A stretch of DNA of 64,000 bases from a virus, in IMG/VR virus record IMGVR_UViG_3300003690_000002, positions 122,399 to 186,398 of that record. One strand, given 5' to 3'. The notes under the pieces are model-generated. The model saw only the letters and a program-made list of their open reading frames with translations, was not told the DNA's origin and did not search any database. Position 1 is the stretch's first letter. Every line of letters starts with the position of its first letter. The position numbers and the translations under genes were made by a program. Positions 1 through 64,000 of this stretch are shown here, piece after piece.

Positions 1-28
1 AACAAAACATATATATATACCAATCTTA

Positions 29-289
29 CTAATCGAAGTATGGCGATACTTCCACAGCAAATAGACTCCTACCCCAACAATAAAAGTTTTGAATATGACA
101 AAGGGGATATCCCCAATGCTCATCATATACTTTGTTATAGGGTTTAGCTCGTCTAATACAGCTGCGTGCTGTATAAACCAGATTGATAACACGGCATCGA
201 TAGCGTTCATTACCAATATCATACCGAGCATTATTTTCATTAAGTATTCTACATTGGTATATTGCTGTTCTCTGCTTAATTTCATTCAT
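29..289 (-). CDS. hypothetical protein
   Basis: 86-aa ORF in the minus-strand gene run; no recognised motif. Confidence 0.5.
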   Translation of the reverse strand: MNEIKQRTAIYQCRILNENNARYDIGNERYRCRVINLVYTARSCIRRAKPYNKVYDEHWGYPLCHIQNFYCWGRSLFAVEVSPYFD

Positions 290-376
290 ATATAACTATA
301 AATGAACAGCTGTTTTTTTTAAAATTTTATTTTTGTGATTTTTTTAGATAGTCTGTTTCTCTTGTTTTTGCTTCCT

Positions 377-631
377 CTACGTCGTACGCCGTAGATCTAC
401 GTCGTATTCTTCAAATTTAGCGATCCAACGTAATGCGGATTCCAACTTTTCCGAAGGCTTATTACCTGGTAAACTAGACGTTGCAAGAAAATCCCACAAT
501 TCGTAATAAGCCTCGCTATGTTGCGTTTGCTCCTCATCTGAAAAAGGCTCTGCTGCAAGATCTTCCTCGTTAACATATTTTTGTACTTCTTCTTTAATAA
601 TATGTCTTAAATTTAATTTAGTTAACTTCAT
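377..631 (-). CDS. MKLTK-leader family protein
   Basis: Starts MKLTKLNLRHIIKEE; ATG at 631 overlaps the upstream TAA (TAATG). The track start at 700 is an upstream extension. Confidence 0.75.
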   Translation of the reverse strand: MKLTKLNLRHIIKEEVQKYVNEEDLAAEPFSDEEQTQHSEAYYELWDFLATSSLPGNKPSEKLESALRWIAKFEEYDVDLRRTT

Positions 632-900
632 TAGATTTCCTCTACAGAAGTTCCGGAAAGATCTTCCTCTTCCGGATATCCGGCTTGTTCTTTTTTCCAC
701 TCCTTAACATACATTTCGAAATTTTCTGTTAAAAATCGTTTACCTACGGGTGGCATTACCTTATACAGTTTATCCGCGCTCGTCATCACTTGTCTCATCT
801 CAGTAATCCACCATTGCTCACCCCTTGGCTTATCGGGATCAATGGCTTCTTCCAAAGTTTCTTTAATGAGTTGTTTAAGTCTAGATTTGGTTAGTTTCAT
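631..900 (-). CDS. MKLTK-leader family protein
   Basis: Starts MKLTKSRLKQLIKETLEE; acidic C-terminus. Confidence 0.8.
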   Translation of the reverse strand: MKLTKSRLKQLIKETLEEAIDPDKPRGEQWWITEMRQVMTSADKLYKVMPPVGKRFLTENFEMYVKEWKKEQAGYPEEEDLSGTSVEEI

Positions 901-929
901 ATAGGAATCCTAGCTTTGTTTAGTATTAA

Positions 930-937
930 TAAATAGT
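930..937 (-). promoter_or_regulatory. candidate late-promoter motif ACTATTTA
   Basis: taaatagt on +, 30 nt upstream of the ATG at 900; the same motif class precedes several other genes. Confidence 0.4.
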
Positions 938-1047
938 TACAATCATTGAGAATGCCTTAAAATCTCATATTTTTTCAGCGGTATCACGAACGTACTTAGT
1001 CAGCTCTCCTAAGTACCTGTATTCATTGGGACATAGATTCCGGTAGA

Positions 1048-1074
1048 GGGGGGGAGGGGCCCGGGGGGTACCCC
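1048..1074. other. G-tract/palindrome G7-A-G4-C3-G6-TA-C4
   Basis: Seen directly in the non-coding gap 901-1102; includes the palindrome GGGGTACCCC (1065-1074). Confidence 0.6.
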
Positions 1075-1102
1075 ACAAAGCGTAGCTTGTTAGCGCTTGT
1101 TC

Positions 1103-1294
1103 TTATCTATACTTAAGGAAACCTTTTAACTCTTCTAGTGTACATACTGAATCACCTTTGACTGTACTAACCTTGCAGCTATTACAGTGTCTCCATGAGC
1201 GCGTTACTACTCCCATACGTAATGTATTCGTAGTGTACTGTACCTTACCTTTACTACACTTAGCACATGTACCTATCTCTTTTGTTAACAACAT
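1103..1294 (-). CDS. small zinc-ribbon protein
   Basis: CAKC...CNSC; resembles 2194..2391. Confidence 0.6.
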   Translation of the reverse strand: MLLTKEIGTCAKCSKGKVQYTTNTLRMGVVTRSWRHCNSCKVSTVKGDSVCTLEELKGFLKYR

Positions 1295-1341
1295 TTATTT
1301 TTTATATCCTCGCCCCTTTTTCTTACGGGGCTGGTCATATG

Positions 1342-1509
1342 CTATTGGGATCGTTTGGATGGGAAGGGGCGGTCGATGCTGCCGGTGGTGGCATTCTCTT
1401 TAGTACACTTGCCGGTGTTCCACCAGTTCTTGCGCGTTTGCTCTTGAAGGGCATCTAGCGCGTCTTTGTAATCTTCTGGTTGCGTTGTATCTTTTGTTGC
1501 TGTTGCCAT
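1342..1509 (-). CDS. hypothetical protein
   Basis: MATATKDTT... start at 1509, 1 nt after the upstream stop codon. Confidence 0.55.
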   Translation of the reverse strand: MATATKDTTQPEDYKDALDALQEQTRKNWWNTGKCTKENATTGSIDRPFPSKRSQ

Positions 1510-1510
1510 A

Positions 1511-1684
1511 TTAATTAGCCTCCGTACATGCATTGATAAAGAGTTGTGCATTAAAACGCGGGTTAGTTTTTGCTAGTTCATTAGCAAAGCTAACCACTAT
1601 GTCTTGGACGACGCAACGATTCATTGGCGAAGTGCCATGAGCCTTGAGTACGTCTGCGATAAGTTGGAAGTCTTTCTTGGTCAT
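1511..1684 (-). CDS. small phage hypothetical protein (MTKKDFQLIA type)
   Basis: First gene after the promoter at 1719-1747; purine-rich leader before the ATG at 1684. Confidence 0.7.
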   Translation of the reverse strand: MTKKDFQLIADVLKAHGTSPMNRCVVQDIVVSFANELAKTNPRFNAQLFINACTEAN

Positions 1685-1718
1685 AGCTTTATACCTTTTT
1701 TCTCCACTGTACATGTAT

Positions 1719-1747
1719 ATTATCTCACATGTTCAATGGTTTGTCAA
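1719..1747 (-). promoter_or_regulatory. sigma70-type early promoter
   Basis: TTGACA (1747-1742), 17 nt, GATAAT (1724-1719), extended -10 TG. Confidence 0.8.
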
Positions 1748-1784
1748 GTACTTTATTTTTTGTTTTTACTCTCGCCAGTATATC

Positions 1785-2039
1785 TTATTGCTTGTAGACT
1801 CTCTTGGGTTCTAGGCGCAACATTTCATTCAGATAGACTATCAGCGCTCCTAGCTTGTAGCTAGCTGCATACTCTATCGCGCTAGCTTCAGACCAACACA
1901 GCCCGGTATACGGGCTAAAAGGTCCAATCTCTTTCACTTTCTCAAATTCAGATTGCAATGCATCTTCAAGCTGTTGCTCGTAGTCTTGCTGACGTTTCAA
2001 TGCTTCGTCGTATTTACTAATTTTGCTGTCCTCACTCAT
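1785..2039 (-). CDS. hypothetical protein
   Basis: 84-aa ORF with GAGG SD upstream. Confidence 0.65.
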   Translation of the reverse strand: MSEDSKISKYDEALKRQQDYEQQLEDALQSEFEKVKEIGPFSPYTGLCWSEASAIEYAASYKLGALIVYLNEMLRLEPKRVYKQ

Positions 2040-2193
2040 AATAATTATCTCCTCAAATAGAAAATGCTTGACAATTAGCGGAAGTACCTATGTACTTAGT
2101 ATTCCCCATATCATCCCACTTTGCCCCACCCTATTCAACTTACTTTCATTTATAAAAGCTTTATGTAAGCTTTCTGTACCACCACTACCCATT

Positions 2194-2391
2194 TTACTTC
2201 CACAGCGCTGATTCACGGGTTGTGAACACTGCCATGCCTTTGGATGAGTGAAGGTCGCAAGAATCGCACCATCGCACCGCAGACATGTCAAAGGATTTAT
2301 AGTAAATATTTCCCTTTTTGCATTGAGCACATTTGCCTAATTTCTTTTTCTTTGGCTTCGAAGTACTTTTCTTTCCAAGATTAAAAATCAT
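2194..2391 (-). CDS. small zinc-ribbon protein
   Basis: MIFNLGKK...CAQC...CDSC; ATG overlaps the upstream TAA. Confidence 0.6.
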   Translation of the reverse strand: MIFNLGKKSTSKPKKKKLGKCAQCKKGNIYYKSFDMSAVRWCDSCDLHSSKGMAVFTTRESALWK

Positions 2392-2528
2392 TAGAAAATT
2401 GCCATAGCAAAAGTAAAAATACCTACATGTGCTGCAACAATCAGATACACCCAACCTTTGTTGGTTAGTTCTCCTGATGCGTCTCGAAGGGTTGTTGTGT
2501 CGAATTGATTTAGTACTTTCTTAAACAT
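2391..2528 (-). CDS. small membrane protein (45 aa, not in track)
   Basis: Read by hand: MFKKVLNQFDTTTLRDASGELTNKGWVYLIVAAHVGIFTFAMAIF. Confidence 0.55.
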   Translation of the reverse strand: MFKKVLNQFDTTTLRDASGELTNKGWVYLIVAAHVGIFTFAMAIF

Positions 2529-2769
2529 TGTTTTTCTTCCTTTCTTTTTTCTTATAAATTTCTAAAAACTGTAACATGGTCGCATTAAGCGTGGTGATAT
2601 GATCCTGACCAATGATATGAACCAAGTGGTTTGTGACTTCATGTCCGTTGCGGGAATAAATGATTTTATCTTTACCTAGATATAAACCAATCTTACCACT
2701 GAGATCATAACAATGTGTGACTTCTCCAAACTGTACCAGATCACCGATTTGTACTTGTTTTAAGTCCAT
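2521..2769 (-). CDS. GDLV (KOW/SH3-like) family small protein
   Basis: QIGDLVQF...IGLY pattern. Confidence 0.75.
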   Translation of the reverse strand: MDLKQVQIGDLVQFGEVTHCYDLSGKIGLYLGKDKIIYSRNGHEVTNHLVHIIGQDHITTLNATMLQFLEIYKKKERKKNNV

Positions 2770-2800
2770 GCGAATTTGACTATTTCTTCTTTTTCTTTAT

Positions 2801-2929
2801 TACCTTCTTTTTAGACTTTCGCCATGCGCTGAATACTGTTTCTGGACCTCTTGCATCTGGTGGTAATTGTATTACACCATTGTCTTTGATATACATTTTA
2901 AGTTGTTTTAATTCTTCTTCTCTCGTCAT
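2801..2929 (-). CDS. small hypothetical protein (42 aa, not in track)
   Basis: Read by hand: MTREEELKQLKMYIKDNGVIQLPPDARGPETVFSAWRKSKRR. Confidence 0.5.
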
Positions 2930-2945
2930 TATTTTTTACTCTCTC

Positions 2946-3197
2946 TTATTTGGTACATCGTGCTTTTGTCAAACTAAACACGCTGTACTGATTATGAATG
3001 TTTATTGGCGAATATCCGTACTGACGATTATAATCGTATGGTGCGGGTCCCGACCACTCTACAAACACTCGTCCACTACCAATTCCATATGGATTGGTTT
3101 CAATTTTATAAATGAGTCCTATATGTGCTTTGTCTCTAGTGGCAAATTTCGCTGTTATCAAGTCTCCAACTTGTGGCCATCTATTATTGTCGCTCAC
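2946..3197 (-). CDS. GDLV family small protein
   Basis: QVGDLI; probable GTG start at 3197 inside a 14-nt overlap with the upstream gene. Confidence 0.7.
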   Translation of the reverse strand: MSDNNRWPQVGDLITAKFATRDKAHIGLIYKIETNPYGIGSGRVFVEWSGPAPYDYNRQYGYSPINIHNQYSVFSLTKARCTK

Positions 3198-3381
3198 TGA
3201 CAACCTCCACGTCTCGTGGGCTTTCCCAAGTCATCGTTTTTCCAATGTGCGCTGGCTTTGCAGGCCAACTGATTTTATAACGATAAACACCAGTGGAAAC
3301 CTGTTCTTTTGTATGTATTAAGCCTGTACCTTCATAAGTGCTGGCATGAGGTTTGTAAATAACTAAATCACCGACTTGCAT
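3184..3381 (-). CDS. GDLV family small protein
   Basis: MQVGDLV...EVVSERQ. Confidence 0.8.
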   Translation of the reverse strand: MQVGDLVIYKPHASTYEGTGLIHTKEQVSTGVYRYKISWPAKPAHIGKTMTWESPRDVEVVSERQ

Positions 3382-3553
3382 TTAGTACCTCAAGCAGTTC
3401 TCCACGACAATACAGTGTGGAGTCGCGACCATCCTTTGTCCACAAAACTTTGTAATCACCGTTGTTCGTTTGTTCTGGTGTTTGGAGCACTAAACCATGC
3501 GCGGCATATGGCTGGTGATGCACTTTATACTTTACTAAATCACCGACTTGCAT
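3368..3553 (-). CDS. GDLV family small protein
   Basis: MQVGDLV...EVLNASR. Confidence 0.8.
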   Translation of the reverse strand: MQVGDLVKYKVHHQPYAAHGLVLQTPEQTNNGDYKVLWTKDGRDSTLYCRGELLEVLNASR

Positions 3554-3710
3554 TGATAACCTCTATTTCACTGCTCCAGTGAGAACCTTGTGATCCGTCA
3601 TTCCATCGAATATGATGTAAAACTCCATCGCCGAGCGCCATTTTTGTAGTTTTATAAACTATTCCAATATATTTTCCCGAATTATGTTTCACTAAGTCAC
3701 CGGTTTGCAT
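3540..3710 (-). CDS. GDLV family small protein
   Basis: MQTGDLV...EVINASR; start corrected to the junction ATG at 3710. Confidence 0.8.
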   Translation of the reverse strand: MQTGDLVKHNSGKYIGIVYKTTKMALGDGVLHHIRWNDGSQGSHWSSEIEVINASR

Positions 3711-3864
3711 TAATAACTTCCAATTCGTCAACCCAACGATTGCCGACATGTCCATCCATCCACGAGATTGTGTACATTTTGTCTCCAAGATGATCCATCG
3801 CCAATTTCACGACTAAGCCAAGCATACCATTATTTTTGAACTTTACTAAATCACCGACTTGCAT
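3697..3864 (-). CDS. GDLV family small protein
   Basis: MQVGDLV...EVINANR; start corrected to 3864. Confidence 0.8.
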   Translation of the reverse strand: MQVGDLVKFKNNGMLGLVVKLAMDHLGDKMYTISWMDGHVGNRWVDELEVINANR

Positions 3865-4036
3865 TGATAACTTCCAAAGCACGTTCGTCAAGAAGACGTG
3901 CACGTCCATCCAAGAGGACGCGGACAATGTGGTCGCCGGTTGTACCCAGTCGGTCCCGTCCTATCACAACGCCAACTTTATGCCAAAGGGCACTAATCGT
4001 TCGCTTGTTGACTTTTACTAGATCACCGACTTTCAT
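3851..4036 (-). CDS. GDLV family small protein
   Basis: MKVGDLV...EVINASR. Confidence 0.8.
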   Translation of the reverse strand: MKVGDLVKVNKRTISALWHKVGVVIGRDRLGTTGDHIVRVLLDGRARLLDERALEVINASR

Positions 4037-4223
4037 TTACAACCTCTAAGTCTCGTTCCAATCGTCGAATCACGCGATTCTTACTATTACAAAGTTGAAT
4101 TTCGTGATACAAAATATCGTACTCGTTGGGTCGTGGCTCAACAGTTTTAAGAATCAATCCAACCATATCTGTTGGGACGCCGATACCGGCTCTCGTAATC
4201 TTAACTAAATTACCGGGCTTCAT
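4023..4223 (-). CDS. GDLV family small protein
   Basis: MKPGNLV...EVVNESR. Confidence 0.8.
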   Translation of the reverse strand: MKPGNLVKITRAGIGVPTDMVGLILKTVEPRPNEYDILYHEIQLCNSKNRVIRRLERDLEVVNESR

Positions 4224-4543
4224 ATAGCTACCTTTATTTTGATGTTCTCAATGTGCTTGCATTTTCTTCGAAAACCAAACCCAACGCAAGTACAACTCCA
4301 TGTGTCGCTAGCAGAGCGTTTAACGGTGTACTTATTCTTTTTTGATCCCTCAACCTCGAATGTTTCTTTCCGTGCGTTAGGGGTGCCTTTCTCGGGTTTA
4401 TAAGAAAGAATCCAGCGTACGTCATTGAGTGTTGTTCCTTTTGGAACTTCAATCCACGGCTGGTTGCCTGCGACGACGTACGTTTTACCCGAAGTCAGGC
4501 TATCAAAAATGGCTGGGTTTAATGTGCTTTTGACGCTAATCAT
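4220..4543 (-). CDS. SWIM-type zinc-finger protein
   Basis: WSCTCVGFGFRRKCKH = CxC-x(n)-CxH. Confidence 0.7.
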   Translation of the reverse strand: MISVKSTLNPAIFDSLTSGKTYVVAGNQPWIEVPKGTTLNDVRWILSYKPEKGTPNARKETFEVEGSKKNKYTVKRSASDTWSCTCVGFGFRRKCKHIENIKIKVAI

Positions 4544-4839
4544 TTGATTGACTTTCCTGATACTTTGCCCCAAACAGATGCGTTATAAAGCAAATGGTCC
4601 TCGACGCTGAAAAACTCGGTTTCTCCGGTAATCTCGCTCCAATTGTTTAGCAAGTCCTCGTCGTTGACGTCTTTGTAAGAATCGTCTTCCCAATCCTCAA
4701 GTGCGCCACGCGCCCATGCAGCAAGTTGCTTTCGCGCACCGTCTTCGGTTGTGTGGATGGAAATGTCTTGACCGTGTTTGTGGTCCCATTGAGCGACATA
4801 CACGGTTTCAGATGTTTTTGATTTTGGAATTACTGGCAT
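4540..4839 (-). CDS. hypothetical protein
   Basis: MPVIPKSK... start with GGAGG SD. Confidence 0.65.
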   Translation of the reverse strand: MPVIPKSKTSETVYVAQWDHKHGQDISIHTTEDGARKQLAAWARGALEDWEDDSYKDVNDEDLLNNWSEITGETEFFSVEDHLLYNASVWGKVSGKSIK

Positions 4840-4840
4840 G

Positions 4841-5302
4841 TTAATTATCCTCCGCGCAACCATTGGCGCATTGTTGTAAGACCAAAGTAGGATAGCCCAT
4901 GCCATCGGAAGCATAGTGATTGCGTACCGAAGCACCAATCAATCCACAGGCGTCACATACACCAATGCCATGCTCTGGGGGGCAATCCTCTGCCATAAAA
5001 TGCTGGAAACGCTCAGACCTAAGCTTATTCGCAGCTTCACGGTTGTCATACGATGACGCTAACTCGTAACAGCCTTCCGCAACAGCAACAGCAATCGAGG
5101 GCATGCCATTGGCAATTGCCTGAGTGGTGTTATAGGCAACACGCATCGTTGGCGTAACTTCGCGCCCATCCTGCAAGACTACGCGAGCTTCTTTCATCCA
5201 AGAACGTGCTGCACTGATGCGACGACCAGAACGAGCTTCAGCAACGACGGTTGCAGAGGGAGCGGGGAAAGCGGTTGTCATGTGATTAAGTCCTTTTGCC
5301 AT
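4841..5302 (-). CDS. hypothetical protein with C-terminal Cys motifs
   Basis: MAKGLNH... directly after the promoter at 5316-5344; CDAC...CANGC. Confidence 0.65.
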   Translation of the reverse strand: MAKGLNHMTTAFPAPSATVVAEARSGRRISAARSWMKEARVVLQDGREVTPTMRVAYNTTQAIANGMPSIAVAVAEGCYELASSYDNREAANKLRSERFQHFMAEDCPPEHGIGVCDACGLIGASVRNHYASDGMGYPTLVLQQCANGCAEDN

Positions 5303-5315
5303 TGTTTCTATATAC

Positions 5316-5344
5316 ATTATCTCATAAAAACAAGGATTTGTCAA
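5316..5344 (-). promoter_or_regulatory. sigma70-type early promoter
   Basis: TTGACA-17-GATAAT with extended -10. Confidence 0.8.
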
Positions 5345-5383
5345 GGATAAAGTGAAAAATTTTTTCGATTCGTGATTTCGATA

Positions 5384-5605
5384 TTAACTACATGCGGTGG
5401 GGTGCGACCAGTTTTCGTATTGCCAGTCGGAAATGAGTTCGTCTTTGCAAAGAGAATCGGTCCAGTTATTCCACGCTTCGCTACGGGCTGGAATGTCTTT
5501 GATACCGTCTTGTTCAAACTCTTTTTGAACTTGCGGAAGAATATTCTCGTTGAATTGTTCGACTGCTTCTTTCCAAGTAATTACGCTATAAAGATTGTTT
5601 GCCAT
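5384..5605 (-). CDS. small phage hypothetical protein
   Basis: MANNLY...WNNWTDSLCKD; AAGGG SD. Confidence 0.7.
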   Translation of the reverse strand: MANNLYSVITWKEAVEQFNENILPQVQKEFEQDGIKDIPARSEAWNNWTDSLCKDELISDWQYENWSHPTACS

Positions 5606-5626
5606 ATATTTTAACCCTTCTTCTTC

Positions 5627-5661
5627 AAAAAAAATGTGCGAGGTTCCCAACTTCCTCGCAC
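5627..5661 (-). terminator. intrinsic terminator
   Basis: 8-bp stem GTGCGAGG/CCTCGCAC followed by A-T8 on the minus strand. Confidence 0.75.
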
Positions 5662-5809
5662 TAAACACGACCTAAACGCTTACGCAACGACCTGACTAGT
5701 CGCAACCGGCATGCCACCCATTCGCTCCAACAGGACGCGCATTACAAGGTGCCCGGTGATTTAGACTAGCCAATCTCGCTCGTGTCTCCCACGAAAAGAA
5801 AATCCGCAT

Positions 5810-5882
5810 GGTCGGCATGAGCCTTTCGAACAACGACCTTGCGAATTTTTAAGAAAACCCGCGAGGTCGGCATGAGCCTTTC
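5810..5882. repeat. 18-bp direct repeat x2
   Basis: ggtcggcatgagcctttc at 5810-5827 and 5865-5882. Confidence 0.9.
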
Positions 5883-6066
5883 ATCCGTAATGGGAGTTGC
5901 ACCCATGCAGCAGGATACCACTCCCGCCGATTCTGCTCTGACTAAATAACGAGGTATCAGCCCGGTTTAGTCCTACGGCATATATTCTGAACATGCCAGT
6001 TTGGTACTCGCGGATTTTCAAAGAGCGAATCAAGAAATCGTTGATTTCTTTCTCCACTGTATATAT

Positions 6067-6095
6067 ATTATCTCATAAATTTAAGAATTTGTCAA
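6067..6095 (-). promoter_or_regulatory. sigma70-type early promoter
   Basis: TTGACA-17-GATAAT with extended -10. Confidence 0.8.
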
Positions 6096-6222
6096 TACTT
6101 TTTATTCTTTTTTTAATTCTTAAAAACAAGGAGTAAAAGAGCGAAGAAATACAGCAAACCCGATATTGCGCTAGCATACAAAATATCTTTTGTGAACCTG
6201 TTCATTTCTTTTGGGCTCTCTT

Positions 6223-6453
6223 TTATGACTTGCTTCCAACGCAAACAATTTCTGAATCTGTTTCAATCCAGACTCTTGCACCACAAGATAATGGTTTATC
6301 TGGTGAGTATATTACCTTACATGGTCCCATAATGATCGCTTCGTGGCAATAATCATTTGACTTATAAGTTTTGACCGCTATTACAGGCTCTCGTTCCCCA
6401 GTCTTATGATTGCGTCGAATTATATGTTGATTTATATGAACTTTCTTTTTCAA
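6223..6453 (-). CDS. conserved phage hypothetical protein
   Basis: VHINQHIIRRN...KPLSCGARVWIET, a motif I recognise from myovirus hypotheticals. Confidence 0.75.
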   Translation of the reverse strand: MKKKVHINQHIIRRNHKTGEREPVIAVKTYKSNDYCHEAIIMGPCKVIYSPDKPLSCGARVWIETDSEIVCVGSKS

Positions 6454-6463
6454 AACTGTCTCC

Positions 6464-6550
6464 TGGTGCCATCGGAGGGACTCGAACCCTCACATCCATA
6501 CGGATAACGGATTTTAAGTCCGTTGTGTCTGCCAATTCCACCACGATAGC
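6464..6550 (-). tRNA. tRNA-Leu(TAA)
   Basis: GCTATCG...D-loop TGG, anticodon loop CT-TAA-AA, long variable arm, GGTTCGAGTCC, encoded CCA. Confidence 0.93.
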
Positions 6551-6559
6551 AAAAAACCT

Positions 6560-6793
6560 CTACCATTCGTCTTCATTCTTTATTACAGAAAATGTATCAA
6601 AGACATCAACGTTTTTCACAGAATCTTTTTCGTGTTGAGTGATTGCCTCGGTAAGTTTTGTGGTAAGTTCGTTGATTACATAAATTCGATTTGGCACAAG
6701 CCTCAAATCGAGGTGCGCACCATTGTCACTGCGCCAACTAAGCACTTCCTCAATGATTTGTCTAATTTTCTTTTGATTAACCATCAATAGCAA
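6560..6793 (-). CDS. hypothetical protein
   Basis: 77-aa ORF overlapping the upstream stop. Confidence 0.55.
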   Translation of the reverse strand: MLLMVNQKKIRQIIEEVLSWRSDNGAHLDLRLVPNRIYVINELTTKLTEAITQHEKDSVKNVDVFDTFSVIKNEDEW

Positions 6794-8015
6794 TAATCCT
6801 TTCGCTAGTTTGGAAATAAGGGCGATGAGCGTAATATTTTGTTGTCATCCACATTCGTTGACATTTAGAAGCTTTAGGCTTTGGAGCCATCAAGTCTGTC
6901 AAAATAATGTGACCATCAAAACCATGCTTGTTCACATATTCGGTAGGAGCATCGAAGCATGTTCCACCATGCATGACACGTTCAGTTTTGTGATTCTGCC
7001 CCTTTTTCCACTCGTAAATAAGCGATTCCTCAACTCGGGTATCGAAAGGAACAACAGTAAACGAAGCGAGTTTAGAAAGCTTGCTCAACTCGCTAAAAAA
7101 CGATGCGAGCATATCATCCCCTACAGAACCACTTTGGTCAATGCTGATTGCAATACGGGCAACACGCTTAACCTTCTTACCAGGATGAATGTAACGATAT
7201 CGTTTATTGATTCGCTTTACTGTGCTAGATTTGTTCGAGCGCGTAGAAGTTTTTACAAAGTATCGAAGTACTTTGCGCCAATCAATATGGGTTTGAATTC
7301 GTTCAAGAATCTCTCTTCGACACGAAGCAGGCACGGTACCCCAATTAGATGCGTTTTGAGCCTCTTGTGCTGCCTTTTTTACAAAGTCCTTAATACGTTC
7401 CTTAGCAATCTCGCCCGTTGTAGAATCGACTTTGCCCCAACCTTCGTGAGAGTCGAACTGTTCACTGGAATCGTTATTGCTACTGCTGCTAGATCCGTTT
7501 TCACCGTCACCACTGTCACCAGATTTATTTTCTTCTCCATCGTTACGTTTTTGTCCTTTGTTCTTCTTTTCGAACTGTTCATCTTTTTTCAAACGCTTAA
7601 GATAAGCTTCTGCGCTTAGACCGACTGGGTATTCCTCAAATCGATCAACACCTGGCACAAGACAACCATCAGGCAATTCGCCAATCAAATGCGAATTAAT
7701 AGCAAGGTCTGTTGCAAAGTTCCAAATTGTATGATTGACTGCATCTGGTTTTCGAGAAGTGACATGTTCAAAAATCAAATGATAAAACTCATGTTTGAGT
7801 ACCCCAAGACGTTGAACATCAGAAAGTTTTTCAAAAAACTCTGGATTGTACAACATTTCAAAATGTGCTGTCTCGGGATTAACTCGTACTCCCGCAGTTG
7901 GAATTGTAGTAGTAGCACGCTTGTTAATACGACGAGACAATGAAGCAAAAAACGGCTCTTGCATAAGCAATCGCGCCGTGTGTATGTTCAAATCGAAATT
8001 ACTAGTTTTACTCAT
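6777..8015 (-). CDS. DUF2201-type metallopeptidase + VWA-like domain protein
   Basis: HEFYH (HExxH), Ser/Gly/Asp linker, IDQSGS MIDAS-like motif, GGT...TD; adjacent to an AAA ATPase. Confidence 0.85.
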   Translation of the reverse strand: MSKTSNFDLNIHTARLLMQEPFFASLSRRINKRATTTIPTAGVRVNPETAHFEMLYNPEFFEKLSDVQRLGVLKHEFYHLIFEHVTSRKPDAVNHTIWNFATDLAINSHLIGELPDGCLVPGVDRFEEYPVGLSAEAYLKRLKKDEQFEKKNKGQKRNDGEENKSGDSGDGENGSSSSSNNDSSEQFDSHEGWGKVDSTTGEIAKERIKDFVKKAAQEAQNASNWGTVPASCRREILERIQTHIDWRKVLRYFVKTSTRSNKSSTVKRINKRYRYIHPGKKVKRVARIAISIDQSGSVGDDMLASFFSELSKLSKLASFTVVPFDTRVEESLIYEWKKGQNHKTERVMHGGTCFDAPTEYVNKHGFDGHIILTDLMAPKPKASKCQRMWMTTKYYAHRPYFQTSERIIAIDG

Positions 8016-8021
8016 GTCTTA

Positions 8022-8050
8022 ATTATCTCAAATTTAGGCGAGTTTGTCAA
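8022..8050 (-). promoter_or_regulatory. sigma70-type early promoter
   Basis: TTGACA-17-GATAAT with extended -10. Confidence 0.8.
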
Positions 8051-8070
8051 GTATATTTTAAACTATAATT

Positions 8071-8100
8071 AAAAAAGAGAGGGGATCTCTCCCCTCTCTT
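8071..8100 (-). terminator. intrinsic terminator
   Basis: Stem AAGAGAGGGGA/TCCCCTCTCTT running into a T tract, just after the AAA gene stop. Confidence 0.8.
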
Positions 8101-8109
8101 GCGAAGCTG

Positions 8110-9198
8110 TTATTCCTCGTCTTCAGAGGAATTTCCGGTTAGAATTTGAACTAGGTAGTCAGATACTCGAATTCCATCCGTTGCTTTTGCTTGGTGGAGT
8201 GAAGTGGTATTCTCAAGATCCCCAGCACCCAAAACCGTCCACAGTTTCATAGCAACTTCAGAAGGAAGTGTTACAAAATAATTTGATAGATTTTGAATTT
8301 GCTCATCAGACAATTTTTCTTTAAAAATTTCTTTGGCTTCCATTTTTTCAACTAACGCACTATGCGCATTGATATCAAAATCAGATGTTTTTTCAAGCTT
8401 TCCTTCGTCAATGACTTCTTCAACAGTAACTTGATGCTCATAATTAGCGACAAAATCGTTAAATGCCACTGCTGCTTCAAAACCGACATAAGCAGTTGAA
8501 AGATTGAAAAGCGTGGACGAAGCTTCAGCTAGCAAATCAGCCCTTGCAAGACAGTCATTGAGCCGTTTCCAAGAACGTCGCGAAGGATATACTTTGTTTG
8601 GCTCATAATCGCCATCGTGCTCCAAATGATTACGATTTTGATTAATGAAATCCCAAATCAAAGAATCAACATTTTCTTTACCCCAAGACAACCAATCTTC
8701 AATTGATGGCTCAACATCAAATACAACATAGCGGTCAAGTTCCGCAGGGTCCATTTCGTTAACTTGATATTGATCACCATGCTCGCCGCCATTAATGGCA
8801 GCAAAAAGGATCGTATCAGGATGAAGATAGTGACCATTCAATTTGCGAGAATCAGTAAGTTCAAAGATACCTTGTCGAACTTCTGTTGTTGCTCGGTCGA
8901 CTTCGTCTAGAAAAAGAACAACCGGTTCCGTACATGCTGTTACAAACCAATCCGGGGGATTAAATGCAGTAGCTTGCGTACCATTAATATCAACGCCTTC
9001 AGGGCGAGGTAGACCAACTAGATCACCTTCTGTCATTTGACTGGCACGGCGTTCGACAACAGGGATTTGTGCCTCGTTGGCGAATTGATATACAACCTCA
9101 GATTTACCAACCCCGTGACGACCGCGAATCATTACTGGTTTACGATCATCAACAACAAAGGAGACACACTCAAGAAACGTTTTGAAATCAATTGCCAT
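8110..9198 (-). CDS. MoxR-like AAA+ ATPase
   Basis: Walker A GRHGVGKS, Walker B LFLDE, AAIN, DPAELDR. Confidence 0.88.
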   Translation of the reverse strand: MAIDFKTFLECVSFVVDDRKPVMIRGRHGVGKSEVVYQFANEAQIPVVERRASQMTEGDLVGLPRPEGVDINGTQATAFNPPDWFVTACTEPVVLFLDEVDRATTEVRQGIFELTDSRKLNGHYLHPDTILFAAINGGEHGDQYQVNEMDPAELDRYVVFDVEPSIEDWLSWGKENVDSLIWDFINQNRNHLEHDGDYEPNKVYPSRRSWKRLNDCLARADLLAEASSTLFNLSTAYVGFEAAVAFNDFVANYEHQVTVEEVIDEGKLEKTSDFDINAHSALVEKMEAKEIFKEKLSDEQIQNLSNYFVTLPSEVAMKLWTVLGAGDLENTTSLHQAKATDGIRVSDYLVQILTGNSSEDEE

Positions 9199-9233
9199 GT
9201 TTCTATTATCCTTTTTTACTTGTTTCTATATGT

Positions 9234-9262
9234 ATTATCTCATGTATTGATAAGAATGTCAA
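9234..9262 (-). promoter_or_regulatory. sigma70-type early promoter
   Basis: TTGACA-17-GATAAT with extended -10. Confidence 0.8.
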
Positions 9263-9280
9263 CAACTTTTTTATCTTTTT

Positions 9281-9949
9281 TTACCAGGGAAGTGCTTCAG
9301 TTTTAAGAATGTAGCGACGAATGTAGCTCATGTTATTCGACTTCAACTCTGCGTCAATTTCGCTCAGTGTTGCTTCGTCCGTGCTCTCCAACCAACCGCA
9401 AGGGACTTGCGCGGTGACGAGACGACACGGGATAGTACCGCGAATTTCTACGCGACGTGGGTTGACGGTACTGCGTTCCTTTGAACCGTCCACATTTGCA
9501 ACACGGAGACATGATGCGTTAGGAACACCAACACCGTTTTCATCAACGATAACGCGCTGTGCATTGATAACGGTCCAGTTCACACTTTCTACCAGTCCCA
9601 AACCTTTACCATTGTAATAAGTTTCATACTCAACGAGCGCGCCGACACCGATACCGCAACTTTTCAACCAGGTAAGGGCTTTTTCTCGTGCGGTTCGATT
9701 TTTCTGCATAAATACGCCTTGGTCTTGTTTCGCTTCGGAACACGTTTTGCGGTTGTGGCCTTCATTCTCGCAATATCCACAAGTGCGCTTGCTTCGCCGC
9801 TGTTTCTTCTCGAAATAGTTTGTAGCGCGATAATCATCTGGATTCTCATCCAATCGTTTTTGCATTTCTGCTTTAAGTTTAGGACAGCCGCTGCGATTGT
9901 GACCTTTGTCGTAACAATTTGAACATCTAACCGTTCCATTCCAACTCAT
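9281..9949 (-). CDS. double CCHC zinc-knuckle protein
   Basis: CSNCYDKGHNRSGC and CGYCENEGHNRKTC = Cx2Cx4Hx4C. Confidence 0.75.
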   Translation of the reverse strand: MSWNGTVRCSNCYDKGHNRSGCPKLKAEMQKRLDENPDDYRATNYFEKKQRRSKRTCGYCENEGHNRKTCSEAKQDQGVFMQKNRTAREKALTWLKSCGIGVGALVEYETYYNGKGLGLVESVNWTVINAQRVIVDENGVGVPNASCLRVANVDGSKERSTVNPRRVEIRGTIPCRLVTAQVPCGWLESTDEATLSEIDAELKSNNMSYIRRYILKTEALPW

Positions 9950-9979
9950 ATTTTCTCCGTGCTTCGAGTTTCTATGTGT

Positions 9980-10008
9980 ATTATCTCATAGATTTGAGGG
10001 TTTGTCAA
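9980..10008 (-). promoter_or_regulatory. sigma70-type early promoter
   Basis: TTGACA-17-GATAAT with extended -10. Confidence 0.8.
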
Positions 10009-10024
10009 GAAGTTTTTTATCTTT

Positions 10025-10210
10025 TCATGCTTTCGAAAGAACTTTTACATTAGTGCGACGGAGCCAAGAAAAGCCAATCAAACGACTATCATATCTAAAA
10101 GACTTCATCCAGTGAACCTTTATATCAATGCCACGACTTTCTTGAACAATTCCAATTTCTCCACGCCAATTTACAAGGTCGCCAATTCCTGGCTTAGAAG
10201 GGGACGTCAT
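10025..10210 (-). CDS. GDLV family small protein
   Basis: MTSPSKPGIGDLVNW; ATG at 10210 in a 17-nt overlap with the upstream gene. Confidence 0.7.
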   Translation of the reverse strand: MTSPSKPGIGDLVNWRGEIGIVQESRGIDIKVHWMKSFRYDSRLIGFSWLRRTNVKVLSKA

Positions 10211-10832
10211 TGGAAATCTCTTTTTTCTTTGGCTTTTTGTATGCTTTAAGGTGGCGTTCTTCACATTCAAATGGTTTTGCCAAACCGTAAGGCAAAACTT
10301 TGTATGGCTTCGCGCCCTTAGCTGCACTCTTAATAGTTCCGCCGGTTGAAATAACGACACAGGGTTTGTTACCAACAGTCACTCGATGAGTCCAATCAGC
10401 AGTGGCACGGAACATGACAGTAGAGCCAATTATATATTTTGGCGGAGCGTCATAAACAGCTAATACTTTCTTAGCATATTTATTTTCGCACATTTTTCGC
10501 CATGCTTTTTCAGAGGGAATAAATTGCACGTCTTCCACGATAGAAGATGCTAGTCTAGTAAAGTATCCGCTTTTCAAATAATATTCTGCACATATGTGAG
10601 CAATTCGACGCTTTTCGTCGTCGTACCTGTCTATCCATTGCTGGTGTGTGTCTTGCGCTTCTGACGAAAGCTTTTGTGTCTCGATTCTCGTAAGAATATT
10701 AATTTGCTTCGACGAAAGCTTTCCTCGCCTATTAAATTGTGTCTGTAGGCTCTCTAAGAATCCGCGTTCCCAATCAGAAAGAAGCTCGGGTTTCGCAATT
10801 GCGTTTGTCAATCTTTCGGACGTGTTGCTCAT
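10194..10832 (-). CDS. phage hypothetical protein
   Basis: WERGFLESL...LSSKQ motif; GGAG SD; follows a promoter. Confidence 0.75.
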   Translation of the reverse strand: MSNTSERLTNAIAKPELLSDWERGFLESLQTQFNRRGKLSSKQINILTRIETQKLSSEAQDTHQQWIDRYDDEKRRIAHICAEYYLKSGYFTRLASSIVEDVQFIPSEKAWRKMCENKYAKKVLAVYDAPPKYIIGSTVMFRATADWTHRVTVGNKPCVVISTGGTIKSAAKGAKPYKVLPYGLAKPFECEERHLKAYKKPKKKEISNDVPF

Positions 10833-10858
10833 GGAATCTCCACCCTTTGTTCACTATA

Positions 10859-10887
10859 ATTATCTCACAGATAAAAGAAAATGTCAA
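10859..10887 (-). promoter_or_regulatory. sigma70-type early promoter
   Basis: TTGACA-17-GATAAT with extended -10. Confidence 0.8.
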
Positions 10888-10893
10888 GCTTTT

Positions 10894-11049
10894 TTAAAGT
10901 TTTTTTAATGTGGTGGTGACTCTTTCTTTAAGAGTGCCATCATTTAATAAGATTGTTGCAATTTGATATGGAAATTGTAATGTTGGTTCACTAAGTTTTA
11001 TTATTACTGCTGTGTGACCTAAATAACTAACCAAGTTACCGACTTTCAT
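10894..11049 (-). CDS. GDLV family small protein (51 aa, not in track)
   Basis: Read by hand from the junction ATG: MKVGNLVSYLGHTAVIIKLSEPTLQFPYQIATILLNDGTLKERVTTTLKKL. Confidence 0.7.
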   Translation of the reverse strand: MKVGNLVSYLGHTAVIIKLSEPTLQFPYQIATILLNDGTLKERVTTTLKKL

Positions 11050-11260
11050 TTATTACCTCAAGGTCGGAGCGACACGAAGAGCTTGTGCGACCAACATGAA
11101 ACCAGTAGACGTAGTACGTTGTGCACCCGTCGTCGAAGAAGCAACTGCCCGCTTTGCCTAGACGAGTGATCACCCCGGTTCGTTCGCCTACAACATCATC
11201 GTCGTGGTCGCCAATTACGTCTTCTTTATTACGTGATTGTACTAAATCACCAACTTTCAT
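11036..11260 (-). CDS. GDLV family small protein
   Basis: MKVGDLV...EVINESR. Confidence 0.8.
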   Translation of the reverse strand: MKVGDLVQSRNKEDVIGDHDDDVVGERTGVITRLGKAGSCFFDDGCTTYYVYWFHVGRTSSSCRSDLEVINESR

Positions 11261-11482
11261 TTATACTTTCTTTCCTTTCTTTTTCTTCTTTGTTTTTCTT
11301 TTTGGAGCCTTAATTCCCAAAAAAGAAGTAGCTTTTTCCCAATCTAGGATTGCAAACTTATCAAATCCATCTTTTTTTATTTCCTCTATAAGATGATCCT
11401 TTACAATGCCATCCCAGTTTTTTTGCGGGTCTTTATAAATGACTATAAAAGGAAATTTCATATGTCGTAATATCACGCTCAT
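11261..11482 (-). CDS. hypothetical protein (non-GDLV cargo in the array)
   Basis: 73-aa ORF with a basic tail, starting 4 nt after a junction stop. Confidence 0.65.
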   Translation of the reverse strand: MSVILRHMKFPFIVIYKDPQKNWDGIVKDHLIEEIKKDGFDKFAILDWEKATSFLGIKAPKRKTKKKKKGKKV

Positions 11483-11485
11483 TTA

Positions 11486-11662
11486 TCACCGACTTTCACT
11501 GATAACCTCACACTTCTCTTCAATGTACTGTTTAGTAAACCACTGAATTCTTTGGTTAGGACATAAAACACCATACGGTGTACGACGTCTACGGTCTTTA
11601 ATCTTTACTATCAAACCCACTTCAGGGAACTCAGATTCTTTAATTAAATCACCGATTTTCAC
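11486..11662 (-). CDS. GDLV family small protein (58 aa, not in track)
   Basis: GTG start in a junction: (M)KIGDLIKESEFPEVGLIVKI...EVISESR. Confidence 0.75.
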   Translation of the reverse strand: MKIGDLIKESEFPEVGLIVKIKDRRRRTPYGVLCPNQRIQWFTKQYIEEKCEVISESR

Positions 11663-11837
11663 TAATCACCTCCAAAAAATTACCGCACATCCAGTTAATT
11701 TCACCGTCTAAGAAACAAACTTGGAACGGATAATCACGTCCTTTTGCGCGCTGTTCATAATCCACTTTGAGCACAATCCCCATTTCTGGTTTACGATTCA
11801 TTCGTGTCTTTTCCCTAACCAAGTCACCGACTTTCAT
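11649..11837 (-). CDS. GDLV family small protein
   Basis: MKVGDLV...EVISENR. Confidence 0.8.
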   Translation of the reverse strand: MKVGDLVREKTRMNRKPEMGIVLKVDYEQRAKGRDYPFQVCFLDGEINWMCGNFLEVISENR

Positions 11838-12105
11838 TGATTATCTCGACAAGTTCTCTGGGCCATTTGCGAGTTTCACCTTCGGTGTGCACCTGGATCC
11901 AATCCCGGTATCCAGATTCAATAACGAGTCCTATTTTATTGTTGCCACTGTTTTTGACTAGATCACCGGCTCTGAAAATATCATTGCCTCTTTCTTCTTC
12001 ATCATCGCGGCGATGTGCTTCTTCAACTTCGCGTTGTGAAGTTGCGTACCGCTCGTTTGCTTGGAGTTCCTTACAATTAGGACCCCAGCCTGGTGGTGCT
12101 CCCAT
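11824..12105 (-). CDS. GDLV family protein with N-terminal extension
   Basis: GGAG SD, MGAPPGW...FRAGDLVK...EIINESR; start corrected to 12105. Confidence 0.7.
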   Translation of the reverse strand: MGAPPGWGPNCKELQANERYATSQREVEEAHRRDDEEERGNDIFRAGDLVKNSGNNKIGLVIESGYRDWIQVHTEGETRKWPRELVEIINESR

Positions 12106-12115
12106 TATTTTTCTC

Positions 12116-12289
12116 CTATTCGCACCTACTGATAAGGTCCGCTTCATTCCACCACACAGTGCCACGTTTACCATTGTCGACCCAAATCACATCAAAGCAT
12201 GAATCATCAACCTGTGATGCCTCCCAAATTTGTATAACAATGCCTAGTGTGCCATGTTTTTTAAATTTTATCAAATCACCGACTTTCAT
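12116..12289 (-). CDS. GDLV family small protein (57 aa, not in track)
   Basis: Read by hand: MKVGDLIKFKKHGTLGIVIQIW...WWNEADLISRCE. Confidence 0.75.
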   Translation of the reverse strand: MKVGDLIKFKKHGTLGIVIQIWEASQVDDSCFDVIWVDNGKRGTVWWNEADLISRCE

Positions 12290-12482
12290 TGGCTTCTCTC
12301 AGCACCTTGAGTCTAAATTTTTGGATAAAATATCGCTCGCCTCGGTGTAATATCCATATGTCACTCGAAGTCCCGCCCTCGGCTACAATTAAGACCGGTG
12401 CGCGTGTCTGATATAATTCGCGCACCCAACTTGGCGCGCCCGTTGAAAGATTGCGAACTATCGCTAAGTCACCGGGCTTCAT
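12276..12482 (-). CDS. GDLV family small protein
   Basis: MKPGDLA...EANESR; start corrected to 12482. Confidence 0.75.
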   Translation of the reverse strand: MKPGDLAIVRNLSTGAPSWVRELYQTRAPVLIVAEGGTSSDIWILHRGERYFIQKFRLKVLREANESR

Positions 12483-12780
12483 TAACTGCCTCAATGCATG
12501 GTATACCAGCAGGCAATTCGCCTGAAACGACTCCACCATGCTTGGCGCAAACTAATGAAATTCTTTCCACGGGGACATATCCATAAACTGTGTTGGTTGG
12601 CTCATCTTCGTCCTCTGCCCATTTCAACAGCAAAGGTTCGAAGTGTGACGGAAATCCGACCTCGACCATGGTATATCTAGGGGCATTGTCAACTCGTGGG
12701 CTACAGTATGCGCCATGATTTGCCTGTACGCTCATTGCAAATCCATCCTTACAGATAATTTGTTCGTTTATTAGTTTCAT
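12469..12780 (-). CDS. conserved phage hypothetical protein carrying the junction tail
   Basis: CKDGFAMSVQA...YCSPR...EVGFP family; ends EAVNEAR. Confidence 0.75.
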   Translation of the reverse strand: MKLINEQIICKDGFAMSVQANHGAYCSPRVDNAPRYTMVEVGFPSHFEPLLLKWAEDEDEPTNTVYGYVPVERISLVCAKHGGVVSGELPAGIPCIEAVNEAR

Positions 12781-12962
12781 TCGCTTATGATCTCGACACA
12801 CGTTCTCTTTATCGCCACGGACGAGAAAAGATTATCAACAGAAGCCACCATTACATATTCATATTGTTTTGGGTGGCACACTATGGAATCATTACATAAA
12901 CCTGTAATAATAAATAATTTCTTTCTCGCTGGTTTTATCTTTACTAAATTTCCGATTTTCAC
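12777..12962 (-). CDS. GDLV family small protein
   Basis: GTG-KIGNLVKI...EIISE. Confidence 0.75.
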   Translation of the reverse strand: MKIGNLVKIKPARKKLFIITGLCNDSIVCHPKQYEYVMVASVDNLFSSVAIKRTCVEIISE

Positions 12963-13178
12963 TTATTTTGTCACGCTATTAACTATTTCTAAATCGTCAA
13001 TATGTTCGTTGTGGATTACGTTGTCTGACCATTTTACTCTAATCCATTTGCGACCGCAAATTTTAATCACCAAACCCGTCATATCTTGAAGCCCATGATC
13101 TGCGCCACATTGGGACGTATCCCATTTAATAATATGTGATACTAAATCGCCAACTTTTATTCTATTTTGCAATCGCAT
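12963..13178 (-). CDS. GDLV family small protein
   Basis: KVGDLV...GLVIK...DLEIV. Confidence 0.75.
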   Translation of the reverse strand: MRLQNRIKVGDLVSHIIKWDTSQCGADHGLQDMTGLVIKICGRKWIRVKWSDNVIHNEHIDDLEIVNSVTK

Positions 13179-13348
13179 AAACCTTCTTCAATTAGATATT
13201 TGGCAGTGCGTCCATAATGACCTTGCAATTGCCACGCTAAACCAGAATTAATCAATTCTTGAAAGAATTGAATTGTTTCGTCTTCATTCATTGTGCCATT
13301 TTCGTAACGAATAATCTTATCAACCATATTTATATCCTTTGAATCCAT
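13157..13348 (-). CDS. conserved phage hypothetical protein
   Basis: FQELINSGLAWQLQGHYGRTA motif; follows a promoter. Confidence 0.7.
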   Translation of the reverse strand: MDSKDINMVDKIIRYENGTMNEDETIQFFQELINSGLAWQLQGHYGRTAKYLIEEGLCDCKIE

Positions 13349-13357
13349 AGTGCTTAT

Positions 13358-13386
13358 ATCATAACATATAAGAACTAGTCTGTCAA
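13358..13386 (-). promoter_or_regulatory. sigma70-type promoter (variant)
   Basis: TTGACA-17-TATGAT. Confidence 0.6.
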
Positions 13387-13860
13387 GCCTTTCGTAATAA
13401 AGACTGACCATGTTGGGTAAGTATTTGCCGCGCCAGAAGAAAAGAAATCATCCAGCTTGCATTCGCGCAGCGCACCATTCTTCAAATTAAGAAAGATAAA
13501 CTTGAATTTATCTTTTAATGTCTCCGCATTATGTTTCTCTGAGCCTGTCAAAGTGAATCCTAATCCAGACCAGTTCTCCTTGACAAGCGACTTCCTTTTC
13601 CTACCAGCAGTTTTCAGTTCAAAAAGTGTAATGTTTTCAACTGCTTCTACCAATTGGTCTGGATTGTTAATTGTCTCTGCGTCAGATTCTTTAATCAAAT
13701 CAAAGCCTTTCACTCGTATTTCTTTTCCTACTTGCGCGTAGGCTTCGACAAGATTCTTTCTTTGTTGTGGGGTGGGACGAACAAAACCATGTTGGCGCAT
13801 TGTTGACCATGAGTCTCTCTCGCTCTGTTTTCCCATGTTGTAGCTTTTAGCGTTGTTCAT
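13375..13860 (-). CDS. putative PD-(D/E)xK-type nuclease
   Basis: N-terminal G...E, KGFDLI and FELKT fit the E...(P)D...ExK pattern. Confidence 0.45.
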   Translation of the reverse strand: MNNAKSYNMGKQSERDSWSTMRQHGFVRPTPQQRKNLVEAYAQVGKEIRVKGFDLIKESDAETINNPDQLVEAVENITLFELKTAGRKRKSLVKENWSGLGFTLTGSEKHNAETLKDKFKFIFLNLKNGALRECKLDDFFSSGAANTYPTWSVFITKGLTD

Positions 13861-13886
13861 TGCTATTCCTTTAAAGTTGTAGATTA

Positions 13887-14032
13887 TCAATGTTGAAGGA
13901 AAGTGCCGCGATTCTCGGTGCGTCACATCCCCAGGTTCCTTTTAATTAGCGAATGCTCTTCTTCAAGAGAACCATTGAAGTTTTACCCTTATAATCCCTA
14001 TGTAATGTTATTTTACTTTCCTTCAACATTGA
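13887..14032. repeat. 146-bp element with 18-bp perfect terminal inverted repeats
   Basis: tcaatgttgaaggaaagt (13887-13904) and actttccttcaacattga (14015-14032). Confidence 0.9.
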
Positions 14033-14034
14033 CG

Positions 14035-14535
14035 CTATTTTGCAAGACTTGCTAAAATCTTGTCTGAATGCCATTTAATTGTACCAGGTTTACATGTAAT
14101 TTTTTGCAATTTATTATTTACAAACACCGTTAACTCATTGCGACCAACAGCCGTAACAATAGCGTGCTTTTTATTAACTATAATCAAACTTCCAACTGGT
14201 GGCAAGCCTTTTTCTGTTAAGGAGCCGGGATCTTCAATTTGGAAAAAAGGACGTTTCTGCCCTGGAACCATGTAAAGTCCCCTTTTTTCATCTAGCACTA
14301 ATTTAGTGGTTTTAGGCTTACCATTCAGAGAAGAATATTGTTCGCCCTCAACATGCCATTGATTACCTTTCTTTATTGCTTTGGAAACCTTAAATACAAT
14401 TGTTCTGTATTTTGGATATGTACGATAAACTTCAAGCTCGCCTTGAGTATTCATCACCGCTTCTTCACGAGCCTTAGTTTTGCCACGTCCTAAACCAAAA
14501 CACCACTTTTTTAAAAGAAAGTCATTGGGTTTCAT
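14035..14535 (-). CDS. hypothetical protein
   Basis: 166-aa ORF after a promoter, AAGG SD. Confidence 0.7.
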   Translation of the reverse strand: MKPNDFLLKKWCFGLGRGKTKAREEAVMNTQGELEVYRTYPKYRTIVFKVSKAIKKGNQWHVEGEQYSSLNGKPKTTKLVLDEKRGLYMVPGQKRPFFQIEDPGSLTEKGLPPVGSLIIVNKKHAIVTAVGRNELTVFVNNKLQKITCKPGTIKWHSDKILASLAK

Positions 14536-14572
14536 AATATTTTCCTTTGTAAGAATTTTAAAGAATTAATTA

Positions 14573-14601
14573 ATGATAGCATTCTTTTTTTAGAATGTCA
14601 A
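14573..14601 (-). promoter_or_regulatory. sigma70-type promoter (variant)
   Basis: TTGACA-17-TATCAT. Confidence 0.55.
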
Positions 14602-14608
14602 GCGTTTT

Positions 14609-15103
14609 CTAGAAATAATACATAAATGATATATTGGGAATTGGAAGCACATAAAATCCTTTATTGCCAACTACGAATGAAATTGGAAATTCCATAGAAG
14701 CGCCCAAACCATTTCCAAATTTCCACATAACACCAATGCCGGGACCAAAAATAAAGTATTTTTCACTCTTTTTGAATGGTCCTGGGGAATAATATAAAAT
14801 ACTAGTCCCTGCTGTAACGTATGCTTCAGCCCATCTCTTTTCGTGAATAGTGATAAAAAAAGTTGTACCTCCGACAAAAAGCGCTTTATCTCCATCATAA
14901 TATGGCATAGCGCTTGCTTGAATCCCAAATGTTTGGGAAAATTTATATTTAAATGTTAAGCCTGCACCATGAGTTGGTCCAACAGCAATACCAATGCCAA
15001 ACCTATCTGGACAGTAATTTGGGGCACATTGATCATATGCGTATACATGTGCGGTCGATGCAAAAAATATAATTGCTATCAAAATATATATGTTTACTTT
15101 CAT
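14609..15103 (-). CDS. outer-membrane beta-barrel protein
   Basis: Signal peptide, alternating Gly/aromatic strands, C-terminal MYYF. Confidence 0.7.
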   Translation of the reverse strand: MKVNIYILIAIIFFASTAHVYAYDQCAPNYCPDRFGIGIAVGPTHGAGLTFKYKFSQTFGIQASAMPYYDGDKALFVGGTTFFITIHEKRWAEAYVTAGTSILYYSPGPFKKSEKYFIFGPGIGVMWKFGNGLGASMEFPISFVVGNKGFYVLPIPNISFMYYF

Positions 15104-15273
15104 TTTTCTTCTTTCTTGGAATTAATTATTTAGTTGCGACTTTAACGGCGATAGCATTGTATGCCGCTTTTGAAGCGCCAATAACAATATCACCAAAGAA
15201 ATGTCCTAAAAGAAATATTGCAATAATTACAATAAAATTTTTCATTTTAATAACCTCAAACCTTTTTATTTTT

Positions 15274-15501
15274 TTAATATTCTGAAAGCACTTCGCATTC
15301 AGATTCTAATAGTAAAAACTGTTTATTTTTATGTGTAGCTGGTTTTTGTGTAATTATAACATATTCTTTTATGTCAGAGCCTTTTTTTAACCTGCGCCAC
15401 ATTGGTATGTCCCATATTTCAATAATTATGCCCCTACCTTCGGGCGGAATCGACTTTAACTTCTTGTTTATTTTCCACTTTATTAAATCACCAATTTTCA
15501 T
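15274..15501 (-). CDS. GDLV family small protein
   Basis: MKIGDLIKW...EVLSEY. Confidence 0.75.
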   Translation of the reverse strand: MKIGDLIKWKINKKLKSIPPEGRGIIIEIWDIPMWRRLKKGSDIKEYVIITQKPATHKNKQFLLLESECEVLSEY

Positions 15502-15507
15502 ATATTC

Positions 15508-15536
15508 ATCATAACAAAAATTTAATAAAAAGTCAA
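15508..15536 (-). promoter_or_regulatory. sigma70-type promoter (variant)
   Basis: TTGACT-17-TATGAT. Confidence 0.5.
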
Positions 15537-15572
15537 GAATTTATATGACATTAATTATAAAAATATTTATTA

Positions 15573-15800
15573 TTAAACATTATCATGTTCAATAACCTCT
15601 AAATCTCGCTCAAGAAGCCATGTGGTTTTTTTACCAAGTTGAATTAAAACTGTTTTTTCGCGCTTGCCACCTGGATATTCAATGTGGCTTTCTTTGAGAA
15701 TTAAAACTGGCTTACCATAAGTCCAGATATCTATAATCAATTGGCTATCGCCAAAATCAAACGAAGGCTGTATAATTATTGCTAAATCACCGGGCTTCAC
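15573..15800 (-). CDS. GDLV family small protein
   Basis: GTG-KPGDLA...DLEVIE; starts in the junction core GTGAAGCCCGGTGA (15787-15800). Confidence 0.75.
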   Translation of the reverse strand: MKPGDLAIIIQPSFDFGDSQLIIDIWTYGKPVLILKESHIEYPGGKREKTVLIQLGKKTTWLLERDLEVIEHDNV

Positions 15801-15993
15801 TGATAACTTTAATCCATTTTTTGTTCATTGGCGCTGGTGGACTTGGATTATCTAGACACACCAACATATAACAGTCCTTGAGCGCATAGTAATTGCCAGG
15901 GTGTGGAGCATGTGGATTGTGCGCCTTTAAACTTGTTACGATGTATAGCCCAATAAAAGAAGGACCAACTTTTACTAAATTACCGATTTTCAT
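15787..15993 (-). CDS. GDLV family small protein
   Basis: MKIGNLV...KVISEAR. Confidence 0.75.
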   Translation of the reverse strand: MKIGNLVKVGPSFIGLYIVTSLKAHNPHAPHPGNYYALKDCYMLVCLDNPSPPAPMNKKWIKVISEAR

Positions 15994-16060
15994 TTATTTC
16001 TCTGCCCACCAAATGCCCCATACAATTAATGCAATTCCTGTAATTGTCAACCATGCCATG

Positions 16061-16297
16061 TTAATCCCCTTTTTTGCTGATAACTTGTATTTCATTTTCT
16101 TGCACCCACCACAATATGCCATCGCGAAAAAGAAAATGTACTTTATACATTGTTGATTTTGCTATTGGATTTTGAGATTCATTAATATCCAAAATAAGAC
16201 CTAATGTATCTGTTGATATATTTTCTATTCCATACGGAAAATTACTTTCCGCTCCTATAAGAACTTGTGTTGGTGTTACAAGATCGCCTATCTTCAT
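16061..16297 (-). CDS. GDLV family small protein
   Basis: MKIGDLV...GLILDI...IQVIS. Confidence 0.75.
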   Translation of the reverse strand: MKIGDLVTPTQVLIGAESNFPYGIENISTDTLGLILDINESQNPIAKSTMYKVHFLFRDGILWWVQENEIQVISKKGD

Positions 16298-16325
16298 AAT
16301 AAGGTTTTAATATTTTATAGTAAGA

Positions 16326-16550
16326 TTAACTTTTTTTAGTTAATCGCCAATTGCCAACGTCAATATAATCACCAAAATGCTCTGCAATCACGGTCTTACT
16401 TTTTCCATAAGATACACGTACAAATTGCTTATTTCCTATGCAATTTTGTATGCCAATAACTTTCCCTGTTTTATTAATAAATGGCTTAAATCTTATATCG
16501 TTTTTTGAGAAACGCTTAAGTTTTACTTTATCTCCAATATTATAATACAC
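16326..16550 (-). CDS. KOW/GDLV-like small protein
   Basis: NIGDKVKL...TGKVIGI. Confidence 0.7.
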   Translation of the reverse strand: MYYNIGDKVKLKRFSKNDIRFKPFINKTGKVIGIQNCIGNKQFVRVSYGKSKTVIAEHFGDYIDVGNWRLTKKS

Positions 16551-17149
16551 TATGAACTCCCTTCTAAAGAATTTGCCAATTCTATTATGTCCTCATCACT
16601 ATCAACCCAAATTGCTTCGGGTATATTTGTTTTAACTTCGTAATTCATTTCTCCCATCTCTTTTGCTGCTCTTTCGATTCTTTCAGGCGTACCTCTTTCT
16701 TGGTGCCTTGTGATTAATTCTTGGCTAGATGGCGGTACACAGTAAACAAGAATTAAATTTTTTCCATTATGTTCAGCAATTTTTTTTAAATCATCATATC
16801 CACGACTTCCATTAACGTTTGTAAAGTCCGTTAACATGACAGATTTTTTTGCATTTTTAAAATCTTTAAATCTGGTTCCGTAATAATTTTCTTCATAATA
16901 GTTTGTGTTTATCAACAAGCCATCTTCTTTCATCTTTTGCCATTCGCCTTTTTGTAAAAAACTATATTCAATGTCTTCTTTACCACGAGGTTGTCGCGTT
17001 GAAGTAGAAACGATTTCTTTCCATCCCATTTTTTTTAAAGTATTTTTATGCCAGGATTTTCCACAACCTGATGGACCAAAAATAGCAATAATTGTACCAC
17101 CAGCGGATTCTTTTAAGTATTTTCTCCAGGCTTCAAGCAAAGGCTGCAT
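16550..17149 (-). CDS. gmk: guanylate kinase-like protein with an N-terminal LLExWRKY leader
   Basis: P-loop GPSGCGKS, STSTRQPR, YYGT; extra MQPLLEAWRKYLKE N-terminus. Confidence 0.75.
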   Translation of the reverse strand: MQPLLEAWRKYLKESAGGTIIAIFGPSGCGKSWHKNTLKKMGWKEIVSTSTRQPRGKEDIEYSFLQKGEWQKMKEDGLLINTNYYEENYYGTRFKDFKNAKKSVMLTDFTNVNGSRGYDDLKKIAEHNGKNLILVYCVPPSSQELITRHQERGTPERIERAAKEMGEMNYEVKTNIPEAIWVDSDEDIIELANSLEGSS

Positions 17150-17152
17150 ATT

Positions 17153-17338
17153 TTAACTAGTCTCTTTTCTAAAAGATTCTAACCATGTTAGCTTATAAAG
17201 TTTATGAAATCCGTCCCTCCAAAGAACTTTGGCATGCAAATCATTAGAAGAGCCAAAGCGAAATATTTCAGTGACAAGACCAGCCTTTCGTGGACCTTCT
17301 TTCTGATTTACCATATCTCCGATTTCAATTCTTTGCAC
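17153..17338 (-). CDS. GDLV family small protein
   Basis: EIGDMV...GLVTEI...VLW. Confidence 0.7.
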   Translation of the reverse strand: MQRIEIGDMVNQKEGPRKAGLVTEIFRFGSSNDLHAKVLWRDGFHKLYKLTWLESFRKETS

Positions 17339-17383
17339 TTTTTAAACCTTCACGCCCCATATTAGCATAGTTTATAGAATAAG

Positions 17384-18004
17384 TCAATTGTTTTTTTGTT
17401 TTTTAATAACTTTCTCATATGATGTAATCTTTACCATCTCGGATAAGCTTATTGTGTATTGTTTCACCAAATCAGATCGATTTCTTTTTTCTGCATCTTT
17501 AATGCTTTCATATAAAATTAGCACCGCAAGTTCTGCATTTATTAAGTATTCAACAGCTTGGGTAATAACTTTTATTGCTGCCAAAATCATTGATGTTGAG
17601 CTTGATTTAAAATAAAAAATCTTTTCCCTAGAACTTTTCAAAGCTAACCGAATTTCAACTGGGGCGTCTGATTTTCTTCTATAACTACTCTCTTTAAACT
17701 TGACTTGCATTGAAAAATCTTCAAACCGAATATTTTTAAGAGAAATAAATTTATTATTGAGTTTATTAATAATTGAAGCAAATAGTGCATCTACTGCACC
17801 TTTGCCTTTTCCTTCAATTTGAAATGAGCCATCTTTGTAGTTTTCTAATTCTAATGTATATGACACAGATGTATAATTTTGTTCGATATTTTCTTTTAAA
17901 GAAAATTTCTTAATATACACGTTAATGTAATCTTTTTGTAAAGTATTTCTTACGATTTTTTCGCATTTTTTTTGGGCAATCTCTTCTGGAAATTCAAAGT
18001 GCAT
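17384..18004 (-). CDS. protein resembling a stand-alone LeuA regulatory (dimerisation) domain
   Basis: EGKGKGAVDALF resembles GxGxGPVDA; followed by a strand-like FEDFSM. Confidence 0.4.
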   Translation of the reverse strand: MHFEFPEEIAQKKCEKIVRNTLQKDYINVYIKKFSLKENIEQNYTSVSYTLELENYKDGSFQIEGKGKGAVDALFASIINKLNNKFISLKNIRFEDFSMQVKFKESSYRRKSDAPVEIRLALKSSREKIFYFKSSSTSMILAAIKVITQAVEYLINAELAVLILYESIKDAEKRNRSDLVKQYTISLSEMVKITSYEKVIKKQKNN

Positions 18005-18010
18005 TCTATA

Positions 18011-18631
18011 TTAAATAGTTTCACGTAGTCGCCCATAGATGATTTTCTTGCCAATAAAATAACAAACAATTGCCAATATTATTCCAGAAGCAACATCAAT
18101 GATATAGTGTTGCTTCAAGAGAAGAGTTGAAATTGAAATTAACAATGCCCATGCAAAATATATGCTTTTTATCCATTTATTATTTTTTGCAAAAGATGAG
18201 TCCATAATAAAAAATCCCAGTAGCCATGAAAAAGTGACATGTCCAGACGGAAATGTGTTATGTGGACCATCGATTGCTCTTGTTATTTCTAATAGCCATG
18301 CTGACATTGATGATTGATCGAATAAAGATCTTGGATAAAAAGAAGGAAATAAAATATAAAATAAACTGAGGACAATTGTTGCTATTATAAATCCCATAAA
18401 TGCGGACAGAAATACTTCTTTTTTATGAAGAAGGATTAATAGTGTAATTGTGAGTACGGGAATTAGTGTGTGATACACCCATATGAATTCTGGAACAAAA
18501 GGAATCGCTATGTCTATACTGGTTAATAAATCGTAATTTCCAGTTGTTATAAAATATTGTATTGAAAAGTAAGTTATTAAATTTAAAAACAAAAACATTA
18601 ACACATATTTTGCTTTTGTCCTTAGCGGCAC
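18011..18631 (-). CDS. PAP2-family membrane phosphatase/phosphotransferase (Aur1/IPC-synthase-like)
   Basis: Multiple TM helices; FPSGH and QHYIID motifs. Confidence 0.8.
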   Translation of the reverse strand: MPLRTKAKYVLMFLFLNLITYFSIQYFITTGNYDLLTSIDIAIPFVPEFIWVYHTLIPVLTITLLILLHKKEVFLSAFMGFIIATIVLSLFYILFPSFYPRSLFDQSSMSAWLLEITRAIDGPHNTFPSGHVTFSWLLGFFIMDSSFAKNNKWIKSIYFAWALLISISTLLLKQHYIIDVASGIILAIVCYFIGKKIIYGRLRETI

Positions 18632-18789
18632 TACACCGGTCCCTCCATTTATTTTTTCTTAAAAATCTCAAAGAAAGCCACATGCTTGAAAATGGGATTG
18701 GTGTGAAAAACTTTTCACACCCGTTAATACATATGTTCTTTTTTTTAAAAAGAATAGAAATTCATTAATTTTTTAAATAAATACGAACT

Positions 18790-19059
18790 TTACTTAAAAA
18801 CTGGGTTGCGGTGGGTTTCAAACATTTCTCTTAAGAAAGATTTTTTTAGACTTAATAGGCGTTCAAATTTTACTCTCTCTCTTGTATTGTGATACAACAC
18901 AGTGGGTTTTCTTATTTCTCCGTTGATAAAGTGTTCGCTGAAATCGTAAAACTTGGATCGAACTTTTGGCGGTTTTGCGTTTGCTAGTTCAACACCAATA
19001 ATTATTAATAAAATTAAAGCAAGAAAAAAAGTTAGAATTCTTATGATTGTTACATTCAA
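18790..19059 (-). CDS. CglF/GltF-like exported protein
   Basis: Signal peptide ending ANA; DF...GE..KP...Y...R....F..L.....F..E pattern as I recall it for myxobacterial CglF. Confidence 0.6.
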   Translation of the reverse strand: MNVTIIRILTFFLALILLIIIGVELANAKPPKVRSKFYDFSEHFINGEIRKPTVLYHNTRERVKFERLLSLKKSFLREMFETHRNPVFK

Positions 19060-19382
19060 CTTTTCGATTCTTCTTCATCATCGTCGCGTTTTGCAGAATG
19101 CTCTTTGTGATCCTCTGCAAGACTTGCTTCTAAAATATAAAGATCTTTAACAGGTATTGTACGAATATCATTATTCCCGAAATCTACATCATATCGAGTT
19201 ACTTCTTGTAATTTTTTATTCCAACTGTGATCAATTACAATACCTTTTTTTCCAGTTTGGCGCTCAGCAACATGGTGAGCGCAATAATGATTTGGGGCGA
19301 AAACACGATTATTTTCTTCATTTAATATATTTTGTAATTCTTCTTTAATAATTTGCCTTAACTTTGATTTTGTTAAGTTCAT
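19056..19382 (-). CDS. MKLTK-leader protein with an SH3-like His-rich domain
   Basis: MNLTKSKLRQIIKEE; HYCAHH...G.VIDH...YDVDF. Confidence 0.8.
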   Translation of the reverse strand: MNLTKSKLRQIIKEELQNILNEENNRVFAPNHYCAHHVAERQTGKKGIVIDHSWNKKLQEVTRYDVDFGNNDIRTIPVKDLYILEASLAEDHKEHSAKRDDDEEESKS

Positions 19383-20233
19383 TTCTTTTCCCTCTTTTTG
19401 ACCACCGTAAGCGAACCAACAATTGTTTCACGATTTTCGCCTTTTCTGTCCCATTTAACGACGGCTCGTCGATCTCCACCTTTACCACTTCGAAGCGCTG
19501 CAACCATTCCTTGACCATATTCTTTATGTTTTACAATATCGCCTATTTTTACTTCCATTAAATCTGGTTGCCAAGGTAATCCTTCGGGTTCGGGCTCACT
19601 ATCACCTGTTTTTCTTTGTAAGCTTCGAGCCACCGGTAAAAGAAGATCCATGAGAGGCTCTTCGATGTCAAGTTCTATGTTCTCCATTGTATCTTTGATG
19701 ACAGTGGGGCTGAGCGGACGTCCTGTTGGTCCTTTATACTGTTTTAGAAACTCCCAAGCAGCACTCTTAATAGCATCGCTAGCGGCAGAAACTAATTTGT
19801 CATTTAGCTGATATTCGGGGGCATTGAACCGCTCAAAGTCGTCTAATTCTTCTTTGATGATCCGTTTAAGTTTTGATTCTGTTAATTTCATTTCTCCTTG
19901 AGTGGTTGGAAGATCGCTCTTTTTTACAATCAAGTACCTTCCTTCACCAGTGGGATTATCAGGATCATCATGATTCTGCCAACGACCAACGAGGTTTAAA
20001 ATATATGAGCGAAGCTTGTTCACTTCTTCTTCTGACATTTCTCCAAGAGATAAAAGGCTATCAATGCAAGCTTCTCCGCCATGATGCCACCCGAGGGGAT
20101 CTTTTCGACCAGGACCCATCTTCAAACATCTACGATACAATTCTGCAGCTTTGGCTTCATTTGCATCTGGCCAATTAGCATTTTCTATCTCTTCTCTGAT
20201 GGTTTGTTTAAGTTTTGATTTTGTTAGTTTCAT
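19379..20233 (-). CDS. MKLTK-leader protein with a second internal leader and a C-terminal KOW-like domain
   Basis: MKLTKSKLKQTIREE; internal MKLTESKLKRIIKEE (ATG 19891, GGAG SD); KIGDIVKH. Confidence 0.8.
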   Translation of the reverse strand: MKLTKSKLKQTIREEIENANWPDANEAKAAELYRRCLKMGPGRKDPLGWHHGGEACIDSLLSLGEMSEEEVNKLRSYILNLVGRWQNHDDPDNPTGEGRYLIVKKSDLPTTQGEMKLTESKLKRIIKEELDDFERFNAPEYQLNDKLVSAASDAIKSAAWEFLKQYKGPTGRPLSPTVIKDTMENIELDIEEPLMDLLLPVARSLQRKTGDSEPEPEGLPWQPDLMEVKIGDIVKHKEYGQGMVAALRSGKGGDRRAVVKWDRKGENRETIVGSLTVVKKREKK

Positions 20234-20235
20234 TT

Positions 20236-20529
20236 TTACCCCTCTCTGCGAGTCATATTAGTAAATACGGCAGCTGCTATCTCATGAAAATTTATGGTGG
20301 GCGTTCCCTTGGGCACATATTGTTTTTTAAGCGCTATCAACGTTTCTTGTGCCGCATCACCATACTCGCCTCCCGTGTTGGTCGCATCGGCTAATTTAGT
20401 TAATTCAGCTTTAATTTCTGGTGTTCCGGGATCGAGACTTAAAATTTTATCCATCAGGCTGTTCCCTTCAACTATTTTTTGAAGTTCTTCTTTGATGATT
20501 TGCTTTAGTTTTGTTTTTGTTAGTTTCAT
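20236..20529 (-). CDS. MKLTK-leader protein
   Basis: MKLTKTKLKQIIKEE. Confidence 0.8.
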   Translation of the reverse strand: MKLTKTKLKQIIKEELQKIVEGNSLMDKILSLDPGTPEIKAELTKLADATNTGGEYGDAAQETLIALKKQYVPKGTPTINFHEIAAAVFTNMTRREG

Positions 20530-20832
20530 TTATTGTCTCCTATTAGCCCGATTTAGAAACTTGTATAATTTTAGCCAAGAATTTTTCAGATGTATAAAAA
20601 CCATGAGTCGGGGTCCACTGTCTGTCATCGGTGGGATCGGTGATCGTCTCTATACTCTTATCATGTCTGTCATCAGATATTTCTACGACAACGAAATCTC
20701 CAGCGGTATATTCGCTTTGAGATTCCGGATCTTCTAGTTCGACATCGGGCGAATCCATGAAATTTTCATGGATTACCACGCCGAGCGTCTTTAATTCTTC
20801 TTTGATGATTTGCTTTAGTTTTGTTTTTGTTA
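20485..20832. repeat. 38-bp identical direct repeat (leader coding sequence)
   Basis: 20485-20522 = 20795-20832. Confidence 0.9.
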
Positions 20833-20839
20833 ATTTCAC
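20543..20839 (-). CDS. MKLTK-leader protein
   Basis: GTG-KLTKTKLKQIIKEE. Confidence 0.8.
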   Translation of the reverse strand: MKLTKTKLKQIIKEELKTLGVVIHENFMDSPDVELEDPESQSEYTAGDFVVVEISDDRHDKSIETITDPTDDRQWTPTHGFYTSEKFLAKIIQVSKSG

Positions 20840-21144
20840 CTTTTTTCTCCTTTAACTTTTTTTACGCAACTTTCATATTTTTCTTTATCTTTTCTTCCAA
20901 CAGAAGCTGTGCAGATAGCCCACGGGTTGTTTTTTTCTTCTTTCTCTTCTAATACATTTTTATTAAACCATTCTTTAAGAAGATTCAAAAAAGCATAAGA
21001 ATCCTTATCGTTCATTTGTTTTGACATATTACGAATATTCTCAATAGCCACTTTGTGAGCATCCCATACTTTATCGCTCATTTGAGGACGTTCATTTAAC
21101 ACTTCTTTAATAATTTGTTTGAGTTTTAATTTGGTGCTTTTCAT
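20836..21144 (-). CDS. MKLTK-leader protein
   Basis: MKSTKLKLKQIIKEV; C-terminal NPWAICTASVG; start corrected to 21144. Confidence 0.75.
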   Translation of the reverse strand: MKSTKLKLKQIIKEVLNERPQMSDKVWDAHKVAIENIRNMSKQMNDKDSYAFLNLLKEWFNKNVLEEKEEKNNPWAICTASVGRKDKEKYESCVKKVKGEKR

Positions 21145-21380
21145 GGCGATGTCCTCATTGGTCCTGTCAACAAGTTTTGCAGTTGTGTTATAAGATTTTG
21201 AACATCTTTTTGTGTAGAGAAGGTCATGCCAACATTCCATTTATGTTCGTTTTCATTCCAAACGTGCATTTCCATAGTCAGCCCATCTTGGGTCCAATCA
21301 AATCTAACACCTGGGCTAGCAATTATAGAATTTAACTCTTCTTTAATGATCTGCTTAAGTTTTGATTTAGTTAGTTTCAT
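21141..21380 (-). CDS. MKLTK-leader protein
   Basis: MKLTKSKLKQIIKEE. Confidence 0.8.
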   Translation of the reverse strand: MKLTKSKLKQIIKEELNSIIASPGVRFDWTQDGLTMEMHVWNENEHKWNVGMTFSTQKDVQNLITQLQNLLTGPMRTSP

Positions 21381-21385
21381 ATTAT

Positions 21386-21649
21386 TTAAGTACCTTTTTT
21401 GTTTACTACGCTAACATGCATACCACCTTCTTTTACTTTCTTTGCGTATTCTTTAGCGGCGTCTTTAGATACAAAAGTTTTAGCGTCTTCAAGTGTACCA
21501 AAATTCGGATCATCAGGTTTACCACCGGTAACAAATTTTTCGTTAAAGGTAACACCAGACCTTTCTAAAACATATGTTTCTTTTTCTTCTAGAATAAGCT
21601 TAAGCTCTTCTTTAATAATTTGTTTAAGTTTGGTCTTCGAGATCTTCAT
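21386..21649 (-). CDS. MKLTK-leader protein
   Basis: MKISKTKLKQIIKEE. Confidence 0.8.
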   Translation of the reverse strand: MKISKTKLKQIIKEELKLILEEKETYVLERSGVTFNEKFVTGGKPDDPNFGTLEDAKTFVSKDAAKEYAKKVKEGGMHVSVVNKKGT

Positions 21650-21652
21650 TGT

Positions 21653-22120
21653 TTATTCCTTAGCTCTTGTTTTAAAAAGCCTGTCACACCAATCTCTAGT
21701 TATGCACCAATTTTTCTCTTGATCTTGACCCATATGATGGTTATAGTGCCAAGGTGCATGTTTTTTTGCCCATTGAATATTCATGTGGGATTTCTTATGT
21801 ACCCTGTAATAATTCCATGTACAATATACCAATATTAAATAAAATAATGGTATTATACTAAATAGTGGTAAATGTGCTAAAAGTAATAAAGATAATGATA
21901 GCTTTTCTTTCAAGATTGAACCACGAAATGGACTATTATATGATGGATCAAGTCCTTTGTGTTTTCTAACAAGCTTGTGGTGATCGTGCCAGTGGAATGC
22001 CCAAAATGAATTTTTATTTTTACCTAGCTTGTGTAAAATGTATTTATGTGAAAACCATTCTACAAAATTACAGTAAAAAAAAGCAATCGGAATTGTTAAT
22101 AAGTGAAGCGTAATTAGCAT
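21653..22120 (-). CDS. fatty acid hydroxylase/sterol desaturase superfamily protein
   Basis: TM helices with His boxes HKYILH, HWHDHH, HKKSH, HYNHH. Confidence 0.75.
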   Translation of the reverse strand: MLITLHLLTIPIAFFYCNFVEWFSHKYILHKLGKNKNSFWAFHWHDHHKLVRKHKGLDPSYNSPFRGSILKEKLSLSLLLLAHLPLFSIIPLFYLILVYCTWNYYRVHKKSHMNIQWAKKHAPWHYNHHMGQDQEKNWCITRDWCDRLFKTRAKE

Positions 22121-24882
22121 ATGTTTTTTTCTTTTTTTCTTTCCTCTATTAATCTTAAAGCTTTGTAAATCATTGTGCGAACCTTTTTTTCAAGTGTAAG
22201 TTGTTTGTCTGGAATTTCTCCTTCGACTCGACCGAGATTCTTAAATCTTCTATAAATGCCTACTATTTTTGGTAATAGTTCTTGTAATGCTTTTACTTTC
22301 TTTTTGTTTAATTTTGAATAATCATTATTTAATATTGCGCTTTTGACATCAATGGAAGTCATTAATGTTTCAAGTTGATTGACTAAACTATCTGGGACCT
22401 CACCTACTGTTTTGCCTCGCAGGTCTTCGATTTCAACTTTTTGCATAACATCTATCATTTTAAAAATTGCATCAATTTTTGTTTGCTGTCCTGCGCGACC
22501 TTCTACATATTTTTTTGAGTATGCCACATCTGCAACTCGTATCATGTCAGAAGCTTTCTCAACAAATTTTTCAAGATTTTTATCTATATGTTGGAGAAAA
22601 TTTATTGCTGCATGCATTGTTGCAGGATCAATTTGTTCATCAAAGAAAAATTTAATATCTTGAATCTGAGCATGTCGAGGTGCTTTTGTTGCCATTGGTC
22701 CATGTTTGTGTGGAATCCGTGGAAGAGGGCTGCCAACATCGATGTCCCTAAGTGATGGTGGAATTAGGTGAATTCGAATATTGTCTGTTATATAGTCTTT
22801 AAGGTAGTCTGGAGTTACAGGATCGACATGAAGAGGTAGTTCTATTTGCTTTTCTCCCTTGCCAAACAGCTCAAGCTGTCTATTGGCTGCATCTACAGAT
22901 GCTTTAAGTTCTTTTTGAAATTGGTTTATAAGGTCATTTGTAAACTGCGTTGATTGAATAAAGCGATTATTAATAATTTGACCGTCTTCATACATGTTTT
23001 GAACCATTTTAAAAAATTCATCTTGTTCTGTATTTTTAACCGGACCAAGCCCATACTTGGATAGATAACGTTCAGTACCTAATGAAATTTTAACATCACC
23101 CTCTGTTTTATCAATTTCTGTAAAATGTTTTAATTCTAGTCCGTCGTCTTCAAGCCTTATTACTAAGACGTCTGTGGCTGTGGGCTCAGCATATCCAAGG
23201 CTTGCAAACACTGATTTAATTTTTCTTCTAATGTTAGAATAGTCTGCCTCTACTTTTTCGATATCTTCTACAAAACTTTCGAAACCTTCTGGGGAAGAAT
23301 CGTAGTAGTCCTGCGCGTATGGGTCAAATTGTATTGTTATATCCACTGTGTCGCCAAGAGTATTTATTGCTGTATCCTCGACCTGAAGATCTCCAAATTC
23401 ATCTTCTAGTGCCTCATCAATGTCATGATATAATACTTTTTTTTCCTCGTAAGATGCTGGTATCTCCTCAATGAAAAGATCTTTACTAAATATAATGTTA
23501 ACTCCACCATGGAAACTTACGTATGGATATCCTTCATCTCCTTCTTCTACATCGTAATTAACCCAGCAATGTTCAAGATCTGCTCTTCTTTCAACCTCTG
23601 CAGCCCCTTCCGTATATTCGTTCCATAGCTCTTCGTGTTGATCCGGTCCTTCATCGTCTGAGTCTTCTGTTACATCGCCTGTGAAAAGTGGCTGGAACTT
23701 CATAAAAAACTTATTAAATAGTTTTGATGCTTGGCTGTCTGAGTATGAGCCCCCGGTGCGCGTGAACTTTCGCATATACTCTGGGTCAATTGCTCCTTCA
23801 TCATTGACTGCCTCTTTAAATTGTGGCTGATTTTCAAGAGCCCACGATCTTAATTTTGTATAAAATCCCGGAATATCTACACCATAAGTTCTTATTTCGG
23901 GTATTGCTAAGTCGTATTTATGGTCACTTTTATGGAATCTTCGAAGTCTAATTCTAGAAATTGGTTCAATTCCTTCAATATCTCTCGCATCATCTTCAAA
24001 TATTTCCTCGTCATCAAGATTAACACCTTCTAAGTCTTTTGTTGCAACCACATAAGCTATTGGACCATGCCCTCTTGCCTCCCCCATGGCACAATGAAAA
24101 TAATCTGAACCTTCCGAATGACAAGAGTGAATTACTGCGAAGTCTGACATTCGCACAACATCGATTGGATGGCGAGAAATAATAATTGAGTATTCTATGC
24201 CCGCCGAGTCGGGATTTTCACGGTAAAATTGAGACTTTTTGTTCCAGAAATCTATCATTGAATTAAGTTGATGAAGCCCGGTGGATTTGCGCATTGAAGG
24301 AAAAGTCTTTTGTAAGGTTTGTTCTGTTGTATCTTCTTTGTCTTGTAAATCACGATATTCTTTAGACTTAATTATTTTATCCCTTGTTTCCTGATCTCCA
24401 AAAGGAATCGGAGCTATGTGTTCTTGATGAAATTTATATCGTTTGTTGTAAGCTTCCTGCGTTCGTTGACCCAAACGAAGTGCCTTGGCTAGTAATTTAC
24501 CAATCTTTTGTTTTTCTGTTCTGGGTTGACCAGCGCCAACTCCGGTAACACGTCGGACCGGAGCCGGGATGTTTAGATCCGGCGCTGATGCTTCCCTTGT
24601 AGCTAGTCCGGTTCCAATATCCGCTTTCCAGCCATTATCATCAAGGTATCTAATAATTTTGCCAACTCCTGATGTTGGGCTTATTGCGCTGCCTAAAGAT
24701 ATACTAGTACGCATTTTTCCATTAAATAACTTATTAAATGGCAGCGCCTCGTCGCCCTGATCTGCTAGCCAGTCTTTTATTCTACTATAGTTTTCATCAG
24801 AAATCTCATTTAAAACTTCTTCATAAAGGGTTTGTTTTTCGGCTTGGTTTTGAAATTTTCGCCAATTTTCAAAATATTTCAT
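22114..24882 (-). CDS. large hypothetical protein (922 aa) with a WRK leader
   Basis: MKYFENWRKF start (ATGA overlap with the upstream stop); long ORF. Confidence 0.8.
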   Translation of the reverse strand: MKYFENWRKFQNQAEKQTLYEEVLNEISDENYSRIKDWLADQGDEALPFNKLFNGKMRTSISLGSAISPTSGVGKIIRYLDDNGWKADIGTGLATREASAPDLNIPAPVRRVTGVGAGQPRTEKQKIGKLLAKALRLGQRTQEAYNKRYKFHQEHIAPIPFGDQETRDKIIKSKEYRDLQDKEDTTEQTLQKTFPSMRKSTGLHQLNSMIDFWNKKSQFYRENPDSAGIEYSIIISRHPIDVVRMSDFAVIHSCHSEGSDYFHCAMGEARGHGPIAYVVATKDLEGVNLDDEEIFEDDARDIEGIEPISRIRLRRFHKSDHKYDLAIPEIRTYGVDIPGFYTKLRSWALENQPQFKEAVNDEGAIDPEYMRKFTRTGGSYSDSQASKLFNKFFMKFQPLFTGDVTEDSDDEGPDQHEELWNEYTEGAAEVERRADLEHCWVNYDVEEGDEGYPYVSFHGGVNIIFSKDLFIEEIPASYEEKKVLYHDIDEALEDEFGDLQVEDTAINTLGDTVDITIQFDPYAQDYYDSSPEGFESFVEDIEKVEADYSNIRRKIKSVFASLGYAEPTATDVLVIRLEDDGLELKHFTEIDKTEGDVKISLGTERYLSKYGLGPVKNTEQDEFFKMVQNMYEDGQIINNRFIQSTQFTNDLINQFQKELKASVDAANRQLELFGKGEKQIELPLHVDPVTPDYLKDYITDNIRIHLIPPSLRDIDVGSPLPRIPHKHGPMATKAPRHAQIQDIKFFFDEQIDPATMHAAINFLQHIDKNLEKFVEKASDMIRVADVAYSKKYVEGRAGQQTKIDAIFKMIDVMQKVEIEDLRGKTVGEVPDSLVNQLETLMTSIDVKSAILNNDYSKLNKKKVKALQELLPKIVGIYRRFKNLGRVEGEIPDKQLTLEKKVRTMIYKALRLIEERKKEKNIC

Positions 24883-25496
24883 ATGTGGGGGCTCCCTATC
24901 ATAATTTTCATATCTGCATGTATGCCACCAATTTTTCTGATGTACCATCCATCATATCCTGGATATATCCCTTCGGGGTGTTTTCCTATCCATTCTACTT
25001 TTTTTCCTAAAACTTTTTCAACATCTTTTTGATTATCAATATAAGGTACACCATGTTTTGTTAACATTATGTGTGCTATCTTTTTTGATGCTTCCCCATA
25101 ATATCCAGATGTATTAAATAGCTTACTAAACTCGTCAAGAGCGATCATCTTGCTTGTTCTTTCTCCATCGTGTCCTACAACTGCTAGTTTGGTTCCTGCG
25201 CTTTTATATTTTCCTCCGACAAGAGCATCAGGGTCTGGATCCTCATCGACATCGATAGCTTTCCAATAAGTATAATCAGATGGAACGTCTTCTGAAGATT
25301 GGAAATCAAAATGTCCTTCCGGTTCGTGAGAAAAAGCAGTGGCAATTAAATCATAAAGTTGTTTTGTTAAATCTATATTTTCCTTATTTTTTAAATCTGT
25401 AGCAGATATGTCAACCCATTCACCTTTTTTTGGTTCGTAATCTTCAAACTTTTTCTCATTTATATATTTTCGCCAATTTTCAAGTAGGAGTTTCAT
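24879..25496 (-). CDS. WRK-leader protein
   Basis: MKLLLENWRKYINE. Confidence 0.8.
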   Translation of the reverse strand: MKLLLENWRKYINEKKFEDYEPKKGEWVDISATDLKNKENIDLTKQLYDLIATAFSHEPEGHFDFQSSEDVPSDYTYWKAIDVDEDPDPDALVGGKYKSAGTKLAVVGHDGERTSKMIALDEFSKLFNTSGYYGEASKKIAHIMLTKHGVPYIDNQKDVEKVLGKKVEWIGKHPEGIYPGYDGWYIRKIGGIHADMKIMIGSPHI

Positions 25497-25720
25497 TTAT
25501 TTTCTTTACCCCGTTTTTTTAAAGCCCCATAAACTTTAGAAAGTTCTTCCCCGGTCAGATCATCCAAATGAGACTTACCCGTAAGTTCCTTAGTCCAATT
25601 CATAAATTGAGCATCGTCGTCCCATGGGATATCTAACTCCTTTGCACGTTTGTGTATATCTTCTACGGATATCTTTTCTTCTTTTAAATATTTTCGCCAA
25701 TTTTCAAGTAGGAGTTTCAT
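25464..25720. repeat. 33-bp identical direct repeat (leader coding sequence)
   Basis: 25464-25496 = 25688-25720; a 17-bp core also occurs at 24856-24872. Confidence 0.9.
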
Positions 25721-25723
25721 CAT
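25493..25723 (-). CDS. WRK-leader protein
   Basis: MKLLLENWRKYLKEE. Confidence 0.8.
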   Translation of the reverse strand: MMKLLLENWRKYLKEEKISVEDIHKRAKELDIPWDDDAQFMNWTKELTGKSHLDDLTGEELSKVYGALKKRGKENK

Positions 25724-25737
25724 AATAAGTCCATTAG

Positions 25738-25745
25738 TAATTAGT
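25738..25745 (-). promoter_or_regulatory. candidate late-promoter motif ACTAATTA
   Basis: Heads the leader-gene cluster, downstream of the Hsp20 terminator. Confidence 0.45.
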
Positions 25746-25762
25746 TAATACGCTTTTAAAAT

Positions 25763-25798
25763 AAAAAAAGGCGAGCAAATTGCAATTTGCTCGCCTTT
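25763..25798 (-). terminator. terminator (perfect 32-bp palindrome)
   Basis: aaaggcgagcaaattgcaatttgctcgccttt at 25767-25798 plus a T tract on the minus strand. Confidence 0.8.
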
Positions 25799-25830
25799 AA
25801 TTAGTTTTAAGCCGTGTTAAGTTCCTTTAT

Positions 25831-26262
25831 TTACTTAACTTTGATAGAAGATACAATTGGTTCTTCTACTTTTTGTTTGGCAACAAAAACATTTAACACT
25901 CCAGATTTATATTCGGCAGAAATATCTGAGGTTTGTGTCCCTTCGGGAACTACCCATGAGCGCTTAAGTTGTGAATGTGCAAAGCTATTATCGCTTTTAT
26001 CAGACACATCATACGAAACTGTTAATACATCACTTTTAAGCTCAACATTGAAATCTTTCTTTTCAAGCCCTGGAGCAGCCACTGAAATTTTGTGAGATGC
26101 TTCAGTTTCCGTTACGCTTATGCCGCGTTCGGAAGCATGTGTATTATCAAGAATTCGCCAACTAGTAGAAAACAGTGGGGAATTAAAAAAATCATCAAAA
26201 ATGCTTTTTTGGCTGTGCCGACTAAGGCTGGGCATGTGATACCGACGAGATAGACTATTCAT
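25831..26262 (-). CDS. small heat-shock protein (Hsp20/alpha-crystallin)
   Basis: APGLEKKDFNVE...LTVS...AEYKSGVLNV. Confidence 0.88.
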   Translation of the reverse strand: MNSLSRRYHMPSLSRHSQKSIFDDFFNSPLFSTSWRILDNTHASERGISVTETEASHKISVAAPGLEKKDFNVELKSDVLTVSYDVSDKSDNSFAHSQLKRSWVVPEGTQTSDISAEYKSGVLNVFVAKQKVEEPIVSSIKVK

Positions 26263-26373
26263 AATAATTATTTTCCTTTTTTTGTTTGTTTTAGTCACTT
26301 TCGTTCGACAGCCTTAGTCGGCTGCCACTCTTATAAAAATATAGGAAAGTTTTCAAACATGTCAAGTCTTTTT

Positions 26374-26772
26374 TTAATTTTTATTTATGGAAATATTATA
26401 ACCTAATAATTCTTTTTTACAATTAGCCAAAGAAGCAAGGTAAACAGAAACTCTTACCATCTCTTCATCTGATATATAATATATATTTTGTTCTTCTTTA
26501 CTCTCATCAATAGTCATTTCAACTTTATTTAATATCTTAAGCATTAAACTTGTCGTCGCATATGCTTCACACAATAGTGATAATATTTCATGATTATGAA
26601 TATTAAAACTTACATGGTGAGAGATTAAAGACCTTAAAGCCACTTCGCAGCTGCTGGCAATTTTATAAAATCCCTTAAAAGATAATTCTGAAAGCTCAAG
26701 GTAAATTATTTTATTTTGCTTGTTCGTTTTTTTCTCACTGTGATGCTCTTTATGTTGGTGCCTACACCCCAA
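26374..26772 (-). CDS. hypothetical protein
   Basis: 132-aa ORF. Confidence 0.6.
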   Translation of the reverse strand: MGCRHQHKEHHSEKKTNKQNKIIYLELSELSFKGFYKIASSCEVALRSLISHHVSFNIHNHEILSLLCEAYATTSLMLKILNKVEMTIDESKEEQNIYYISDEEMVRVSVYLASLANCKKELLGYNISINKN

Positions 26773-27137
26773 AACTGCTTATTCTTACGTAAATTTGCCA
26801 ACAACAATAGCTGAATATATATTTCTCCGTCTTCGCTCTTTTTAATTGAATATTTATATGGCTTGCTTTCAAATAAGCCATAAAGTGGTTTTCTCTTTCT
26901 TTTAGGTGGAGTATTTAAATATTCAATGCATCCTTCTACAATTTCATCATTTGTTTTTCCATCTTTTATATGACACGTATAATCAAGTTCAATATTAACC
27001 CCCACGATCCAACATCTTTTTTCACGCTTTTTAATTGGATAAGAGGAAGTTAAATAGATCCCGTATTTAATTCTTTTATTGCTAGTCGTGATCAAAGAGC
27101 CATGCTTTTTAAGTGGTTTAAATCTACATTTAATCAT
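26706..27137 (-). CDS. hypothetical basic protein
   Basis: 143-aa ORF. Confidence 0.55.
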   Translation of the reverse strand: MIKCRFKPLKKHGSLITTSNKRIKYGIYLTSSYPIKKREKRCWIVGVNIELDYTCHIKDGKTNDEIVEGCIEYLNTPPKRKRKPLYGLFESKPYKYSIKKSEDGEIYIQLLLLANLRKNKQFWGVGTNIKSITVRKKRTSKIK

Positions 27138-27633
27138 CGAATTCTTTACCTTCTAGTGTGTAGCCGTCTTGATCGAAAAGATCTTCTAATCTTTCGTCAA
27201 CATCCTCAGCTTTTTCTTTTACCCAGTCATTTTCTAAAACTTCTTCTTGACTAGAGCTTTCTTTAGTTTTTGGGATGGTGGTAATTGAGCCATATTTTTT
27301 TAAATTAAACTGGGTTTCTATATATTTTTTTAATTCCGGGAGCTTGCCCAATATAAAATTATCTAATGTTTTGTTTTTTTGATTCTCATTATTATTATAG
27401 TGCAAGACAATAGGTATTTCATTAAATTTAAATAATTTTTTTATTTTTTCAAGCTCTTTTGGTGCAAAGTCCATAATCGTAATTAAAAAACTACATTTTT
27501 TCTCTATTAAATAAGAAATTATTTCATCACTCTCTGCGCATTCGCTAAATACATATACATGAAAAAACTCATCCCTTGATGACACTTTTGCTTTCCCCTT
27601 TATATAATTTACTTTGAACAACTTTTGGGGCAC
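27130..27633 (-). CDS. possible glutaredoxin/thioredoxin-fold protein
   Basis: VYVFSECAES (CxxS) and EIPIV resemble a Grx core; acidic tail. Confidence 0.35.
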   Translation of the reverse strand: MPQKLFKVNYIKGKAKVSSRDEFFHVYVFSECAESDEIISYLIEKKCSFLITIMDFAPKELEKIKKLFKFNEIPIVLHYNNNENQKNKTLDNFILGKLPELKKYIETQFNLKKYGSITTIPKTKESSSQEEVLENDWVKEKAEDVDERLEDLFDQDGYTLEGKEFDD

Positions 27634-27895
27634 CCACTACCACCAAATCAAACCCTGATTGACCCCTGCTTAAGCCAAGGCGAGTAAATTCTTGTCTTTT
27701 GTCCAACCCTTCGGGTAGATCTCCGCCTACAAATTTTTGCAAAAAGTCCTCCGCTTCCTTAAGATAAACTACATATTCTGGATTAATATATATCTCTCTT
27801 AATTTAAAACTTGGTTTTGGATTGCGCTTATTTGCAACATCTTCTATACTTGAATAACTTAATCCAGTACCATAAATTTCAACAAATTTAATCAT
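27569..27895 (-). CDS. phage hypothetical protein
   Basis: LREIYINPEYVV...QEFTR...VVG. Confidence 0.7.
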   Translation of the reverse strand: MIKFVEIYGTGLSYSSIEDVANKRNPKPSFKLREIYINPEYVVYLKEAEDFLQKFVGGDLPEGLDKRQEFTRLGLSRGQSGFDLVVVGAPKVVQSKLYKGESKSVIKG

Positions 27896-28115
27896 AACAT
27901 TTCCTTGTTTCTTTTTCATGGACAAACCATGATTCGCCATTATGCAAAATTTTTAAAAACTTTCCGTCAACTTTTTCATCATCTACCACTAAAGCGTTTA
28001 TGGGTTCAGAAGTACGTAAATACCCATTTGGAGTAGCGTAGGCTGTCTTCGATTTACTAAATTTATAAAGCACCGTTTCAGCTGGTATATATATAAGATT
28101 TCCTTTATTATTCAT
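27888..28115 (-). CDS. hypothetical protein (SH3-like)
   Basis: KGNLIYIP...KILHNGESWFV. Confidence 0.65.
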   Translation of the reverse strand: MNNKGNLIYIPAETVLYKFSKSKTAYATPNGYLRTSEPINALVVDDEKVDGKFLKILHNGESWFVHEKETRKCYD

Positions 28116-28470
28116 TGTCTTCTGTAGGCGCTATTTTATTAAAATCTTGGGCTGTAACATTATTTGTTTCGTGAGGAAGAACGCCAGGAGGTGAGTCCAA
28201 CATAGATGAATCTATTAAGGCTTTTTGATATCCTAGTAAGATATTTGTGCATTCTGATAAGCGCGTATCAATGTCAGCTAACTTTTCTCGTACATTGTCA
28301 ATTTTTTTGACAGACGCATTTACATTGTTATTTTGTTGTATTTCTTTATGGGCACAACTAAGGTCTTTAACCGCTTTGTTAGAAAGTTCCTCTATAGCTT
28401 CGCTGATTAACCCTGCGATTTTTTCAGGTAAATCATCGAAATTGACTGAATACGAAATTGTTGCTCTCAC
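28108..28470 (-). CDS. coiled-coil hypothetical protein
   Basis: 120-aa ORF after a promoter. Confidence 0.65.
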   Translation of the reverse strand: MRATISYSVNFDDLPEKIAGLISEAIEELSNKAVKDLSCAHKEIQQNNNVNASVKKIDNVREKLADIDTRLSECTNILLGYQKALIDSSMLDSPPGVLPHETNNVTAQDFNKIAPTEDNE

Positions 28471-28497
28471 AAATCACCTTTACAATTATACTCTTTA

Positions 28498-28526
28498 AGT
28501 ATAGCAACTTCTAATAAAATTGTCAA
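28498..28526 (-). promoter_or_regulatory. sigma70-type promoter
   Basis: TTGACA-17-TATACT. Confidence 0.65.
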
Positions 28527-28535
28527 GAAAAATAT

Positions 28536-28805
28536 TTATATTATATTCATATATTTAAAAACTAGTGCGGTGCCCATGCCAATTATACTTGTGGTTATAA
28601 GCCAAATTAGCCTAGTCATTGAAGTTTTCCAACTCTCTAATTCTCTGATTCGAGCATAAATACCTTGGTCTGGGTGGTAAACTGCTTCTTTAATCTTAGC
28701 AATGTCTTCTGCCATTTCATCTTGCTTATCTTTTACGGTGTTAATATTTTGCATGATTTGCTCAAATTTTCCATTTAGTTCTACATAAGCAACAGAAGAC
28801 TCCAT
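28536..28805 (-). CDS. coiled-coil protein with one C-terminal TM helix (XhlA/holin-like architecture)
   Basis: Heptad region then a hydrophobic C-terminus; GGAG SD. Confidence 0.5.
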   Translation of the reverse strand: MESSVAYVELNGKFEQIMQNINTVKDKQDEMAEDIAKIKEAVYHPDQGIYARIRELESWKTSMTRLIWLITTSIIGMGTALVFKYMNII

Positions 28806-28846
28806 GATGACTAACACTCCTTTTGTTATTTTATTATCTTACTTAT

Positions 28847-28854
28847 TAAATAGT
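28847..28854 (-). promoter_or_regulatory. candidate late-promoter motif ACTATTTA
   Basis: In the short gap after the groEL stop, upstream of the TM gene. Confidence 0.4.
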
Positions 28855-28855
28855 G

Positions 28856-30424
28856 TTAAATTTCGACAATTGCATGATCTGTTGTGATTAATATAGAAAT
28901 AGTTGAAGCCGCATTTTGAAGAGCACATCTTACAACTTTTGCCGGATCGACAATTCCAGCATTAAGCATGTTAACAGCCTTTCCTGTTGAGAAATCCCAT
29001 CCGTTCTCCGGGCGCATACGAAGCACTTTGGCTAATATTAAATCTGGAGAGTCACCAGCGTTACGAGCCATTTGTCGTATTGGTTCTTTGACAGCTTCCA
29101 GCACGATATTAACTCCTAGTTGTTGATCATCATTATTTGTTTTAATTTTCAAACCCTTGGAAGCTCTTAAAATGGCAACACCACCTCCGGCGACAATTCC
29201 CTCTTCTTGGGCGGATTTCACAGCCCCTAAAGCATCTTCAATTCTATGCTTTTTCTCTATCATTTCAATTTCTGTTGCTGCACCGACGCGAATAATTGCA
29301 ATCCCACTAGCTAATCTTGTAATTCTTTCTTGAATTCTTTCACACTCATATAGTGACTCTGTTTGCTCCAACTCGTTTTTCAATAATTCAATTTGTTTTT
29401 CAACCCCTTCAAGATCACCCTTTCCGTCAACAATCGTAGTGGTATTTTTTAATATTTCAATTTTTTTAGCAACACCTAGATGCTGTAACTCTACATCTTT
29501 TAATTTAAGTTCCGATTCTATTGTTACGTATGTTGCCCCAACTGACACTGCCAAATCTTTAAGAATGTTTCTCCGCTCTCTTCCATAATAAGGAGCTTTT
29601 ATAGCCGCAACTTTTAAAGTACCACGCACCGCATTCATAATTAATGCGGCTAGTGCTTGACCTTCAATGTCTTCTGCTACGATAACAAAAGGTCTTCCCT
29701 CCCTTGAAATAATCTCTAATAATGGCATTATCTCATCAATAGATTCGATTTTTCCATCAGTAATAAGAAATAGCGGATTTTCATATATAACTGCATTACG
29801 TTTTTCATCATTGATAAATGCACCGGCTAAATATCCTGAATTGAGCCTAAATCCTTCAACTACGTCTAGGCTTGTTTCGGCGGAACGAGCCTCTTCTATC
29901 GTAATCGCCCCATCTTTTCCTGCCAAGTCAATCGCTTTTGCAATTAGTTTTCCAATTGTTTTATCTCCGTTTGCAGAAATTGTAGCTATATGCTCAATAT
30001 CTTCTTTCGAGGCAATTGGTATCGCTTGTTTTTTTAATTCTTCAACAATCGTAATCACAGCTTTATCAATACCTCTTTTAATATCAATAGGTGGAACTCC
30101 TGCTGCCAAATATTTTTGCGCTTCTTGTAATATTGCTCTTGATAAAACAGTTGATGTGGTTGTTCCATCTCCAGCATCCATATTTGTTTGAGTTGCAGCT
30201 TGTTTAACTATTTGTGCACCAACATTCTCAAATGGGTCTTCTAATTCAATAAATTTTGCCACTGTAACTCCATCTTTTGTTATCACTGGATTGCTATTTT
30301 TTAAATGTAATATTACATTTCTTCCTTTTGGTCCTAAAGTTGAAGCCACATTGTCTGCTAAAAGATTAACACCAGTAAATATTTTTTGTTGTAGTGTTTT
30401 TTTAGATTCGAATTTTTTTGCCAA
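28856..30424 (-). CDS. groEL: chaperonin GroEL
   Basis: TLGPKGRNV, TKDGVTVAK, GDGTTT, EEGIVAGGG; no GGM tail. Confidence 0.97.
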   Translation of the reverse strand: MAKKFESKKTLQQKIFTGVNLLADNVASTLGPKGRNVILHLKNSNPVITKDGVTVAKFIELEDPFENVGAQIVKQAATQTNMDAGDGTTTSTVLSRAILQEAQKYLAAGVPPIDIKRGIDKAVITIVEELKKQAIPIASKEDIEHIATISANGDKTIGKLIAKAIDLAGKDGAITIEEARSAETSLDVVEGFRLNSGYLAGAFINDEKRNAVIYENPLFLITDGKIESIDEIMPLLEIISREGRPFVIVAEDIEGQALAALIMNAVRGTLKVAAIKAPYYGRERRNILKDLAVSVGATYVTIESELKLKDVELQHLGVAKKIEILKNTTTIVDGKGDLEGVEKQIELLKNELEQTESLYECERIQERITRLASGIAIIRVGAATEIEMIEKKHRIEDALGAVKSAQEEGIVAGGGVAILRASKGLKIKTNNDDQQLGVNIVLEAVKEPIRQMARNAGDSPDLILAKVLRMRPENGWDFSTGKAVNMLNAGIVDPAKVVRCALQNAASTISILITTDHAIVEI

Positions 30425-30462
30425 TTTTCACCTCTTAAGATATATTATAACAATTTAAATAT

Positions 30463-30813
30463 TTAATTTATATATTCTTTATCTTTTTTTAAAGTTGGAT
30501 TTTTTAAAAGACCCTGAGTTTTCAATATATTTTTAGTTAAAATATAATAAGGATCTAATATAATTTGACTGTTAATTTTTTCTTTTACAGAGGCGCTAGT
30601 TAAATTTAGGGATTGTTCTATATTTTTCAAACACTCATCTAATTGCTCTAAGTCTGAATTAATAAGTTTAAAATTTGTATCAGTTAAATATGCATCACTT
30701 TCTATTAATCTATCATAAGTTTCTTCTTTCATGTCAACTATCAATAATAGATTATAATATATTTTTATTAAGTTTTCTTCATTTATCATGGCTGTATCTT
30801 CTTGATGCTTCAT
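30463..30813 (-). CDS. hypothetical protein
   Basis: 116-aa ORF; ACTAATTA at 30818-30825 immediately upstream. Confidence 0.6.
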   Translation of the reverse strand: MKHQEDTAMINEENLIKIYYNLLLIVDMKEETYDRLIESDAYLTDTNFKLINSDLEQLDECLKNIEQSLNLTSASVKEKINSQIILDPYYILTKNILKTQGLLKNPTLKKDKEYIN

Positions 30814-30844
30814 TCTATAATTAGTCTTCTAATTCTTTTTGCCA

Positions 30845-31774
30845 CTACTCTCCTCTTTTGTGAGGGTACAGTAAATTAGCTTTATTAGGGTTTAGTTTAG
30901 TGAATAATTTTCGTAATTCTTTTGTCTCTTTTTTAGTTCTACCAAGGATGTAAGTATATTTATGTTTTGCCGTGGCAGGTCTTTTTTGACATCTTAATTT
31001 ATGTCTAGCCCTCTCCTGTTTTAATTGTTTTGCTATTTCTTCTGGAATAATATTCCAATTTACTTTTCGAATGTTTTTCTTTTTTCCAACCATTCTATAC
31101 CATTCCTTCTGCCATTCGATTCCAAGTTTTTTTGCATAGCGAACAATCATGCTTCTATCTGCGAATCCACTATCCCCAAACCAACCTCTATTTAAGTTAT
31201 CAGGATCAAGATATTGATTGCCTGAGCCAAATTGTTGTCCCAAGTAATAAAAATTGCATGCTTGATAAATTGTGCCAAGCTCTTTTGCCTCTGGATCGCT
31301 ATAGGCTGTAAATGACCTAAAAGAAGTGTTTTGAACCATCCAGTGAATAGATTTCATAATAAGCCAAGATCCAAGATTCTTTGGCGACCAGCTTATACAA
31401 GCACCTCTCGATATTAATTTTTCCAAATCTTTATTTTCTTTTCCAAGAAGATGAGAAAAAGAATTAGGCGTTGCCATAATAATAACCCCAGCAAGTTGTC
31501 CTGTGCTTTTAAGTTTCGCTACAAACCTGTGTGTAACCCATATTGGCATTTTTCCTAACCATTCGTGACGTTCAATGAATTGTTTTATATTTCTGCATCG
31601 CTCTTTATCTGTTTTGGGCACAAATTCAAAATCAAAATCTGGAATGCGGAGAGATTTAACTGCTTGTAAATCAAGTCCTGCCTCTAACATGTCTTTCGCT
31701 ATATTTAAACGGCGAATTTCGTGTTGCCAGCAATGAGATTTATTAAAATCTTTAAAACGTTCGTGTGTATACAT
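30845..31774 (-). CDS. Mom-like adenine-modification (GNAT-fold) protein
   Basis: TAYSDP...GTIYQACNFYYLG matches the Mom-family core. Confidence 0.75.
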   Translation of the reverse strand: MYTHERFKDFNKSHCWQHEIRRLNIAKDMLEAGLDLQAVKSLRIPDFDFEFVPKTDKERCRNIKQFIERHEWLGKMPIWVTHRFVAKLKSTGQLAGVIIMATPNSFSHLLGKENKDLEKLISRGACISWSPKNLGSWLIMKSIHWMVQNTSFRSFTAYSDPEAKELGTIYQACNFYYLGQQFGSGNQYLDPDNLNRGWFGDSGFADRSMIVRYAKKLGIEWQKEWYRMVGKKKNIRKVNWNIIPEEIAKQLKQERARHKLRCQKRPATAKHKYTYILGRTKKETKELRKLFTKLNPNKANLLYPHKRGE

Positions 31775-31794
31775 TGGTTATTTAAGATGAAATA

Positions 31795-32853
31795 TTAATC
31801 TTCACTAGCTAGTATAGGACATGTGCCGTCGCTTTTACACGTTTTTCTTTTAATAGTGAACGTTGTCCAAGATACTCCCAAACCTGAATCAACATACATT
31901 CTCTCCCCCGGTTTATAATGACTACGGTTAGATGTGGAATAGGTAGTACGAGTTTTTGTCATTGGGCGTAACCTAAACGTTATGTTGATATTTGGGTCGT
32001 TCATGTAATTATTTATTGCTGTTCCGATAGATACAGTTTTTGATAAATGTGTAGATAGTTCTTCAACACTAGTTATAGTTGTTGGTATTGTTGTCACTAG
32101 TACAGCAGTTGCTGGATATGGATTGTCAGAGCCTCCAGCCACAACTAGTCTTAAAAAAGTTTTATATTTTCCTTCTAATATTTCAGATAAATCTAGGTAT
32201 TCGTTTTTAATATTAAATTTACTTTTAAAAGTTAATCCCCCACTTCTTTTGGGAGTACCTAGAATAAACTTACCATTACTTTGTTCTACAACTTTTTGCA
32301 TATCCTCTGTAGAGATTTTATTTGGAAACTGATACGAGGGGTTAATTCCTTTCATCAGATCAATGAACATTGTTTTTTCCGCTTCTATTATGCTCGCTTG
32401 ATCTTGTGTTACTTCTGCCATTTTTTGTTTTATGTTGTCAACAATTATCTGCGCTTCATGTGGCTCTAAAGTGGTGTCTGTTAATCTTTTAAATAACTTT
32501 GCCTCATCCATTCTATTATCGAGAAAATCAAAATTTTCCTTTTTCATGCTGACACCGATTTCTTCACCGTTATCGGTAGTAAGCACGACATCGGCTTTTG
32601 GCTCTAAGGGTCCGCCTCCAAGCTTTGTTGCATCTTTGATTCGCTGAATGCCAAAATCGCCTAAGTTTACTTCTATGGGTGATCCGCCATTGGCGGCGAT
32701 TAATTCATTAACTGCTTTAACAAGATTTCTTTCGTTGTCTTGACCACTAACTCCTATTGTCATAGAAGTTACTTGCTCTTCAATTATTTTAATAAAGTTT
32801 TTAAAACTTAATTTTGGTCTAAAAAAGTTTTCTATTAATTGATCTAGGCTCAT
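31795..32853 (-). CDS. PD-(D/E)xK restriction-endonuclease-like protein
   Basis: G...E near the N-terminus, PKADVV...IGVSMK; ACTAATTA at 32858-32865 upstream. Confidence 0.5.
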   Translation of the reverse strand: MSLDQLIENFFRPKLSFKNFIKIIEEQVTSMTIGVSGQDNERNLVKAVNELIAANGGSPIEVNLGDFGIQRIKDATKLGGGPLEPKADVVLTTDNGEEIGVSMKKENFDFLDNRMDEAKLFKRLTDTTLEPHEAQIIVDNIKQKMAEVTQDQASIIEAEKTMFIDLMKGINPSYQFPNKISTEDMQKVVEQSNGKFILGTPKRSGGLTFKSKFNIKNEYLDLSEILEGKYKTFLRLVVAGGSDNPYPATAVLVTTIPTTITSVEELSTHLSKTVSIGTAINNYMNDPNINITFRLRPMTKTRTTYSTSNRSHYKPGERMYVDSGLGVSWTTFTIKRKTCKSDGTCPILASED

Positions 32854-32856
32854 ATT

Positions 32857-33093
32857 TTAATTAGTTTTCTTTGCTTTAATCTTCTTCATAAATTTGCGTC
32901 TTTTTAAAACAAGTGTCTTGTATGTAACAAAATTACAGACTCCAGTGATTTTTAAATGGTGCTTTTTTTGAAACTTTTTAATTTTTTTTATCAGATTATT
33001 ATCGAACTTGGTGGCACCAAACCATTCAGGTTCCCATTTCAGCCTACGTGCATTCCTTTTATTGCGCCATCTTATGTACCATCTTTTGAACAT
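32857..33093 (-). CDS. peptidoglycan-binding domain protein
   Basis: IKKFQKKHHLKITGVCNFVTYKTL (PG_binding_1-like). Confidence 0.65.
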   Translation of the reverse strand: MFKRWYIRWRNKRNARRLKWEPEWFGATKFDNNLIKKIKKFQKKHHLKITGVCNFVTYKTLVLKRRKFMKKIKAKKTN

Positions 33094-33096
33094 TTT

Positions 33097-33732
33097 TCAT
33101 ATTATAATATCTGCAATCCCACGTTTGACTGCTTGCTCTGCATTGAGATATATATTAACTTTTTTATCTAGCATCCTTTTTAGTTGTTTTTTTGTAATGT
33201 TGGTCTCATCTACAAGTGCATCAATGTGTTGTTCTTGAATCCATCTTATTTCTTCCATTTCGTTTTCCAAATTATAAATCGTTCCATGAGGTCCGCCAGC
33301 AACACTATGCATCATTACTCGACAGTTTTTACCAATTTTTCGTTTTCCTTTTGTACCGGCAGCCAGCAATAATACTCCCCCAGACATCACTTTACCCACT
33401 CCATAAGTGTGAATTTCGCACTCACAACGAACCATTCTCATGATATCATAAATAGCAAACATACTTAGTGCATCACCTCCCCAAGTAGAAATATAAAAAT
33501 CGATTGGCGAGGATTGAGTTTGTGTTATGTTGGAATCATCTGTAGCAGGGATATTTTTATAAAATTCTTTTAATGTTAATAAAGATAAGATAACATCTTC
33601 GGCTCTTTCTTCGTTAATATCTCCGCAAAGGCTAATTATTTTTATTTTTAGCTCTTCAATGAGATTATCATCAAGCCTAGATTGAGGTATCGTTTCTGTT
33701 GGTTCTTTTATTGGTTTAGACTTTTCTGTCAT
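33097..33732 (-). CDS. clpP: ClpP protease subunit
   Basis: YISTWGG, VMSGGVLLL (Ser), VMMHS (His), GIADII. Confidence 0.88.
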   Translation of the reverse strand: MTEKSKPIKEPTETIPQSRLDDNLIEELKIKIISLCGDINEERAEDVILSLLTLKEFYKNIPATDDSNITQTQSSPIDFYISTWGGDALSMFAIYDIMRMVRCECEIHTYGVGKVMSGGVLLLAAGTKGKRKIGKNCRVMMHSVAGGPHGTIYNLENEMEEIRWIQEQHIDALVDETNITKKQLKRMLDKKVNIYLNAEQAVKRGIADIII

Positions 33733-34058
33733 TTATTTTTGTTTTTTACCACTTTTCTTTTGGCATTGGTGCCCAACTTTAAAGGCTTTGGTTTTCCATT
33801 TCGATTTAACTCTTGTAAACCAAAAGGAAATCGTTTTGCCCATTCAAGCCATCCTTCTTTGGTTTTAAAACATTTTGTAAACATTAAAAAAGTTTCTTTA
33901 GGATTATTTCGATTATATCCCTCCGCTGTCATACTCCAATCACTGGTGCTTCTAAGAATTTCATTCTTTTTTCTTTTATTAATATTTCCGTCGACTTGAA
34001 GATGATAAACAAACTCATCTTTATTGTCTGTGGGAATTCTCCAAGCTTGTATTAGCAT
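33729..34058 (-). CDS. hypothetical protein
   Basis: 109-aa ORF; start uncertain. Confidence 0.55.
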   Translation of the reverse strand: MLIQAWRIPTDNKDEFVYHLQVDGNINKRKKNEILRSTSDWSMTAEGYNRNNPKETFLMFTKCFKTKEGWLEWAKRFPFGLQELNRNGKPKPLKLGTNAKRKVVKNKNK

Positions 34059-34347
34059 TCTTTTTTATCTCCCTTTTTTTAGCTGAAGTCTCAAATATAT
34101 GTATTTTAATTATATCATCTTCCCAGAAAAGGTCAACTTTTTTTTCTAAAAAAAGTTTTACAGCTTTCATGTAATTTTCAATTTGGTCCGGTAATAAATT
34201 TTTTCCTTCCTTCTGTTGGATACACCATTGAATTACAGAATTTGCAAAAAATGCTCTTTCTGCATGATAAATATTATTTTCTTTAGTTATGGCTCCTTCA
34301 TCTTTAAGCCATACCAGAATAGTATTTTTAACAGAGATACCTTTCAT
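34021..34347 (-). CDS. hypothetical protein
   Basis: 108-aa ORF. Confidence 0.6.
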   Translation of the reverse strand: MKGISVKNTILVWLKDEGAITKENNIYHAERAFFANSVIQWCIQQKEGKNLLPDQIENYMKAVKLFLEKKVDLFWEDDIIKIHIFETSAKKREIKKNANTSLENSHRQ

Positions 34348-34367
34348 TATAAAATATATAGTTAATT

Positions 34368-34748
34368 TTATAATGATCTAGATTGTTTTTTATAATATTT
34401 ATTTAAAAAATTCATGGCTTCACGCCAATTTTTAAATTTTATTAACGATCTAAACTTTTTTGGAAAATTTTCTATGAGCTTGCGAATTGCCGTTTCTTTC
34501 CACAAACTAAGGGCTTGTTCATCGATTTCTTGAGCTTGCTTGACTTGCTCGGAAGTTGCCAAGGCTTTTTTCATTGTTTTATACTTTAATGTACGTATAA
34601 ACGCAACATCTTCTACTACTGTTCCTAAAAGCTGAAGACAATCAATTTGAACTTCCTGCAAAAGAAGAATCACTTTTCCAATATTAAGCATTTTTGCAAG
34701 AAGTTTATATGTCAATGCGCCAAGAAGAAACCACATTAATTCGTGCAT
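34368..34748 (-). CDS. hypothetical protein with an N-terminal TM helix
   Basis: Hydrophobic first ~20 aa. Confidence 0.65.
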   Translation of the reverse strand: MHELMWFLLGALTYKLLAKMLNIGKVILLLQEVQIDCLQLLGTVVEDVAFIRTLKYKTMKKALATSEQVKQAQEIDEQALSLWKETAIRKLIENFPKKFRSLIKFKNWREAMNFLNKYYKKQSRSL

Positions 34749-34750
34749 AT

Positions 34751-35365
34751 TTAACCTTTGGGTCTTGCTCTCTTACTTACAACTTTGGGTCTTGCTCTCT
34801 TACTTACAAGGCGGCTGGCAACACGTTTTGCAATTTCATTAACTAATTCCTCGTTGTTGTGAAATCGTCCTTTTTCCAAATATAGTTCTTTTTCGAACTC
34901 GTTTTCTTCTAACTCTTCTTCTTCTTCTTCTGGAAATTCTGCCTCTTCACCAGGTTCGCCTAGCTCTTCTTCGCCGGGAGCCGGAGCTTCTAGCTCTTCT
35001 TCGCCTCCTTCTGCGCCTTCCACATCTACTGAAACGCCAGTTTCTGATTCGATTGCATCAGCGATTGCATTTACCAACCCAACCACGTCTACACCCCCTT
35101 CAGCGGGTGCTTCTGCTTCTAGGTCTTCTTCGCCAGGAAGCGCCTCTTCTTCACCAGGGGGTGCCAATCCACCACCTCCACCGGGGGGTCCCAACTCTTC
35201 CTCGTCATCATCTCGCTGGTACACACCTTCTTCCAAATCTTCTTCTTCCTCTTCTTCAAGCTTTTTCTTGCTATCAAAAAAACTTTCTGAAAGTGGCTCA
35301 ATCGATGCTAGCCTCATAAATCGGCGTACTGTGTGTTCTTTCAGCAATGTTTTATTATCTTTCAT
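34751..35365 (-). CDS. acidic low-complexity protein (scaffold/core-like)
   Basis: LLKEHTVRRFMRLASI N-terminus, Glu-rich body, basic duplicated tail; ACTATTTA at 35405-35412 upstream. Confidence 0.7.
   Translation of the reverse strand: MKDNKTLLKEHTVRRFMRLASIEPLSESFFDSKKKLEEEEEEDLEEGVYQRDDDEEELGPPGGGGGLAPPGEEEALPGEEDLEAEAPAEGGVDVVGLVNAIADAIESETGVSVDVEGAEGGEEELEAPAPGEEELGEPGEEAEFPEEEEEELEENEFEKELYLEKGRFHNNEELVNEIAKRVASRLVSKRARPKVVSKRARPKG
34756..34809. repeat. 27-bp perfect tandem duplication
   Basis: ctttgggtcttgctctcttacttacaa x2, in frame, duplicating VSKRARPK. Confidence 0.9.
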
Positions 35366-35423
35366 TGAGTGTCTCCTTTGTAACACGCTGCAAAATATCT
35401 ACTATAAATAGTGTTTTTGTTAT

Positions 35424-35666
35424 TTAAATGACCTTTAAGTGCTTACTTTTTTTCTGTAATCTTTTTAAAGCTTTATCTTGTATTTGTTTAATTCTCACAA
35501 TACTTAACTTGAGCCTTTTTGCAACTTCTTGTAGGGTCATTTCTGGTCTTTTGTTGACTGCAATTAAAGTGCAATTTAAATCGCTTTTATAATCAATCCA
35601 ATATCTACAATCTTTAGCTGGACAATTAACATTATATTCTATGCAACATCTACTACATTTCTTCAT
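35424..35666 (-). CDS. stand-alone sigma70 region-4 HTH protein with a Cys-rich N-terminus
   Basis: MTLQEVAKRLKLSIVRIKQIQDKALKRL. Confidence 0.75.
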   Translation of the reverse strand: MKKCSRCCIEYNVNCPAKDCRYWIDYKSDLNCTLIAVNKRPEMTLQEVAKRLKLSIVRIKQIQDKALKRLQKKSKHLKVI

Positions 35667-36022
35667 AAATCTGGATGCTCCTTTTCTAAAATATCAAAAA
35701 TATTTTCAATATCGTTTTTATTTATACCAAATTGATCAATGATTTTCTTTTCTTCTTGCTGTGCTTTTATTATTTTTTTTCTTTTGATTTTTGATATCTG
35801 TTTTTTCTCTTTAAGTTCTTCAATAAATGCTAAAACATATTTATTTTTATTAATATATCCCGCCACCATTTCATTAAAAAAATCACAAACCTTAATTTCA
35901 TCATAATTCAAACGAATTTTTAGCTCAGCATGAAGTTTATCTGTGCTTTGAAAGCATATCTTTTTAGCTGTATTTCCGTATTTAGTTTCTATCATTCGCT
36001 TTTTCTCAAAATATGAGTCCAA
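35663..36022 (-). CDS. hypothetical protein
   Basis: 119-aa ORF. Confidence 0.65.
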   Translation of the reverse strand: MDSYFEKKRMIETKYGNTAKKICFQSTDKLHAELKIRLNYDEIKVCDFFNEMVAGYINKNKYVLAFIEELKEKKQISKIKRKKIIKAQQEEKKIIDQFGINKNDIENIFDILEKEHPDL

Positions 36023-37029
36023 CCCTCTGCGTTCCCTGCTGGAGTTTGATAAATAAATTCTGATTTATTTTGTAATTCTTTAATATTTCTTGCACCTGTG
36101 TAAGACAGTCCCGACTTTATGCCATTATTTAAATCTGCTAGTATGTATTTTACACCGCCTCTATATGGAACAGTTGCAGAGATACCTTCATTAGAGGAAT
36201 ATTCCCCTCTCCATTCAAATTGCGCCTCTTTGCTAGCCATTCCTCTATAAACTTTTCTTTTTATATTTGATGCTCTCGTGATTACGTCTCCTGGGGATTC
36301 GTCAGTACCGGCTAGCATTGATCCAAGCATTACAAAACTGGCTCCAGCAGCCAATGCTTTAACGGCGTCTCCGCTACTTCTAATCCCTCCATCCGCGATA
36401 ATCGGTATATTATGGTGCGTTTCAGAACAATCAAGTATTGTTTGTAGACCAGGTACTCCGTGTCCTGTTTGAATTCTTGTTGAGCAAATAGACCCGCCGC
36501 CGATATTGCAGCGCACACTATCTGCGCCCCATTTCACAAGATCATTAAACCCCTCTAAGGTGGCTATATTTCCTGCCATTATATGAATCTCGTTTTTAAT
36601 TGTATCTTTAATTGTTTTTAAGGCTCTCTCCATTAAAATATGATGACCATGTGCAATGTCTATACATAAAATATCTACCCCTCTCGTCGCTAGTGCAATT
36701 GCACGTTCCAAATAATCTCCTGTTACACCGATGGCAGCACCAATATGTTCTCCGTCTTCTAATGTTTCATATGCTTCTTCGACAATTTTAGTTTGTTGTT
36801 TAATATTATTATATCGATGTACTAATCCAAGACCACCTTGTTTCGCCATAGCAATTAACATATCTTTTCCAGTAACAGTATCCATAGGAGAGGATATGAT
36901 AGGAATTGATAAACTAATTTTATCATCTAGTTGGCTCTCTAGCGTTATCTTTGAGCGACTTTCTATATCGCTGTATTGAGGTACCAAAAGAACATCATCG
37001 TATGCTAATGTTTTAATTGCTGATATCAT
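35992..37029 (-). CDS. IMPDH/GMP reductase family protein (no CBS domains)
   Basis: [35 protein letters not shown]. Confidence 0.92.
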
Positions 37030-37032
37030 TTT

Positions 37033-37338
37033 TTATTCGTTTTCACAATCATTATATGTATTTTTATGCTCTAAATGTTGCTCAAATTCTTCTAGAATAT
37101 TAATTGCGAGTTTCCAACATTCGGGACAGTAAAGGTGCACACTCTTTTCTTGCTCTTTTACAATAACATACCAGGACTTTACCATATCTTTATCCAGTTT
37201 ATCATATGGCTGCCCACAAGTCAAACATTTTTCTGGAAGTTTATCAAATAAGCCAACCTTTGTGGAGATTTCTTTATTTAAATCTTTTTTCTTTTTATTT
37301 GTTTTATTTCTACTCAGTTTTCTTTCTAATGAACTCAA
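37033..37338 (-). CDS. hypothetical zinc-binding protein
   Basis: CLTC...CPEC. Confidence 0.65.
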   Translation of the reverse strand: MSSLERKLSRNKTNKKKKDLNKEISTKVGLFDKLPEKCLTCGQPYDKLDKDMVKSWYVIVKEQEKSVHLYCPECWKLAINILEEFEQHLEHKNTYNDCENE

Positions 37339-37347
37339 GGTCTTCTC

Positions 37348-38208
37348 CTATTTTATCGTTAAGTTTTTTAGTTGGTCGCCTGCCATCCAATTTAAATCTA
37401 CGCGACCTTTAAGACCAGGGCATTCGCCCCACCCGCTATATTGCCACACACCCCACTCCTTCCAATTGCGCAGTTGGGCTTCGGGACCAACAAGCGGCTT
37501 TTTACGAATATAATTTGCCCACCATACAGGATATTCAGCAAATTTGACATGATCCTCAGCCTTCGCATTGCGTATATAGAGGTTCCATGCCCAGCGGGCT
37601 GTATAAACAATCGCCTTTACGCCCCATTCGGCTTCAGCCAAGGAGAGCCATTCTAAATACCAATCGGCATTATATTGGTCATCTGTTTTCATACCTGCCT
37701 CAAGGTCGATGGCTGGAACTAGATTACCACACTTGATGCCTCCAACCGCTTGGAGCGTATCGCGAAAATGTTTAAACTCTGCGCGTGCGTCTGCTTCAGG
37801 GTTATCATATTTATTAAAATCTGGGCGCGCAAAATGATACGCGCCCACAATAACATTATTACTAACTGCACCTTTATAGCGATCAACCCAATTACGATTC
37901 ACATGATTCTGCCCTTCAGTAGCCTTTACCCACGCAAACTTTACACCGGCATTGACGGCTTTCGCCCAATCAACAGTGCCATTATGTGAACTAACATCGA
38001 TGCCAGCATGAACGGAAATGTTTAAAGCCCCTAGCGTTTGTTTGCCAGCAAGTCCATCAACTGTCAAATCATGAATAGATTGATAATCACTAACTGCTTT
38101 TTTTGTTTTTGGTCCAAAAACGCTATCTGCGCTGATATTAAGGCGTCCTTGTAGCCTTTTTACCTCTTGTCCTTTGTCTCCTTCTCGGAGAGTATAATAA
38201 AAACTCAT
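37348..38208 (-). CDS. endolysin: PG-binding domain + GH25 muramidase
   Basis: DSVFGPKT...DGLAG PG-binding motifs; GIDVSSHN, KATEG, DLE, WQYS. Confidence 0.9.
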   Translation of the reverse strand: MSFYYTLREGDKGQEVKRLQGRLNISADSVFGPKTKKAVSDYQSIHDLTVDGLAGKQTLGALNISVHAGIDVSSHNGTVDWAKAVNAGVKFAWVKATEGQNHVNRNWVDRYKGAVSNNVIVGAYHFARPDFNKYDNPEADARAEFKHFRDTLQAVGGIKCGNLVPAIDLEAGMKTDDQYNADWYLEWLSLAEAEWGVKAIVYTARWAWNLYIRNAKAEDHVKFAEYPVWWANYIRKKPLVGPEAQLRNWKEWGVWQYSGWGECPGLKGRVDLNWMAGDQLKNLTIK

Positions 38209-38232
38209 AATATATTTCCTTTTAATTAATCT

Positions 38233-38700
38233 TTAACGATTACCCGTTGATCCAAAACCGCGAGCGCCGCGCTCCGAGCGATAATTTAAAAATTTATCTG
38301 TCTCTACTTCTTCGACTCCACAGTGAATAATGGGAATCATTACTGCTTGCGCAATTTTTTCTCCTGGTTCAATAACTTGTGTTTTGTGTCCAACATTGTG
38401 TAAATTTATGTATAATTCTCCAGCATAACCAGGATCCACAACACAAGCCCCGACCAAAAGTTGTCGTTTGTGAGCCACACCCGATTTGTTTTTAATTTCC
38501 AACATATATCCATATGGTATCTCCATTTTTATTCCAGTTGATAATAGGCGTGATTCTTTAGGTGGAATATGAAAACTTTTTTCATCATATAGTTTTTTAT
38601 TACTATTGGAGCAATAATATATATCCAACCCAGCATCCATTTGATGTGCTCGTGACGGCAATATTGCATCTGGTCTAATTTTGTAAATTTTTAATTTCAT
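38233..38700 (-). CDS. dut: dUTPase
   Basis: AGLDI, KSG, VDPGYAG, IAQ, RGARGFGSTG. Confidence 0.95.
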   Translation of the reverse strand: MKLKIYKIRPDAILPSRAHQMDAGLDIYYCSNSNKKLYDEKSFHIPPKESRLLSTGIKMEIPYGYMLEIKNKSGVAHKRQLLVGACVVDPGYAGELYINLHNVGHKTQVIEPGEKIAQAVMIPIIHCGVEEVETDKFLNYRSERGARGFGSTGNR

Positions 38701-38713
38701 TTTTACAATCCTT

Positions 38714-41700
38714 TTATCCTAATAATCTAAAACTTTTATAAAATCCACGTGCACTATAACCCCATTGTTCACTATAATCCAGCTTTGCCATATAAGGACG
38801 ATTAATAAATACTTTGTCTTTATTCGGATTCACACCCCAGCATTTAATGTGGGTTGTAGTTGAGGTATTGTCAATAACTTTTAAAATCCAATATTCTTTT
38901 CCATTTTGTGTTATCTTACTTATAACCTCTCTTGGTATAAACCATGCAACTTGTAAATCTTTATCCCACTTTCCCAAAGGGGGCACGCAATGATAATTTA
39001 ATCGCTCATTAACGTCTTTACTTAAAACTAATTCCATCGGGAAAACACCAGTTAATGATACCAAATATTCAATTATTTCTTCATCTGAAAAATCTTTTTC
39101 TGGCTTATAAAGCTTAATATTCTCATGAAGTTTTTTAGGGCTTTTTGGTCTATCGACAGCGACACAAGACCAAAAATGTTTTCGACCGGTAAACCTATCA
39201 TCCATTAAGCTGTCTAATGCTTGGCTTCTTATGAGCACATCTAATGCTTTTTTATTTAACTTGCTATAAATAATATCTTCATTAAATATTAACTCTTCAA
39301 CTGTTTTAAATGGGCGACTATTAATAATCTGTAATATTGCAGCGTCTCCTAGTCCTTTTATAGAAGTTAATGGTTGAATTAATGTATTTGCATTTGTTCC
39401 AATTTCCCAGACAACTCCGGACTCATTTATATCTATTGGTTGAATTTCAAAACCGTGGCTTCTGGCGATGTTAATTGCTTTCTCTTTCCGGACTTCAGGC
39501 TCTTTATCAAGGAATGCGGCTAACCACTCAGAAGGATAATAATTAAATAACCAGGCGCATTGATAGGAAATAATAGAATAAGATACGGCATGTGATTTGT
39601 TAAAACCATATCCTGAAAAATATTCAAACTTTTTCCATAATGCGATAGCTGCTATTTCAGTCATTCCTTTTTCCAGGCATCCCACAATAAATTTAACCTT
39701 TATTTTATTTTTTTGCTCTATACCAGAACCTGTACCTTTTTTTGTGAGAAGCTTGCGAAGTTTATTTGCTTCGTCTAAGCTTATATTTTTTCCAAGCCTG
39801 TGTGCTAGAAGTGCAATTTGTTCTTGAAAGATTAAAAAACCATATGTTTCCTGTGTAACTTCTTTAACAATATCATTCTCATACTTTATTTTTCCAGGGT
39901 TTTCTTTTGCTTCGACATAGAGTTGATCAACATCAGCCCCTAATGGTCCTGGTCTATAAATAGCTGTAATCGATGCAATATTAATTATGTTTTTAGGTTT
40001 TGCCTTTTTACAAAATAATTGGGCTCCAGGCTCTGTGAATTGAAATATCCCAGCCCACTTGCCTTTGTGGAAAATATTGGTGTATACTTGATTATCTGCG
40101 AAATCGATTTTATCCGGATGGAGTTTGTCATTGTAATACTGCTGTATCTCTTCGAATGTCGGGCTCTTAATCCCGTGGTGTCGTTTTAAAATATGTCCAA
40201 TCGCACCTTCAATCATCTTTAATGTCGACAAACCAAGCACATCGAATTTAATGAACCCCATCGGTTCAAGGTGCCTAACGTTTTGACCTTCTGACCAGGG
40301 AGTTTGTCTGATTCCGCCACTATTAATTAAGGGCATGTGTTTATCTAAATCTTCCCCCACGACGATCCCCCCTGCGTGCCTAGATACTGATCGCAGTTGA
40401 CCATATAAAACATTAATATGATTTGCAATGTGCGGATATTTAGATAAAAATCCCTGTAATGAGCTAGAATACTCCATTACCTCTTCAAAAGTAGGAGTAT
40501 ATACACCTGCTTTAACTCCATGTTTTCTTTTGGCTAACGGTGTCGCTTCTTTTAACATCCTTGAAGTGACTAAATTAACTTCTGTAAAAGGAATTTCATA
40601 AAACTTTGAGATGTCCTTAATTAAAGAACGAAGCTGTAAAGTGTTAAAATTAGAGATTGGCACCACCGTATCGGCACCCCACTCTTCAATTAGTAATTCT
40701 TTCAGCTCCATTGGATCCGAAACATCATAATCAATATCAGGATATTCTTTTGTGTCTCTCCGAAGAAATCTTGAGAAGAGAAGATTATATTTAATTGGGT
40801 CGACTTGTGTAATCCCGAGAACATACGCAACAAGTGACCCAGCGGCAGATCCGCGCCCAGGTCCTGTAAGTTGTACTGAATTTGCTTTATTTGCAATTGC
40901 ATTCATGGTAAGAAAATACTTATTAAACCCCCTATCGTCAATAATATGTAATTCTTCGCGCAATCTATCTATATATTTCTTATTCGCATGTAGGTTTAAT
41001 ACTCTCAGCCCATCCAAACAAAGTTGAGAAAGTGCTTGGGAAGCCGTAAATCCGGCTGGAACAACAAAGTCGGGAAGACGCACTGTATTGTTTGGCAAAA
41101 ATGATTCTATGTACTCGTGAGCAATTTTATAGGTTTCTGTAATTGATGCCATAATTAACTTATCATCATATTTTACTCCGCACTCTTTAGAATAATTCTT
41201 ATAAGATTCCCACATCTGATCGCCATTTTTTGGATAAAGCTCATACCCGATTTCTTCAATGTCAATTGGAAGTTCCGATGTCATCCACTTTGGTGAGCCA
41301 CCCTTTCCTAACCAACCCAGCCTTTTGTAAAGTTCCCTGTCTTTCCAAGCAGTGGGAGATGGATAGTGGCTATCAGCAGTAGAAATTAAGCCAAAACCGT
41401 ATTTTTCTGATATTTGAATAATATATTTATTTAACTCGTGTTGTTCTGGTATGTTATTCCACTGAAGCTCTCCATACCATCGATCTTTAAAGATTGACAT
41501 CATTTTACGAGTGGTCTCTTCCATTGCCGCATAAACAGCCTCTTTACTCTTTTCTTTATTTTCCCAATAATTTCCGGCATATATGCCACCCAAACAGGCA
41601 CTTGTAGCGATTACTCCTTCACTATACTTTTGCAATGTTTTATAATCCATTCTAGGAAATCGATAGAAACCTTCTTTTGAATAAGACTTTGAAACCATCT

Positions 41701-42142
41701 TAAAAATGTTATTAAGACCGGTTTGATTCTGAGCTAAGAGAATTAAATGTCGCCGTCGATTTAAAACACTTTTGACTGCTTTTTTAGATGCGCCTTCATC
41801 TTCAATAGTGGTTGCTGATCTTGAGTCATCCAATCCTCTTTTTTCTTTCTTGTTAGCTTTTGCTTTTTCATATTCTCCGCGCCATTCTGAAAGACTTGGG
41901 AGGAAATAGGCTTCAACTCCAAATATTGGTTTAAAGCTTTTACCTTCTTTTTGCATTTCTTTTGCATGAAGTACTTGATATGCTAAACCATTCATGTTTC
42001 CATGGTCAGTGAGTGCTAGCGCATCGGAGCCATTTTTATATGCAAACTCCATATGTTCTTTAGGGTATCCTAATCCATCAAAAGGACTCCCTATCCCACT
42101 ATGCGCATGTAACCCAACAAACGGGATATCACTCTTCTTCAT
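38714..42142 (-). CDS. dnaE: DNA polymerase III alpha subunit (family C)
   Basis: PHP domain (HAHS, ALTDHG), GRGSAAGSLV, PDIDYD, GYGFNKSH; no intein seen. Confidence 0.97.
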   Translation of the reverse strand: MKKSDIPFVGLHAHSGIGSPFDGLGYPKEHMEFAYKNGSDALALTDHGNMNGLAYQVLHAKEMQKEGKSFKPIFGVEAYFLPSLSEWRGEYEKAKANKKEKRGLDDSRSATTIEDEGASKKAVKSVLNRRRHLILLAQNQTGLNNIFKMVSKSYSKEGFYRFPRMDYKTLQKYSEGVIATSACLGGIYAGNYWENKEKSKEAVYAAMEETTRKMMSIFKDRWYGELQWNNIPEQHELNKYIIQISEKYGFGLISTADSHYPSPTAWKDRELYKRLGWLGKGGSPKWMTSELPIDIEEIGYELYPKNGDQMWESYKNYSKECGVKYDDKLIMASITETYKIAHEYIESFLPNNTVRLPDFVVPAGFTASQALSQLCLDGLRVLNLHANKKYIDRLREELHIIDDRGFNKYFLTMNAIANKANSVQLTGPGRGSAAGSLVAYVLGITQVDPIKYNLLFSRFLRRDTKEYPDIDYDVSDPMELKELLIEEWGADTVVPISNFNTLQLRSLIKDISKFYEIPFTEVNLVTSRMLKEATPLAKRKHGVKAGVYTPTFEEVMEYSSSLQGFLSKYPHIANHINVLYGQLRSVSRHAGGIVVGEDLDKHMPLINSGGIRQTPWSEGQNVRHLEPMGFIKFDVLGLSTLKMIEGAIGHILKRHHGIKSPTFEEIQQYYNDKLHPDKIDFADNQVYTNIFHKGKWAGIFQFTEPGAQLFCKKAKPKNIINIASITAIYRPGPLGADVDQLYVEAKENPGKIKYENDIVKEVTQETYGFLIFQEQIALLAHRLGKNISLDEANKLRKLLTKKGTGSGIEQKNKIKVKFIVGCLEKGMTEIAAIALWKKFEYFSGYGFNKSHAVSYSIISYQCAWLFNYYPSEWLAAFLDKEPEVRKEKAINIARSHGFEIQPIDINESGVVWEIGTNANTLIQPLTSIKGLGDAAILQIINSRPFKTVEELIFNEDIIYSKLNKKALDVLIRSQALDSLMDDRFTGRKHFWSCVAVDRPKSPKKLHENIKLYKPEKDFSDEEIIEYLVSLTGVFPMELVLSKDVNERLNYHCVPPLGKWDKDLQVAWFIPREVISKITQNGKEYWILKVIDNTSTTTHIKCWGVNPNKDKVFINRPYMAKLDYSEQWGYSARGFYKSFRLLG

Positions 42143-43037
42143 TATTTACTCCAATCGGATTCCATTCATGGTATCCTAGTAATTTTTTATGAGGTCTTTT
42201 AATCTTTCCACTCTCTTCTGCGGCAAGGAAAGCACGGAGATTGTCCCAATTATCAATATTATAATACCATGAAAGTTCTAATAAGTTTACATCTTCTATT
42301 TTAACAGGATTAAAAATTTTATCAAGTGAAAAAAATCTTGCAGACCATCTTTCTTCTTTTGATAATCTTTTTGCATTGGGATTTTTTGGTTTATATCCAT
42401 CATACTCTCCCGTACCCTCCTCTCTAATTACCTTATAACATGCTTTAAAATCATCGGCATCAAAAGTAAATCCTAAATATTCTCCATTTTTGACTGTTTT
42501 ATTGTTATACGAAAGAAAAAAAGCTTTTTTACTTGAAATTTTTCTTCTTGATGCTTTTAATATCTCTGGCTGGTATACTCCATAAGGAAAAGCCACATAA
42601 AACTTATCTGGTATTGTCCATATACTAATTGTTTTGCTTAACCAGTAAGAGGTCAGCGCGCCATACAAAACGCTCCAACCTAAACAATCTCTTTTATCTC
42701 TATCTTTTGGGTGTATAGGGACATAATATATCGGGATCTCTCTTTGTTTGGCTGTGGGGATTTGAAGGTTGCTATTGAAATAATTAATTGGATCATGCAC
42801 GTAACTTCCTAGCCTATATTTTATCAGTGGCTGCATTTCGTCATGACAAACAACCCAAATTGTCTCGCACCCGGCATATGCACATTCCCATACTGCCCGC
42901 TCTACGGCAAGGTAGTCTCTTGCGATAGGTTGCATACAATCATGCCATGGAAAATCAAAGTTTAAAGGTTGACCCGCCACTGGCACTATTCCTGCCAAGT
43001 GAAAAGAACTACTATTTTGTTTGCCTTTTTCGATCAT
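42129..43037 (-). CDS. divergent sugar-phosphate nucleotidyltransferase-like protein
   Basis: LAGIVPVAG...P...MQPI...AGCETIWVV N-terminal pattern. Confidence 0.55.
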   Translation of the reverse strand: MIEKGKQNSSSFHLAGIVPVAGQPLNFDFPWHDCMQPIARDYLAVERAVWECAYAGCETIWVVCHDEMQPLIKYRLGSYVHDPINYFNSNLQIPTAKQREIPIYYVPIHPKDRDKRDCLGWSVLYGALTSYWLSKTISIWTIPDKFYVAFPYGVYQPEILKASRRKISSKKAFFLSYNNKTVKNGEYLGFTFDADDFKACYKVIREEGTGEYDGYKPKNPNAKRLSKEERWSARFFSLDKIFNPVKIEDVNLLELSWYYNIDNWDNLRAFLAAEESGKIKRPHKKLLGYHEWNPIGVNNEEE

Positions 43038-43947
43038 TCTCTTTTAAATATGCATTCAACTTTATACCATAGTGGTTTAAAGTAACATTGTTATTTTTTA
43101 TTATATCTTCTTCGCTATCATAATTAAATTTAATATGATCACTATTTTTATAAAAATTCATTTTTACTTTTCTAACCTCTCTTCTTTCAACCTCTAACTT
43201 TAACTTATAATGTATCGGCTTTCCATCGGCACGATAACCATTTTTACTCCCAGTTATTCCAGCATTGTTCAACATTTTTAATGTTTTAAATTTAGCATAT
43301 GCGTCTGAATACTGATAATTCTCTAGCTGAGCCGTTGTTAAATATGAAACAGCAACGAGATCTTTTATTTCTTCGTGATAGCCGTGCAGACGCTTCGTTG
43401 GATAGAAAAATATATTTTTAACAAAACTATCTGTTGTTTCAAAAAAATTATAAGAATGTTTACTACACGGACGTGGTATCATCCAGTCTAAAACTTCTTT
43501 TTCATCATATTTTATAATCGGTAGTGGCAATCCATGTACGTTTTCATCATCAAAAATGAGAAGTTTATTAAAATTAATTTGTATAAGTCGAGCTTTCTTT
43601 ATCGTAATTAAAAGTTGTTTAGCTTTGATTCTTGTGGTTGTTGCTTTATCAATCAATATTAAACCAGATAATGATAATATAAAAAATAATCTATACCATA
43701 ATTCTAATTTAGAATTTCCTACTTTTTTTATTTTTTCTAAGCTTTTTAATTCCTTTGTAAGGTTATTAATGTTTAAACTATCTAAATTTATATCTGCACT
43801 AAAATATTCAAATAAATTAGGCACAAGAGGTGAATTAATAATTACTGGAATTCCATAAAGGTATGAATAGACTAAAGCGCCAAGGTTGCCCCCAATAATA
43901 ATTTGATCGTATTTATATATGTGCTCTCTTCGCTTTAACAATCGCAA
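43012..43947 (-). CDS. hypothetical protein with a degenerate FAD-binding-like N-terminus
   Basis: YDQIIIGGNLGAL. Confidence 0.45.
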   Translation of the reverse strand: MRLLKRREHIYKYDQIIIGGNLGALVYSYLYGIPVIINSPLVPNLFEYFSADINLDSLNINNLTKELKSLEKIKKVGNSKLELWYRLFFILSLSGLILIDKATTTRIKAKQLLITIKKARLIQINFNKLLIFDDENVHGLPLPIIKYDEKEVLDWMIPRPCSKHSYNFFETTDSFVKNIFFYPTKRLHGYHEEIKDLVAVSYLTTAQLENYQYSDAYAKFKTLKMLNNAGITGSKNGYRADGKPIHYKLKLEVERREVRKVKMNFYKNSDHIKFNYDSEEDIIKNNNVTLNHYGIKLNAYLKENDRKRQTK

Positions 43948-44486
43948 CCAAATTCTATATCAACTTCTATTTCTCTTTCATGCTTATATATACGCTCGCA
44001 TTCTTGTAGTCGATCTATTTCGTTTCTAATTTTATTTGCCAATCTGCGTATTTTCCGAGAATAGCGCATTCCTGCCGCCGATGGGATCTTTCCCGTGCAT
44101 CGATATCCTGCAAAATATGAACAAACGGCAGTTTTTTCATTTCCTTTCGTGCGCTTATATTTATGTAGCCAATAGGAAAGAACTTTCGTTCCTGAGCGAA
44201 TATTAGTCGTAGGATCGAGCAATTGTTTACAAGTTGACTTTTTATTACCCACGCGCTTTTTGCCAGTAAATTTTGGAATTACTTGCATCAATCCACATGC
44301 TCCCGCGTGACTAATCGCGGTTGGTGTCCATCTGCTTTCATAATATATCATAGAAACAATAAGTTCTGGGCGAATTCCTTCTGCTTCAGCTTCATCAACA
44401 AGCACCTCCATGTTGTCGCATGCAATTTGTGCGTTTGGAAGCCCAAGGTTCATGACAGCCACGCATAATATATCTACTAATGTCAT
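43935..44486 (-). CDS. lytic transglycosylase (SLT)
   Basis: IYYESRW, AGACGLMQV, NIRSG. Confidence 0.9.
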   Translation of the reverse strand: MTLVDILCVAVMNLGLPNAQIACDNMEVLVDEAEAEGIRPELIVSMIYYESRWTPTAISHAGACGLMQVIPKFTGKKRVGNKKSTCKQLLDPTTNIRSGTKVLSYWLHKYKRTKGNEKTAVCSYFAGYRCTGKIPSAAGMRYSRKIRRLANKIRNEIDRLQECERIYKHEREIEVDIEFGCDC

Positions 44487-44504
44487 AATAATAAAATTCC
44501 TACT

Positions 44505-45203
44505 TTACCACGTTTGCCCTGATCGACTTTTTTTCATGGCTTCAATCCAAGACTTGGGCTGACCAGTTTTAGATTTTTCTATTTCTTTTAATTGAAAATG
44601 TTTTCCCTTCACTCTGGACCAAAATGGCTCATCATCTTGTACCGTTTCTACAGACCTCCAAGGTCCAGCCCAATCTTCATTAATTTCAGAACCATTGCTT
44701 GAATAAGCACGAATATCCTTAAAGGTTTTTCCAGAAGTCGATGTAGCAGTTTCTCCAAAAATAAATGCTTCTTGTCCATATTTTTGAGCCATTTCTGCCA
44801 TCATATCAAATAGAGCTTTGCTCGGGCTTTCTTCTTCCCTTTGAACATCAGGTCTACTATGAGAAGTAACTAAAATTGTATTTTCTGTTACAAAAATAGG
44901 CTCTTTTAGCCGCACCTCTTTCTCTTCGCCCGTCTCTGGGTCGACAACTGTTTCAGTCGTCTCTTTATATCCCCCTTTCACTTCAGTAAAGGGAAATCCT
45001 GCATTTTTTAAATTATTTTTCAGTTCTCTATACCTTTGCAAATTTTCTTTATTTGAATATTCATGTCTATCTGCCGTAATCATAGAAAAAGCCTGACCTC
45101 CTTGAATATGCTGTCTAATTCTATTATATGATGTTTCATATAATATATTTTTATTAGATTTTCGAACTAAGTTTTTTACTTGTTCTTTTGACAAACGAGC
45201 CAT
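44505..45203 (-). CDS. conserved phage hypothetical protein
   Basis: MITADR...ENLQR..ELK...G.Y.E...KYGQE. Confidence 0.7.
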   Translation of the reverse strand: MARLSKEQVKNLVRKSNKNILYETSYNRIRQHIQGGQAFSMITADRHEYSNKENLQRYRELKNNLKNAGFPFTEVKGGYKETTETVVDPETGEEKEVRLKEPIFVTENTILVTSHSRPDVQREEESPSKALFDMMAEMAQKYGQEAFIFGETATSTSGKTFKDIRAYSSNGSEINEDWAGPWRSVETVQDDEPFWSRVKGKHFQLKEIEKSKTGQPKSWIEAMKKSRSGQTW

Positions 45204-45205
45204 TA

Positions 45206-45487
45206 TTATTCTCCCTTGCAAGTACCTAGCACATGATTTTCTAATAATAAATAGAACTTTAAATTATTAATATTAATTTCTTGGACCATCGAATTATCAA
45301 CCACAACTAGACAATTTAATTCAATTTCTAGCTTACAATCTGGTGCAGCTGCACATACTCTATATATATCATGTAGTGATTTTATTTTATAATCTTCTGG
45401 AACTAAAATTGTTGTTTTTTCTTTATCTTCTTTTTTGTTACTAATTAGCTCAAGTAACAAATGTCTATTTAGTGGGCATAAATCCAT
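45206..45487 (-). CDS. groES: divergent co-chaperonin (GroES/gp31-like)
   Basis: 93 aa; PLNRHLLLE...ILVP...V.A.AP...VVV...YLLLENHVLG follows the GroES pattern. Confidence 0.6.
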   Translation of the reverse strand: MDLCPLNRHLLLELISNKKEDKEKTTILVPEDYKIKSLHDIYRVCAAAPDCKLEIELNCLVVVDNSMVQEININNLKFYLLLENHVLGTCKGE

Positions 45488-45498
45488 TTCTTCTCCTT

Positions 45499-47934
45499 TT
45501 AGCCACATTTTGCATAACCGCAACTTGTGCAAGTTACGCAACCATCTTGGTAAATTAATCCTTCTGAATCACACTCTGGACAGGCTTTATCAGAATGTGC
45601 TTCTTCGCCGTCTCGAATATAATTTTTAAGAATCCTAGCTAGGCAACGAGCGAAGCTAAACATATCATGATCTTTATCTTTTAACAATTGCTCCACCAAC
45701 AATCTTGGTGGTGCGCCATGGCGTAAACCCAAAGAGATCATCCTTGTAAATGCTGAATGGTTTGAGTTATCAAATACTCTTACAATGTCCCTTATAATCA
45801 CTTCGTCACCATTGTTACCAAACTTCAAATCGTATCGATTTGTTTTTGTTTTATAATGATGTTTTGTAAGTATGCCCTCTGTGTAGCTTTTTGGAATCTC
45901 AATAAGGTTTGACAAGCCGCCCAGGACTTCATAAGGTTTATCATCAAAAGAGCCTATAAGAATTGTCCATTTTTCGCCTTTGATTGTAGTGTGGTGAATA
46001 TCACAAAGCAACTCTCTTGGTCGCGAAGGGGCGCCATTTTGTGGAAATTCTATTTTTTTATCTTCTCTTTTTGTTATTAAAACACCACTTCGAGAACCAT
46101 CGACATAAACAGTAATCCCTTTAAGACCGAGTTGCCAACCTTTTAAATATAACTCTCCAATGACCTCTGGGGGCGTATCTTTTGGCAAATTAATAGTTGA
46201 ACTAATGGCATGATCAATGTGTTTTTGTATCACAGATTGAATTTTAATTCTTTTTTGCCAATTAATCTTATCACTGGTTGTAAAAAAGTCTGGCACTTCT
46301 TCGCGACTATTGAGACTAAGCCATTCTTGTACATTACAATGATAGACTTCATATTCTAGCCATTTATCTCCTAGTTCATCAATGAAGTCTGGTTTTATGT
46401 TCTGTTCATTGTGGCTTAATTTTCTTCTTCTTGTGTATGAATTTCTAAACACGGGCTCTAAGCCAGAACTCGTTCGAGACATTATAGAAACCGAACCGGT
46501 TGGTGCGTTGGTCAATATTGATATGTTGCGTCGTCCAAATTTAGCAATTTTTTCTTGCAAAAATTTTGGGAGGCTCTTAATAAAAAGATTATTTTTCTCT
46601 TTAACCCAATCAAAAACTAAAAATGACCCTCTCTCTTTAGCCAGTTCAATACTTTGTTCATACGCTGAAATTTTCAATACTTTGTAAATTTTATCAATTA
46701 TTTTTAGTGCCTGATCAGAATCGTAAGCAATATTTAAGTTAGCAATAGCGTCCGCTAGGCCGTGTGTTCCTAAACCGGTGCGGCGACCGTTTATGCAAGC
46801 TTTTTTTAGTTTTTTCCATAATTCTTTTTCATCATCAGAATCACATACTTTAATAATGTTTTCAAGTTTTTCAATTTCAAGCTCAACTAGGTCATCAGAC
46901 AGGCGCATTGCCGAATTTACAACTTTACTAAAATGTTTATAATCAAAATAAGCATTTTCAGTGAATCGCTCTTTGACAAAATTTTTCAAATTAATAGAAA
47001 TTAACCGACAGCTGTCATAAGCGGATAAAGGAATTTCAGAGCATGGGTTTGTGCAAATGGTTTGAAACCCTTCCTTTCGATAAGATTCTGCTGGTAAATA
47101 TTTTATTATATTATCCCACATTAAAATACCAGGTTCTGCTGTCTTAGTCGCAGAATCTATAATTTTCTTCCACAACTCGCGAGCTTTAATTTCTTTAGCA
47201 ATTTTATAATCAGTGGGAGGACAATCAACGGGGAATCTTAAAGCGTAGCTATTATCGCTTTCAACTGCTCGCATAAAATCATCTGTAATCTTAATAGAAA
47301 CATTTGCACCCGTAACTTTTGATAAATCATGTTTCATTTTAACAAATTTTTCAATATCAGGGTGGCGTACATCCATCGTAATCATCAATGCGCCGCGCCG
47401 ACCGTTTTGTCCAATCATCCTACACACATAAGAATAAAAATCCGCAAAAGACCAAGCTCCGGTGGTAGTACCAGCAGAATTGTTTACAGGGGTATCTTCG
47501 GGACGCAAATTAGAAATATCCAGACCTACACCGCAACGTCTTTTGAAAAGATTTGCCAATTCTTTTCCGGCATCTATTATAGAAGAGATGTTATCTTTAG
47601 GCGAATCAATAACAACACAATTAGATAATGAAATATTTACAAAATTATTTCCAATGCCCATCATTGGAGACCCTTGAGGGACAACATACTTAAAGTCTTT
47701 TAAAAGACTATAAATCTCTTCTTCTAAGAGCTTTTTTTCGCCGCCAAATTTTTCTTCAATTCTAGCAAACTCTTTTGCAAGACGCTTGTGCATGTCATTA
47801 GGTGTTTTTTCAACAAACTCGCCATTCTTATTTTTGAGAGCGTATTTTGTCATAAAAACATTTGTTGCCAACCTATCATTATTAAAATATTTTAATGTTT
47901 TTTGTTCTACATTGGATGTTTCATACGTCATCAT
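45499..47934 (-). CDS. nrdJ: class II (B12-dependent) ribonucleotide reductase
   Basis: PQGSPM, SNC, GRRGA, TNPCSE, APTGS, LKGITVY, C-terminal Zn ribbon. Confidence 0.93.
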   Translation of the reverse strand: MMTYETSNVEQKTLKYFNNDRLATNVFMTKYALKNKNGEFVEKTPNDMHKRLAKEFARIEEKFGGEKKLLEEEIYSLLKDFKYVVPQGSPMMGIGNNFVNISLSNCVVIDSPKDNISSIIDAGKELANLFKRRCGVGLDISNLRPEDTPVNNSAGTTTGAWSFADFYSYVCRMIGQNGRRGALMITMDVRHPDIEKFVKMKHDLSKVTGANVSIKITDDFMRAVESDNSYALRFPVDCPPTDYKIAKEIKARELWKKIIDSATKTAEPGILMWDNIIKYLPAESYRKEGFQTICTNPCSEIPLSAYDSCRLISINLKNFVKERFTENAYFDYKHFSKVVNSAMRLSDDLVELEIEKLENIIKVCDSDDEKELWKKLKKACINGRRTGLGTHGLADAIANLNIAYDSDQALKIIDKIYKVLKISAYEQSIELAKERGSFLVFDWVKEKNNLFIKSLPKFLQEKIAKFGRRNISILTNAPTGSVSIMSRTSSGLEPVFRNSYTRRRKLSHNEQNIKPDFIDELGDKWLEYEVYHCNVQEWLSLNSREEVPDFFTTSDKINWQKRIKIQSVIQKHIDHAISSTINLPKDTPPEVIGELYLKGWQLGLKGITVYVDGSRSGVLITKREDKKIEFPQNGAPSRPRELLCDIHHTTIKGEKWTILIGSFDDKPYEVLGGLSNLIEIPKSYTEGILTKHHYKTKTNRYDLKFGNNGDEVIIRDIVRVFDNSNHSAFTRMISLGLRHGAPPRLLVEQLLKDKDHDMFSFARCLARILKNYIRDGEEAHSDKACPECDSEGLIYQDGCVTCTSCGYAKCG

Positions 47935-47939
47935 GCCTT

Positions 47940-49319
47940 CTATTCACTTTTCTGTTTTTGATTCTGTCTAAATATTTTATACTTATCTCGAAGCACTTCT
48001 TCTTGTCTTTTCGTTTGTTTTTCTGTAATATCAGAAATAGTTTCTCCCGTAGCTGGTAAGACTTTAATTTTTACATTCCTTGTGTCCATAAATATTGGAA
48101 ATACTAGTCCGTCCGGACCATTTCTATTTTTTGCAATAAAAATGCGACCTCCATTCGTGTTTTTATCATCGTTAGTTCTAGTAATTGTAAAAATAAAATC
48201 TGCAACAAAGCATTTATTAAATGCTTCTGAAATTGCCTCCATTGTAATCACCGCAGCGTTTAATCCAGATCTATTTGTTTGAGAAGCCGTCCAAACGGGG
48301 ACTTCATATTCTTGTGCAATCGAGCGAAGCTCCTCATAAATAGCTTCCAGTTCGTGTCTTTTCTCATTATTTTTTGACTTAATTGACAATAGATCTCCAT
48401 AGTCAATTATAATCATATCTACAGGTATATTTTGCCGATAGAGCCTTTCCAGGTGTGTTCTTATCGTACTTGGTGATGCTAATCTAGTTGGATATTCTTT
48501 GATAATAAGGCGACCTGGGACTTTTTTAATTATTTCTAAAACTTCATCTTTGTGTGAAAACAGATTTGACAATGGTATTTCAGTAAGACAGCTATCGTAT
48601 CTAGTCCCAACCACCACATCGGCAAGCTCTAAAGTATAATGAATAACAGTTTTTCCTTGTTTTAATGCGCTAGCGCCAATGTGAACAAGTGCCATTGACT
48701 TTCCTGCTCCCGTTGGTGCAATTACTACGCCAAGCTCTTTGCAGCCTAAACCTCCTCCGATTAAATTGTCAATTATTTTCCACCCTGTTGGAGCAGGATT
48801 TCGAGCTTGTATTTCAAATCTTTTTTCAAAATCTTCTATATAATCATACCCACAATCGTTATCAGATCCGAGTTTCATTGCATCATTAAAAAGCGTTTGA
48901 ATTTCCTCGAAAGAAGAATTTTTAAGCAAAGGAATTGATTTGATAATAACTGTCTTGAGGACTTGTTTTTTGCAAAAATCAATTGTAGTATCTTTGATAT
49001 ATTCAGAATCTTGTACTTCTGTTTTAAGCATTCTGGCAAAAAAATCTCGAACTTGTTTTTGAATTAATTCATTTTCATTTCCTAGTTGAGTTCTTACAAT
49101 GGTCGTCATTGCGTCCGTTGAGGGGTGCCTATTATATTTTAGTTTATAATCAAATATTCTTTTGACAAAAACTTGTAAATATTTAAATTCTAAAAAATCA
49201 ATATTTAGCACTTCTCTTGTTTGATCTGCAAATGCACGGTCGAATAAGATAAGTTGGCACATATTTTCTTGGAAAGTTTTTCCAAAATGAGAAAGATCAG
49301 ATCTTTCATTTAAATTCAT
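47940..49319 (-). CDS. replicative DnaB/gp41-like helicase
   Basis: APTGAGKS, YTLE, IIIDYGD, TASQTNR, KNRNG. Confidence 0.92.
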   Translation of the reverse strand: MNLNERSDLSHFGKTFQENMCQLILFDRAFADQTREVLNIDFLEFKYLQVFVKRIFDYKLKYNRHPSTDAMTTIVRTQLGNENELIQKQVRDFFARMLKTEVQDSEYIKDTTIDFCKKQVLKTVIIKSIPLLKNSSFEEIQTLFNDAMKLGSDNDCGYDYIEDFEKRFEIQARNPAPTGWKIIDNLIGGGLGCKELGVVIAPTGAGKSMALVHIGASALKQGKTVIHYTLELADVVVGTRYDSCLTEIPLSNLFSHKDEVLEIIKKVPGRLIIKEYPTRLASPSTIRTHLERLYRQNIPVDMIIIDYGDLLSIKSKNNEKRHELEAIYEELRSIAQEYEVPVWTASQTNRSGLNAAVITMEAISEAFNKCFVADFIFTITRTNDDKNTNGGRIFIAKNRNGPDGLVFPIFMDTRNVKIKVLPATGETISDITEKQTKRQEEVLRDKYKIFRQNQKQKSE

Positions 49320-49483
49320 GAATTATCTCTTTTTGATTTTTGAAGCCAATTCCAACCCACGTTAGCCAAAGCGAAACCAAACAATAGTTGTAAAGACCAG
49401 TCTAAAAAGGAGAGCGCAAACAAAGTTCCTACAATACAGACTCCTATAACATAACCTTTACAAAATTTATATATAAAATTCAC
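49316..49483 (-). CDS. small membrane protein (55 aa, not in track)
   Basis: GTG start with GGAG SD; two hydrophobic stretches; ATGA overlap with the helicase. Confidence 0.55.
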   Translation of the reverse strand: MNFIYKFCKGYVIGVCIVGTLFALSFLDWSLQLLFGFALANVGWNWLQKSKRDNS

Positions 49484-49502
49484 TTTATTCTCCTTTGTTA
49501 AG

Positions 49503-49576
49503 TACGCCCGCCTGGACTTGAACCAGGGACATCCACCTTATAAGAGTGGCACTCTAACCTACTGAGTTACGGGCTC
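49503..49576 (-). tRNA. tRNA-Ile(TAT)
   Basis: Cloverleaf with anticodon loop CT-TAT-AA and T-loop TTCAAGT; A2.G71 mismatch; CCA not encoded. Confidence 0.82.
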
Positions 49577-50176
49577 TACAAGCCCATATTCTAAACAGGC
49601 TTTTGCATCAAACCACAAATCATGCTTTAAAATTTCATTAAGTTTCTTTTTTGGAATTTTTGTATGCTCTGTATAAATATTTTTTATAGTTTTCATTAAA
49701 AGATCGTTATTTTTCATGTCATCTTTCATTTCTTCATATTTTCCCCAAAGAGCAGAAGATAGTTGGTGAATTAACATAAATGAATGTTCGTGTATGAAGC
49801 GCTCTTTCGCCACGATACTCATGAGAGTTGCGGCGCTGGCGGCACAGCCGTCAATAAAACTATGAATTGGGACTTCTGATTTTTTAATGTGATCTACAGC
49901 GGCGAGCCCGGCAAATACGCTACCTCCGTAACTATTAATGTGTAAATATATACTTGCAGGTTCGTTATTTAAATTGCGAGCATTGTTAATTAATTTTAAA
50001 TTTAAATGTTTAATCTGTTTATTCAGTGCTAAAACGCTTGTTCGCTCAATTTCAGAATAAAAATAAATTCTATTATTTAATCTTTCTACTTTGTTTTTAG
50101 AATCCTCATCTGACTCAGAGTCAGAACCGGATGCGACTTGTTGACCATTAATCCATTGGTATTTTTTCATAACCAT
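49559..50176 (-). CDS. clpP: second ClpP-like protease
   Basis: HINSYGG, ASAATL, MLIHQ; its last 18 nt overlap tRNA-Ile. Confidence 0.85.
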   Translation of the reverse strand: MVMKKYQWINGQQVASGSDSESDEDSKNKVERLNNRIYFYSEIERTSVLALNKQIKHLNLKLINNARNLNNEPASIYLHINSYGGSVFAGLAAVDHIKKSEVPIHSFIDGCAASAATLMSIVAKERFIHEHSFMLIHQLSSALWGKYEEMKDDMKNNDLLMKTIKNIYTEHTKIPKKKLNEILKHDLWFDAKACLEYGLVEPVTQ

Positions 50177-50291
50177 TATTCCTTCACTAATATTAAATAA
50201 CTGTGATTGTAAACACATTTACTGTAATAATATAACCTATTTTTACTTAAAATTTCATGAAATTTCTCTTATTTTTTAAAAACTAAATTTT

Positions 50292-50582
50292 CTACCACTT
50301 CAATTTTCCAATCAATATGTCTTTTAACATCACCCAATCACACGCTTTTGCCCAAATTGGCTTTGAAAATGTTGCTGGTGTATTCTTTTCAAAAAAGAAG
50401 TGACCACTCCAGGCAAATGGATAAACAACAAAAGGAATTAAAGGTATTAAAAACCAATGCAAATTATATATAACATAGAATGCAAAAATGATTGTAAATA
50501 TTTGTCCTGTAACATGTAATCTTCTGCAGGTTTTATTTTGATGCAGTGTTAAATAATGTTGATAATATTCCTTAAAAGTCAT
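50292..50582 (-). CDS. DUF962/Mpo1-like membrane protein
   Basis: YLTLHQN...RRLHVTG...WSGHFFFEKNTPATF. Confidence 0.85.
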   Translation of the reverse strand: MTFKEYYQHYLTLHQNKTCRRLHVTGQIFTIIFAFYVIYNLHWFLIPLIPFVVYPFAWSGHFFFEKNTPATFSKPIWAKACDWVMLKDILIGKLKW

Positions 50583-50648
50583 TTCCAATTAATCTCCCAA
50601 TCTTTAAACTGTTAAATCTTATTTTTTGTAATATTGTGGCTACACACA

Positions 50649-50723
50649 TGGCACCCCCGCCAGGATTCGAACCTGGAATAAAGGTTTAGAAGACCTCTGT
50701 GATATCCCTTTCACCACGGAGGT
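50649..50723 (-). tRNA. tRNA-Arg(TCT)
   Basis: Cloverleaf with anticodon loop CT-TCT-AA, GGTTCGAATCC, encoded CCA. Confidence 0.93.
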
Positions 50724-50731
50724 TTAATCAA

Positions 50732-51001
50732 TCAATAACAAGTTTTGTGGTTCATGGTCCAGGTACAATTGCTAAAACACCACATTTCATGGCACATTTC
50801 AGTCATAGAATCATCCGGTACTTCATAGACCACAAATTCACAACATTTTTCACTACAATGTGGTTCGTAAATTAATTCACTTTTTGAATAAGGAACCAAA
50901 TCTCCAGGATCGCAAGCATCTACTACATACTGGCATCCGCTTATGAGAATTACAATAATTAAAATTGCAATAATTGTTAGTTTAAAAATAACAACTTTCA
51001 T
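50732..51001 (-). CDS. Cys-rich lipoprotein
   Basis: Signal peptide with lipobox ISGC. Confidence 0.65.
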   Translation of the reverse strand: MKVVIFKLTIIAILIIVILISGCQYVVDACDPGDLVPYSKSELIYEPHCSEKCCEFVVYEVPDDSMTEMCHEMWCFSNCTWTMNHKTCY

Positions 51002-51290
51002 CTGTCATATACCAATCACAATAAAATGTGTCATAATACCATGTCTCTTCACAAGTCGAACCATCGAAATACCAAGATTCCCAAACACAATAGTTTTCAC
51101 CAGTAAATGGACCTGCGCCGCAAAATAATGCATCTTCAACTAAATATGGTGTATAGCTATATTCATAACATGTATCATAAGGATTATCAGGTGAGACCCC
51201 TATAACTCCAGGTTTGTGATAAGGTGCTGGTCCATAAATTTCGCAGCCGCCAATAAAAAATATACACGCTAAAAATAATAATTTTTTCAT
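50982..51290 (-). CDS. Cys/Tyr-rich lipoprotein
   Basis: MKK + hydrophobic core + IGGC lipobox. Confidence 0.7.
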   Translation of the reverse strand: MKKLLFLACIFFIGGCEIYGPAPYHKPGVIGVSPDNPYDTCYEYSYTPYLVEDALFCGAGPFTGENYCVWESWYFDGSTCEETWYYDTFYCDWYMTDESCYF

Positions 51291-51306
51291 CTTAAACCCT
51301 ATTCAC

Positions 51307-51486
51307 CTATCTTGATCGAACCCATCGACAGGTTCTCGTTTTTTCGCCTTTTTTGTTTACTTTCGTCGTGCAAACTTCTTCGTAACGCTCATAGGGTTGT
51401 AATGACCTGCGACCCGATGAAGGGTATGGAATGTGACATCCCGCACAAAAAGCCATGGCTACTGCTAATATAATAATTTTTTTCAT
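51307..51486 (-). CDS. lipoprotein (59 aa, not in track)
   Basis: Read by hand: MKKIIILAVAMAFCAGCHIPYPSSGRR...TCRWVRSR. Confidence 0.65.
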   Translation of the reverse strand: MKKIIILAVAMAFCAGCHIPYPSSGRRSLQPYERYEEVCTTKVNKKGEKTRTCRWVRSR

Positions 51487-51508
51487 TTTTTATCCTTTAT
51501 AATATTAT

Positions 51509-53386
51509 CTAATCAACAACTTCTGCGTCTACGACATTATCTTCATTTTCTTCACTATCAAGAGGTTGCTCTTTCGATGTTTCATTTAAGATATCTTTAT
51601 ATAACATTTCTGCTAATTTGTGTGAAATAGCTGTTAATTTACTTTGAGCGTCTTTAATTGCCTCTAAATCATCGCTCTTCAGCGTTGCTTTTGCAAAAGC
51701 TACAGTGGATGTAAGCTCCTCTTTTTCGTTATCTGATAGTTTCGATTCAACGTTGATAAGAGCTTTTTCTGTTTGATAAATTAATGTGTCAAGCTGGTTT
51801 TGCTCTTGAATTAATTCTTTTTTAGCTCTATCTTCTGCTTCATTCTCTTTTGCATCATTAACCATTTGATCAATTTCGTTTTCAGAAAGACCACTAGAGT
51901 TTGTAATCCGAATAGATTGTTCTTTTCCAGAAGCCATATCTTTTGCAGATACCTTTAATATACCATCTGCATCGATATCAAAACTAACCTCGATCTGTGG
52001 AACTCCTCTTGGTGCTGGCGGAACGCCCTCTAAATGAAACTTACCAAGGGATCTATTATGCACAGCCATGTCCCGCTCTCCTTGTAAGGCGTGAATTTCC
52101 ACTGATGTCTGATTATCAACTGCAGTAGAAAAAATCTCAAACTTGCGACAAGGAATTGTAGTATTGCGTTCAATCAATACAGTTCGGACGCCGCCCAGCG
52201 TTTCAATTCCAAGAGTTAAAGGGATTACATCTAGCAATAAAATATCTTTTACATCGCCAGACAATACCCCTCCTTGGATTGCGGCGCCTAAAGCCACAAC
52301 CTCATCAGGGTTCACGCCACGATGAGGCTCTTTGCCGAAAAACTTCTTAACAGTATTGGCAACTAGAGGAATTCTCGTAGATCCACCAACTAATACTATT
52401 TCATCAATATCTGCCACTTTCTTTTTTGCATCTTTTAATGCTGCACGGCAAGATTTAAATGTTTTTTCAACAATCTTTTTTATCAATTGTTCAAATTTTG
52501 CTCGCGAAAACTGTATATCCATATGCTTTGGTCCAGCTGCATCTGCTGTTAAAAATGGCAGATTAATACTTGTTTGCATCGTGGAGCTTAATTCAATTTT
52601 TGCTTTCTCAGCAGCTTCGCGAAATCTTTGAAGAACCATTTTGTCTTCTGAAACATCTATTCCAGAATCTTTTTTGAATTCAGAGATAAAATAGTCAATA
52701 ATTTCTTCATCTATGTTATCTCCGCCTAGCTGAGTATCGCCGTTTGTGGCTACAACTTCAACCACATTATCTCCAACTTCTAGAATAGATATATCAAAAG
52801 TACCGCCACCGAAGTCATAGACAGCGATTAATTGGTCTTCTTTCTTGTCCAATCCATAAGCTAAGGCAGCTGCAGTCGGTTCATTAATAATCCTTTTTAC
52901 ATCTAACCCAGCAATCTTTCCAGCGTCTTTTGTCGCTTGACGTTGAGTATCGTTAAAGTATGCAGGAACTGTAATTACTGCAGATGTTACTTCTTCACCA
53001 AGATAATTTTCTGCTGCGCGTTTGAGTTTTTGCAAAATACGGGCACTAATTTCTGGTGGTGAGTATGACTTGTTTCCAACATCAAATTTTACGCTGCCAT
53101 TGTTTGCTTTTGATACTTTGTATGGCATGCGCATTATTTCTTCTTTTACGCTGTTAAAGTTTTGCCCTATGAATCTTTTTGCAGAAAAAATAGTATTTTT
53201 GGTATTTGTTACCGACTGCCTTCTTGCGATTTGACCCACAAGAGCAGCTTCATCTTCGTTGAACGCAACAACCGATGGTGTAGTTCGTGCCCCCTCTTCG
53301 TTATTAATAACTTTTGGTGCGCCAGCTTCTAATACAGCAACCACCGAATTGGTTGTGCCAAGATCAATGCCAATGATTTTTCCCAT
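51509..53386 (-). CDS. dnaK: Hsp70 chaperone DnaK
   Basis: [33 protein letters not shown]. Confidence 0.98.
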
Positions 53387-53407
53387 TATTTTCTCCTTAT
53401 AGTACTA

Positions 53408-53436
53408 AGAATATACTATATTAACCTAATTGTCAA
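53408..53436 (-). promoter_or_regulatory. sigma70-type promoter for dnaK
   Basis: TTGACA-17-TATTCT. Confidence 0.5.
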
Positions 53437-54413
53437 GAGCTTTTTATAATTTTATTTTCAAAAACCATTCTCTTGCTGGCTACAAAAAGATCATCCCAAT
53501 TATAATTTCCAAACCCATCTTCAATCATCATAGTTCGAATTGCTGTTTGATTAAATGCAAATTTAAATTCTTTAAATATATTATTTATTTTTTGTTTTGT
53601 CTGTATACTAATCAGTGGAGAATATAGTTGCATTATTTTATAATTATTTTTTATAATTTCTTCACTTTCTATAATATTTTTATGCGCTTTTAAAGGATTT
53701 TCAACTTTTTTGCAGGCTTTAATCAAATCATTTATTGTATATGTTTTATTTTCACTTAAAAACTTAAATCTTTTTGCTACGGTTGGTAAACCAACTCCTG
53801 AGACGCCTTTTAAATTATCAGATTTATCTCCACAAACAGCCCGAGCCAATGCAAAATTTGTGGGATGAATCCCGTGTCGTTCAATGATTTTATTGGAATT
53901 TAATACCTCTTGTTGAACCGGTCGATATATAATAACTTCATTATTGCATAGCTGATAAAAATCTTTATCTGAGCTTACAATAACTTTTTGGTGTCCTTTT
54001 AAAGTTGATAAATTTGCAACGTGTGCAATTAAATCATCGGCTTCAATTCCCGGCTCTAGAAGTTGAATAATTGGTAGTTGATTGAGATATTCAATAAGTC
54101 TTACTTGTTGCCAAACCTTGTTTCGTAATTCTTCATCTTCTGTTAGATTTTTTATATCGCGATTTAATCGAATTGGCTTTCGCCCATCTTTATAGTTTTT
54201 ATTTGCTATTTTTCTTTTTTGCGAACCTCCAGGTCCGTCCCATGCAATTACAACTTGATTTGGTTTAATTTCGCGAATAAGTTTTTGTAAAATTTTTAAA
54301 AAACCCCTCAGTCCGCCGATGGGCTCCCCATTCGTTGACAAGCTTGGATCAACTATATAGGCTCTATAATACATATTAAGAGCATCAACAATAAGAAGTC
54401 GACTTGGTTTCAT
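53433..54413 (-). CDS. 5'-3' exonuclease/flap endonuclease (PolA N-terminal, T4 RNase H-like)
   Basis: LIVDALN, IAWDG, EADD, SSDKD, GDKSDNLKGV; start corrected to MKPSR at 54413. Confidence 0.9.
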   Translation of the reverse strand: MKPSRLLIVDALNMYYRAYIVDPSLSTNGEPIGGLRGFLKILQKLIREIKPNQVVIAWDGPGGSQKRKIANKNYKDGRKPIRLNRDIKNLTEDEELRNKVWQQVRLIEYLNQLPIIQLLEPGIEADDLIAHVANLSTLKGHQKVIVSSDKDFYQLCNNEVIIYRPVQQEVLNSNKIIERHGIHPTNFALARAVCGDKSDNLKGVSGVGLPTVAKRFKFLSENKTYTINDLIKACKKVENPLKAHKNIIESEEIIKNNYKIMQLYSPLISIQTKQKINNIFKEFKFAFNQTAIRTMMIEDGFGNYNWDDLFVASKRMVFENKIIKSS

Positions 54414-54435
54414 AGTAATTCTTGCAGAAGCTCGA

Positions 54436-54600
54436 TCAATGCCTCTTTCCTTGTCCTCGGTATCGTTTTTTATATAACTTGCTCGTAGATGAGCCATTTG
54501 ATCCTCCGCCCTTATTATGGTGTTTTGTAAAAGTTGAATTTCCAATACTTGTCTTCTTATTTTTGGTTTCTGCCTTTCTCTTAGCCTTTTTTTGTGCCAT
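54436..54600 (-). CDS. small basic phage protein (54 aa, not in track)
   Basis: GGAGG SD; MAQKK...KKTSIG...KRYRGQGKRH. Confidence 0.65.
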   Translation of the reverse strand: MAQKKAKRKAETKNKKTSIGNSTFTKHHNKGGGSNGSSTSKLYKKRYRGQGKRH

Positions 54601-54646
54601 TAATACATCCTCCGTTATTTTTAATGTTACACCATATATTAATCAA

Positions 54647-55756
54647 TTATTCCTCTTCGTAAAAACTAGCTGCATCGCCAATTCTCTCATCAAACTTCAT
54701 AATAATTTCTTCGTCCATAATTTCTAAAACTCTTTGTTTGAATTTAGATTCTTCAAGTTTCTCTTTCCAGCCCGAACTTTGAAATTTGTCGGACGTGCCA
54801 TCACCGTAATCAAGCGTAAACCATGCGCCACTGTTAGATAAATATTGCGAACTTTTGATCGCATCCAACCAGCTTTCTTCATCTTGTACACCTACTTCAT
54901 CTCCCCATAAAATCTTAAAATTACATTGTCGACCTTGAGTGCCAAAACGACTTTTCTCAAGCTTCACTTTAACTTCAGAGCCGATCCTAAATCCTTTATC
55001 ATCTGTGACAAAAGAAGCTTTGGCTTTTCTTCCTGTGAGCCATATACGTAATGAATATGCGTATATCATTGCTTTGCCGCCGGGAGTCATATAAGGTGTT
55101 GTCATTGCTTCGGAAGGCGATCTTGTAATGTTTGTTTTAAGCTGATTTAATACTAAAAATGTTGATTGACTATTTGCAATGGGGACTGTTAGCTTTGACA
55201 TTCCTTTCGCAAGAATTCGTGCCTTAACTGCCATCGAGGAAAGAGGATTAAAATCTCCTTCAATGTCTGAAATTGCTGGTGTTAATGCCAGCGAATCCCA
55301 AATGAAAAGCATTCGATTTTCATTTGAGCCGAGTAATTCTTCAATTGTTTCCAGTACAAATTCTACAGATGTTGCTTGAACATATAAAAGGTTATCAACA
55401 TTACAACCAGCTTTTTCTAAAAAGTCTGGATCAATTGCAGACTCTGAATCGAAATAAACAACATCTATTCCTCGTTCTTGTGCGCTTGCTGCTACTTGAG
55501 CGCCTAAAAATGATTTACCTGTAGATTCGAGACCAGCAATTTCCACAATCTTTCCCATAGGGATTCCTGCTAGTTTTCCTCGGCAAATAATCGAATCGAG
55601 CCATCGTGATCCAGTTGGAATCCAATCTTTTACAATCGTTGGACTGCCATTATTTAAATTATGTGCAACATTCATGCCCGCTTTTTTATTAATTAAGCTG
55701 CGCATATCTGCTATCGAAAGCTTACCTGCGCCTGTTTTTGATTTAACTTTCGCCAT
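54647..55756 (-). CDS. recA: RecA/UvsX recombinase
   Basis: GLESTGKS, DSE, IWDS, NQLK, PGGKA, KSRF. Confidence 0.93.
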   Translation of the reverse strand: MAKVKSKTGAGKLSIADMRSLINKKAGMNVAHNLNNGSPTIVKDWIPTGSRWLDSIICRGKLAGIPMGKIVEIAGLESTGKSFLGAQVAASAQERGIDVVYFDSESAIDPDFLEKAGCNVDNLLYVQATSVEFVLETIEELLGSNENRMLFIWDSLALTPAISDIEGDFNPLSSMAVKARILAKGMSKLTVPIANSQSTFLVLNQLKTNITRSPSEAMTTPYMTPGGKAMIYAYSLRIWLTGRKAKASFVTDDKGFRIGSEVKVKLEKSRFGTQGRQCNFKILWGDEVGVQDEESWLDAIKSSQYLSNSGAWFTLDYGDGTSDKFQSSGWKEKLEESKFKQRVLEIMDEEIIMKFDERIGDAASFYEEE

Positions 55757-55840
55757 AGTTTTCCCCTAAAAAGTACATCTTAGAACTATACTAAGAATAG
55801 TATAAAATATTTTGCATTCCATTTTTTTCCTTTATTTAGG

Positions 55841-55872
55841 ACAAGGAGAGCGGGATACCCCGCTCTCCTTGT
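55841..55872. other. 14-bp perfect hairpin between ssb and recA
   Basis: acaaggagagcggg-atac-cccgctctccttgt; no U tract on the coding strand. Confidence 0.7.
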
Positions 55873-55877
55873 TGCCT

Positions 55878-56642
55878 TTAATTTCCTAGTAAATCAGAAA
55901 AAGCTTCATCTACTTTTTTTGTAGCGCTAGCTTCGCCAAGACTGCTATACTTATTAGATTCAGAAGAGGCTTCTTCTGCATCCGTATCATTGAGAAGATA
56001 ATTATCAAGCAATGTTTGCACTTCCTGCGGAGTCTTTCGACTAGTTGCAAATACTTCATCGAAATCTGGAATTTCCTCTAACAGTTTGCGACATTTTTCT
56101 GGATCGTCAGAACAAAGCATGGAACTTTGTCGGCGGGGGGTGATATTTGTTACGGGAAAAGCTGCTCCTGCTGGCTTTCCATAAGTAAGTACCAAATCTG
56201 TTCCAGCATCTGGGTCTGTAATGTCGCCATATTCTGGGTTAAGAACAAGGTTAAGCAATTTTTCATATGTTTGCTTTCCAAAACCCCAAACTCGAACGCC
56301 CTGGTCTTCTTCTCCCCGGACGAGTACGGGGGCAAAAAATCGCTGGCGTGCGGAAAGCTTCTTTGCTAAACGCTTACTTTCTTCAGTTTTCTCATTCCAA
56401 AGACCTCGAACAAAATTATCCAAGGGACAATCTTCACCAAAGTTTCTTTTCGGACTTAAAAAGCCGGGGTTATCACCTAAATTGTAATGAAACCAATAAT
56501 CCTTAAATGGGTCCCCGTCGTCAGTAGGAACAATTCGAATCGTTGATTCGCCGTCTGGAGGTCGCCAGAAATGACTTCTATTGTTATTTCCCCCTTTTAA
56601 AGCGCTCAGCCGATCTTTCATCCTATTTAAATCTAATGGCAT
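55878..56642 (-). CDS. gp32-like single-stranded DNA-binding protein
   Basis: IRIVP...FHY...CP...VLVRG...WGFG...DITD...G.D; acidic tail. Confidence 0.8.
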   Translation of the reverse strand: MPLDLNRMKDRLSALKGGNNNRSHFWRPPDGESTIRIVPTDDGDPFKDYWFHYNLGDNPGFLSPKRNFGEDCPLDNFVRGLWNEKTEESKRLAKKLSARQRFFAPVLVRGEEDQGVRVWGFGKQTYEKLLNLVLNPEYGDITDPDAGTDLVLTYGKPAGAAFPVTNITPRRQSSMLCSDDPEKCRKLLEEIPDFDEVFATSRKTPQEVQTLLDNYLLNDTDAEEASSESNKYSSLGEASATKKVDEAFSDLLGN

Positions 56643-56723
56643 AGTTTTTTTCTCCTTTTTAAAGTCAAGATAGCAAATATCCTATCTTGCTATTATTTAT
56701 GTAATACTATTATAGCATTCTTA

Positions 56724-57578
56724 TCAAGATTGTAAAGTATTTTTTTCGTTTTTTTGAATAAATCTACTGTTAGTTGTGCAATAGACATAAGGATCTTCAT
56801 ATGTCGTCGAAAATATTCCGTAGCTTACTTTCATTTTATCTTGCTCGATCCCATGCTTAACTTGCTCTGTAATTTTCTTCATGAGCGCTGCATCTGAGTG
56901 GAGTTTGTTTTCTGGAATTGCATAATAATATCTTTTTTCATAGGCATCTTTTAAAGTAAAAAATAATCTTTCTTCACCTGTTTCAAAATTAACTAGCCCA
57001 AAAGTTGAAATTCTCATTGTATTAGATAAATCAAAAAATGTGCTCATCTCTGGGGTAGTATGGTTATAAATATTTATCATATGCATAGTAGACACGATTA
57101 AACTGTTTAAGTGGTCATAATATTTTCTTATAGGTACGTTGCCTATAATATCCGCTATTTTTAAATTATCAACGATATATATTCTTTCAAAGACTGCTGA
57201 ACGAGCATACTCTTGGAATACGTTAAAAATAGCATTTTCTTGCAAAGTCTTAACTACGCCTAGAAGCTTTATATCTGGTTTAATATAAAGAATACTTATA
57301 GTACCTTTATTTTTCAACTGCTCTAATATGCGTAAACTAGCACCAGAAATTATTCCACAACTTGTTATAAACAAAATGTCGCCCTTTATATTTTTAAAAA
57401 AAGACTTTAAATTTGGACATTTTTCTTCATATTTTTCAGGATAGTTTTGTCGTCTTATCGAATGACAATTTTTTCCTTTAATATTGGTATCTATTTTATA
57501 AATTTCGTATTCGGGATACTTTGCAAACTGATCTGCAATGTTACATCCAGCTTGACCAAGCCCTATTATTGTCTTCAT
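56724..57578 (-). CDS. tubulin/FtsZ-like (PhuZ/TubZ-type) protein, degenerate
   Basis: IIGLGQAGCNIA, IDT, VDN; the signature GGGTGSG is replaced by SCGIISG. Confidence 0.65.
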   Translation of the reverse strand: MKTIIGLGQAGCNIADQFAKYPEYEIYKIDTNIKGKNCHSIRRQNYPEKYEEKCPNLKSFFKNIKGDILFITSCGIISGASLRILEQLKNKGTISILYIKPDIKLLGVVKTLQENAIFNVFQEYARSAVFERIYIVDNLKIADIIGNVPIRKYYDHLNSLIVSTMHMINIYNHTTPEMSTFFDLSNTMRISTFGLVNFETGEERLFFTLKDAYEKRYYYAIPENKLHSDAALMKKITEQVKHGIEQDKMKVSYGIFSTTYEDPYVYCTTNSRFIQKNEKNTLQS

Positions 57579-57585
57579 ATAATTT

Positions 57586-58785
57586 TCAAATATGTAATTT
57601 TTTCATTTCCCCGAAATTTTTACCTGCTTTGGTGGTTGCAACAAACTTTCCTAAATCTGTTTCCTCAAAAATATTTTTAATTTCCATAATCCTATCTTTA
57701 TCTTCATCGGAAAAATCAATGATTAATGAATCATGCAAACAAAATGCAATATAAGACTTTCCACCCTCTAATAATTTTCGTACCTTAATCATCTGTTGAA
57801 AAAATAAATCGGCAGCTGTTGACTGGATAATGTAGTTTAAAGCATGGTGCTTGTCTGCTTCGATTTCTCTATTAAAATATGTATTTATGTGAGTTCCATT
57901 CCAATATTTTGTTAAAAGTTCTTCTCGATTATATTCTTGATTTGATAAACAATCTTTTGACTCTGGGTTATATAGCCACGCAAATATTCTCTTTTTCGCT
58001 TCATCTCTTGTACCTGCTCCTCTATATACATTTTTCAAATTCCATTCATGAAGATCTTCTTGTGGTTGTTCTTTTCCTAACAATCCAAGCATAACTCTTA
58101 ATTCTGCAGCATTATAATCAAACTCCAAAAACCAATCATTGTTCGGTTTAAGAATTTTACGATAAGATTTATCCATTGTTAAAATAGGAAATGAATTTGC
58201 GCGAGAAACTAATCGTCCAGTTTTTGTTTTATATAAATTATAATCGACATAAGGTTTAATCATTTTTATATTTTTAATAAATTTTCTGGTTTTGCTTTTA
58301 TAAAGTTCTTTATTTAGTGCTGAAAAATCTATGTCTAGTTTTTTGCTCTTCATCTCAGCTAAAATTTTTGTTAATTCGACTAAAGAAGCATAGTTCTTGG
58401 GCTTTTCATAAACATCAAAGATATAATTACAAATTTTATTCTTAATTTTACAAAAATCTATTAAAACAGCTTCCGGCACTAATTCGTAAAAACAATGATC
58501 ATCTAATGATAATTTAGCCTCTCGCATCGCTCGGTGAAAGGCTTTTAATTTTCCGTATATTTGCTCCCATTCCTGCCTTAATAACATCGGACACACTTCG
58601 TCTAAAGATTTTCCATGGCAGTAAATTTTTGCATATTCAATATCTTTGTCCTGAAAGTGATCGGCATAGTCCCAAGTTTTACTTAATTTCTTACTTATTT
58701 TTTTTGGTATCTTGCCAAAAAAAATCTTATCGCCAACATATACGCCTACACAGTTTTCTTTTTTATCTAAAGCCTGAAATAACAT
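57586..58785 (-). CDS. family A DNA polymerase domain (short, exonuclease-less)
   Basis: TKTGRL, motif A DYNAAELRV, motif B RDEAKKRIFAWLY, NYIIQSTAAD, motif C LHDS. Confidence 0.85.
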   Translation of the reverse strand: MLFQALDKKENCVGVYVGDKIFFGKIPKKISKKLSKTWDYADHFQDKDIEYAKIYCHGKSLDEVCPMLLRQEWEQIYGKLKAFHRAMREAKLSLDDHCFYELVPEAVLIDFCKIKNKICNYIFDVYEKPKNYASLVELTKILAEMKSKKLDIDFSALNKELYKSKTRKFIKNIKMIKPYVDYNLYKTKTGRLVSRANSFPILTMDKSYRKILKPNNDWFLEFDYNAAELRVMLGLLGKEQPQEDLHEWNLKNVYRGAGTRDEAKKRIFAWLYNPESKDCLSNQEYNREELLTKYWNGTHINTYFNREIEADKHHALNYIIQSTAADLFFQQMIKVRKLLEGGKSYIAFCLHDSLIIDFSDEDKDRIMEIKNIFEETDLGKFVATTKAGKNFGEMKKLHI

Positions 58786-58794
58786 TAAAACCTC

Positions 58795-60198
58795 TTAATA
58801 ATTTGTATCGCCGATGGCTTGTCCGGATGTGGACCCTTGTGATAAATTTTTAAAAATATTTGTTGTAAGTTCATTTATTGTTTCACTTGCTTTTGCAATT
58901 GGAATGTTTTTTAAAATTGAAAATTTTTCAAATCCTACTCCTGTTGCTGTAGAGCCACCTCTCTTTATATTTTTAATTCTGTCATTAAGAAGGCTTATAG
59001 CAACATTAATGTTCATCTGATTATATATTATAACACTTTCTTTAAAAATTTTATTAAATTTTGCTTTATTTAGATTAATTTTTTCTTCATTTAGGCGAAT
59101 TTCTAAATATAATCTAATCCAAAATGACATAGAATATTTTCGGTAAAACTGTTCTCTTGAAATTGGTATGCGAATTTTTTCACATGCTTGTGTCGTAGAT
59201 GATGTACCCTTTGTCGATAGTTTTATTGTTTTTGGGTACACAACTATAAAAGATGCATAAAAACGATATACCATACTCATTAATATTCCAAGATCTTCTA
59301 AATGAGAAAAATTATAATAAGTATTATATACTCTTTGTGGGGCAACCGGGGTAGGATTCCATTGTTCTAGGGGGGTATCATTCGGTCTTCTTGTGCTTGG
59401 GAAATAATTATTACAATGTTTTCTTAATTCTGCAGAATTCAAATCTGCTATTAAACGCCATGGTGCGTTTTTATCAACTAAAAATCCAAATTGTTTTGCA
59501 ACATTCACATAGGATCTAAAGTTTTTATCTTTAATGAAATAATTATATTTTACTGAATCGTTGGAATGGTCTCCTGCAAATACTTCTATAATTAAACCAG
59601 TTGATAAGGGGTTAAAATATCTACTTTTGATAAAACCTGTTTTTGTAATTGGAACTGTTTTTGCTAAAGGTTTAATCCAGTTAATAAAATAAAATAAAAA
59701 ACTTTTAATATCAATAATTTTTTTATCAAGAAATTTTTGCCGACCTACGTAGTTTTCAAAAAAACTATTATATAATATTTCAATTAAACTATTATAAATT
59801 AAACCGGCTGTAAGGTGTGATTCTAGGGCGCGGCGGGGTTTAATATCGTATAAATAATTATTATCTGGATTTAGCTTATTATTAGTGTATTTATCTACAA
59901 ACCCATGAAAGGCATCGGTAACAAAATTTAAAGCAACAATATGTTGCGAGGCGTAATGTAACGGCTTTAAAATATTTGGTTTTGCAGGATTTATTGTTAT
60001 TGTATTTCCATTTGAATCAATCCGACCATATAAAGGACTATTGCCATATAAAAAGTCAGCAGGCTTATAAACATTTTCTGGATATGCATATTTCTTATAA
60101 TAGCTTCTTTCAAGGTGTGTTTCCATCGAAGGTAATTCATTTGTTCCGAGCGGAATTGTAGCAATCTCATGATCTGTTAACTGTTTATCTATCGACAT
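58795..60198 (-). CDS. hypothetical protein (possibly virion-associated)
   Basis: 467-aa ORF next to tail-type genes. Confidence 0.7.
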   Translation of the reverse strand: MSIDKQLTDHEIATIPLGTNELPSMETHLERSYYKKYAYPENVYKPADFLYGNSPLYGRIDSNGNTITINPAKPNILKPLHYASQHIVALNFVTDAFHGFVDKYTNNKLNPDNNYLYDIKPRRALESHLTAGLIYNSLIEILYNSFFENYVGRQKFLDKKIIDIKSFLFYFINWIKPLAKTVPITKTGFIKSRYFNPLSTGLIIEVFAGDHSNDSVKYNYFIKDKNFRSYVNVAKQFGFLVDKNAPWRLIADLNSAELRKHCNNYFPSTRRPNDTPLEQWNPTPVAPQRVYNTYYNFSHLEDLGILMSMVYRFYASFIVVYPKTIKLSTKGTSSTTQACEKIRIPISREQFYRKYSMSFWIRLYLEIRLNEEKINLNKAKFNKIFKESVIIYNQMNINVAISLLNDRIKNIKRGGSTATGVGFEKFSILKNIPIAKASETINELTTNIFKNLSQGSTSGQAIGDTNY

Positions 60199-60225
60199 TT
60201 AATATATTCTCCTTTGAAATGCCCA

Positions 60226-63165
60226 TTAGATTCCCCTGTTAAATCGCCCCGCCTGGGTTGGGTTGCTGCGGAGAAAGATCGCAGTCATTTCAGCTTCACG
60301 ACCGGCGGATTGGCGCTCTGATGGTGTCATATTCTCGAATTCTTCTTGACGTTTCTTCCCGGCGGTGGCGGCGGTGGCGCCTTCAGTCTGACGGCAGCCT
60401 CTGGATGGGATGTTTAACTCAGACATTCCCGGTGTAAGTATACCAAAATCTTGCCATATACAATCAAGTGTTGTTTTATAATCCCCAGGGGACAAATCGT
60501 GTTTTACTTTAACTACAAAATAATACCCACCAAGACCTAACTTAAAAGCTGTGCTTCCAGCCATTGAAGGATTTCCAAATGGCGATGGGTTTATAAAAAC
60601 ATACTGTCCAGGCAAGAATAAGGGATTCCCAAACATAGACACATCTGCATCATAAATTTCACGAAATATTTCTGTATCACTGCCCCTGTAAGAAACGACA
60701 CGGTGTGATCGCAACATAGGCTGATCGGTTCTCTTAAAATCAACACTTCTTAATAAACCATTAGGTGAACCAATATTAAAATGATATATTCCATTATCAA
60801 AATCTTCAGATTTATCGCCTCTTAAAAATGTGGGTGCCATTGTATGACCATAAATATATAAAATACTTTTTTGTTGGTTATCTCGTCTCCTATATGCCTT
60901 TGGTTTAAATGTTATAGTATCCGCACAATATCTGCGCCCTGATTTAAATTTTAATTGTGCATCATTATAGTCAGGAATTATAAGTTCTGATATTCCAATT
61001 GTTACTGGGAAAACTTGCTCCGCACCTCCCTCATAGCACTGTTTTCCCATTGCTGGCACTACTAAATCTTTTATTATATCTCGAAGAAAATCATCAAGCG
61101 AATACGATTCTCGCAAAGGTTCGATAACGTTTTTAATGTACCATACATTAAATAAATCCATCGAAATTGGAATTTCAGTTATATTAATTGTCTTATACTC
61201 TGCAGTAATTGGATCTAAATATCGAAACGGCCCTACTAAAACGCCTAAATTACCGGCATCAGCGACCCATTCTGAATCAGAATCGTCACATCGGTTAGAT
61301 GTTCTTTCTTGCATTGTGTCAAAGACTGCATCTAATATGTCTCCTAAAAACATATAATAAAATTTTGTAAAACCTGCTTGAGAGGGGCGATTTAACGTTT
61401 CTGAGTCTATCTTAAGAGTAGCAGCATTAGAGGCGTCTCTCCGGTTTGCAACCTGGGTTGCGTTTTCCGTGAGGTGGTGCTTATTAACTTCTTTATTATA
61501 ACTTGCTGCCGAGGCGACTGCAGTTCCCTTTCCGGCAGTGGATGCTTCTATAACTCCGCCAAGTTTTTCTGCTGTGGCGTTTTCTTTGGTGGTTCCACCT
61601 GTAGCCGATGCGAACTTCATTTGTCCAAATCTATAAGCTTTAACTCCTTGCGTTCCTTGTGTGCGTAGCATGGCTTTTTCGTGTTTTGCAATCGCCTTGA
61701 TTGCTTCCTCGCTCTCTGCCTTATTCTTAGACTTTTTTCTCCTCTCCCAGTGTGCTCTCGTTCCTTCACTCCACTGCGCAGCTCGTCGTTGCGCTGTGAT
61801 GTCTTCGGTGGATTCCTGCGATGCACCTTTGCCGCCAAAGCCACCGATTGTCAAAGTACCCAGTTCGGATTCTGGCACCTCCACAAAAAATACGGAGTTT
61901 CTGCTTATCATCGCATCCAAAAGAGCCTGATATTTTCTGCCTCTTTCTACTTGCCTAATTCTCAACAAAGACAATTGAAGACTATCTTTGTGCAGCTTGT
62001 GTCCTAAAGTGTCGCTATCTTCAGATGGAATTGCTGGAGATTTTCCTCCGCCGGGCTCAGAATTGGTCGTCTTATCATGCTGGCGAGCACGGGAAGCCTG
62101 TTCCTCTCTTTTTCGCTGCTCTAACCTACTTTCTATATCAAATTCCCTTTGTGTTTTTTGTAAGTTAAATATGTCTGATCTTGCTCCTCTAAAACTACCC
62201 TCAATCCATCCACTATAAGATGCTTTTAATTCCAACATCCCATTTTCTTTAAATGAAAGCTCATGCTTCATTAATTCTAACCCAAGAATTAGTTTTGTAG
62301 TATATATTGCTTCTTTTAAATCTTCTGAAAAATCATCTAAAGCTTCAGGTACAACCCAACCAATTTCAGCCCTAATTCGATAAAATTTACCACTGTGAAA
62401 ACTATCCCATTTAAGCTTAGAGGGTGGAACAATTAAATCACCATATGAATATTCAAGATTATTCGGTCCGCTTCTTTGCGCCAAAAATGTTTCTGCACTG
62501 TCGAATAAAAAAGTTATATCTGCAGTGAGGGTTTTTGCCACAGGTTTCGATTGACCCTCATTTGTAAAACTAATATTTTTAATACCTGCACTATCGCCTC
62601 GAATGGCTTGGCTAGTTAATATATCTGCAGAGGTGGGGAGTTTCATAAATTTTCCGAACTTAAATTCAACTGGAATACTGTCTTTTTTTGCCGGATCCGG
62701 ATATACATGCTTAAATATTCGTATCATGGGAATTAAAGAAGAAAGTTGGTCTGGTGTTATGTTAATAAACTGCTTCATGGCGTCTGTCATGGTTAATTTA
62801 TTAAATAAAAGAGAGGGATCCCCCTCAACTGTAGAAAGATTTGACCATTTTTTCATTTTGCCAAAACCGCATTCACCAACATCTTTCATTTCGAGATAAA
62901 ATTTAGATAATTCATCGATAACACCAAATAAAATACATTGTTGTTGAACTCGACGAACTTTTGCCTGTTCTTCTATAGATACTTGCAGTTTTTCTCTATC
63001 AGCAGCTATTTCTGCCTCTGATGCTTCTGATTGACCTTCTACCCGTTCTTTTTTGCTCACATTGATATGCTGCGTCGATGCCGGATCGTCAGTGTAGCCG
63101 TAAGTTACTACCTTATATAGTGCAACAGCCGGAGAAAAAAGCGAGGGAATAAAGTCCAATCCCAT
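60226..63165 (-). CDS. putative baseplate hub/tail-associated protein
   Basis: 979 aa; C-terminal FGNP...PGQYV...GGYYFV.KVKH pattern typical of hub proteins. Confidence 0.55.
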   Translation of the reverse strand: MGLDFIPSLFSPAVALYKVVTYGYTDDPASTQHINVSKKERVEGQSEASEAEIAADREKLQVSIEEQAKVRRVQQQCILFGVIDELSKFYLEMKDVGECGFGKMKKWSNLSTVEGDPSLLFNKLTMTDAMKQFINITPDQLSSLIPMIRIFKHVYPDPAKKDSIPVEFKFGKFMKLPTSADILTSQAIRGDSAGIKNISFTNEGQSKPVAKTLTADITFLFDSAETFLAQRSGPNNLEYSYGDLIVPPSKLKWDSFHSGKFYRIRAEIGWVVPEALDDFSEDLKEAIYTTKLILGLELMKHELSFKENGMLELKASYSGWIEGSFRGARSDIFNLQKTQREFDIESRLEQRKREEQASRARQHDKTTNSEPGGGKSPAIPSEDSDTLGHKLHKDSLQLSLLRIRQVERGRKYQALLDAMISRNSVFFVEVPESELGTLTIGGFGGKGASQESTEDITAQRRAAQWSEGTRAHWERRKKSKNKAESEEAIKAIAKHEKAMLRTQGTQGVKAYRFGQMKFASATGGTTKENATAEKLGGVIEASTAGKGTAVASAASYNKEVNKHHLTENATQVANRRDASNAATLKIDSETLNRPSQAGFTKFYYMFLGDILDAVFDTMQERTSNRCDDSDSEWVADAGNLGVLVGPFRYLDPITAEYKTINITEIPISMDLFNVWYIKNVIEPLRESYSLDDFLRDIIKDLVVPAMGKQCYEGGAEQVFPVTIGISELIIPDYNDAQLKFKSGRRYCADTITFKPKAYRRRDNQQKSILYIYGHTMAPTFLRGDKSEDFDNGIYHFNIGSPNGLLRSVDFKRTDQPMLRSHRVVSYRGSDTEIFREIYDADVSMFGNPLFLPGQYVFINPSPFGNPSMAGSTAFKLGLGGYYFVVKVKHDLSPGDYKTTLDCIWQDFGILTPGMSELNIPSRGCRQTEGATAATAGKKRQEEFENMTPSERQSAGREAEMTAIFLRSNPTQAGRFNRGI

Positions 63166-63223
63166 TTACTCTGTCCTCCAAGTCAACATTGATATTGTCC
63201 GCTGTAATACTTTTATAATGATT

Positions 63224-63565
63224 TTATACATCTAACATCTCCAATATATCATCTAGCGGTAGTGGTATGCTCACTATATCTCCAAGTGCAAGATGCGCTT
63301 CCGTTGGAGTACGATTAAACCATGCTATAACCCACCACAGTTTTGACATACCATAGTGCTTATGTGCTAATTTATAAAATCTATCTCCAATCGTCCAAAT
63401 ATGACCAATGACTGTTAAACGCGATACTTCTATGGCTGATGGGTATGGCATCACTGGTGTGCCAAAGTGAGTTATATATTGTCGATTTCTATCTGCCAAG
63501 ATTTCTGAGTAAGCTGGTAGTGAATTATTAATTATCCTTCTGCCATCATATCTGCTAATTGCCAT
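63224..63565 (-). CDS. LysM-like baseplate/tail protein
   Basis: GDRFYKLAHKHYG...WWVIAWFN...GDIVSIP. Confidence 0.75.
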   Translation of the reverse strand: MAISRYDGRRIINNSLPAYSEILADRNRQYITHFGTPVMPYPSAIEVSRLTVIGHIWTIGDRFYKLAHKHYGMSKLWWVIAWFNRTPTEAHLALGDIVSIPLPLDDILEMLDV

Positions 63566-63589
63566 TATTATATTCTCCTATAGGTTCAA

Positions 63590-64000
63590 CTATTGTCCAA
63601 GCTTGTCGACAAGCGACGGGGCGAACGGGCTCGACGGAACCTCGCCTGCTATCCTCAGAGTGCCAGCCTCAGCCAATGTTTCGTTTTTTCGGCTGGATGG
63701 AGTCCCATTGTTCTTGCCCGACCCGGCTGGCGAAGCGGTTGTTACAGCCTTATCTACAACCGTATCTTCGCTCCTTTGACTAGATCGCATAATAGATGTT
63801 CCATATGGATATCTACCAAAGCCAAATGGTTGAGGGGCGCCTTGTTGGGTCCATCCAAGTTGATGAGTGTGTATAACACTAATCTCTGTGCTTAAAGCTA
63901 TTTCTTGAGGATACATACTACCATCAATTATAAATGCGCCATAATCAAAGTTTGGTGTAAAAGTTAAACCGCTTAAGGCACCAAGAAGACCTGAAACTGC
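63590..64000 (-). CDS. putative tail/baseplate protein (5'-partial)
   Basis: Frame is open to the window edge (AVSGLLGALSGLTFTPNFDYG...YPQEIAL...VIH). Confidence 0.6.
   Translation of the reverse strand, partial: AVSGLLGALSGLTFTPNFDYGAFIIDGSMYPQEIALSTEISVIHTHQLGWTQQGAPQPFGFGRYPYGTSIMRSSQRSEDTVVDKAVTTASPAGSGKNNGTPSSRKNETLAEAGTLRIAGEVPSSPFAPSLVDKLGQ

Follow-up and report, generated by a model that had tools for sequence, protein, structure and literature searches.

Small barrel-like gene arrays in a marine phage and the two-frame coding joints that probably serve as their recombination sites

How does a large phage exchange its small accessory genes one at a time, and what would such an exchange site look like? 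The question is raised by a 186,398-bp marine phage genome, complete in that terminal repeats (DTR) close the sequence, and by the stretch of 64,000 nucleotides analysed here (the window). Small tandem genes in this window meet at a short joint that is read in two frames. A first-pass annotation had listed twelve gene ends that carry the joint; all twelve are confirmed, and the family behind them proved larger, with about 22 HMM-positive paralogs of 55-85 aa each.

Arrays, proteins and joints

The paralogs all lie within positions 2521-16550, and an HMM search of the rest of the 186,398-bp genome found no further member. They form three arrays, listed here with their joints and associated genes:

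2521..4223, minus strand: array 1, eight family genes (ORFs, heads, HMM matches, alignment)
4023-4223, 3851-4036, 3697-3864, 3540-3710, 3368-3553 and 3184-3381, minus strand: family genes of array 1
2946-3203 and 2521-2769, minus strand: degenerate family genes of array 1
10894..13178, minus strand: array 2, nine family genes and two embedded non-family genes (ORFs, heads, HMM)
12963-13178, 12777-12962, 12276-12482 and 12116-12289, minus strand: family genes of array 2
11824-12174, minus strand: N-terminally extended family gene of array 2
11649-11837, 11486-11662, 11036-11260 and 10894-11049, minus strand: family genes of array 2
15274..16550, minus strand: array 3, five family genes with a single 14-nt joint (ORFs, heads, HMM)
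16326-16550, 16061-16297, 15787-15993, 15573-15800 and 15274-15501, minus strand: family genes of array 3
3368..3381, minus strand: joint core, 14-nt dual-frame overlap
3540..3553, minus strand: joint core, 14 nt, within the 32-nt identity 3529-3560 (= 3840-3871)
3697..3710, minus strand: joint core, 14 nt, head MQTGD
3851..3864, minus strand: joint core, 14 nt, within the 32-nt identity 3840-3871
4023..4036, minus strand: joint core, 14 nt
11036..11049, minus strand: joint core, 14 nt, TAA variant with Gly-Asn codons GGT AAC
11479..11499, minus strand: orphan head V-K-V-G-D-K-stop, one of only 3 orphans among about 800 heads
11649..11662, minus strand: joint core, 14 nt, GTG start
11824..11837, minus strand: joint core, 14 nt
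12276..12289, minus strand: joint core, 14 nt
12469..12482, minus strand: joint core, 14 nt, after a non-family gene
15787..15800, minus strand: joint core, 14 nt, GTG start, head VKPGD
12469..12801, minus strand: non-family cargo gene, 110 aa (longest frame)
11261..11482, minus strand: non-family 73-aa gene after the orphan head
54647..55756, minus strand: RecA/UvsX-like recombinase gene, candidate driver
55878..56642, minus strand: gp32-like single-strand DNA-binding protein gene, candidate driver

Ten family members were scanned against Pfam and PHROG, where none scored above threshold, and the KOW domain (PF00467) did not match them in the Pfam scan at E up to 1. An AlphaFold2 model of a family protein (mean pLDDT 90.9) has five strands, and its best structural matches in the PDB are NdhS, the KOW domains of NusG/Spt5 and PWWP domains (TM 0.66-0.73, Foldseek E 0.01-0.07); the family profile searched against the PDB likewise points to the NusG KOW domain (E=0.015). 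A protein atlas search returned viral hypothetical clusters only, together with a weak lead to DsrB. The family is thus predicted to consist of small SH3/KOW-like beta-barrel proteins, clade-specific and expanded. Like the barrels of NusG/Spt5 KOW, NdhS and DsrB, its members have five predicted strands, about 60 aa and a G-D-x-V motif in the first strand; unlike these, they stand alone and have no above-threshold Pfam or PHROG model. The region found no match among GenBank phages by megablast, nor did one family member by tblastn. A cultured relative is lacking, since the AAA ATPase and the UvsX-like protein are at most 30-33% identical to those of cultured phages.

In all twelve joints (3368, 3540, 3697, 3851, 4023, 11036, 11486, 11649, 11824, 12276, 12469 and 15787) a minus-strand stop codon lies 14 nt inside the head of the next frame. 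The head type is (A/G)TG-(A/C)A(A/G)-(G/A/C)(T/C)C-GGT-(G/A)A, and the 14-nt out-of-frame overlap has the consensus ATGAAAGTCGGTGA, which reads N/S-E/A-S/A/N-R-stop in the tail frame and M/V-K/Q-V/I/P/T-G-D/N in the head frame. Allowing up to 3 mismatches, the 30-nt joint consensus has 6 matches, against 0.00 expected from 100 shuffles. The copy at 3184 is degenerate as noted before, about 7 codons separating the start codon from QVGDLI. At 11486 the 14-nt geometry stands, although what follows is an orphan head and the unrelated 73-aa gene in place of a family gene. This orphan head still provides the TGA of gene 11486-11662, and its own stop overlaps the ATG of gene 11261-11482, so that it looks like the scar left by a replaced gene body.

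Non-family genes take part in the same geometry. The gene end at 12469 carries a joint as annotated, but its 110-aa gene (likely start at ATG 12780, in an ATGA overlap) is no family member, and it ends in ..NEAR because the head of the next gene imposes those residues; its orthologs in relatives likewise lie within arrays. UvdE, 2-thiouracil-desulfurase-like, ClpP-like and Zn-knuckle genes, when followed by a family gene, have ..NESR as their last residues. The four-residue tail N/S-E/A-S-R is therefore a by-product of the next head, imposed equally on unrelated upstream genes. Conversely, in about ten unrelated cargo families the start codon is placed exactly 14 nt ahead of the stop of an upstream family gene, with TAA, TAG or TGA in non-homologous sequence; GIY-YIG, ferredoxin and SWIM genes in relatives' arrays have this geometry. 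A MazG-like identity for a 101-aa KLVRD-type cargo protein was dropped, as it has no Pfam match.

Constraint on the joint

Why are the joints so alike when the genes are not? The first-pass annotation had set conserved junctions against highly diverged gene bodies. The conservation is real, but most of it is predicted by the protein, ribosome-binding-site and stop constraints: the joint stacks the MKVGDLV head, the LEVI last strand, a ribosome-binding site in Glu-Val and a stop in Gly-Asp. Information content is 1.2-2 bits at the positions of the head, the ribosome-binding site and the stop. Recombinational homogenisation is not needed to explain joint identity, because the unconstrained wobble positions (-5, +17 and +20) carry only 0.07-0.6 bits; their variation rules out general gene conversion of the joints. 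The identity of 3529-3560 and 3840-3871 over 32 nt is exact, and this single pair is longer than site independence predicts (P=0.002), but resampling of real joints gives no clear excess (P=0.06).

Other signals were sought in the joint. RNAalifold on the 12 joints predicted 0 pairs at 0 kcal/mol, which rules out a conserved RNA structure and leaves no conserved pairing for attC-like inverted repeats. Family-family joints contain no promoter-like site; strong promoter-like sites (TTGACA-17-TG-GATAAT) are positioned between the arrays.

The first strand (M-K-V-G-D-L-V) and the last (L-E-V-I) are kept for the predicted fold. The Glu-Val codons of the last strand (GAGGT) double as the ribosome-binding site of the next gene, whose start codon falls in the Asn or Ser codon that follows, and the upstream stop comes from Gly-Asp codons (GGT GA.) in the next head, hence the fixed 14-nt overlap. 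Stacked in this way, the constraints hold a core of 17-30 nt near-invariant while gene bodies have diverged beyond recognition, so that the joints are the sole repeated DNA in the arrays. In the mechanism we propose, exchange from joint to joint would then delete, add, duplicate, swap or reorder whole genes, each time restoring ribosome-binding site, start, stop and overlap.

Probable gene exchange among relatives

Do relatives bear the marks of such exchange? A clade survey found 814 family domains in 86-87 loci of related marine phages, all comparison genomes being metagenome assemblies of uncultured populations. The genes are real, given ortholog dN/dS of 0.05-0.8. Of 680 standard heads, 441 have the 14-nt overlap, 328 after a family gene and 113 after other ORFs.

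Gene content is not fixed in these relatives: as had been proposed, close genomes differ by whole-gene indels and replacements with breakpoints inside joints. Three single-gene indels separate loci L079 and L081 (96% nt identity), and both ends of each lie in heads. L005 and L018 (91%) differ by one single-gene indel and one 516-nt multi-gene indel; in addition, one cassette is replaced between joints, one is duplicated, there is a tail-to-tail fusion, and gene order is permuted. Further cases come from L023/L028, L024/L030, L025/L030 and L035/L081. Exact direct repeats of 9-26 nt border the joint-bounded events, and a precise left/right hybrid joint is found in the shorter genome. Each event may be a gain or a loss, and all could be deletions. 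Adjacent cassettes also assort independently: where both members of an orthologous cassette pair (70-90% aa identity) have a joint-linked neighbour, that neighbour differs in 39 of 44 cases. One cassette has a lower synonymous divergence (pS 0.55) than its flanking core genes (0.80-0.84).

We therefore favour, with a probability of roughly 0.75, the reading that these are arrays of small barrels whose stacked-signal joints act as short-homology recombination sites that move whole genes. Anatomy, constraints, and the breakpoints and hybrid joints of relatives are direct observations; we infer that the phage's own machinery makes the exchanges, which may be incidental rather than selected. UvsX-like and gp32-like genes are present in the window genome and their products may act at the joints, although 9-26 nt of repeat is little length for UvsX strand invasion and makes strand annealing or template switching no less likely. 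The claim that the system is integrase-free is borne out in the complete genome, where neither the tyrosine integrase PF00589 (controls positive) nor the resolvase PF00239 has a match. GIY-YIG homing was rejected as a general driver: the domain occurs in some relatives' arrays as a bare catalytic domain, and has no match in this DTR-complete genome. An accordion of copy number, as first proposed, fails if it is meant to be recent. The paralogs are old, with best identities of 46-50% aa in the same genome and most pairs without a BLASTP match, which rules out recent in-situ duplication.

The strongest alternative, to which we would give somewhat less than an even chance, is that these are ordinary tandem paralogs in which selection for termination-reinitiation coupling, or for dosage control of early mini-proteins, maintains the 14-nt geometry, recombination being rare and irrelevant. 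It would fit the lack of homogenisation at free joint sites, the absence of promoter-like sites from family-family joints, and the GTG starts, found in 56% of these joints against about 18% elsewhere and tolerable under coupling; that some ten unrelated cargo families hold the exact geometry argues for selection on the geometry itself. This explanation nevertheless leaves unaccounted for both the coincidence of indel ends, replacement ends and hybrid joints with heads and the nearly always different neighbours of orthologous cassettes. It is also compatible with recombination at joints, and the 14-nt overlap may couple translation.

Could the clustering of breakpoints at joints be only apparent? 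Within -20..+25 of a head lie 26 of 70 breakpoints, against 2.6% expected (p=4e-23), a placement that is imprecise inside joints because alignment ends are ambiguous within any repeat; a conservative array-only null (24%) leaves a modest enrichment (p=0.011). Joints may also be over-represented through survivorship, since only in-register events leave viable operons. Random illegitimate indels, of which the single-gene ones survive and are then placed in the repeat by alignment, would be favoured by this weaker p value, by the keeping of frames and coupling in in-register events only, and by four clean indels away from joints in the same loci. We consider this explanation improbable: every joint-bounded event has exact repeats of 9-26 nt and a precise hybrid, the signature of repeat-mediated exchange rather than of selection among random ends, and one event at the tail half of a joint (GAGGTTATAAGTG, 13 nt) yields an in-frame E/F fusion.

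Assembly artefacts at short repeats (graph collapse, strain chimeras) would be a natural concern with uncultured populations, repeats being shared k-mers, but they are a very unlikely source of the differences. Seven contigs from different samples share the L001-type architecture and two carry the L023-type deletion, the family genes compared as nine orthologous pairs (L079/L081, L005/L018) are intact and show purifying selection, terminal repeats close the window genome, and the 9-26-nt repeats are shorter than the k-mers usual in final assembly. Finally, we give almost no credence to a programmed +1 frameshift (rare CGG Arg plus stop) that would fuse domains into multi-barrel proteins: the head frame is indeed +1 relative to the tail frame, and C is the last base of the third head codon in 82% of 14-nt overlaps (48-68% elsewhere), placing CGG before the stop in an AT-rich genome, but slippery motif and conserved RNA structure are both absent, CGG-stop also follows unrelated upstream genes, and a ribosome-binding site and a start codon belong to the head itself.

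Known systems and the wider meaning

The arrays are a coding-sequence analogue of PeSL shuffling in T4-type phages, where cassettes are bounded by intergenic promoter and terminator hairpins and mini-circles have been demonstrated (Arbiol et al. 2010, PMC2839356; Comeau et al. 2014, PMC4122927). Both systems belong to large T4-related phages and place short conserved repeats between early genes that are small and non-essential. In each, the repeats are where indels and replacements that distinguish close relatives have their ends, a site-specific recombinase is lacking, and the repeat restores expression signals to any gene landing behind it. In contrast to the PeSL, the joint is wholly coding, in two frames, has neither a sigma-70-like promoter nor a stem-loop terminator (RNAalifold, 12 joints), and restores translation rather than transcription signals. 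The real counterpart of the PeSL may be a separate early-promoter-like motif that is repeated between the arrays. In the lpl cluster of Staphylococcus aureus, a conserved mid-ORF segment makes an evolutionary unit that spans two adjacent genes (Tsuru and Kobayashi 2008, PMC2568036). That cluster shares with the arrays tandem paralogs with variable bodies, one conserved nucleotide segment as recombination site, and rearrangements among related genomes that map to it. In the phage this segment sits at the gene boundary, so that the unit is exactly one gene and unrelated genes are carried too.

Like integron cassettes, the array genes are promoterless single genes in one orientation that are gained, lost and reordered as units, with unrelated cargo. 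Integrons depend on IntI, a tyrosine recombinase, and on folded attC sites; the phage genome has no integrase match, and its joint shows no inverted-repeat structure and is coding, so the likeness is one of logic only. Poxvirus genomic accordions, reportedly described by Elde et al. in 2012 as recent amplification of near-identical copies under acute selection, likewise rely on recombination between repeats to change copy number in a viral gene array, whereas copies in the phage arrays are not near-identical, the paralogs sharing 46% aa identity or less and most being undetectable to each other.

A bolder and distinctly tentative reading is that the joint is a selected, portable "coding attachment site" across a whole clade of large marine phages, through which co-infecting genomes trade single early genes; the lower synonymous divergence of one cassette than of its flanking core genes hints at such lateral exchange, as does the 14-nt geometry in unrelated cargo. 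The pool would comprise hundreds of SH3/KOW-like mini-proteins together with GIY-YIG, ferredoxin, SWIM and Smr-like cargo, no dedicated recombinase would be needed, and products would be born with ribosome-binding site, start, stop and coupling, integron-like but in coding sequence.

The arrays define an uncharacterised family of SH3/KOW-like mini-proteins that stand alone, a large one with more than 800 copies in 87 loci of abundant marine phages. Annotators should beware that the C-terminal ..NESR of many unrelated proteins is dictated by the next gene. Phage mosaics rarely show the exchange sites of small accessory genes; here the site can be read directly, as a stretch of 17-30 nt held by two reading frames, a ribosome-binding site and a stop codon. 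Such a joint would be a universal splice point, any recombination product being an intact, translatable operon, and it widens the PeSL idea from transcription to translation signals. It thereby offers a testable model for the turnover of early "ORFan" repertoires in large lytic phages, which probably include host-takeover or anti-defence factors.

The arrays and the joint between their genes

The genome is complete (186,398 bp, direct terminal repeats, 35.7% G+C), the window forming its final 64 kb, and it carries three arrays of small genes within 2521-16550 on the minus strand:

2521-4223, minus strand: array 1
10894-13178, minus strand: array 2
15274-16550, minus strand: array 3
11479-11499, minus strand: orphan family head, six codons and then a stop

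The array products (55-85 aa) start M-(K/Q)-(V/I/P)-G-(D/N)-L-(V/I) and most finish (L)-E-V-(I/V)-(N/S)-(E/A)-S-R; a family HMM finds 22 members in the window, and a strict head search of the rest of the 186,398-bp genome returned zero family heads outside 2521-16550. An AlphaFold2 model from a 64-sequence alignment has five strands (mean pLDDT 90.9), its closest solved folds being NdhS, the KOW domains of NusG and Spt5, and PWWP domains (TM 0.66-0.73, Foldseek E 0.01-0.07). The family profile also matches the NusG KOW domain (E=0.015), and Pfam and PHROGs scans of the family gave nothing above threshold. Orthologs between close genomes have dN/dS values of 0.05-0.8 and are therefore real genes under selection; purifying selection acts on the nine family-gene pairs compared between close genomes, and all are intact. 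Within the window the paralogs are old: identity reaches 46-50% in the best pair, and most pairs have no BLASTP match.

Many successive genes meet in a joint, a 14-nt out-of-frame overlap in which the tail frame of the core reads AAT GAA AGT CGG TGA and the head frame, one base on, ATG AAA GTC GGT GA. The Gly-Asp (or Gly-Asn) codons in the next gene's head form the stop of the upstream gene. The first four codons of that next gene, read in the other frame, give the final four residues of the upstream protein. By direct sequence reading, the GAGGT that lies 6 bases upstream of the start codon encodes the Glu-Val of the last beta strand and matches a ribosome-binding site. No conserved RNA structure and no promoter was found within the joints.

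The conserved tail is a by-product of the next gene's head; in relatives, non-family genes end ..NESR whenever a family gene with the 14-nt frame offset follows. This holds for UvdE (Pfam 2e-59), a 2-thiouracil-desulfurase-like gene (2e-18), a Zn-knuckle gene, a DUF7417-like gene and a gene that we take, from its sequence alone, to be ClpP-like. Three such genes adjoin arrays in related marine phage loci (L057 and L041), their C-termini becoming ..NESR via the next family head:

L057:4942-5394: 2-thiouracil-desulfurase-like gene
L057:5732-6667: UvdE UV-endonuclease gene
L041:5141-5761: ClpP-like gene

The first-pass annotation had listed twelve gene ends, and all are indeed stop codons 14 nt inside the next head; the 32-nt identity between 3529-3560 and 3840-3871 is exact, and a 30-nt joint consensus gives 6 matches at ≤3 mismatches versus 0 in 100 shuffles. 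Its description of these ends as gene-to-gene joints needs correcting at two places: the end at 11486 precedes the orphan head, and the gene ending at 12469 lies outside the family. The orphan head supplies the upstream gene's stop and shares bases with the start codon (ATG) of an unrelated 73-aa gene; such heads are rare (3 among ~800 in 87 loci).

Whole-gene differences between relatives

Marine metagenomes and IMG/VR yielded 86 related loci, found by homology to gene 3184-3381 and to the AAA ATPase 8110-9198 (62-72% identical in the relatives); database comparisons found no close cultured phage. The relatives are metagenome assemblies, and some of their architectures recur in independent samples. 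Together with the window, the 87 loci hold 814 family domains, 1 to 28 per 21-kb locus. The 14-nt overlap occurs at 441 of the 680 heads with a standard start, the upstream gene being a family member in 328 and another ORF in 113, and at a further 81 heads the overlap is ATGA, 4 nt long. More than 120 IMG/VR stretches, a lower bound, contain the joint in a 25-nt version. IMG/VR labels one joint-bearing contig (L093, GVMAG-S-1030632-100_000001) as the MAG of a giant virus; the contig is probably a large phage that was binned wrongly.

Two loci that are ~96% identical (L079 and L081) are set apart by three indels of 144-181 nt, each of a single gene. In the genome without the gene, the flank upstream of the first head runs directly into the second gene's body, and the crossover falls within (A/G)TGAAAGTCGGTGATTT. 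A second pair (L005 and L018, ~91% identical) shows seven differences:

1: single-gene indel
2: multi-gene indel of 516 nt
3: one cassette (a single array gene between joints) in place of two, with heads at both boundaries
4: tail-to-tail exchange at GAGGTTATAAGTG, the body of one gene fused to the tail of the next
5: duplicated cassette
6: permuted gene order
7: C-terminus of a Zn-knuckle gene changed to ..NESR, a family gene having arrived behind it

Further joint-bounded events are found in L023/L028, L024/L030, L025/L030 and L035/L081; all events are counted unpolarised. Over 15 non-redundant pairs, 26/70 breakpoints lie within -20 to +25 nt of a head, a share that the survival of in-register events inflates, against 2.6% expected from locus composition (p=4e-23) and 24% under a deliberately harsh array-only null (p=0.011). 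Direct repeats of 9-26 nt, exactly identical, flank the extra DNA. Neighbour linkage between cassettes is almost absent: when orthologous cassettes from different genomes, both with a joint-linked neighbour, were compared at 70-90% aa identity, the neighbour differed in 39/44 comparisons, versus 5/13 at ≥90% identity. Comparison of the assemblies shows the joints to be the points of whole-gene gain, loss, swap and reordering among relatives. The first-pass annotation had named fixed gene content and order, or breakpoints outside the joints, as grounds for refuting it; the relatives show neither, and the shorter genomes carry precise hybrid joints.

Constraint on the joint and the 14-nt geometry

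In a position profile built on 294 non-redundant family-family joints, the head, ribosome-binding-site and stop positions carry 1.2-2 bits, versus only 0.07-0.6 bits at the positions free in both frames (the -5 Val, +17 Leu and +20 Val wobbles); joints are therefore not homogenised in general. Stacked coding and translation constraints conserve them. The earlier observation that gene bodies are diverged and joints are not is correct; constraint largely accounts for the joint identity, which was the third ground for refutation that the first-pass annotation had named, and of the accompanying interpretation it is the whole-gene events at joints that stand. Two signals are left over. C is the final base of the third head codon in 82% of 14-nt overlaps (family or non-family upstream) versus 48-68% otherwise. 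GTG starts make up 56% of family-family joints versus ~18% of family heads in other contexts (87 loci), because at that position the tail frame favours Ser (AGT) over Asn (AAT). One frame thereby imposes a weaker start codon on the other. The 32-nt identical pair exceeds the site-independent expectation (P=0.002) but does not clearly stand out when real joints are resampled (P=0.06); the sharp edges of the pair would fit a past exchange, without proving one. Cassette 3184-3381 (minus strand) is 82% identical in nucleotides to L001:10001-10198, versus 66-71% for the relatives' flanking AAA and DUF2201 genes (synonymous difference, pS, 0.55 versus 0.80-0.84), which would reflect either recent lateral exchange or unusual constraint.

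Arrays also hold unrelated genes whose start lies exactly 14 nt ahead of the stop of the family gene upstream; this stop is TAA, TAG or TGA in sequence non-homologous to the family head. The cargo includes GIY-YIG (Pfam 3e-18), ferredoxin (3e-16), a SWIM-finger protein (at threshold), a Smr-like protein (weak match), a KLVRD-type 101-aa protein and several ORFans. The GIY-YIG gene, a bare 86-aa catalytic domain with 14-nt overlaps on both sides, occurs in some relatives and has no match in the window's genome:

L001:3886-4146: GIY-YIG gene
L018:7460-7720: GIY-YIG gene
L079:4736-4996: GIY-YIG gene

Where a non-family gene follows a family gene (unique contexts), the overlap is 14 nt in 50, 4 nt in 29 and 1 nt in 8, about half of those 50 followers having diverged family-like heads on inspection, which makes the truly unrelated count smaller. 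This suggests either that the 14-nt geometry is itself favoured, with translational coupling as the simplest reason, or that cargo came in via joints.

Machinery, promoters and known systems

54647-55756: RecA/UvsX-like protein
55878-56642: gp32-like protein
14601, 13386, 10887, 10008, 9262, 8050, 6095 and 5344, minus strand: first hexamers of eight promoter-like sites
8071-8100, minus strand: strong intrinsic-terminator-like hairpin (11 pairs, then a T run) between the AAA ATPase and DUF2201 genes, the promoter-like site at 8050 following directly
6464-6550, minus strand: tRNA-Leu (anticodon TAA) between a DUF2201/VWA-like gene and array 1

An integrase-free process, as first proposed, agrees with the genome, in which no tyrosine integrase or serine recombinase was matched. 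The exchanges would be events of short-homology recombination, either as the phage undergoes recombination-dependent replication or during a mixed infection. Because the 9-26-nt repeats are short for strand invasion, and deletion between short direct repeats is on record for T4, UvsX-mediated crossover is no more likely than single-strand annealing or template switching.

A poxvirus-type accordion is ruled out by the age of the paralogs, and integrons have cassette logic alone in common with the joint arrays. In the S. aureus lpl cluster, tandem paralogs recombine at a conserved mid-gene segment and the evolving unit spans two genes (PMC2568036), versus one gene at the phage joints. Among described systems the nearest is the PeSL-mediated modular shuffling of T4-type phages, which shares its logic and comparative signature with the joints; the PeSL repeat is an intergenic promoter plus hairpin (PMC2839356, PMC4122927), whereas joints have neither of these defining features. 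This genome may have its true PeSL-like repeats in the eight promoter-like sites, which are near-identical and strong (TTGACA, 17 nt, TG-extended GATAAT or TATGAT/TATCAT; 11/12 matches), lie between arrays and ahead of non-family genes, and are likely early promoters. The array genes are probably early, because these repeated early-promoter-like sites precede them. A limited literature search turned up no account of exchange at a dual-frame stop/start joint; the joint arrays are a further form of the already known modular shuffling of phages.

Follow-up and report, generated by a model that had tools for sequence, protein, structure and literature searches.

The locus described here lies on the minus strand, within a run of small early genes, of an uncultured marine phage of the T4 type. 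The source virus is a complete IMG/VR genome of 186,398 bp with direct terminal repeats, and the stretch that we analysed (henceforth the window, 64,000 nucleotides, whose positions are used throughout) is its right-hand 64 kb. The genome encodes a major capsid protein of the Gp23 family (E 1e-60) and was therefore assigned to the T4-type phages. No close cultured phage was found, as the best match among cultured relatives of the 412-residue protein encoded next to the locus has below 30% identity. Relatives of this VWA protein at 25-30% identity occur in Vibrio, Pseudomonas, Alteromonas and jumbo Klebsiella phages. It is paired with a MoxR-like AAA ATPase, and the two genes lie upstream of the locus (Table 1).

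Seven near-identical early promoters (TTGACA, 17 nt, TG-n-GATAAT) are found on the minus strand between 1747 and 10887 of the window, with -35 elements starting at 10887, 10008, 9262, 8050, 6095, 5344, and 1747. Behind six of them an SD and an ATG come within ~35 nt, whereas the promoter at 6095 alone leads into 434 nt without a credible ORF. The bases GTGGAGA open several of the early transcripts, and the same bases open the two RNA modules described below. A tRNA-Leu gene is located ~370 nt upstream of the locus in the unit of the 8050 promoter. Since no terminator was seen in the sequence between this tRNA gene and the RNA locus, or ahead of the 6095 promoter, the tRNA and the RNAs of the gap can share one precursor. 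Clusters of tRNA genes occupy the same early region in four relatives (L014, L020, L022, and L030).

A sequence-only reading of this DNA had proposed that the gap holds a single structured transcript of about 430 nt with its own promoter and terminator, which might serve as a sponge, a decoy or an anti-defence RNA. Every feature on which it drew (promoter, terminator, stems, a hairpin resembling a tRNA T arm, a direct repeat and a 58-codon ORF) was found again at the same place on the minus strand, and the gap is indeed non-coding, structured and preceded by an early promoter of the sigma-70 type. Its minimum free energy has a z-score of -3.62 over the 434 nt and of -4.63 for the first ~214 nt alone, and its G+C content is 0.52 as against 0.33-0.40 in the flanks. 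The hairpin that closes the gap is a real intrinsic terminator, being a G+C-rich stem followed by a U-tract (z -4.1); it was missed by the automatic terminator scan, which takes loops of up to 8 nt, because its loop has 10 nt. That the transcript stands alone is doubtful, since the 73-codon ORF on its far side lacks a promoter of its own and must be transcribed by read-through of the terminator. The frame of this ORF stays open upstream, across the terminator, to a GTG at 5668 (a 94-residue ORF on the minus strand, 5384-5668); we take this extension to be an accident, because the equivalent frame in a related phage (L012) has a TAA just 5' of the ATG.

Table 1. Features of the RNA locus and its surroundings, in window positions unless another record is named.
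Feature	Position	Strand	Basis or remark
MoxR-like AAA ATPase (362 aa) and DUF2201 metallopeptidase/VWA protein (412 aa), paired	6777-9198	minus	Pfam; upstream of RNA locus
tRNA-Leu(UAA)	6464..6550	minus	ARAGORN, Rfam; between small ORFs
Small hydrophobic ORF, 30-36 aa, starts MN..TKD	6113-6205; L009:7270-7380		precedes module A promoter in both phages
Early sigma-70-type promoter of RNA locus	6067..6095	minus	TTGACA, 17 nt, TG-n-GATAAT; 11 of 12 consensus positions; extended -10
Module A, structured RNA of ~213 nt	5846..6058	minus	5' hairpin P1, closing helices P2/P3, four-way junction P4-P7
P1, 5' hairpin	6025..6057	minus	sequence diverges, hairpin kept; includes promoter-cassette leftover GGAG
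P2 5' strand GAAAAUCCGCGAG	6007..6019	minus	inverted repeats; consensus fold
Four-way junction core	5885..5978	minus	consensus fold, two variants
P4, 5 bp	5978-5974 with 5889-5885	minus	
P5, long arm, 7-nt loop CUGAUAC	5972-5940	minus	
Invariant 10-nt joiner	5939-5930	minus	
P6, 8 bp, loop GUGGUA	5929-5908	minus	
P7, T-arm-like hairpin	5890..5906	minus	5-bp stem closed by G-C, loop UGCAACU
P2 3' strand CUCGCGGGUUUUC and U-rich tail	5845..5865	minus	inverted repeats; consensus fold
Module A', internally deleted tandem copy of A	5790..5850	minus	repeat copy and P2-like strand
Module B, small structured RNA ended by intrinsic terminator	5627..5792	minus	model R2: 89 bits, E 1e-18
Intrinsic terminator, 8-bp stem, conserved 10-nt loop AAGNUGGGAA, U8	5627..5661	minus	-14 kcal/mol
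73-codon ORF with SD	5384..5605	minus	no promoter of own; no Pfam match

We gathered 18 related loci through the neighbouring 412-residue protein and compared them with the gap using blastn and nhmmer. This comparison showed that the gap is composite: its 5' ~215 nt (module A) and its 3' ~165 nt (module B) recur in different phages. L009 has module A by itself, and L012 and L030 have module B by itself, each copy behind a promoter of its own, so the proposal of one ~430-nt unit does not hold. What lies in the gap is two unrelated folded RNA elements in a row, with a broken copy of the first (module A') between them.

The homologue of module A (L009:7424-7640) scores 266 bits with our model of the module (R1) and sits behind the same type of promoter, downstream of a small membrane-protein ORF, as in the window. 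Module A is thus syntenic in both lineages that have it. Its consensus fold begins with the 5' hairpin P1, followed by the closing helix P2 (13 bp, 6019-6007 with 5865-5853), helix P3, an internal loop of 8 by 8 nt, and the four-way junction. Two of the stems picked out in the sequence-only reading (6050-6043/6039-6032 and 5972-5966/5946-5940) are part of this conserved fold. A further stem (5997-5993/5981-5977) can be drawn in the window but is broken by a U to C change at 5980 in the homologue, where GGCAUG instead pairs with CAUGCC farther 3'. Many G-U pairs of the module are compatible with the minus strand only.

Within the junction, the hairpin P7 abuts the 3' strand of P4 with zero spacer. 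Its closing G-C pair, the U that opens the loop and the A at loop position 5 are what we take to be hallmarks of a T-loop; counting against this likeness, the loop has a G at the position of tRNA pseudouridine 55. The loop of P6 resembles a D-loop, a matter of resemblance only. Six nucleotides at the apical loop of P5 (GAUACC, 5953-5958) are complementary to the P6 loop and 3' stem (GGUAUC, 5914-5919) and could make a kissing contact or an alternative fold; both stretches are invariant in the two homologues, hence without covariation. The U-rich tail that follows the 3' strand of P2 is a possible built-in terminator of the module. In L009, UUUUCUAUU comes after the 3' strand of P2, and a small gene begins next, with its SD and TTG start ~20 nt after the module. 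At the other end of the L009 copy (7426-7443), the leftover SD GGAG is followed directly, with zero spacing, by ATG GAG GTT TAG, a mini-ORF of three codons that is probably meaningless.

A major question for a fold drawn from two sequences is whether selection maintains it. All 60 consensus pairs of module A hold in both sequences; four pairs are doubly compensated and eight carry one-sided, wobble-compatible changes, while slid controls gave 0-1. In P1 (helices 1-2) the window and L009 differ by one double change and three one-sided changes. The core (6019-5853) accounts for 14 differences, 14/14 of them transitions: six make up three compensated pairs, of which P7 holds two and P6 one, another five are one-sided and wobble-compatible, three are unpaired, and no pair is broken. 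P7 has thus had two of its five pairs exchanged (AUGGG/CCCAU in the window, GUGAG/CUCAC in L009) around an invariant loop. The structure was inferred from the same two sequences, and for this reason we re-inferred the consensus structure for each of 400 neutral sets of 14 transitions. At least three double compensations in the core arose in 3/400 of these simulations (about 0.75%), and the three unpaired substitutions observed compare with 8.1 expected. By this comparison, the fold of module A is kept by selection. The core is also 92% identical between the two phages, as against 68% for the adjacent 1.3-kb DUF2201/VWA gene; part of this high identity could come from recent exchange between the phages rather than from constraint.

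The selection on module A might in principle act on a protein, as the 58-codon ORF that opens with GTG (5881-6057), or a shorter one of 37-46 codons from an internal TTG or ATG, runs through it. The frame is open over 46 codons in both homologues, and 8/14 of the differences fall on third codon positions. This excess is not significant (p about 0.06 for one frame, when three frames are possible), one of these eight changes falls past the stop codon, and two amino-acid changes in the hairpin fall on the pairing partners of two of the apparently synonymous changes. Moreover, the GTG lies inside the leftover SD and the internal starts have no SD, while in L009 codon 6 of the GTG frame is a stop and the frame is shifted upstream of codon 13 by a 2-nt indel. 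The homologue therefore keeps the base pairing, with compensated pairs, and not the ORF. No sequence in a collection of 5.8 billion proteins shares three 5-residue words with the ORF, so that no homologue was found there, and a Pfam search returned no family. We think that the ORF is not a real gene, and regard a small protein as a very improbable product of module A.

The direct repeat, which had been noted as 18 bp long and taken for repeated protein-binding modules, is longer (32 nt, 91% identical, 5796-5827 and 5851-5882, spacing 55) and has another origin. Module A' consists of a 13-nt strand resembling the 5' strand of P2 (10/13 identical to 6019-6007), 10 unrelated bases, and the second copy of the 32-nt repeat (5796-5827), in which the 3' strands of P3 and P2 are found together with the U-tract. 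Module A' is thus a tandem copy of module A without its core, and this duplication explains the repeat. Its fold is a terminator-like hairpin of -19.6 kcal/mol with U's behind it, in which one G-C pair of P2 of module A is replaced by A-U. It is absent from L009, the only distinct homologue of module A. We infer that transcription may end at P2 of module A and at A'.

Module B has homologues at L012:3489-3600 and L030:5864-5975, each directly behind its own promoter. The consensus comprises a 7-bp outer helix, an inner bulged helix, a small hairpin and the terminator. The module is ~110 nt long in the relatives and ~165 nt in the window, which has a 64-nt hairpin insertion (5701-5764) exactly at the apical loop, where L012 and L030 have 5 nt. 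Double compensation was found in 8/31 pairs, while slid controls gave 0-2; fitting the alignment to the model tilts this count towards structure. In L030 the stem of the terminator is rebuilt (GCAGGAAG/CUUUCUGC versus GUGCGAGG/CCUCGCAC), and its loop AAGNUGGGAA is unchanged. A fresh promoter follows directly after the terminator in L030, where module B is accordingly a stand-alone gene. In the window and in L012, a conserved SD and ATG come after the terminator instead, joined to small ORFs that are unrelated to each other.

The gap was searched with the covariance models of Rfam 15 at E up to 10, and nothing came near a gathering threshold (riboswitches, ribozymes, sRNAs, GOLLD and ROOL included); the best match was Tymo_tRNA-like, whose 15.6 bits (E 5.1) compare with a threshold of 40. 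At normal thresholds, ARAGORN and the Rfam tRNA family (RF00005) reported tRNA-Leu only and neither a tRNA nor a tmRNA in the gap, and the Rfam and ARAGORN results agree with the earlier impression that this is not a tRNA, a tmRNA or RNase P RNA. With the ARAGORN thresholds lowered to 70-80%, only implausible calls appeared. P6 and P7 were read there as a class II variable arm and a T arm, and one of the calls takes promoter bases as its acceptor stem and is therefore not credible.

Both modules are rare. None of 50,697 cultured phage records matched the gap in a sensitive blastn search. We further scanned IMG/VR, JGI metagenome contigs and one genome per prokaryotic species with exact and gapped patterns, and beyond L009, L012, and L030 the true matches were four copies identical to L009. 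These four (L037, L043, L046, and L053) came from the metagenome contigs, where the other 17 loci matching module A patterns failed the model. In bacterial genomes 7/7 matches to module A patterns failed the model, so there is no sign of a host origin. Candidates set aside as chance were the other matches to the junction and loop pattern of module A in viral contigs (L028 and L029) and the matches to the 5' end of module B and to P4-P5 of module A (L064-L069); matches to the 18-mer repeat (L006-L008) lay in G+C-rich coding DNA only. Everything searched thus yielded two variants of module A and three of module B, and the covariation accordingly rests on very few independent changes. Both modules are absent from three complete related genomes (184-201 kb) and from several partial ones. 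They are dispensable, as the three complete relatives live without them, and this absence together with their rarity in the scans makes modules A and B accessory elements of a narrow clade. In the same early region, other relatives (L011, L014, L017-L019, and L022) have gaps of 200-500 nt with neither ORFs nor tRNA genes (for example L022:11609-12114 and L014:7378-7674), and these may hold further, unrelated RNA modules.

We compared the modules with described RNAs of phages and bacteria. In T4, species 1 (rnaC, 139 nt) and species 2 (rnaD) are stable structured RNAs encoded next to the tRNA cluster. The present locus shares with them the T4-type phage, the strand of the tRNA, the early or tRNA region and possibly co-transcription with a tRNA. 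Like module A, rnaC is multi-branched and has a T arm stacked on the closing helix. It differs in its canonical T-loop UUCGAAU and acceptor-like 3' end, where module A has the loop UGCAACU, a junction placed under two further helices, and no acceptor end. Homology to these RNAs was rejected, as an unfiltered search of the T4 tRNA region with model R1 gave at most 9.4 bits, which is noise. By analogy of architecture, rnaC is the nearest conceptual precedent for module A.

The YrlA group of bacterial Y RNAs, which has members in phages, is built on a long terminal stem topped by a multi-branched domain whose hairpins include one like a T-loop and one like a D-loop, its arms following each other in the order T, acceptor-like, D (PMC4201824). 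Module A is similar in having a long stem formed by its 5' and 3' parts, a multi-branched cap and T-like and D-like loops, but its D-like arm lies directly 5' of the T-like arm. We rejected membership of this group: no Rfam Y-RNA family matched at E up to 10, the conserved Ro-binding motif of the YrlA closing stem, GNCGAAN0-1G, was not seen by eye in P2/P3, and the complete 186-kb phage genome has no TROVE (Ro60) match at E up to 1, at which controls were detected. A retron msr-msd RNA was discarded too, since the genome has no match to a reverse transcriptase (RVT_1); the neighbours of the locus are small ORFs. Also set aside were a ToxI-like or sponge-like repeat array (the repeat has two copies only, one of them a decayed duplicate), a replication-origin transcript (in place of an AT-rich unwinding element, the region is folded and rich in G+C) and a CsrA-type GGA sponge (~9 GGA in 434 nt by eye, near random expectation).

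Module B resembles terminator-ended bacterial sRNAs in its promoter, its structured body of 70-130 nt, its G+C-rich hairpin and its U8 tail, and module A resembles riboswitch and attenuator leaders in its multi-helix junction and in having a closing helix beside a U-tract. They differ from known sRNAs and leaders in matching no Rfam family, in preceding unrelated genes and in having no nameable target or ligand. As for the surroundings, T4-type phages carry PeSL cassettes made up of a stem-loop, an early promoter, an SD, and an ATG (PMC2839356, PMC4122927). The early region studied here likewise has repeated near-consensus sigma-70 early promoters with SD and ATG in a variable part of a T4-type genome. 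A stem-loop precedes the promoter in L030, where it is the terminator of module B, and none was seen before promoters 6095 and 5344 in the window. The terminator of module B, the SD and the ATG are also kept as one unit before unrelated ORFs, as in PeSL cassettes. Unlike these short regulatory or recombination motifs, however, the cassette here holds 110-210 nt of conserved, covarying RNA between promoter and SD. Since PeSL recombination cassettes fit both the promoters and the unit of module B, they would explain how RNA modules come to stand before unrelated genes.

Taken together, the locus is real, structured, non-coding and outside described RNA families, and comprises two RNA genes and a remnant. 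The explanation to which we incline, at somewhat better than even chances, is a cluster of small non-coding RNA genes in the hyperplastic early region of a T4-type phage, in which an early-promoter cassette carries trans-acting RNAs in the place usually taken by an ORF. Host RNA polymerase would start at ~6060 and make module A, then A', then module B, and some polymerases would go on into the 73-codon ORF. Module A would end at the U-tract of P2, at A', or at the terminator of module B; because a U-tract directly follows its closing helix, it probably ends itself as a stable RNA of ~210 nt. Module B would be made by read-through and processing in the window and from its own promoter in L012 and L030. 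Both RNAs would then act in trans early in infection.

The serious rival is that modules A, A', and B act in cis as a 5'-UTR leader that attenuates or times promoter-less downstream ORFs, either by delayed-early read-through or as a riboswitch-like aptamer; we consider this distinctly less probable than a cluster of trans-acting RNA genes, though well worth keeping in view. An early promoter always stands immediately before the modules, the ORF that follows them in 3/4 contexts (the window, L009, and L012) has an SD and a start codon but lacks a promoter, and U-tracts stand after P2 of module A, the A' hairpin and the terminator of module B. The conservation of module B, SD and ATG as one cassette before unrelated ORFs is also what such a leader would lead one to expect, and the 6-nt complementarity of the P5 and P6 loops is of a kind seen in compact aptamer folds. 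However, the genes downstream are mutually unrelated in every case, and nothing in L030 depends on module B, since a fresh promoter comes after it. The 13-bp P2 appears too stable to switch, as it forms with or without a ligand, and no riboswitch or leader family of Rfam matched even at E up to 10.

A different possibility is that the modules are non-functional debris, either recombination scars or a decayed tRNA pseudogene, whose similarity reflects recent exchange between phages. Their patchy and narrow distribution would fit, as would the plainly decayed duplicate A' and a recombination-prone cassette array of the kind known in T4-type phages (PMC2839356, PMC4122927), and ARAGORN, far below its default thresholds, can read P6 and P7 as class II variable and T arms. 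That call depends on promoter bases for its acceptor stem, though. Compensated pairs in module A exceed the neutral expectation, with 0/14 core substitutions breaking a pair, and the helices of module B have been rebuilt with different sequences around a conserved loop. We therefore judge the debris explanation improbable.

If module A is a trans-acting RNA, its architecture raises the question of a partner. The closing helix P2/P3 would underlie a four-way junction in which the arm of T-loop type is stacked on the junction helix next to its D-loop-like neighbour. By analogy with T4 species 1 and YrlA, the junction of T-loop and GG-loop might bind a protein that recognises the tRNA elbow, with module A serving as a scaffold or decoy; we offer this tentatively and give it a minor share of the probability. 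The tRNA-elbow reading is one of resemblance only, and the D-like arm, with its 8 bp, is misplaced for a tRNA and no tRNA model scores. Bolder still, and in our view rather unlikely, is the proposal that module A is the first of a new class of phage tRNA-elbow mimics, a stable early RNA that holds out its T-loop and GG-loop junction on a long helix and catches a host tRNA-recognising protein, with module B an independent early regulatory sRNA and both travelling as cargo of promoter cassettes. Examples of a protein that might be captured in that case are a defence nuclease directed at tRNA, a modification enzyme and a Ro-like protein.

The modules occur independently of each other, their folds are kept by compensatory change, and the conservation of module A greatly exceeds that of the protein gene next to it. 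The stable RNAs of T4, species 1 and 2, were recognised about fifty years ago and still await a functional explanation. The locus described here indicates that an unrelated marine lineage of T4-type phages also keeps folded, selected RNAs beside a tRNA gene of its early region, and that the promoter cassettes by which small ORFs are shuffled can also move RNAs of this kind as cargo. Should module A prove to be a protein-binding mimic of tRNA, an RNA-based tool would be added to the means by which these phages take over their hosts or evade them.
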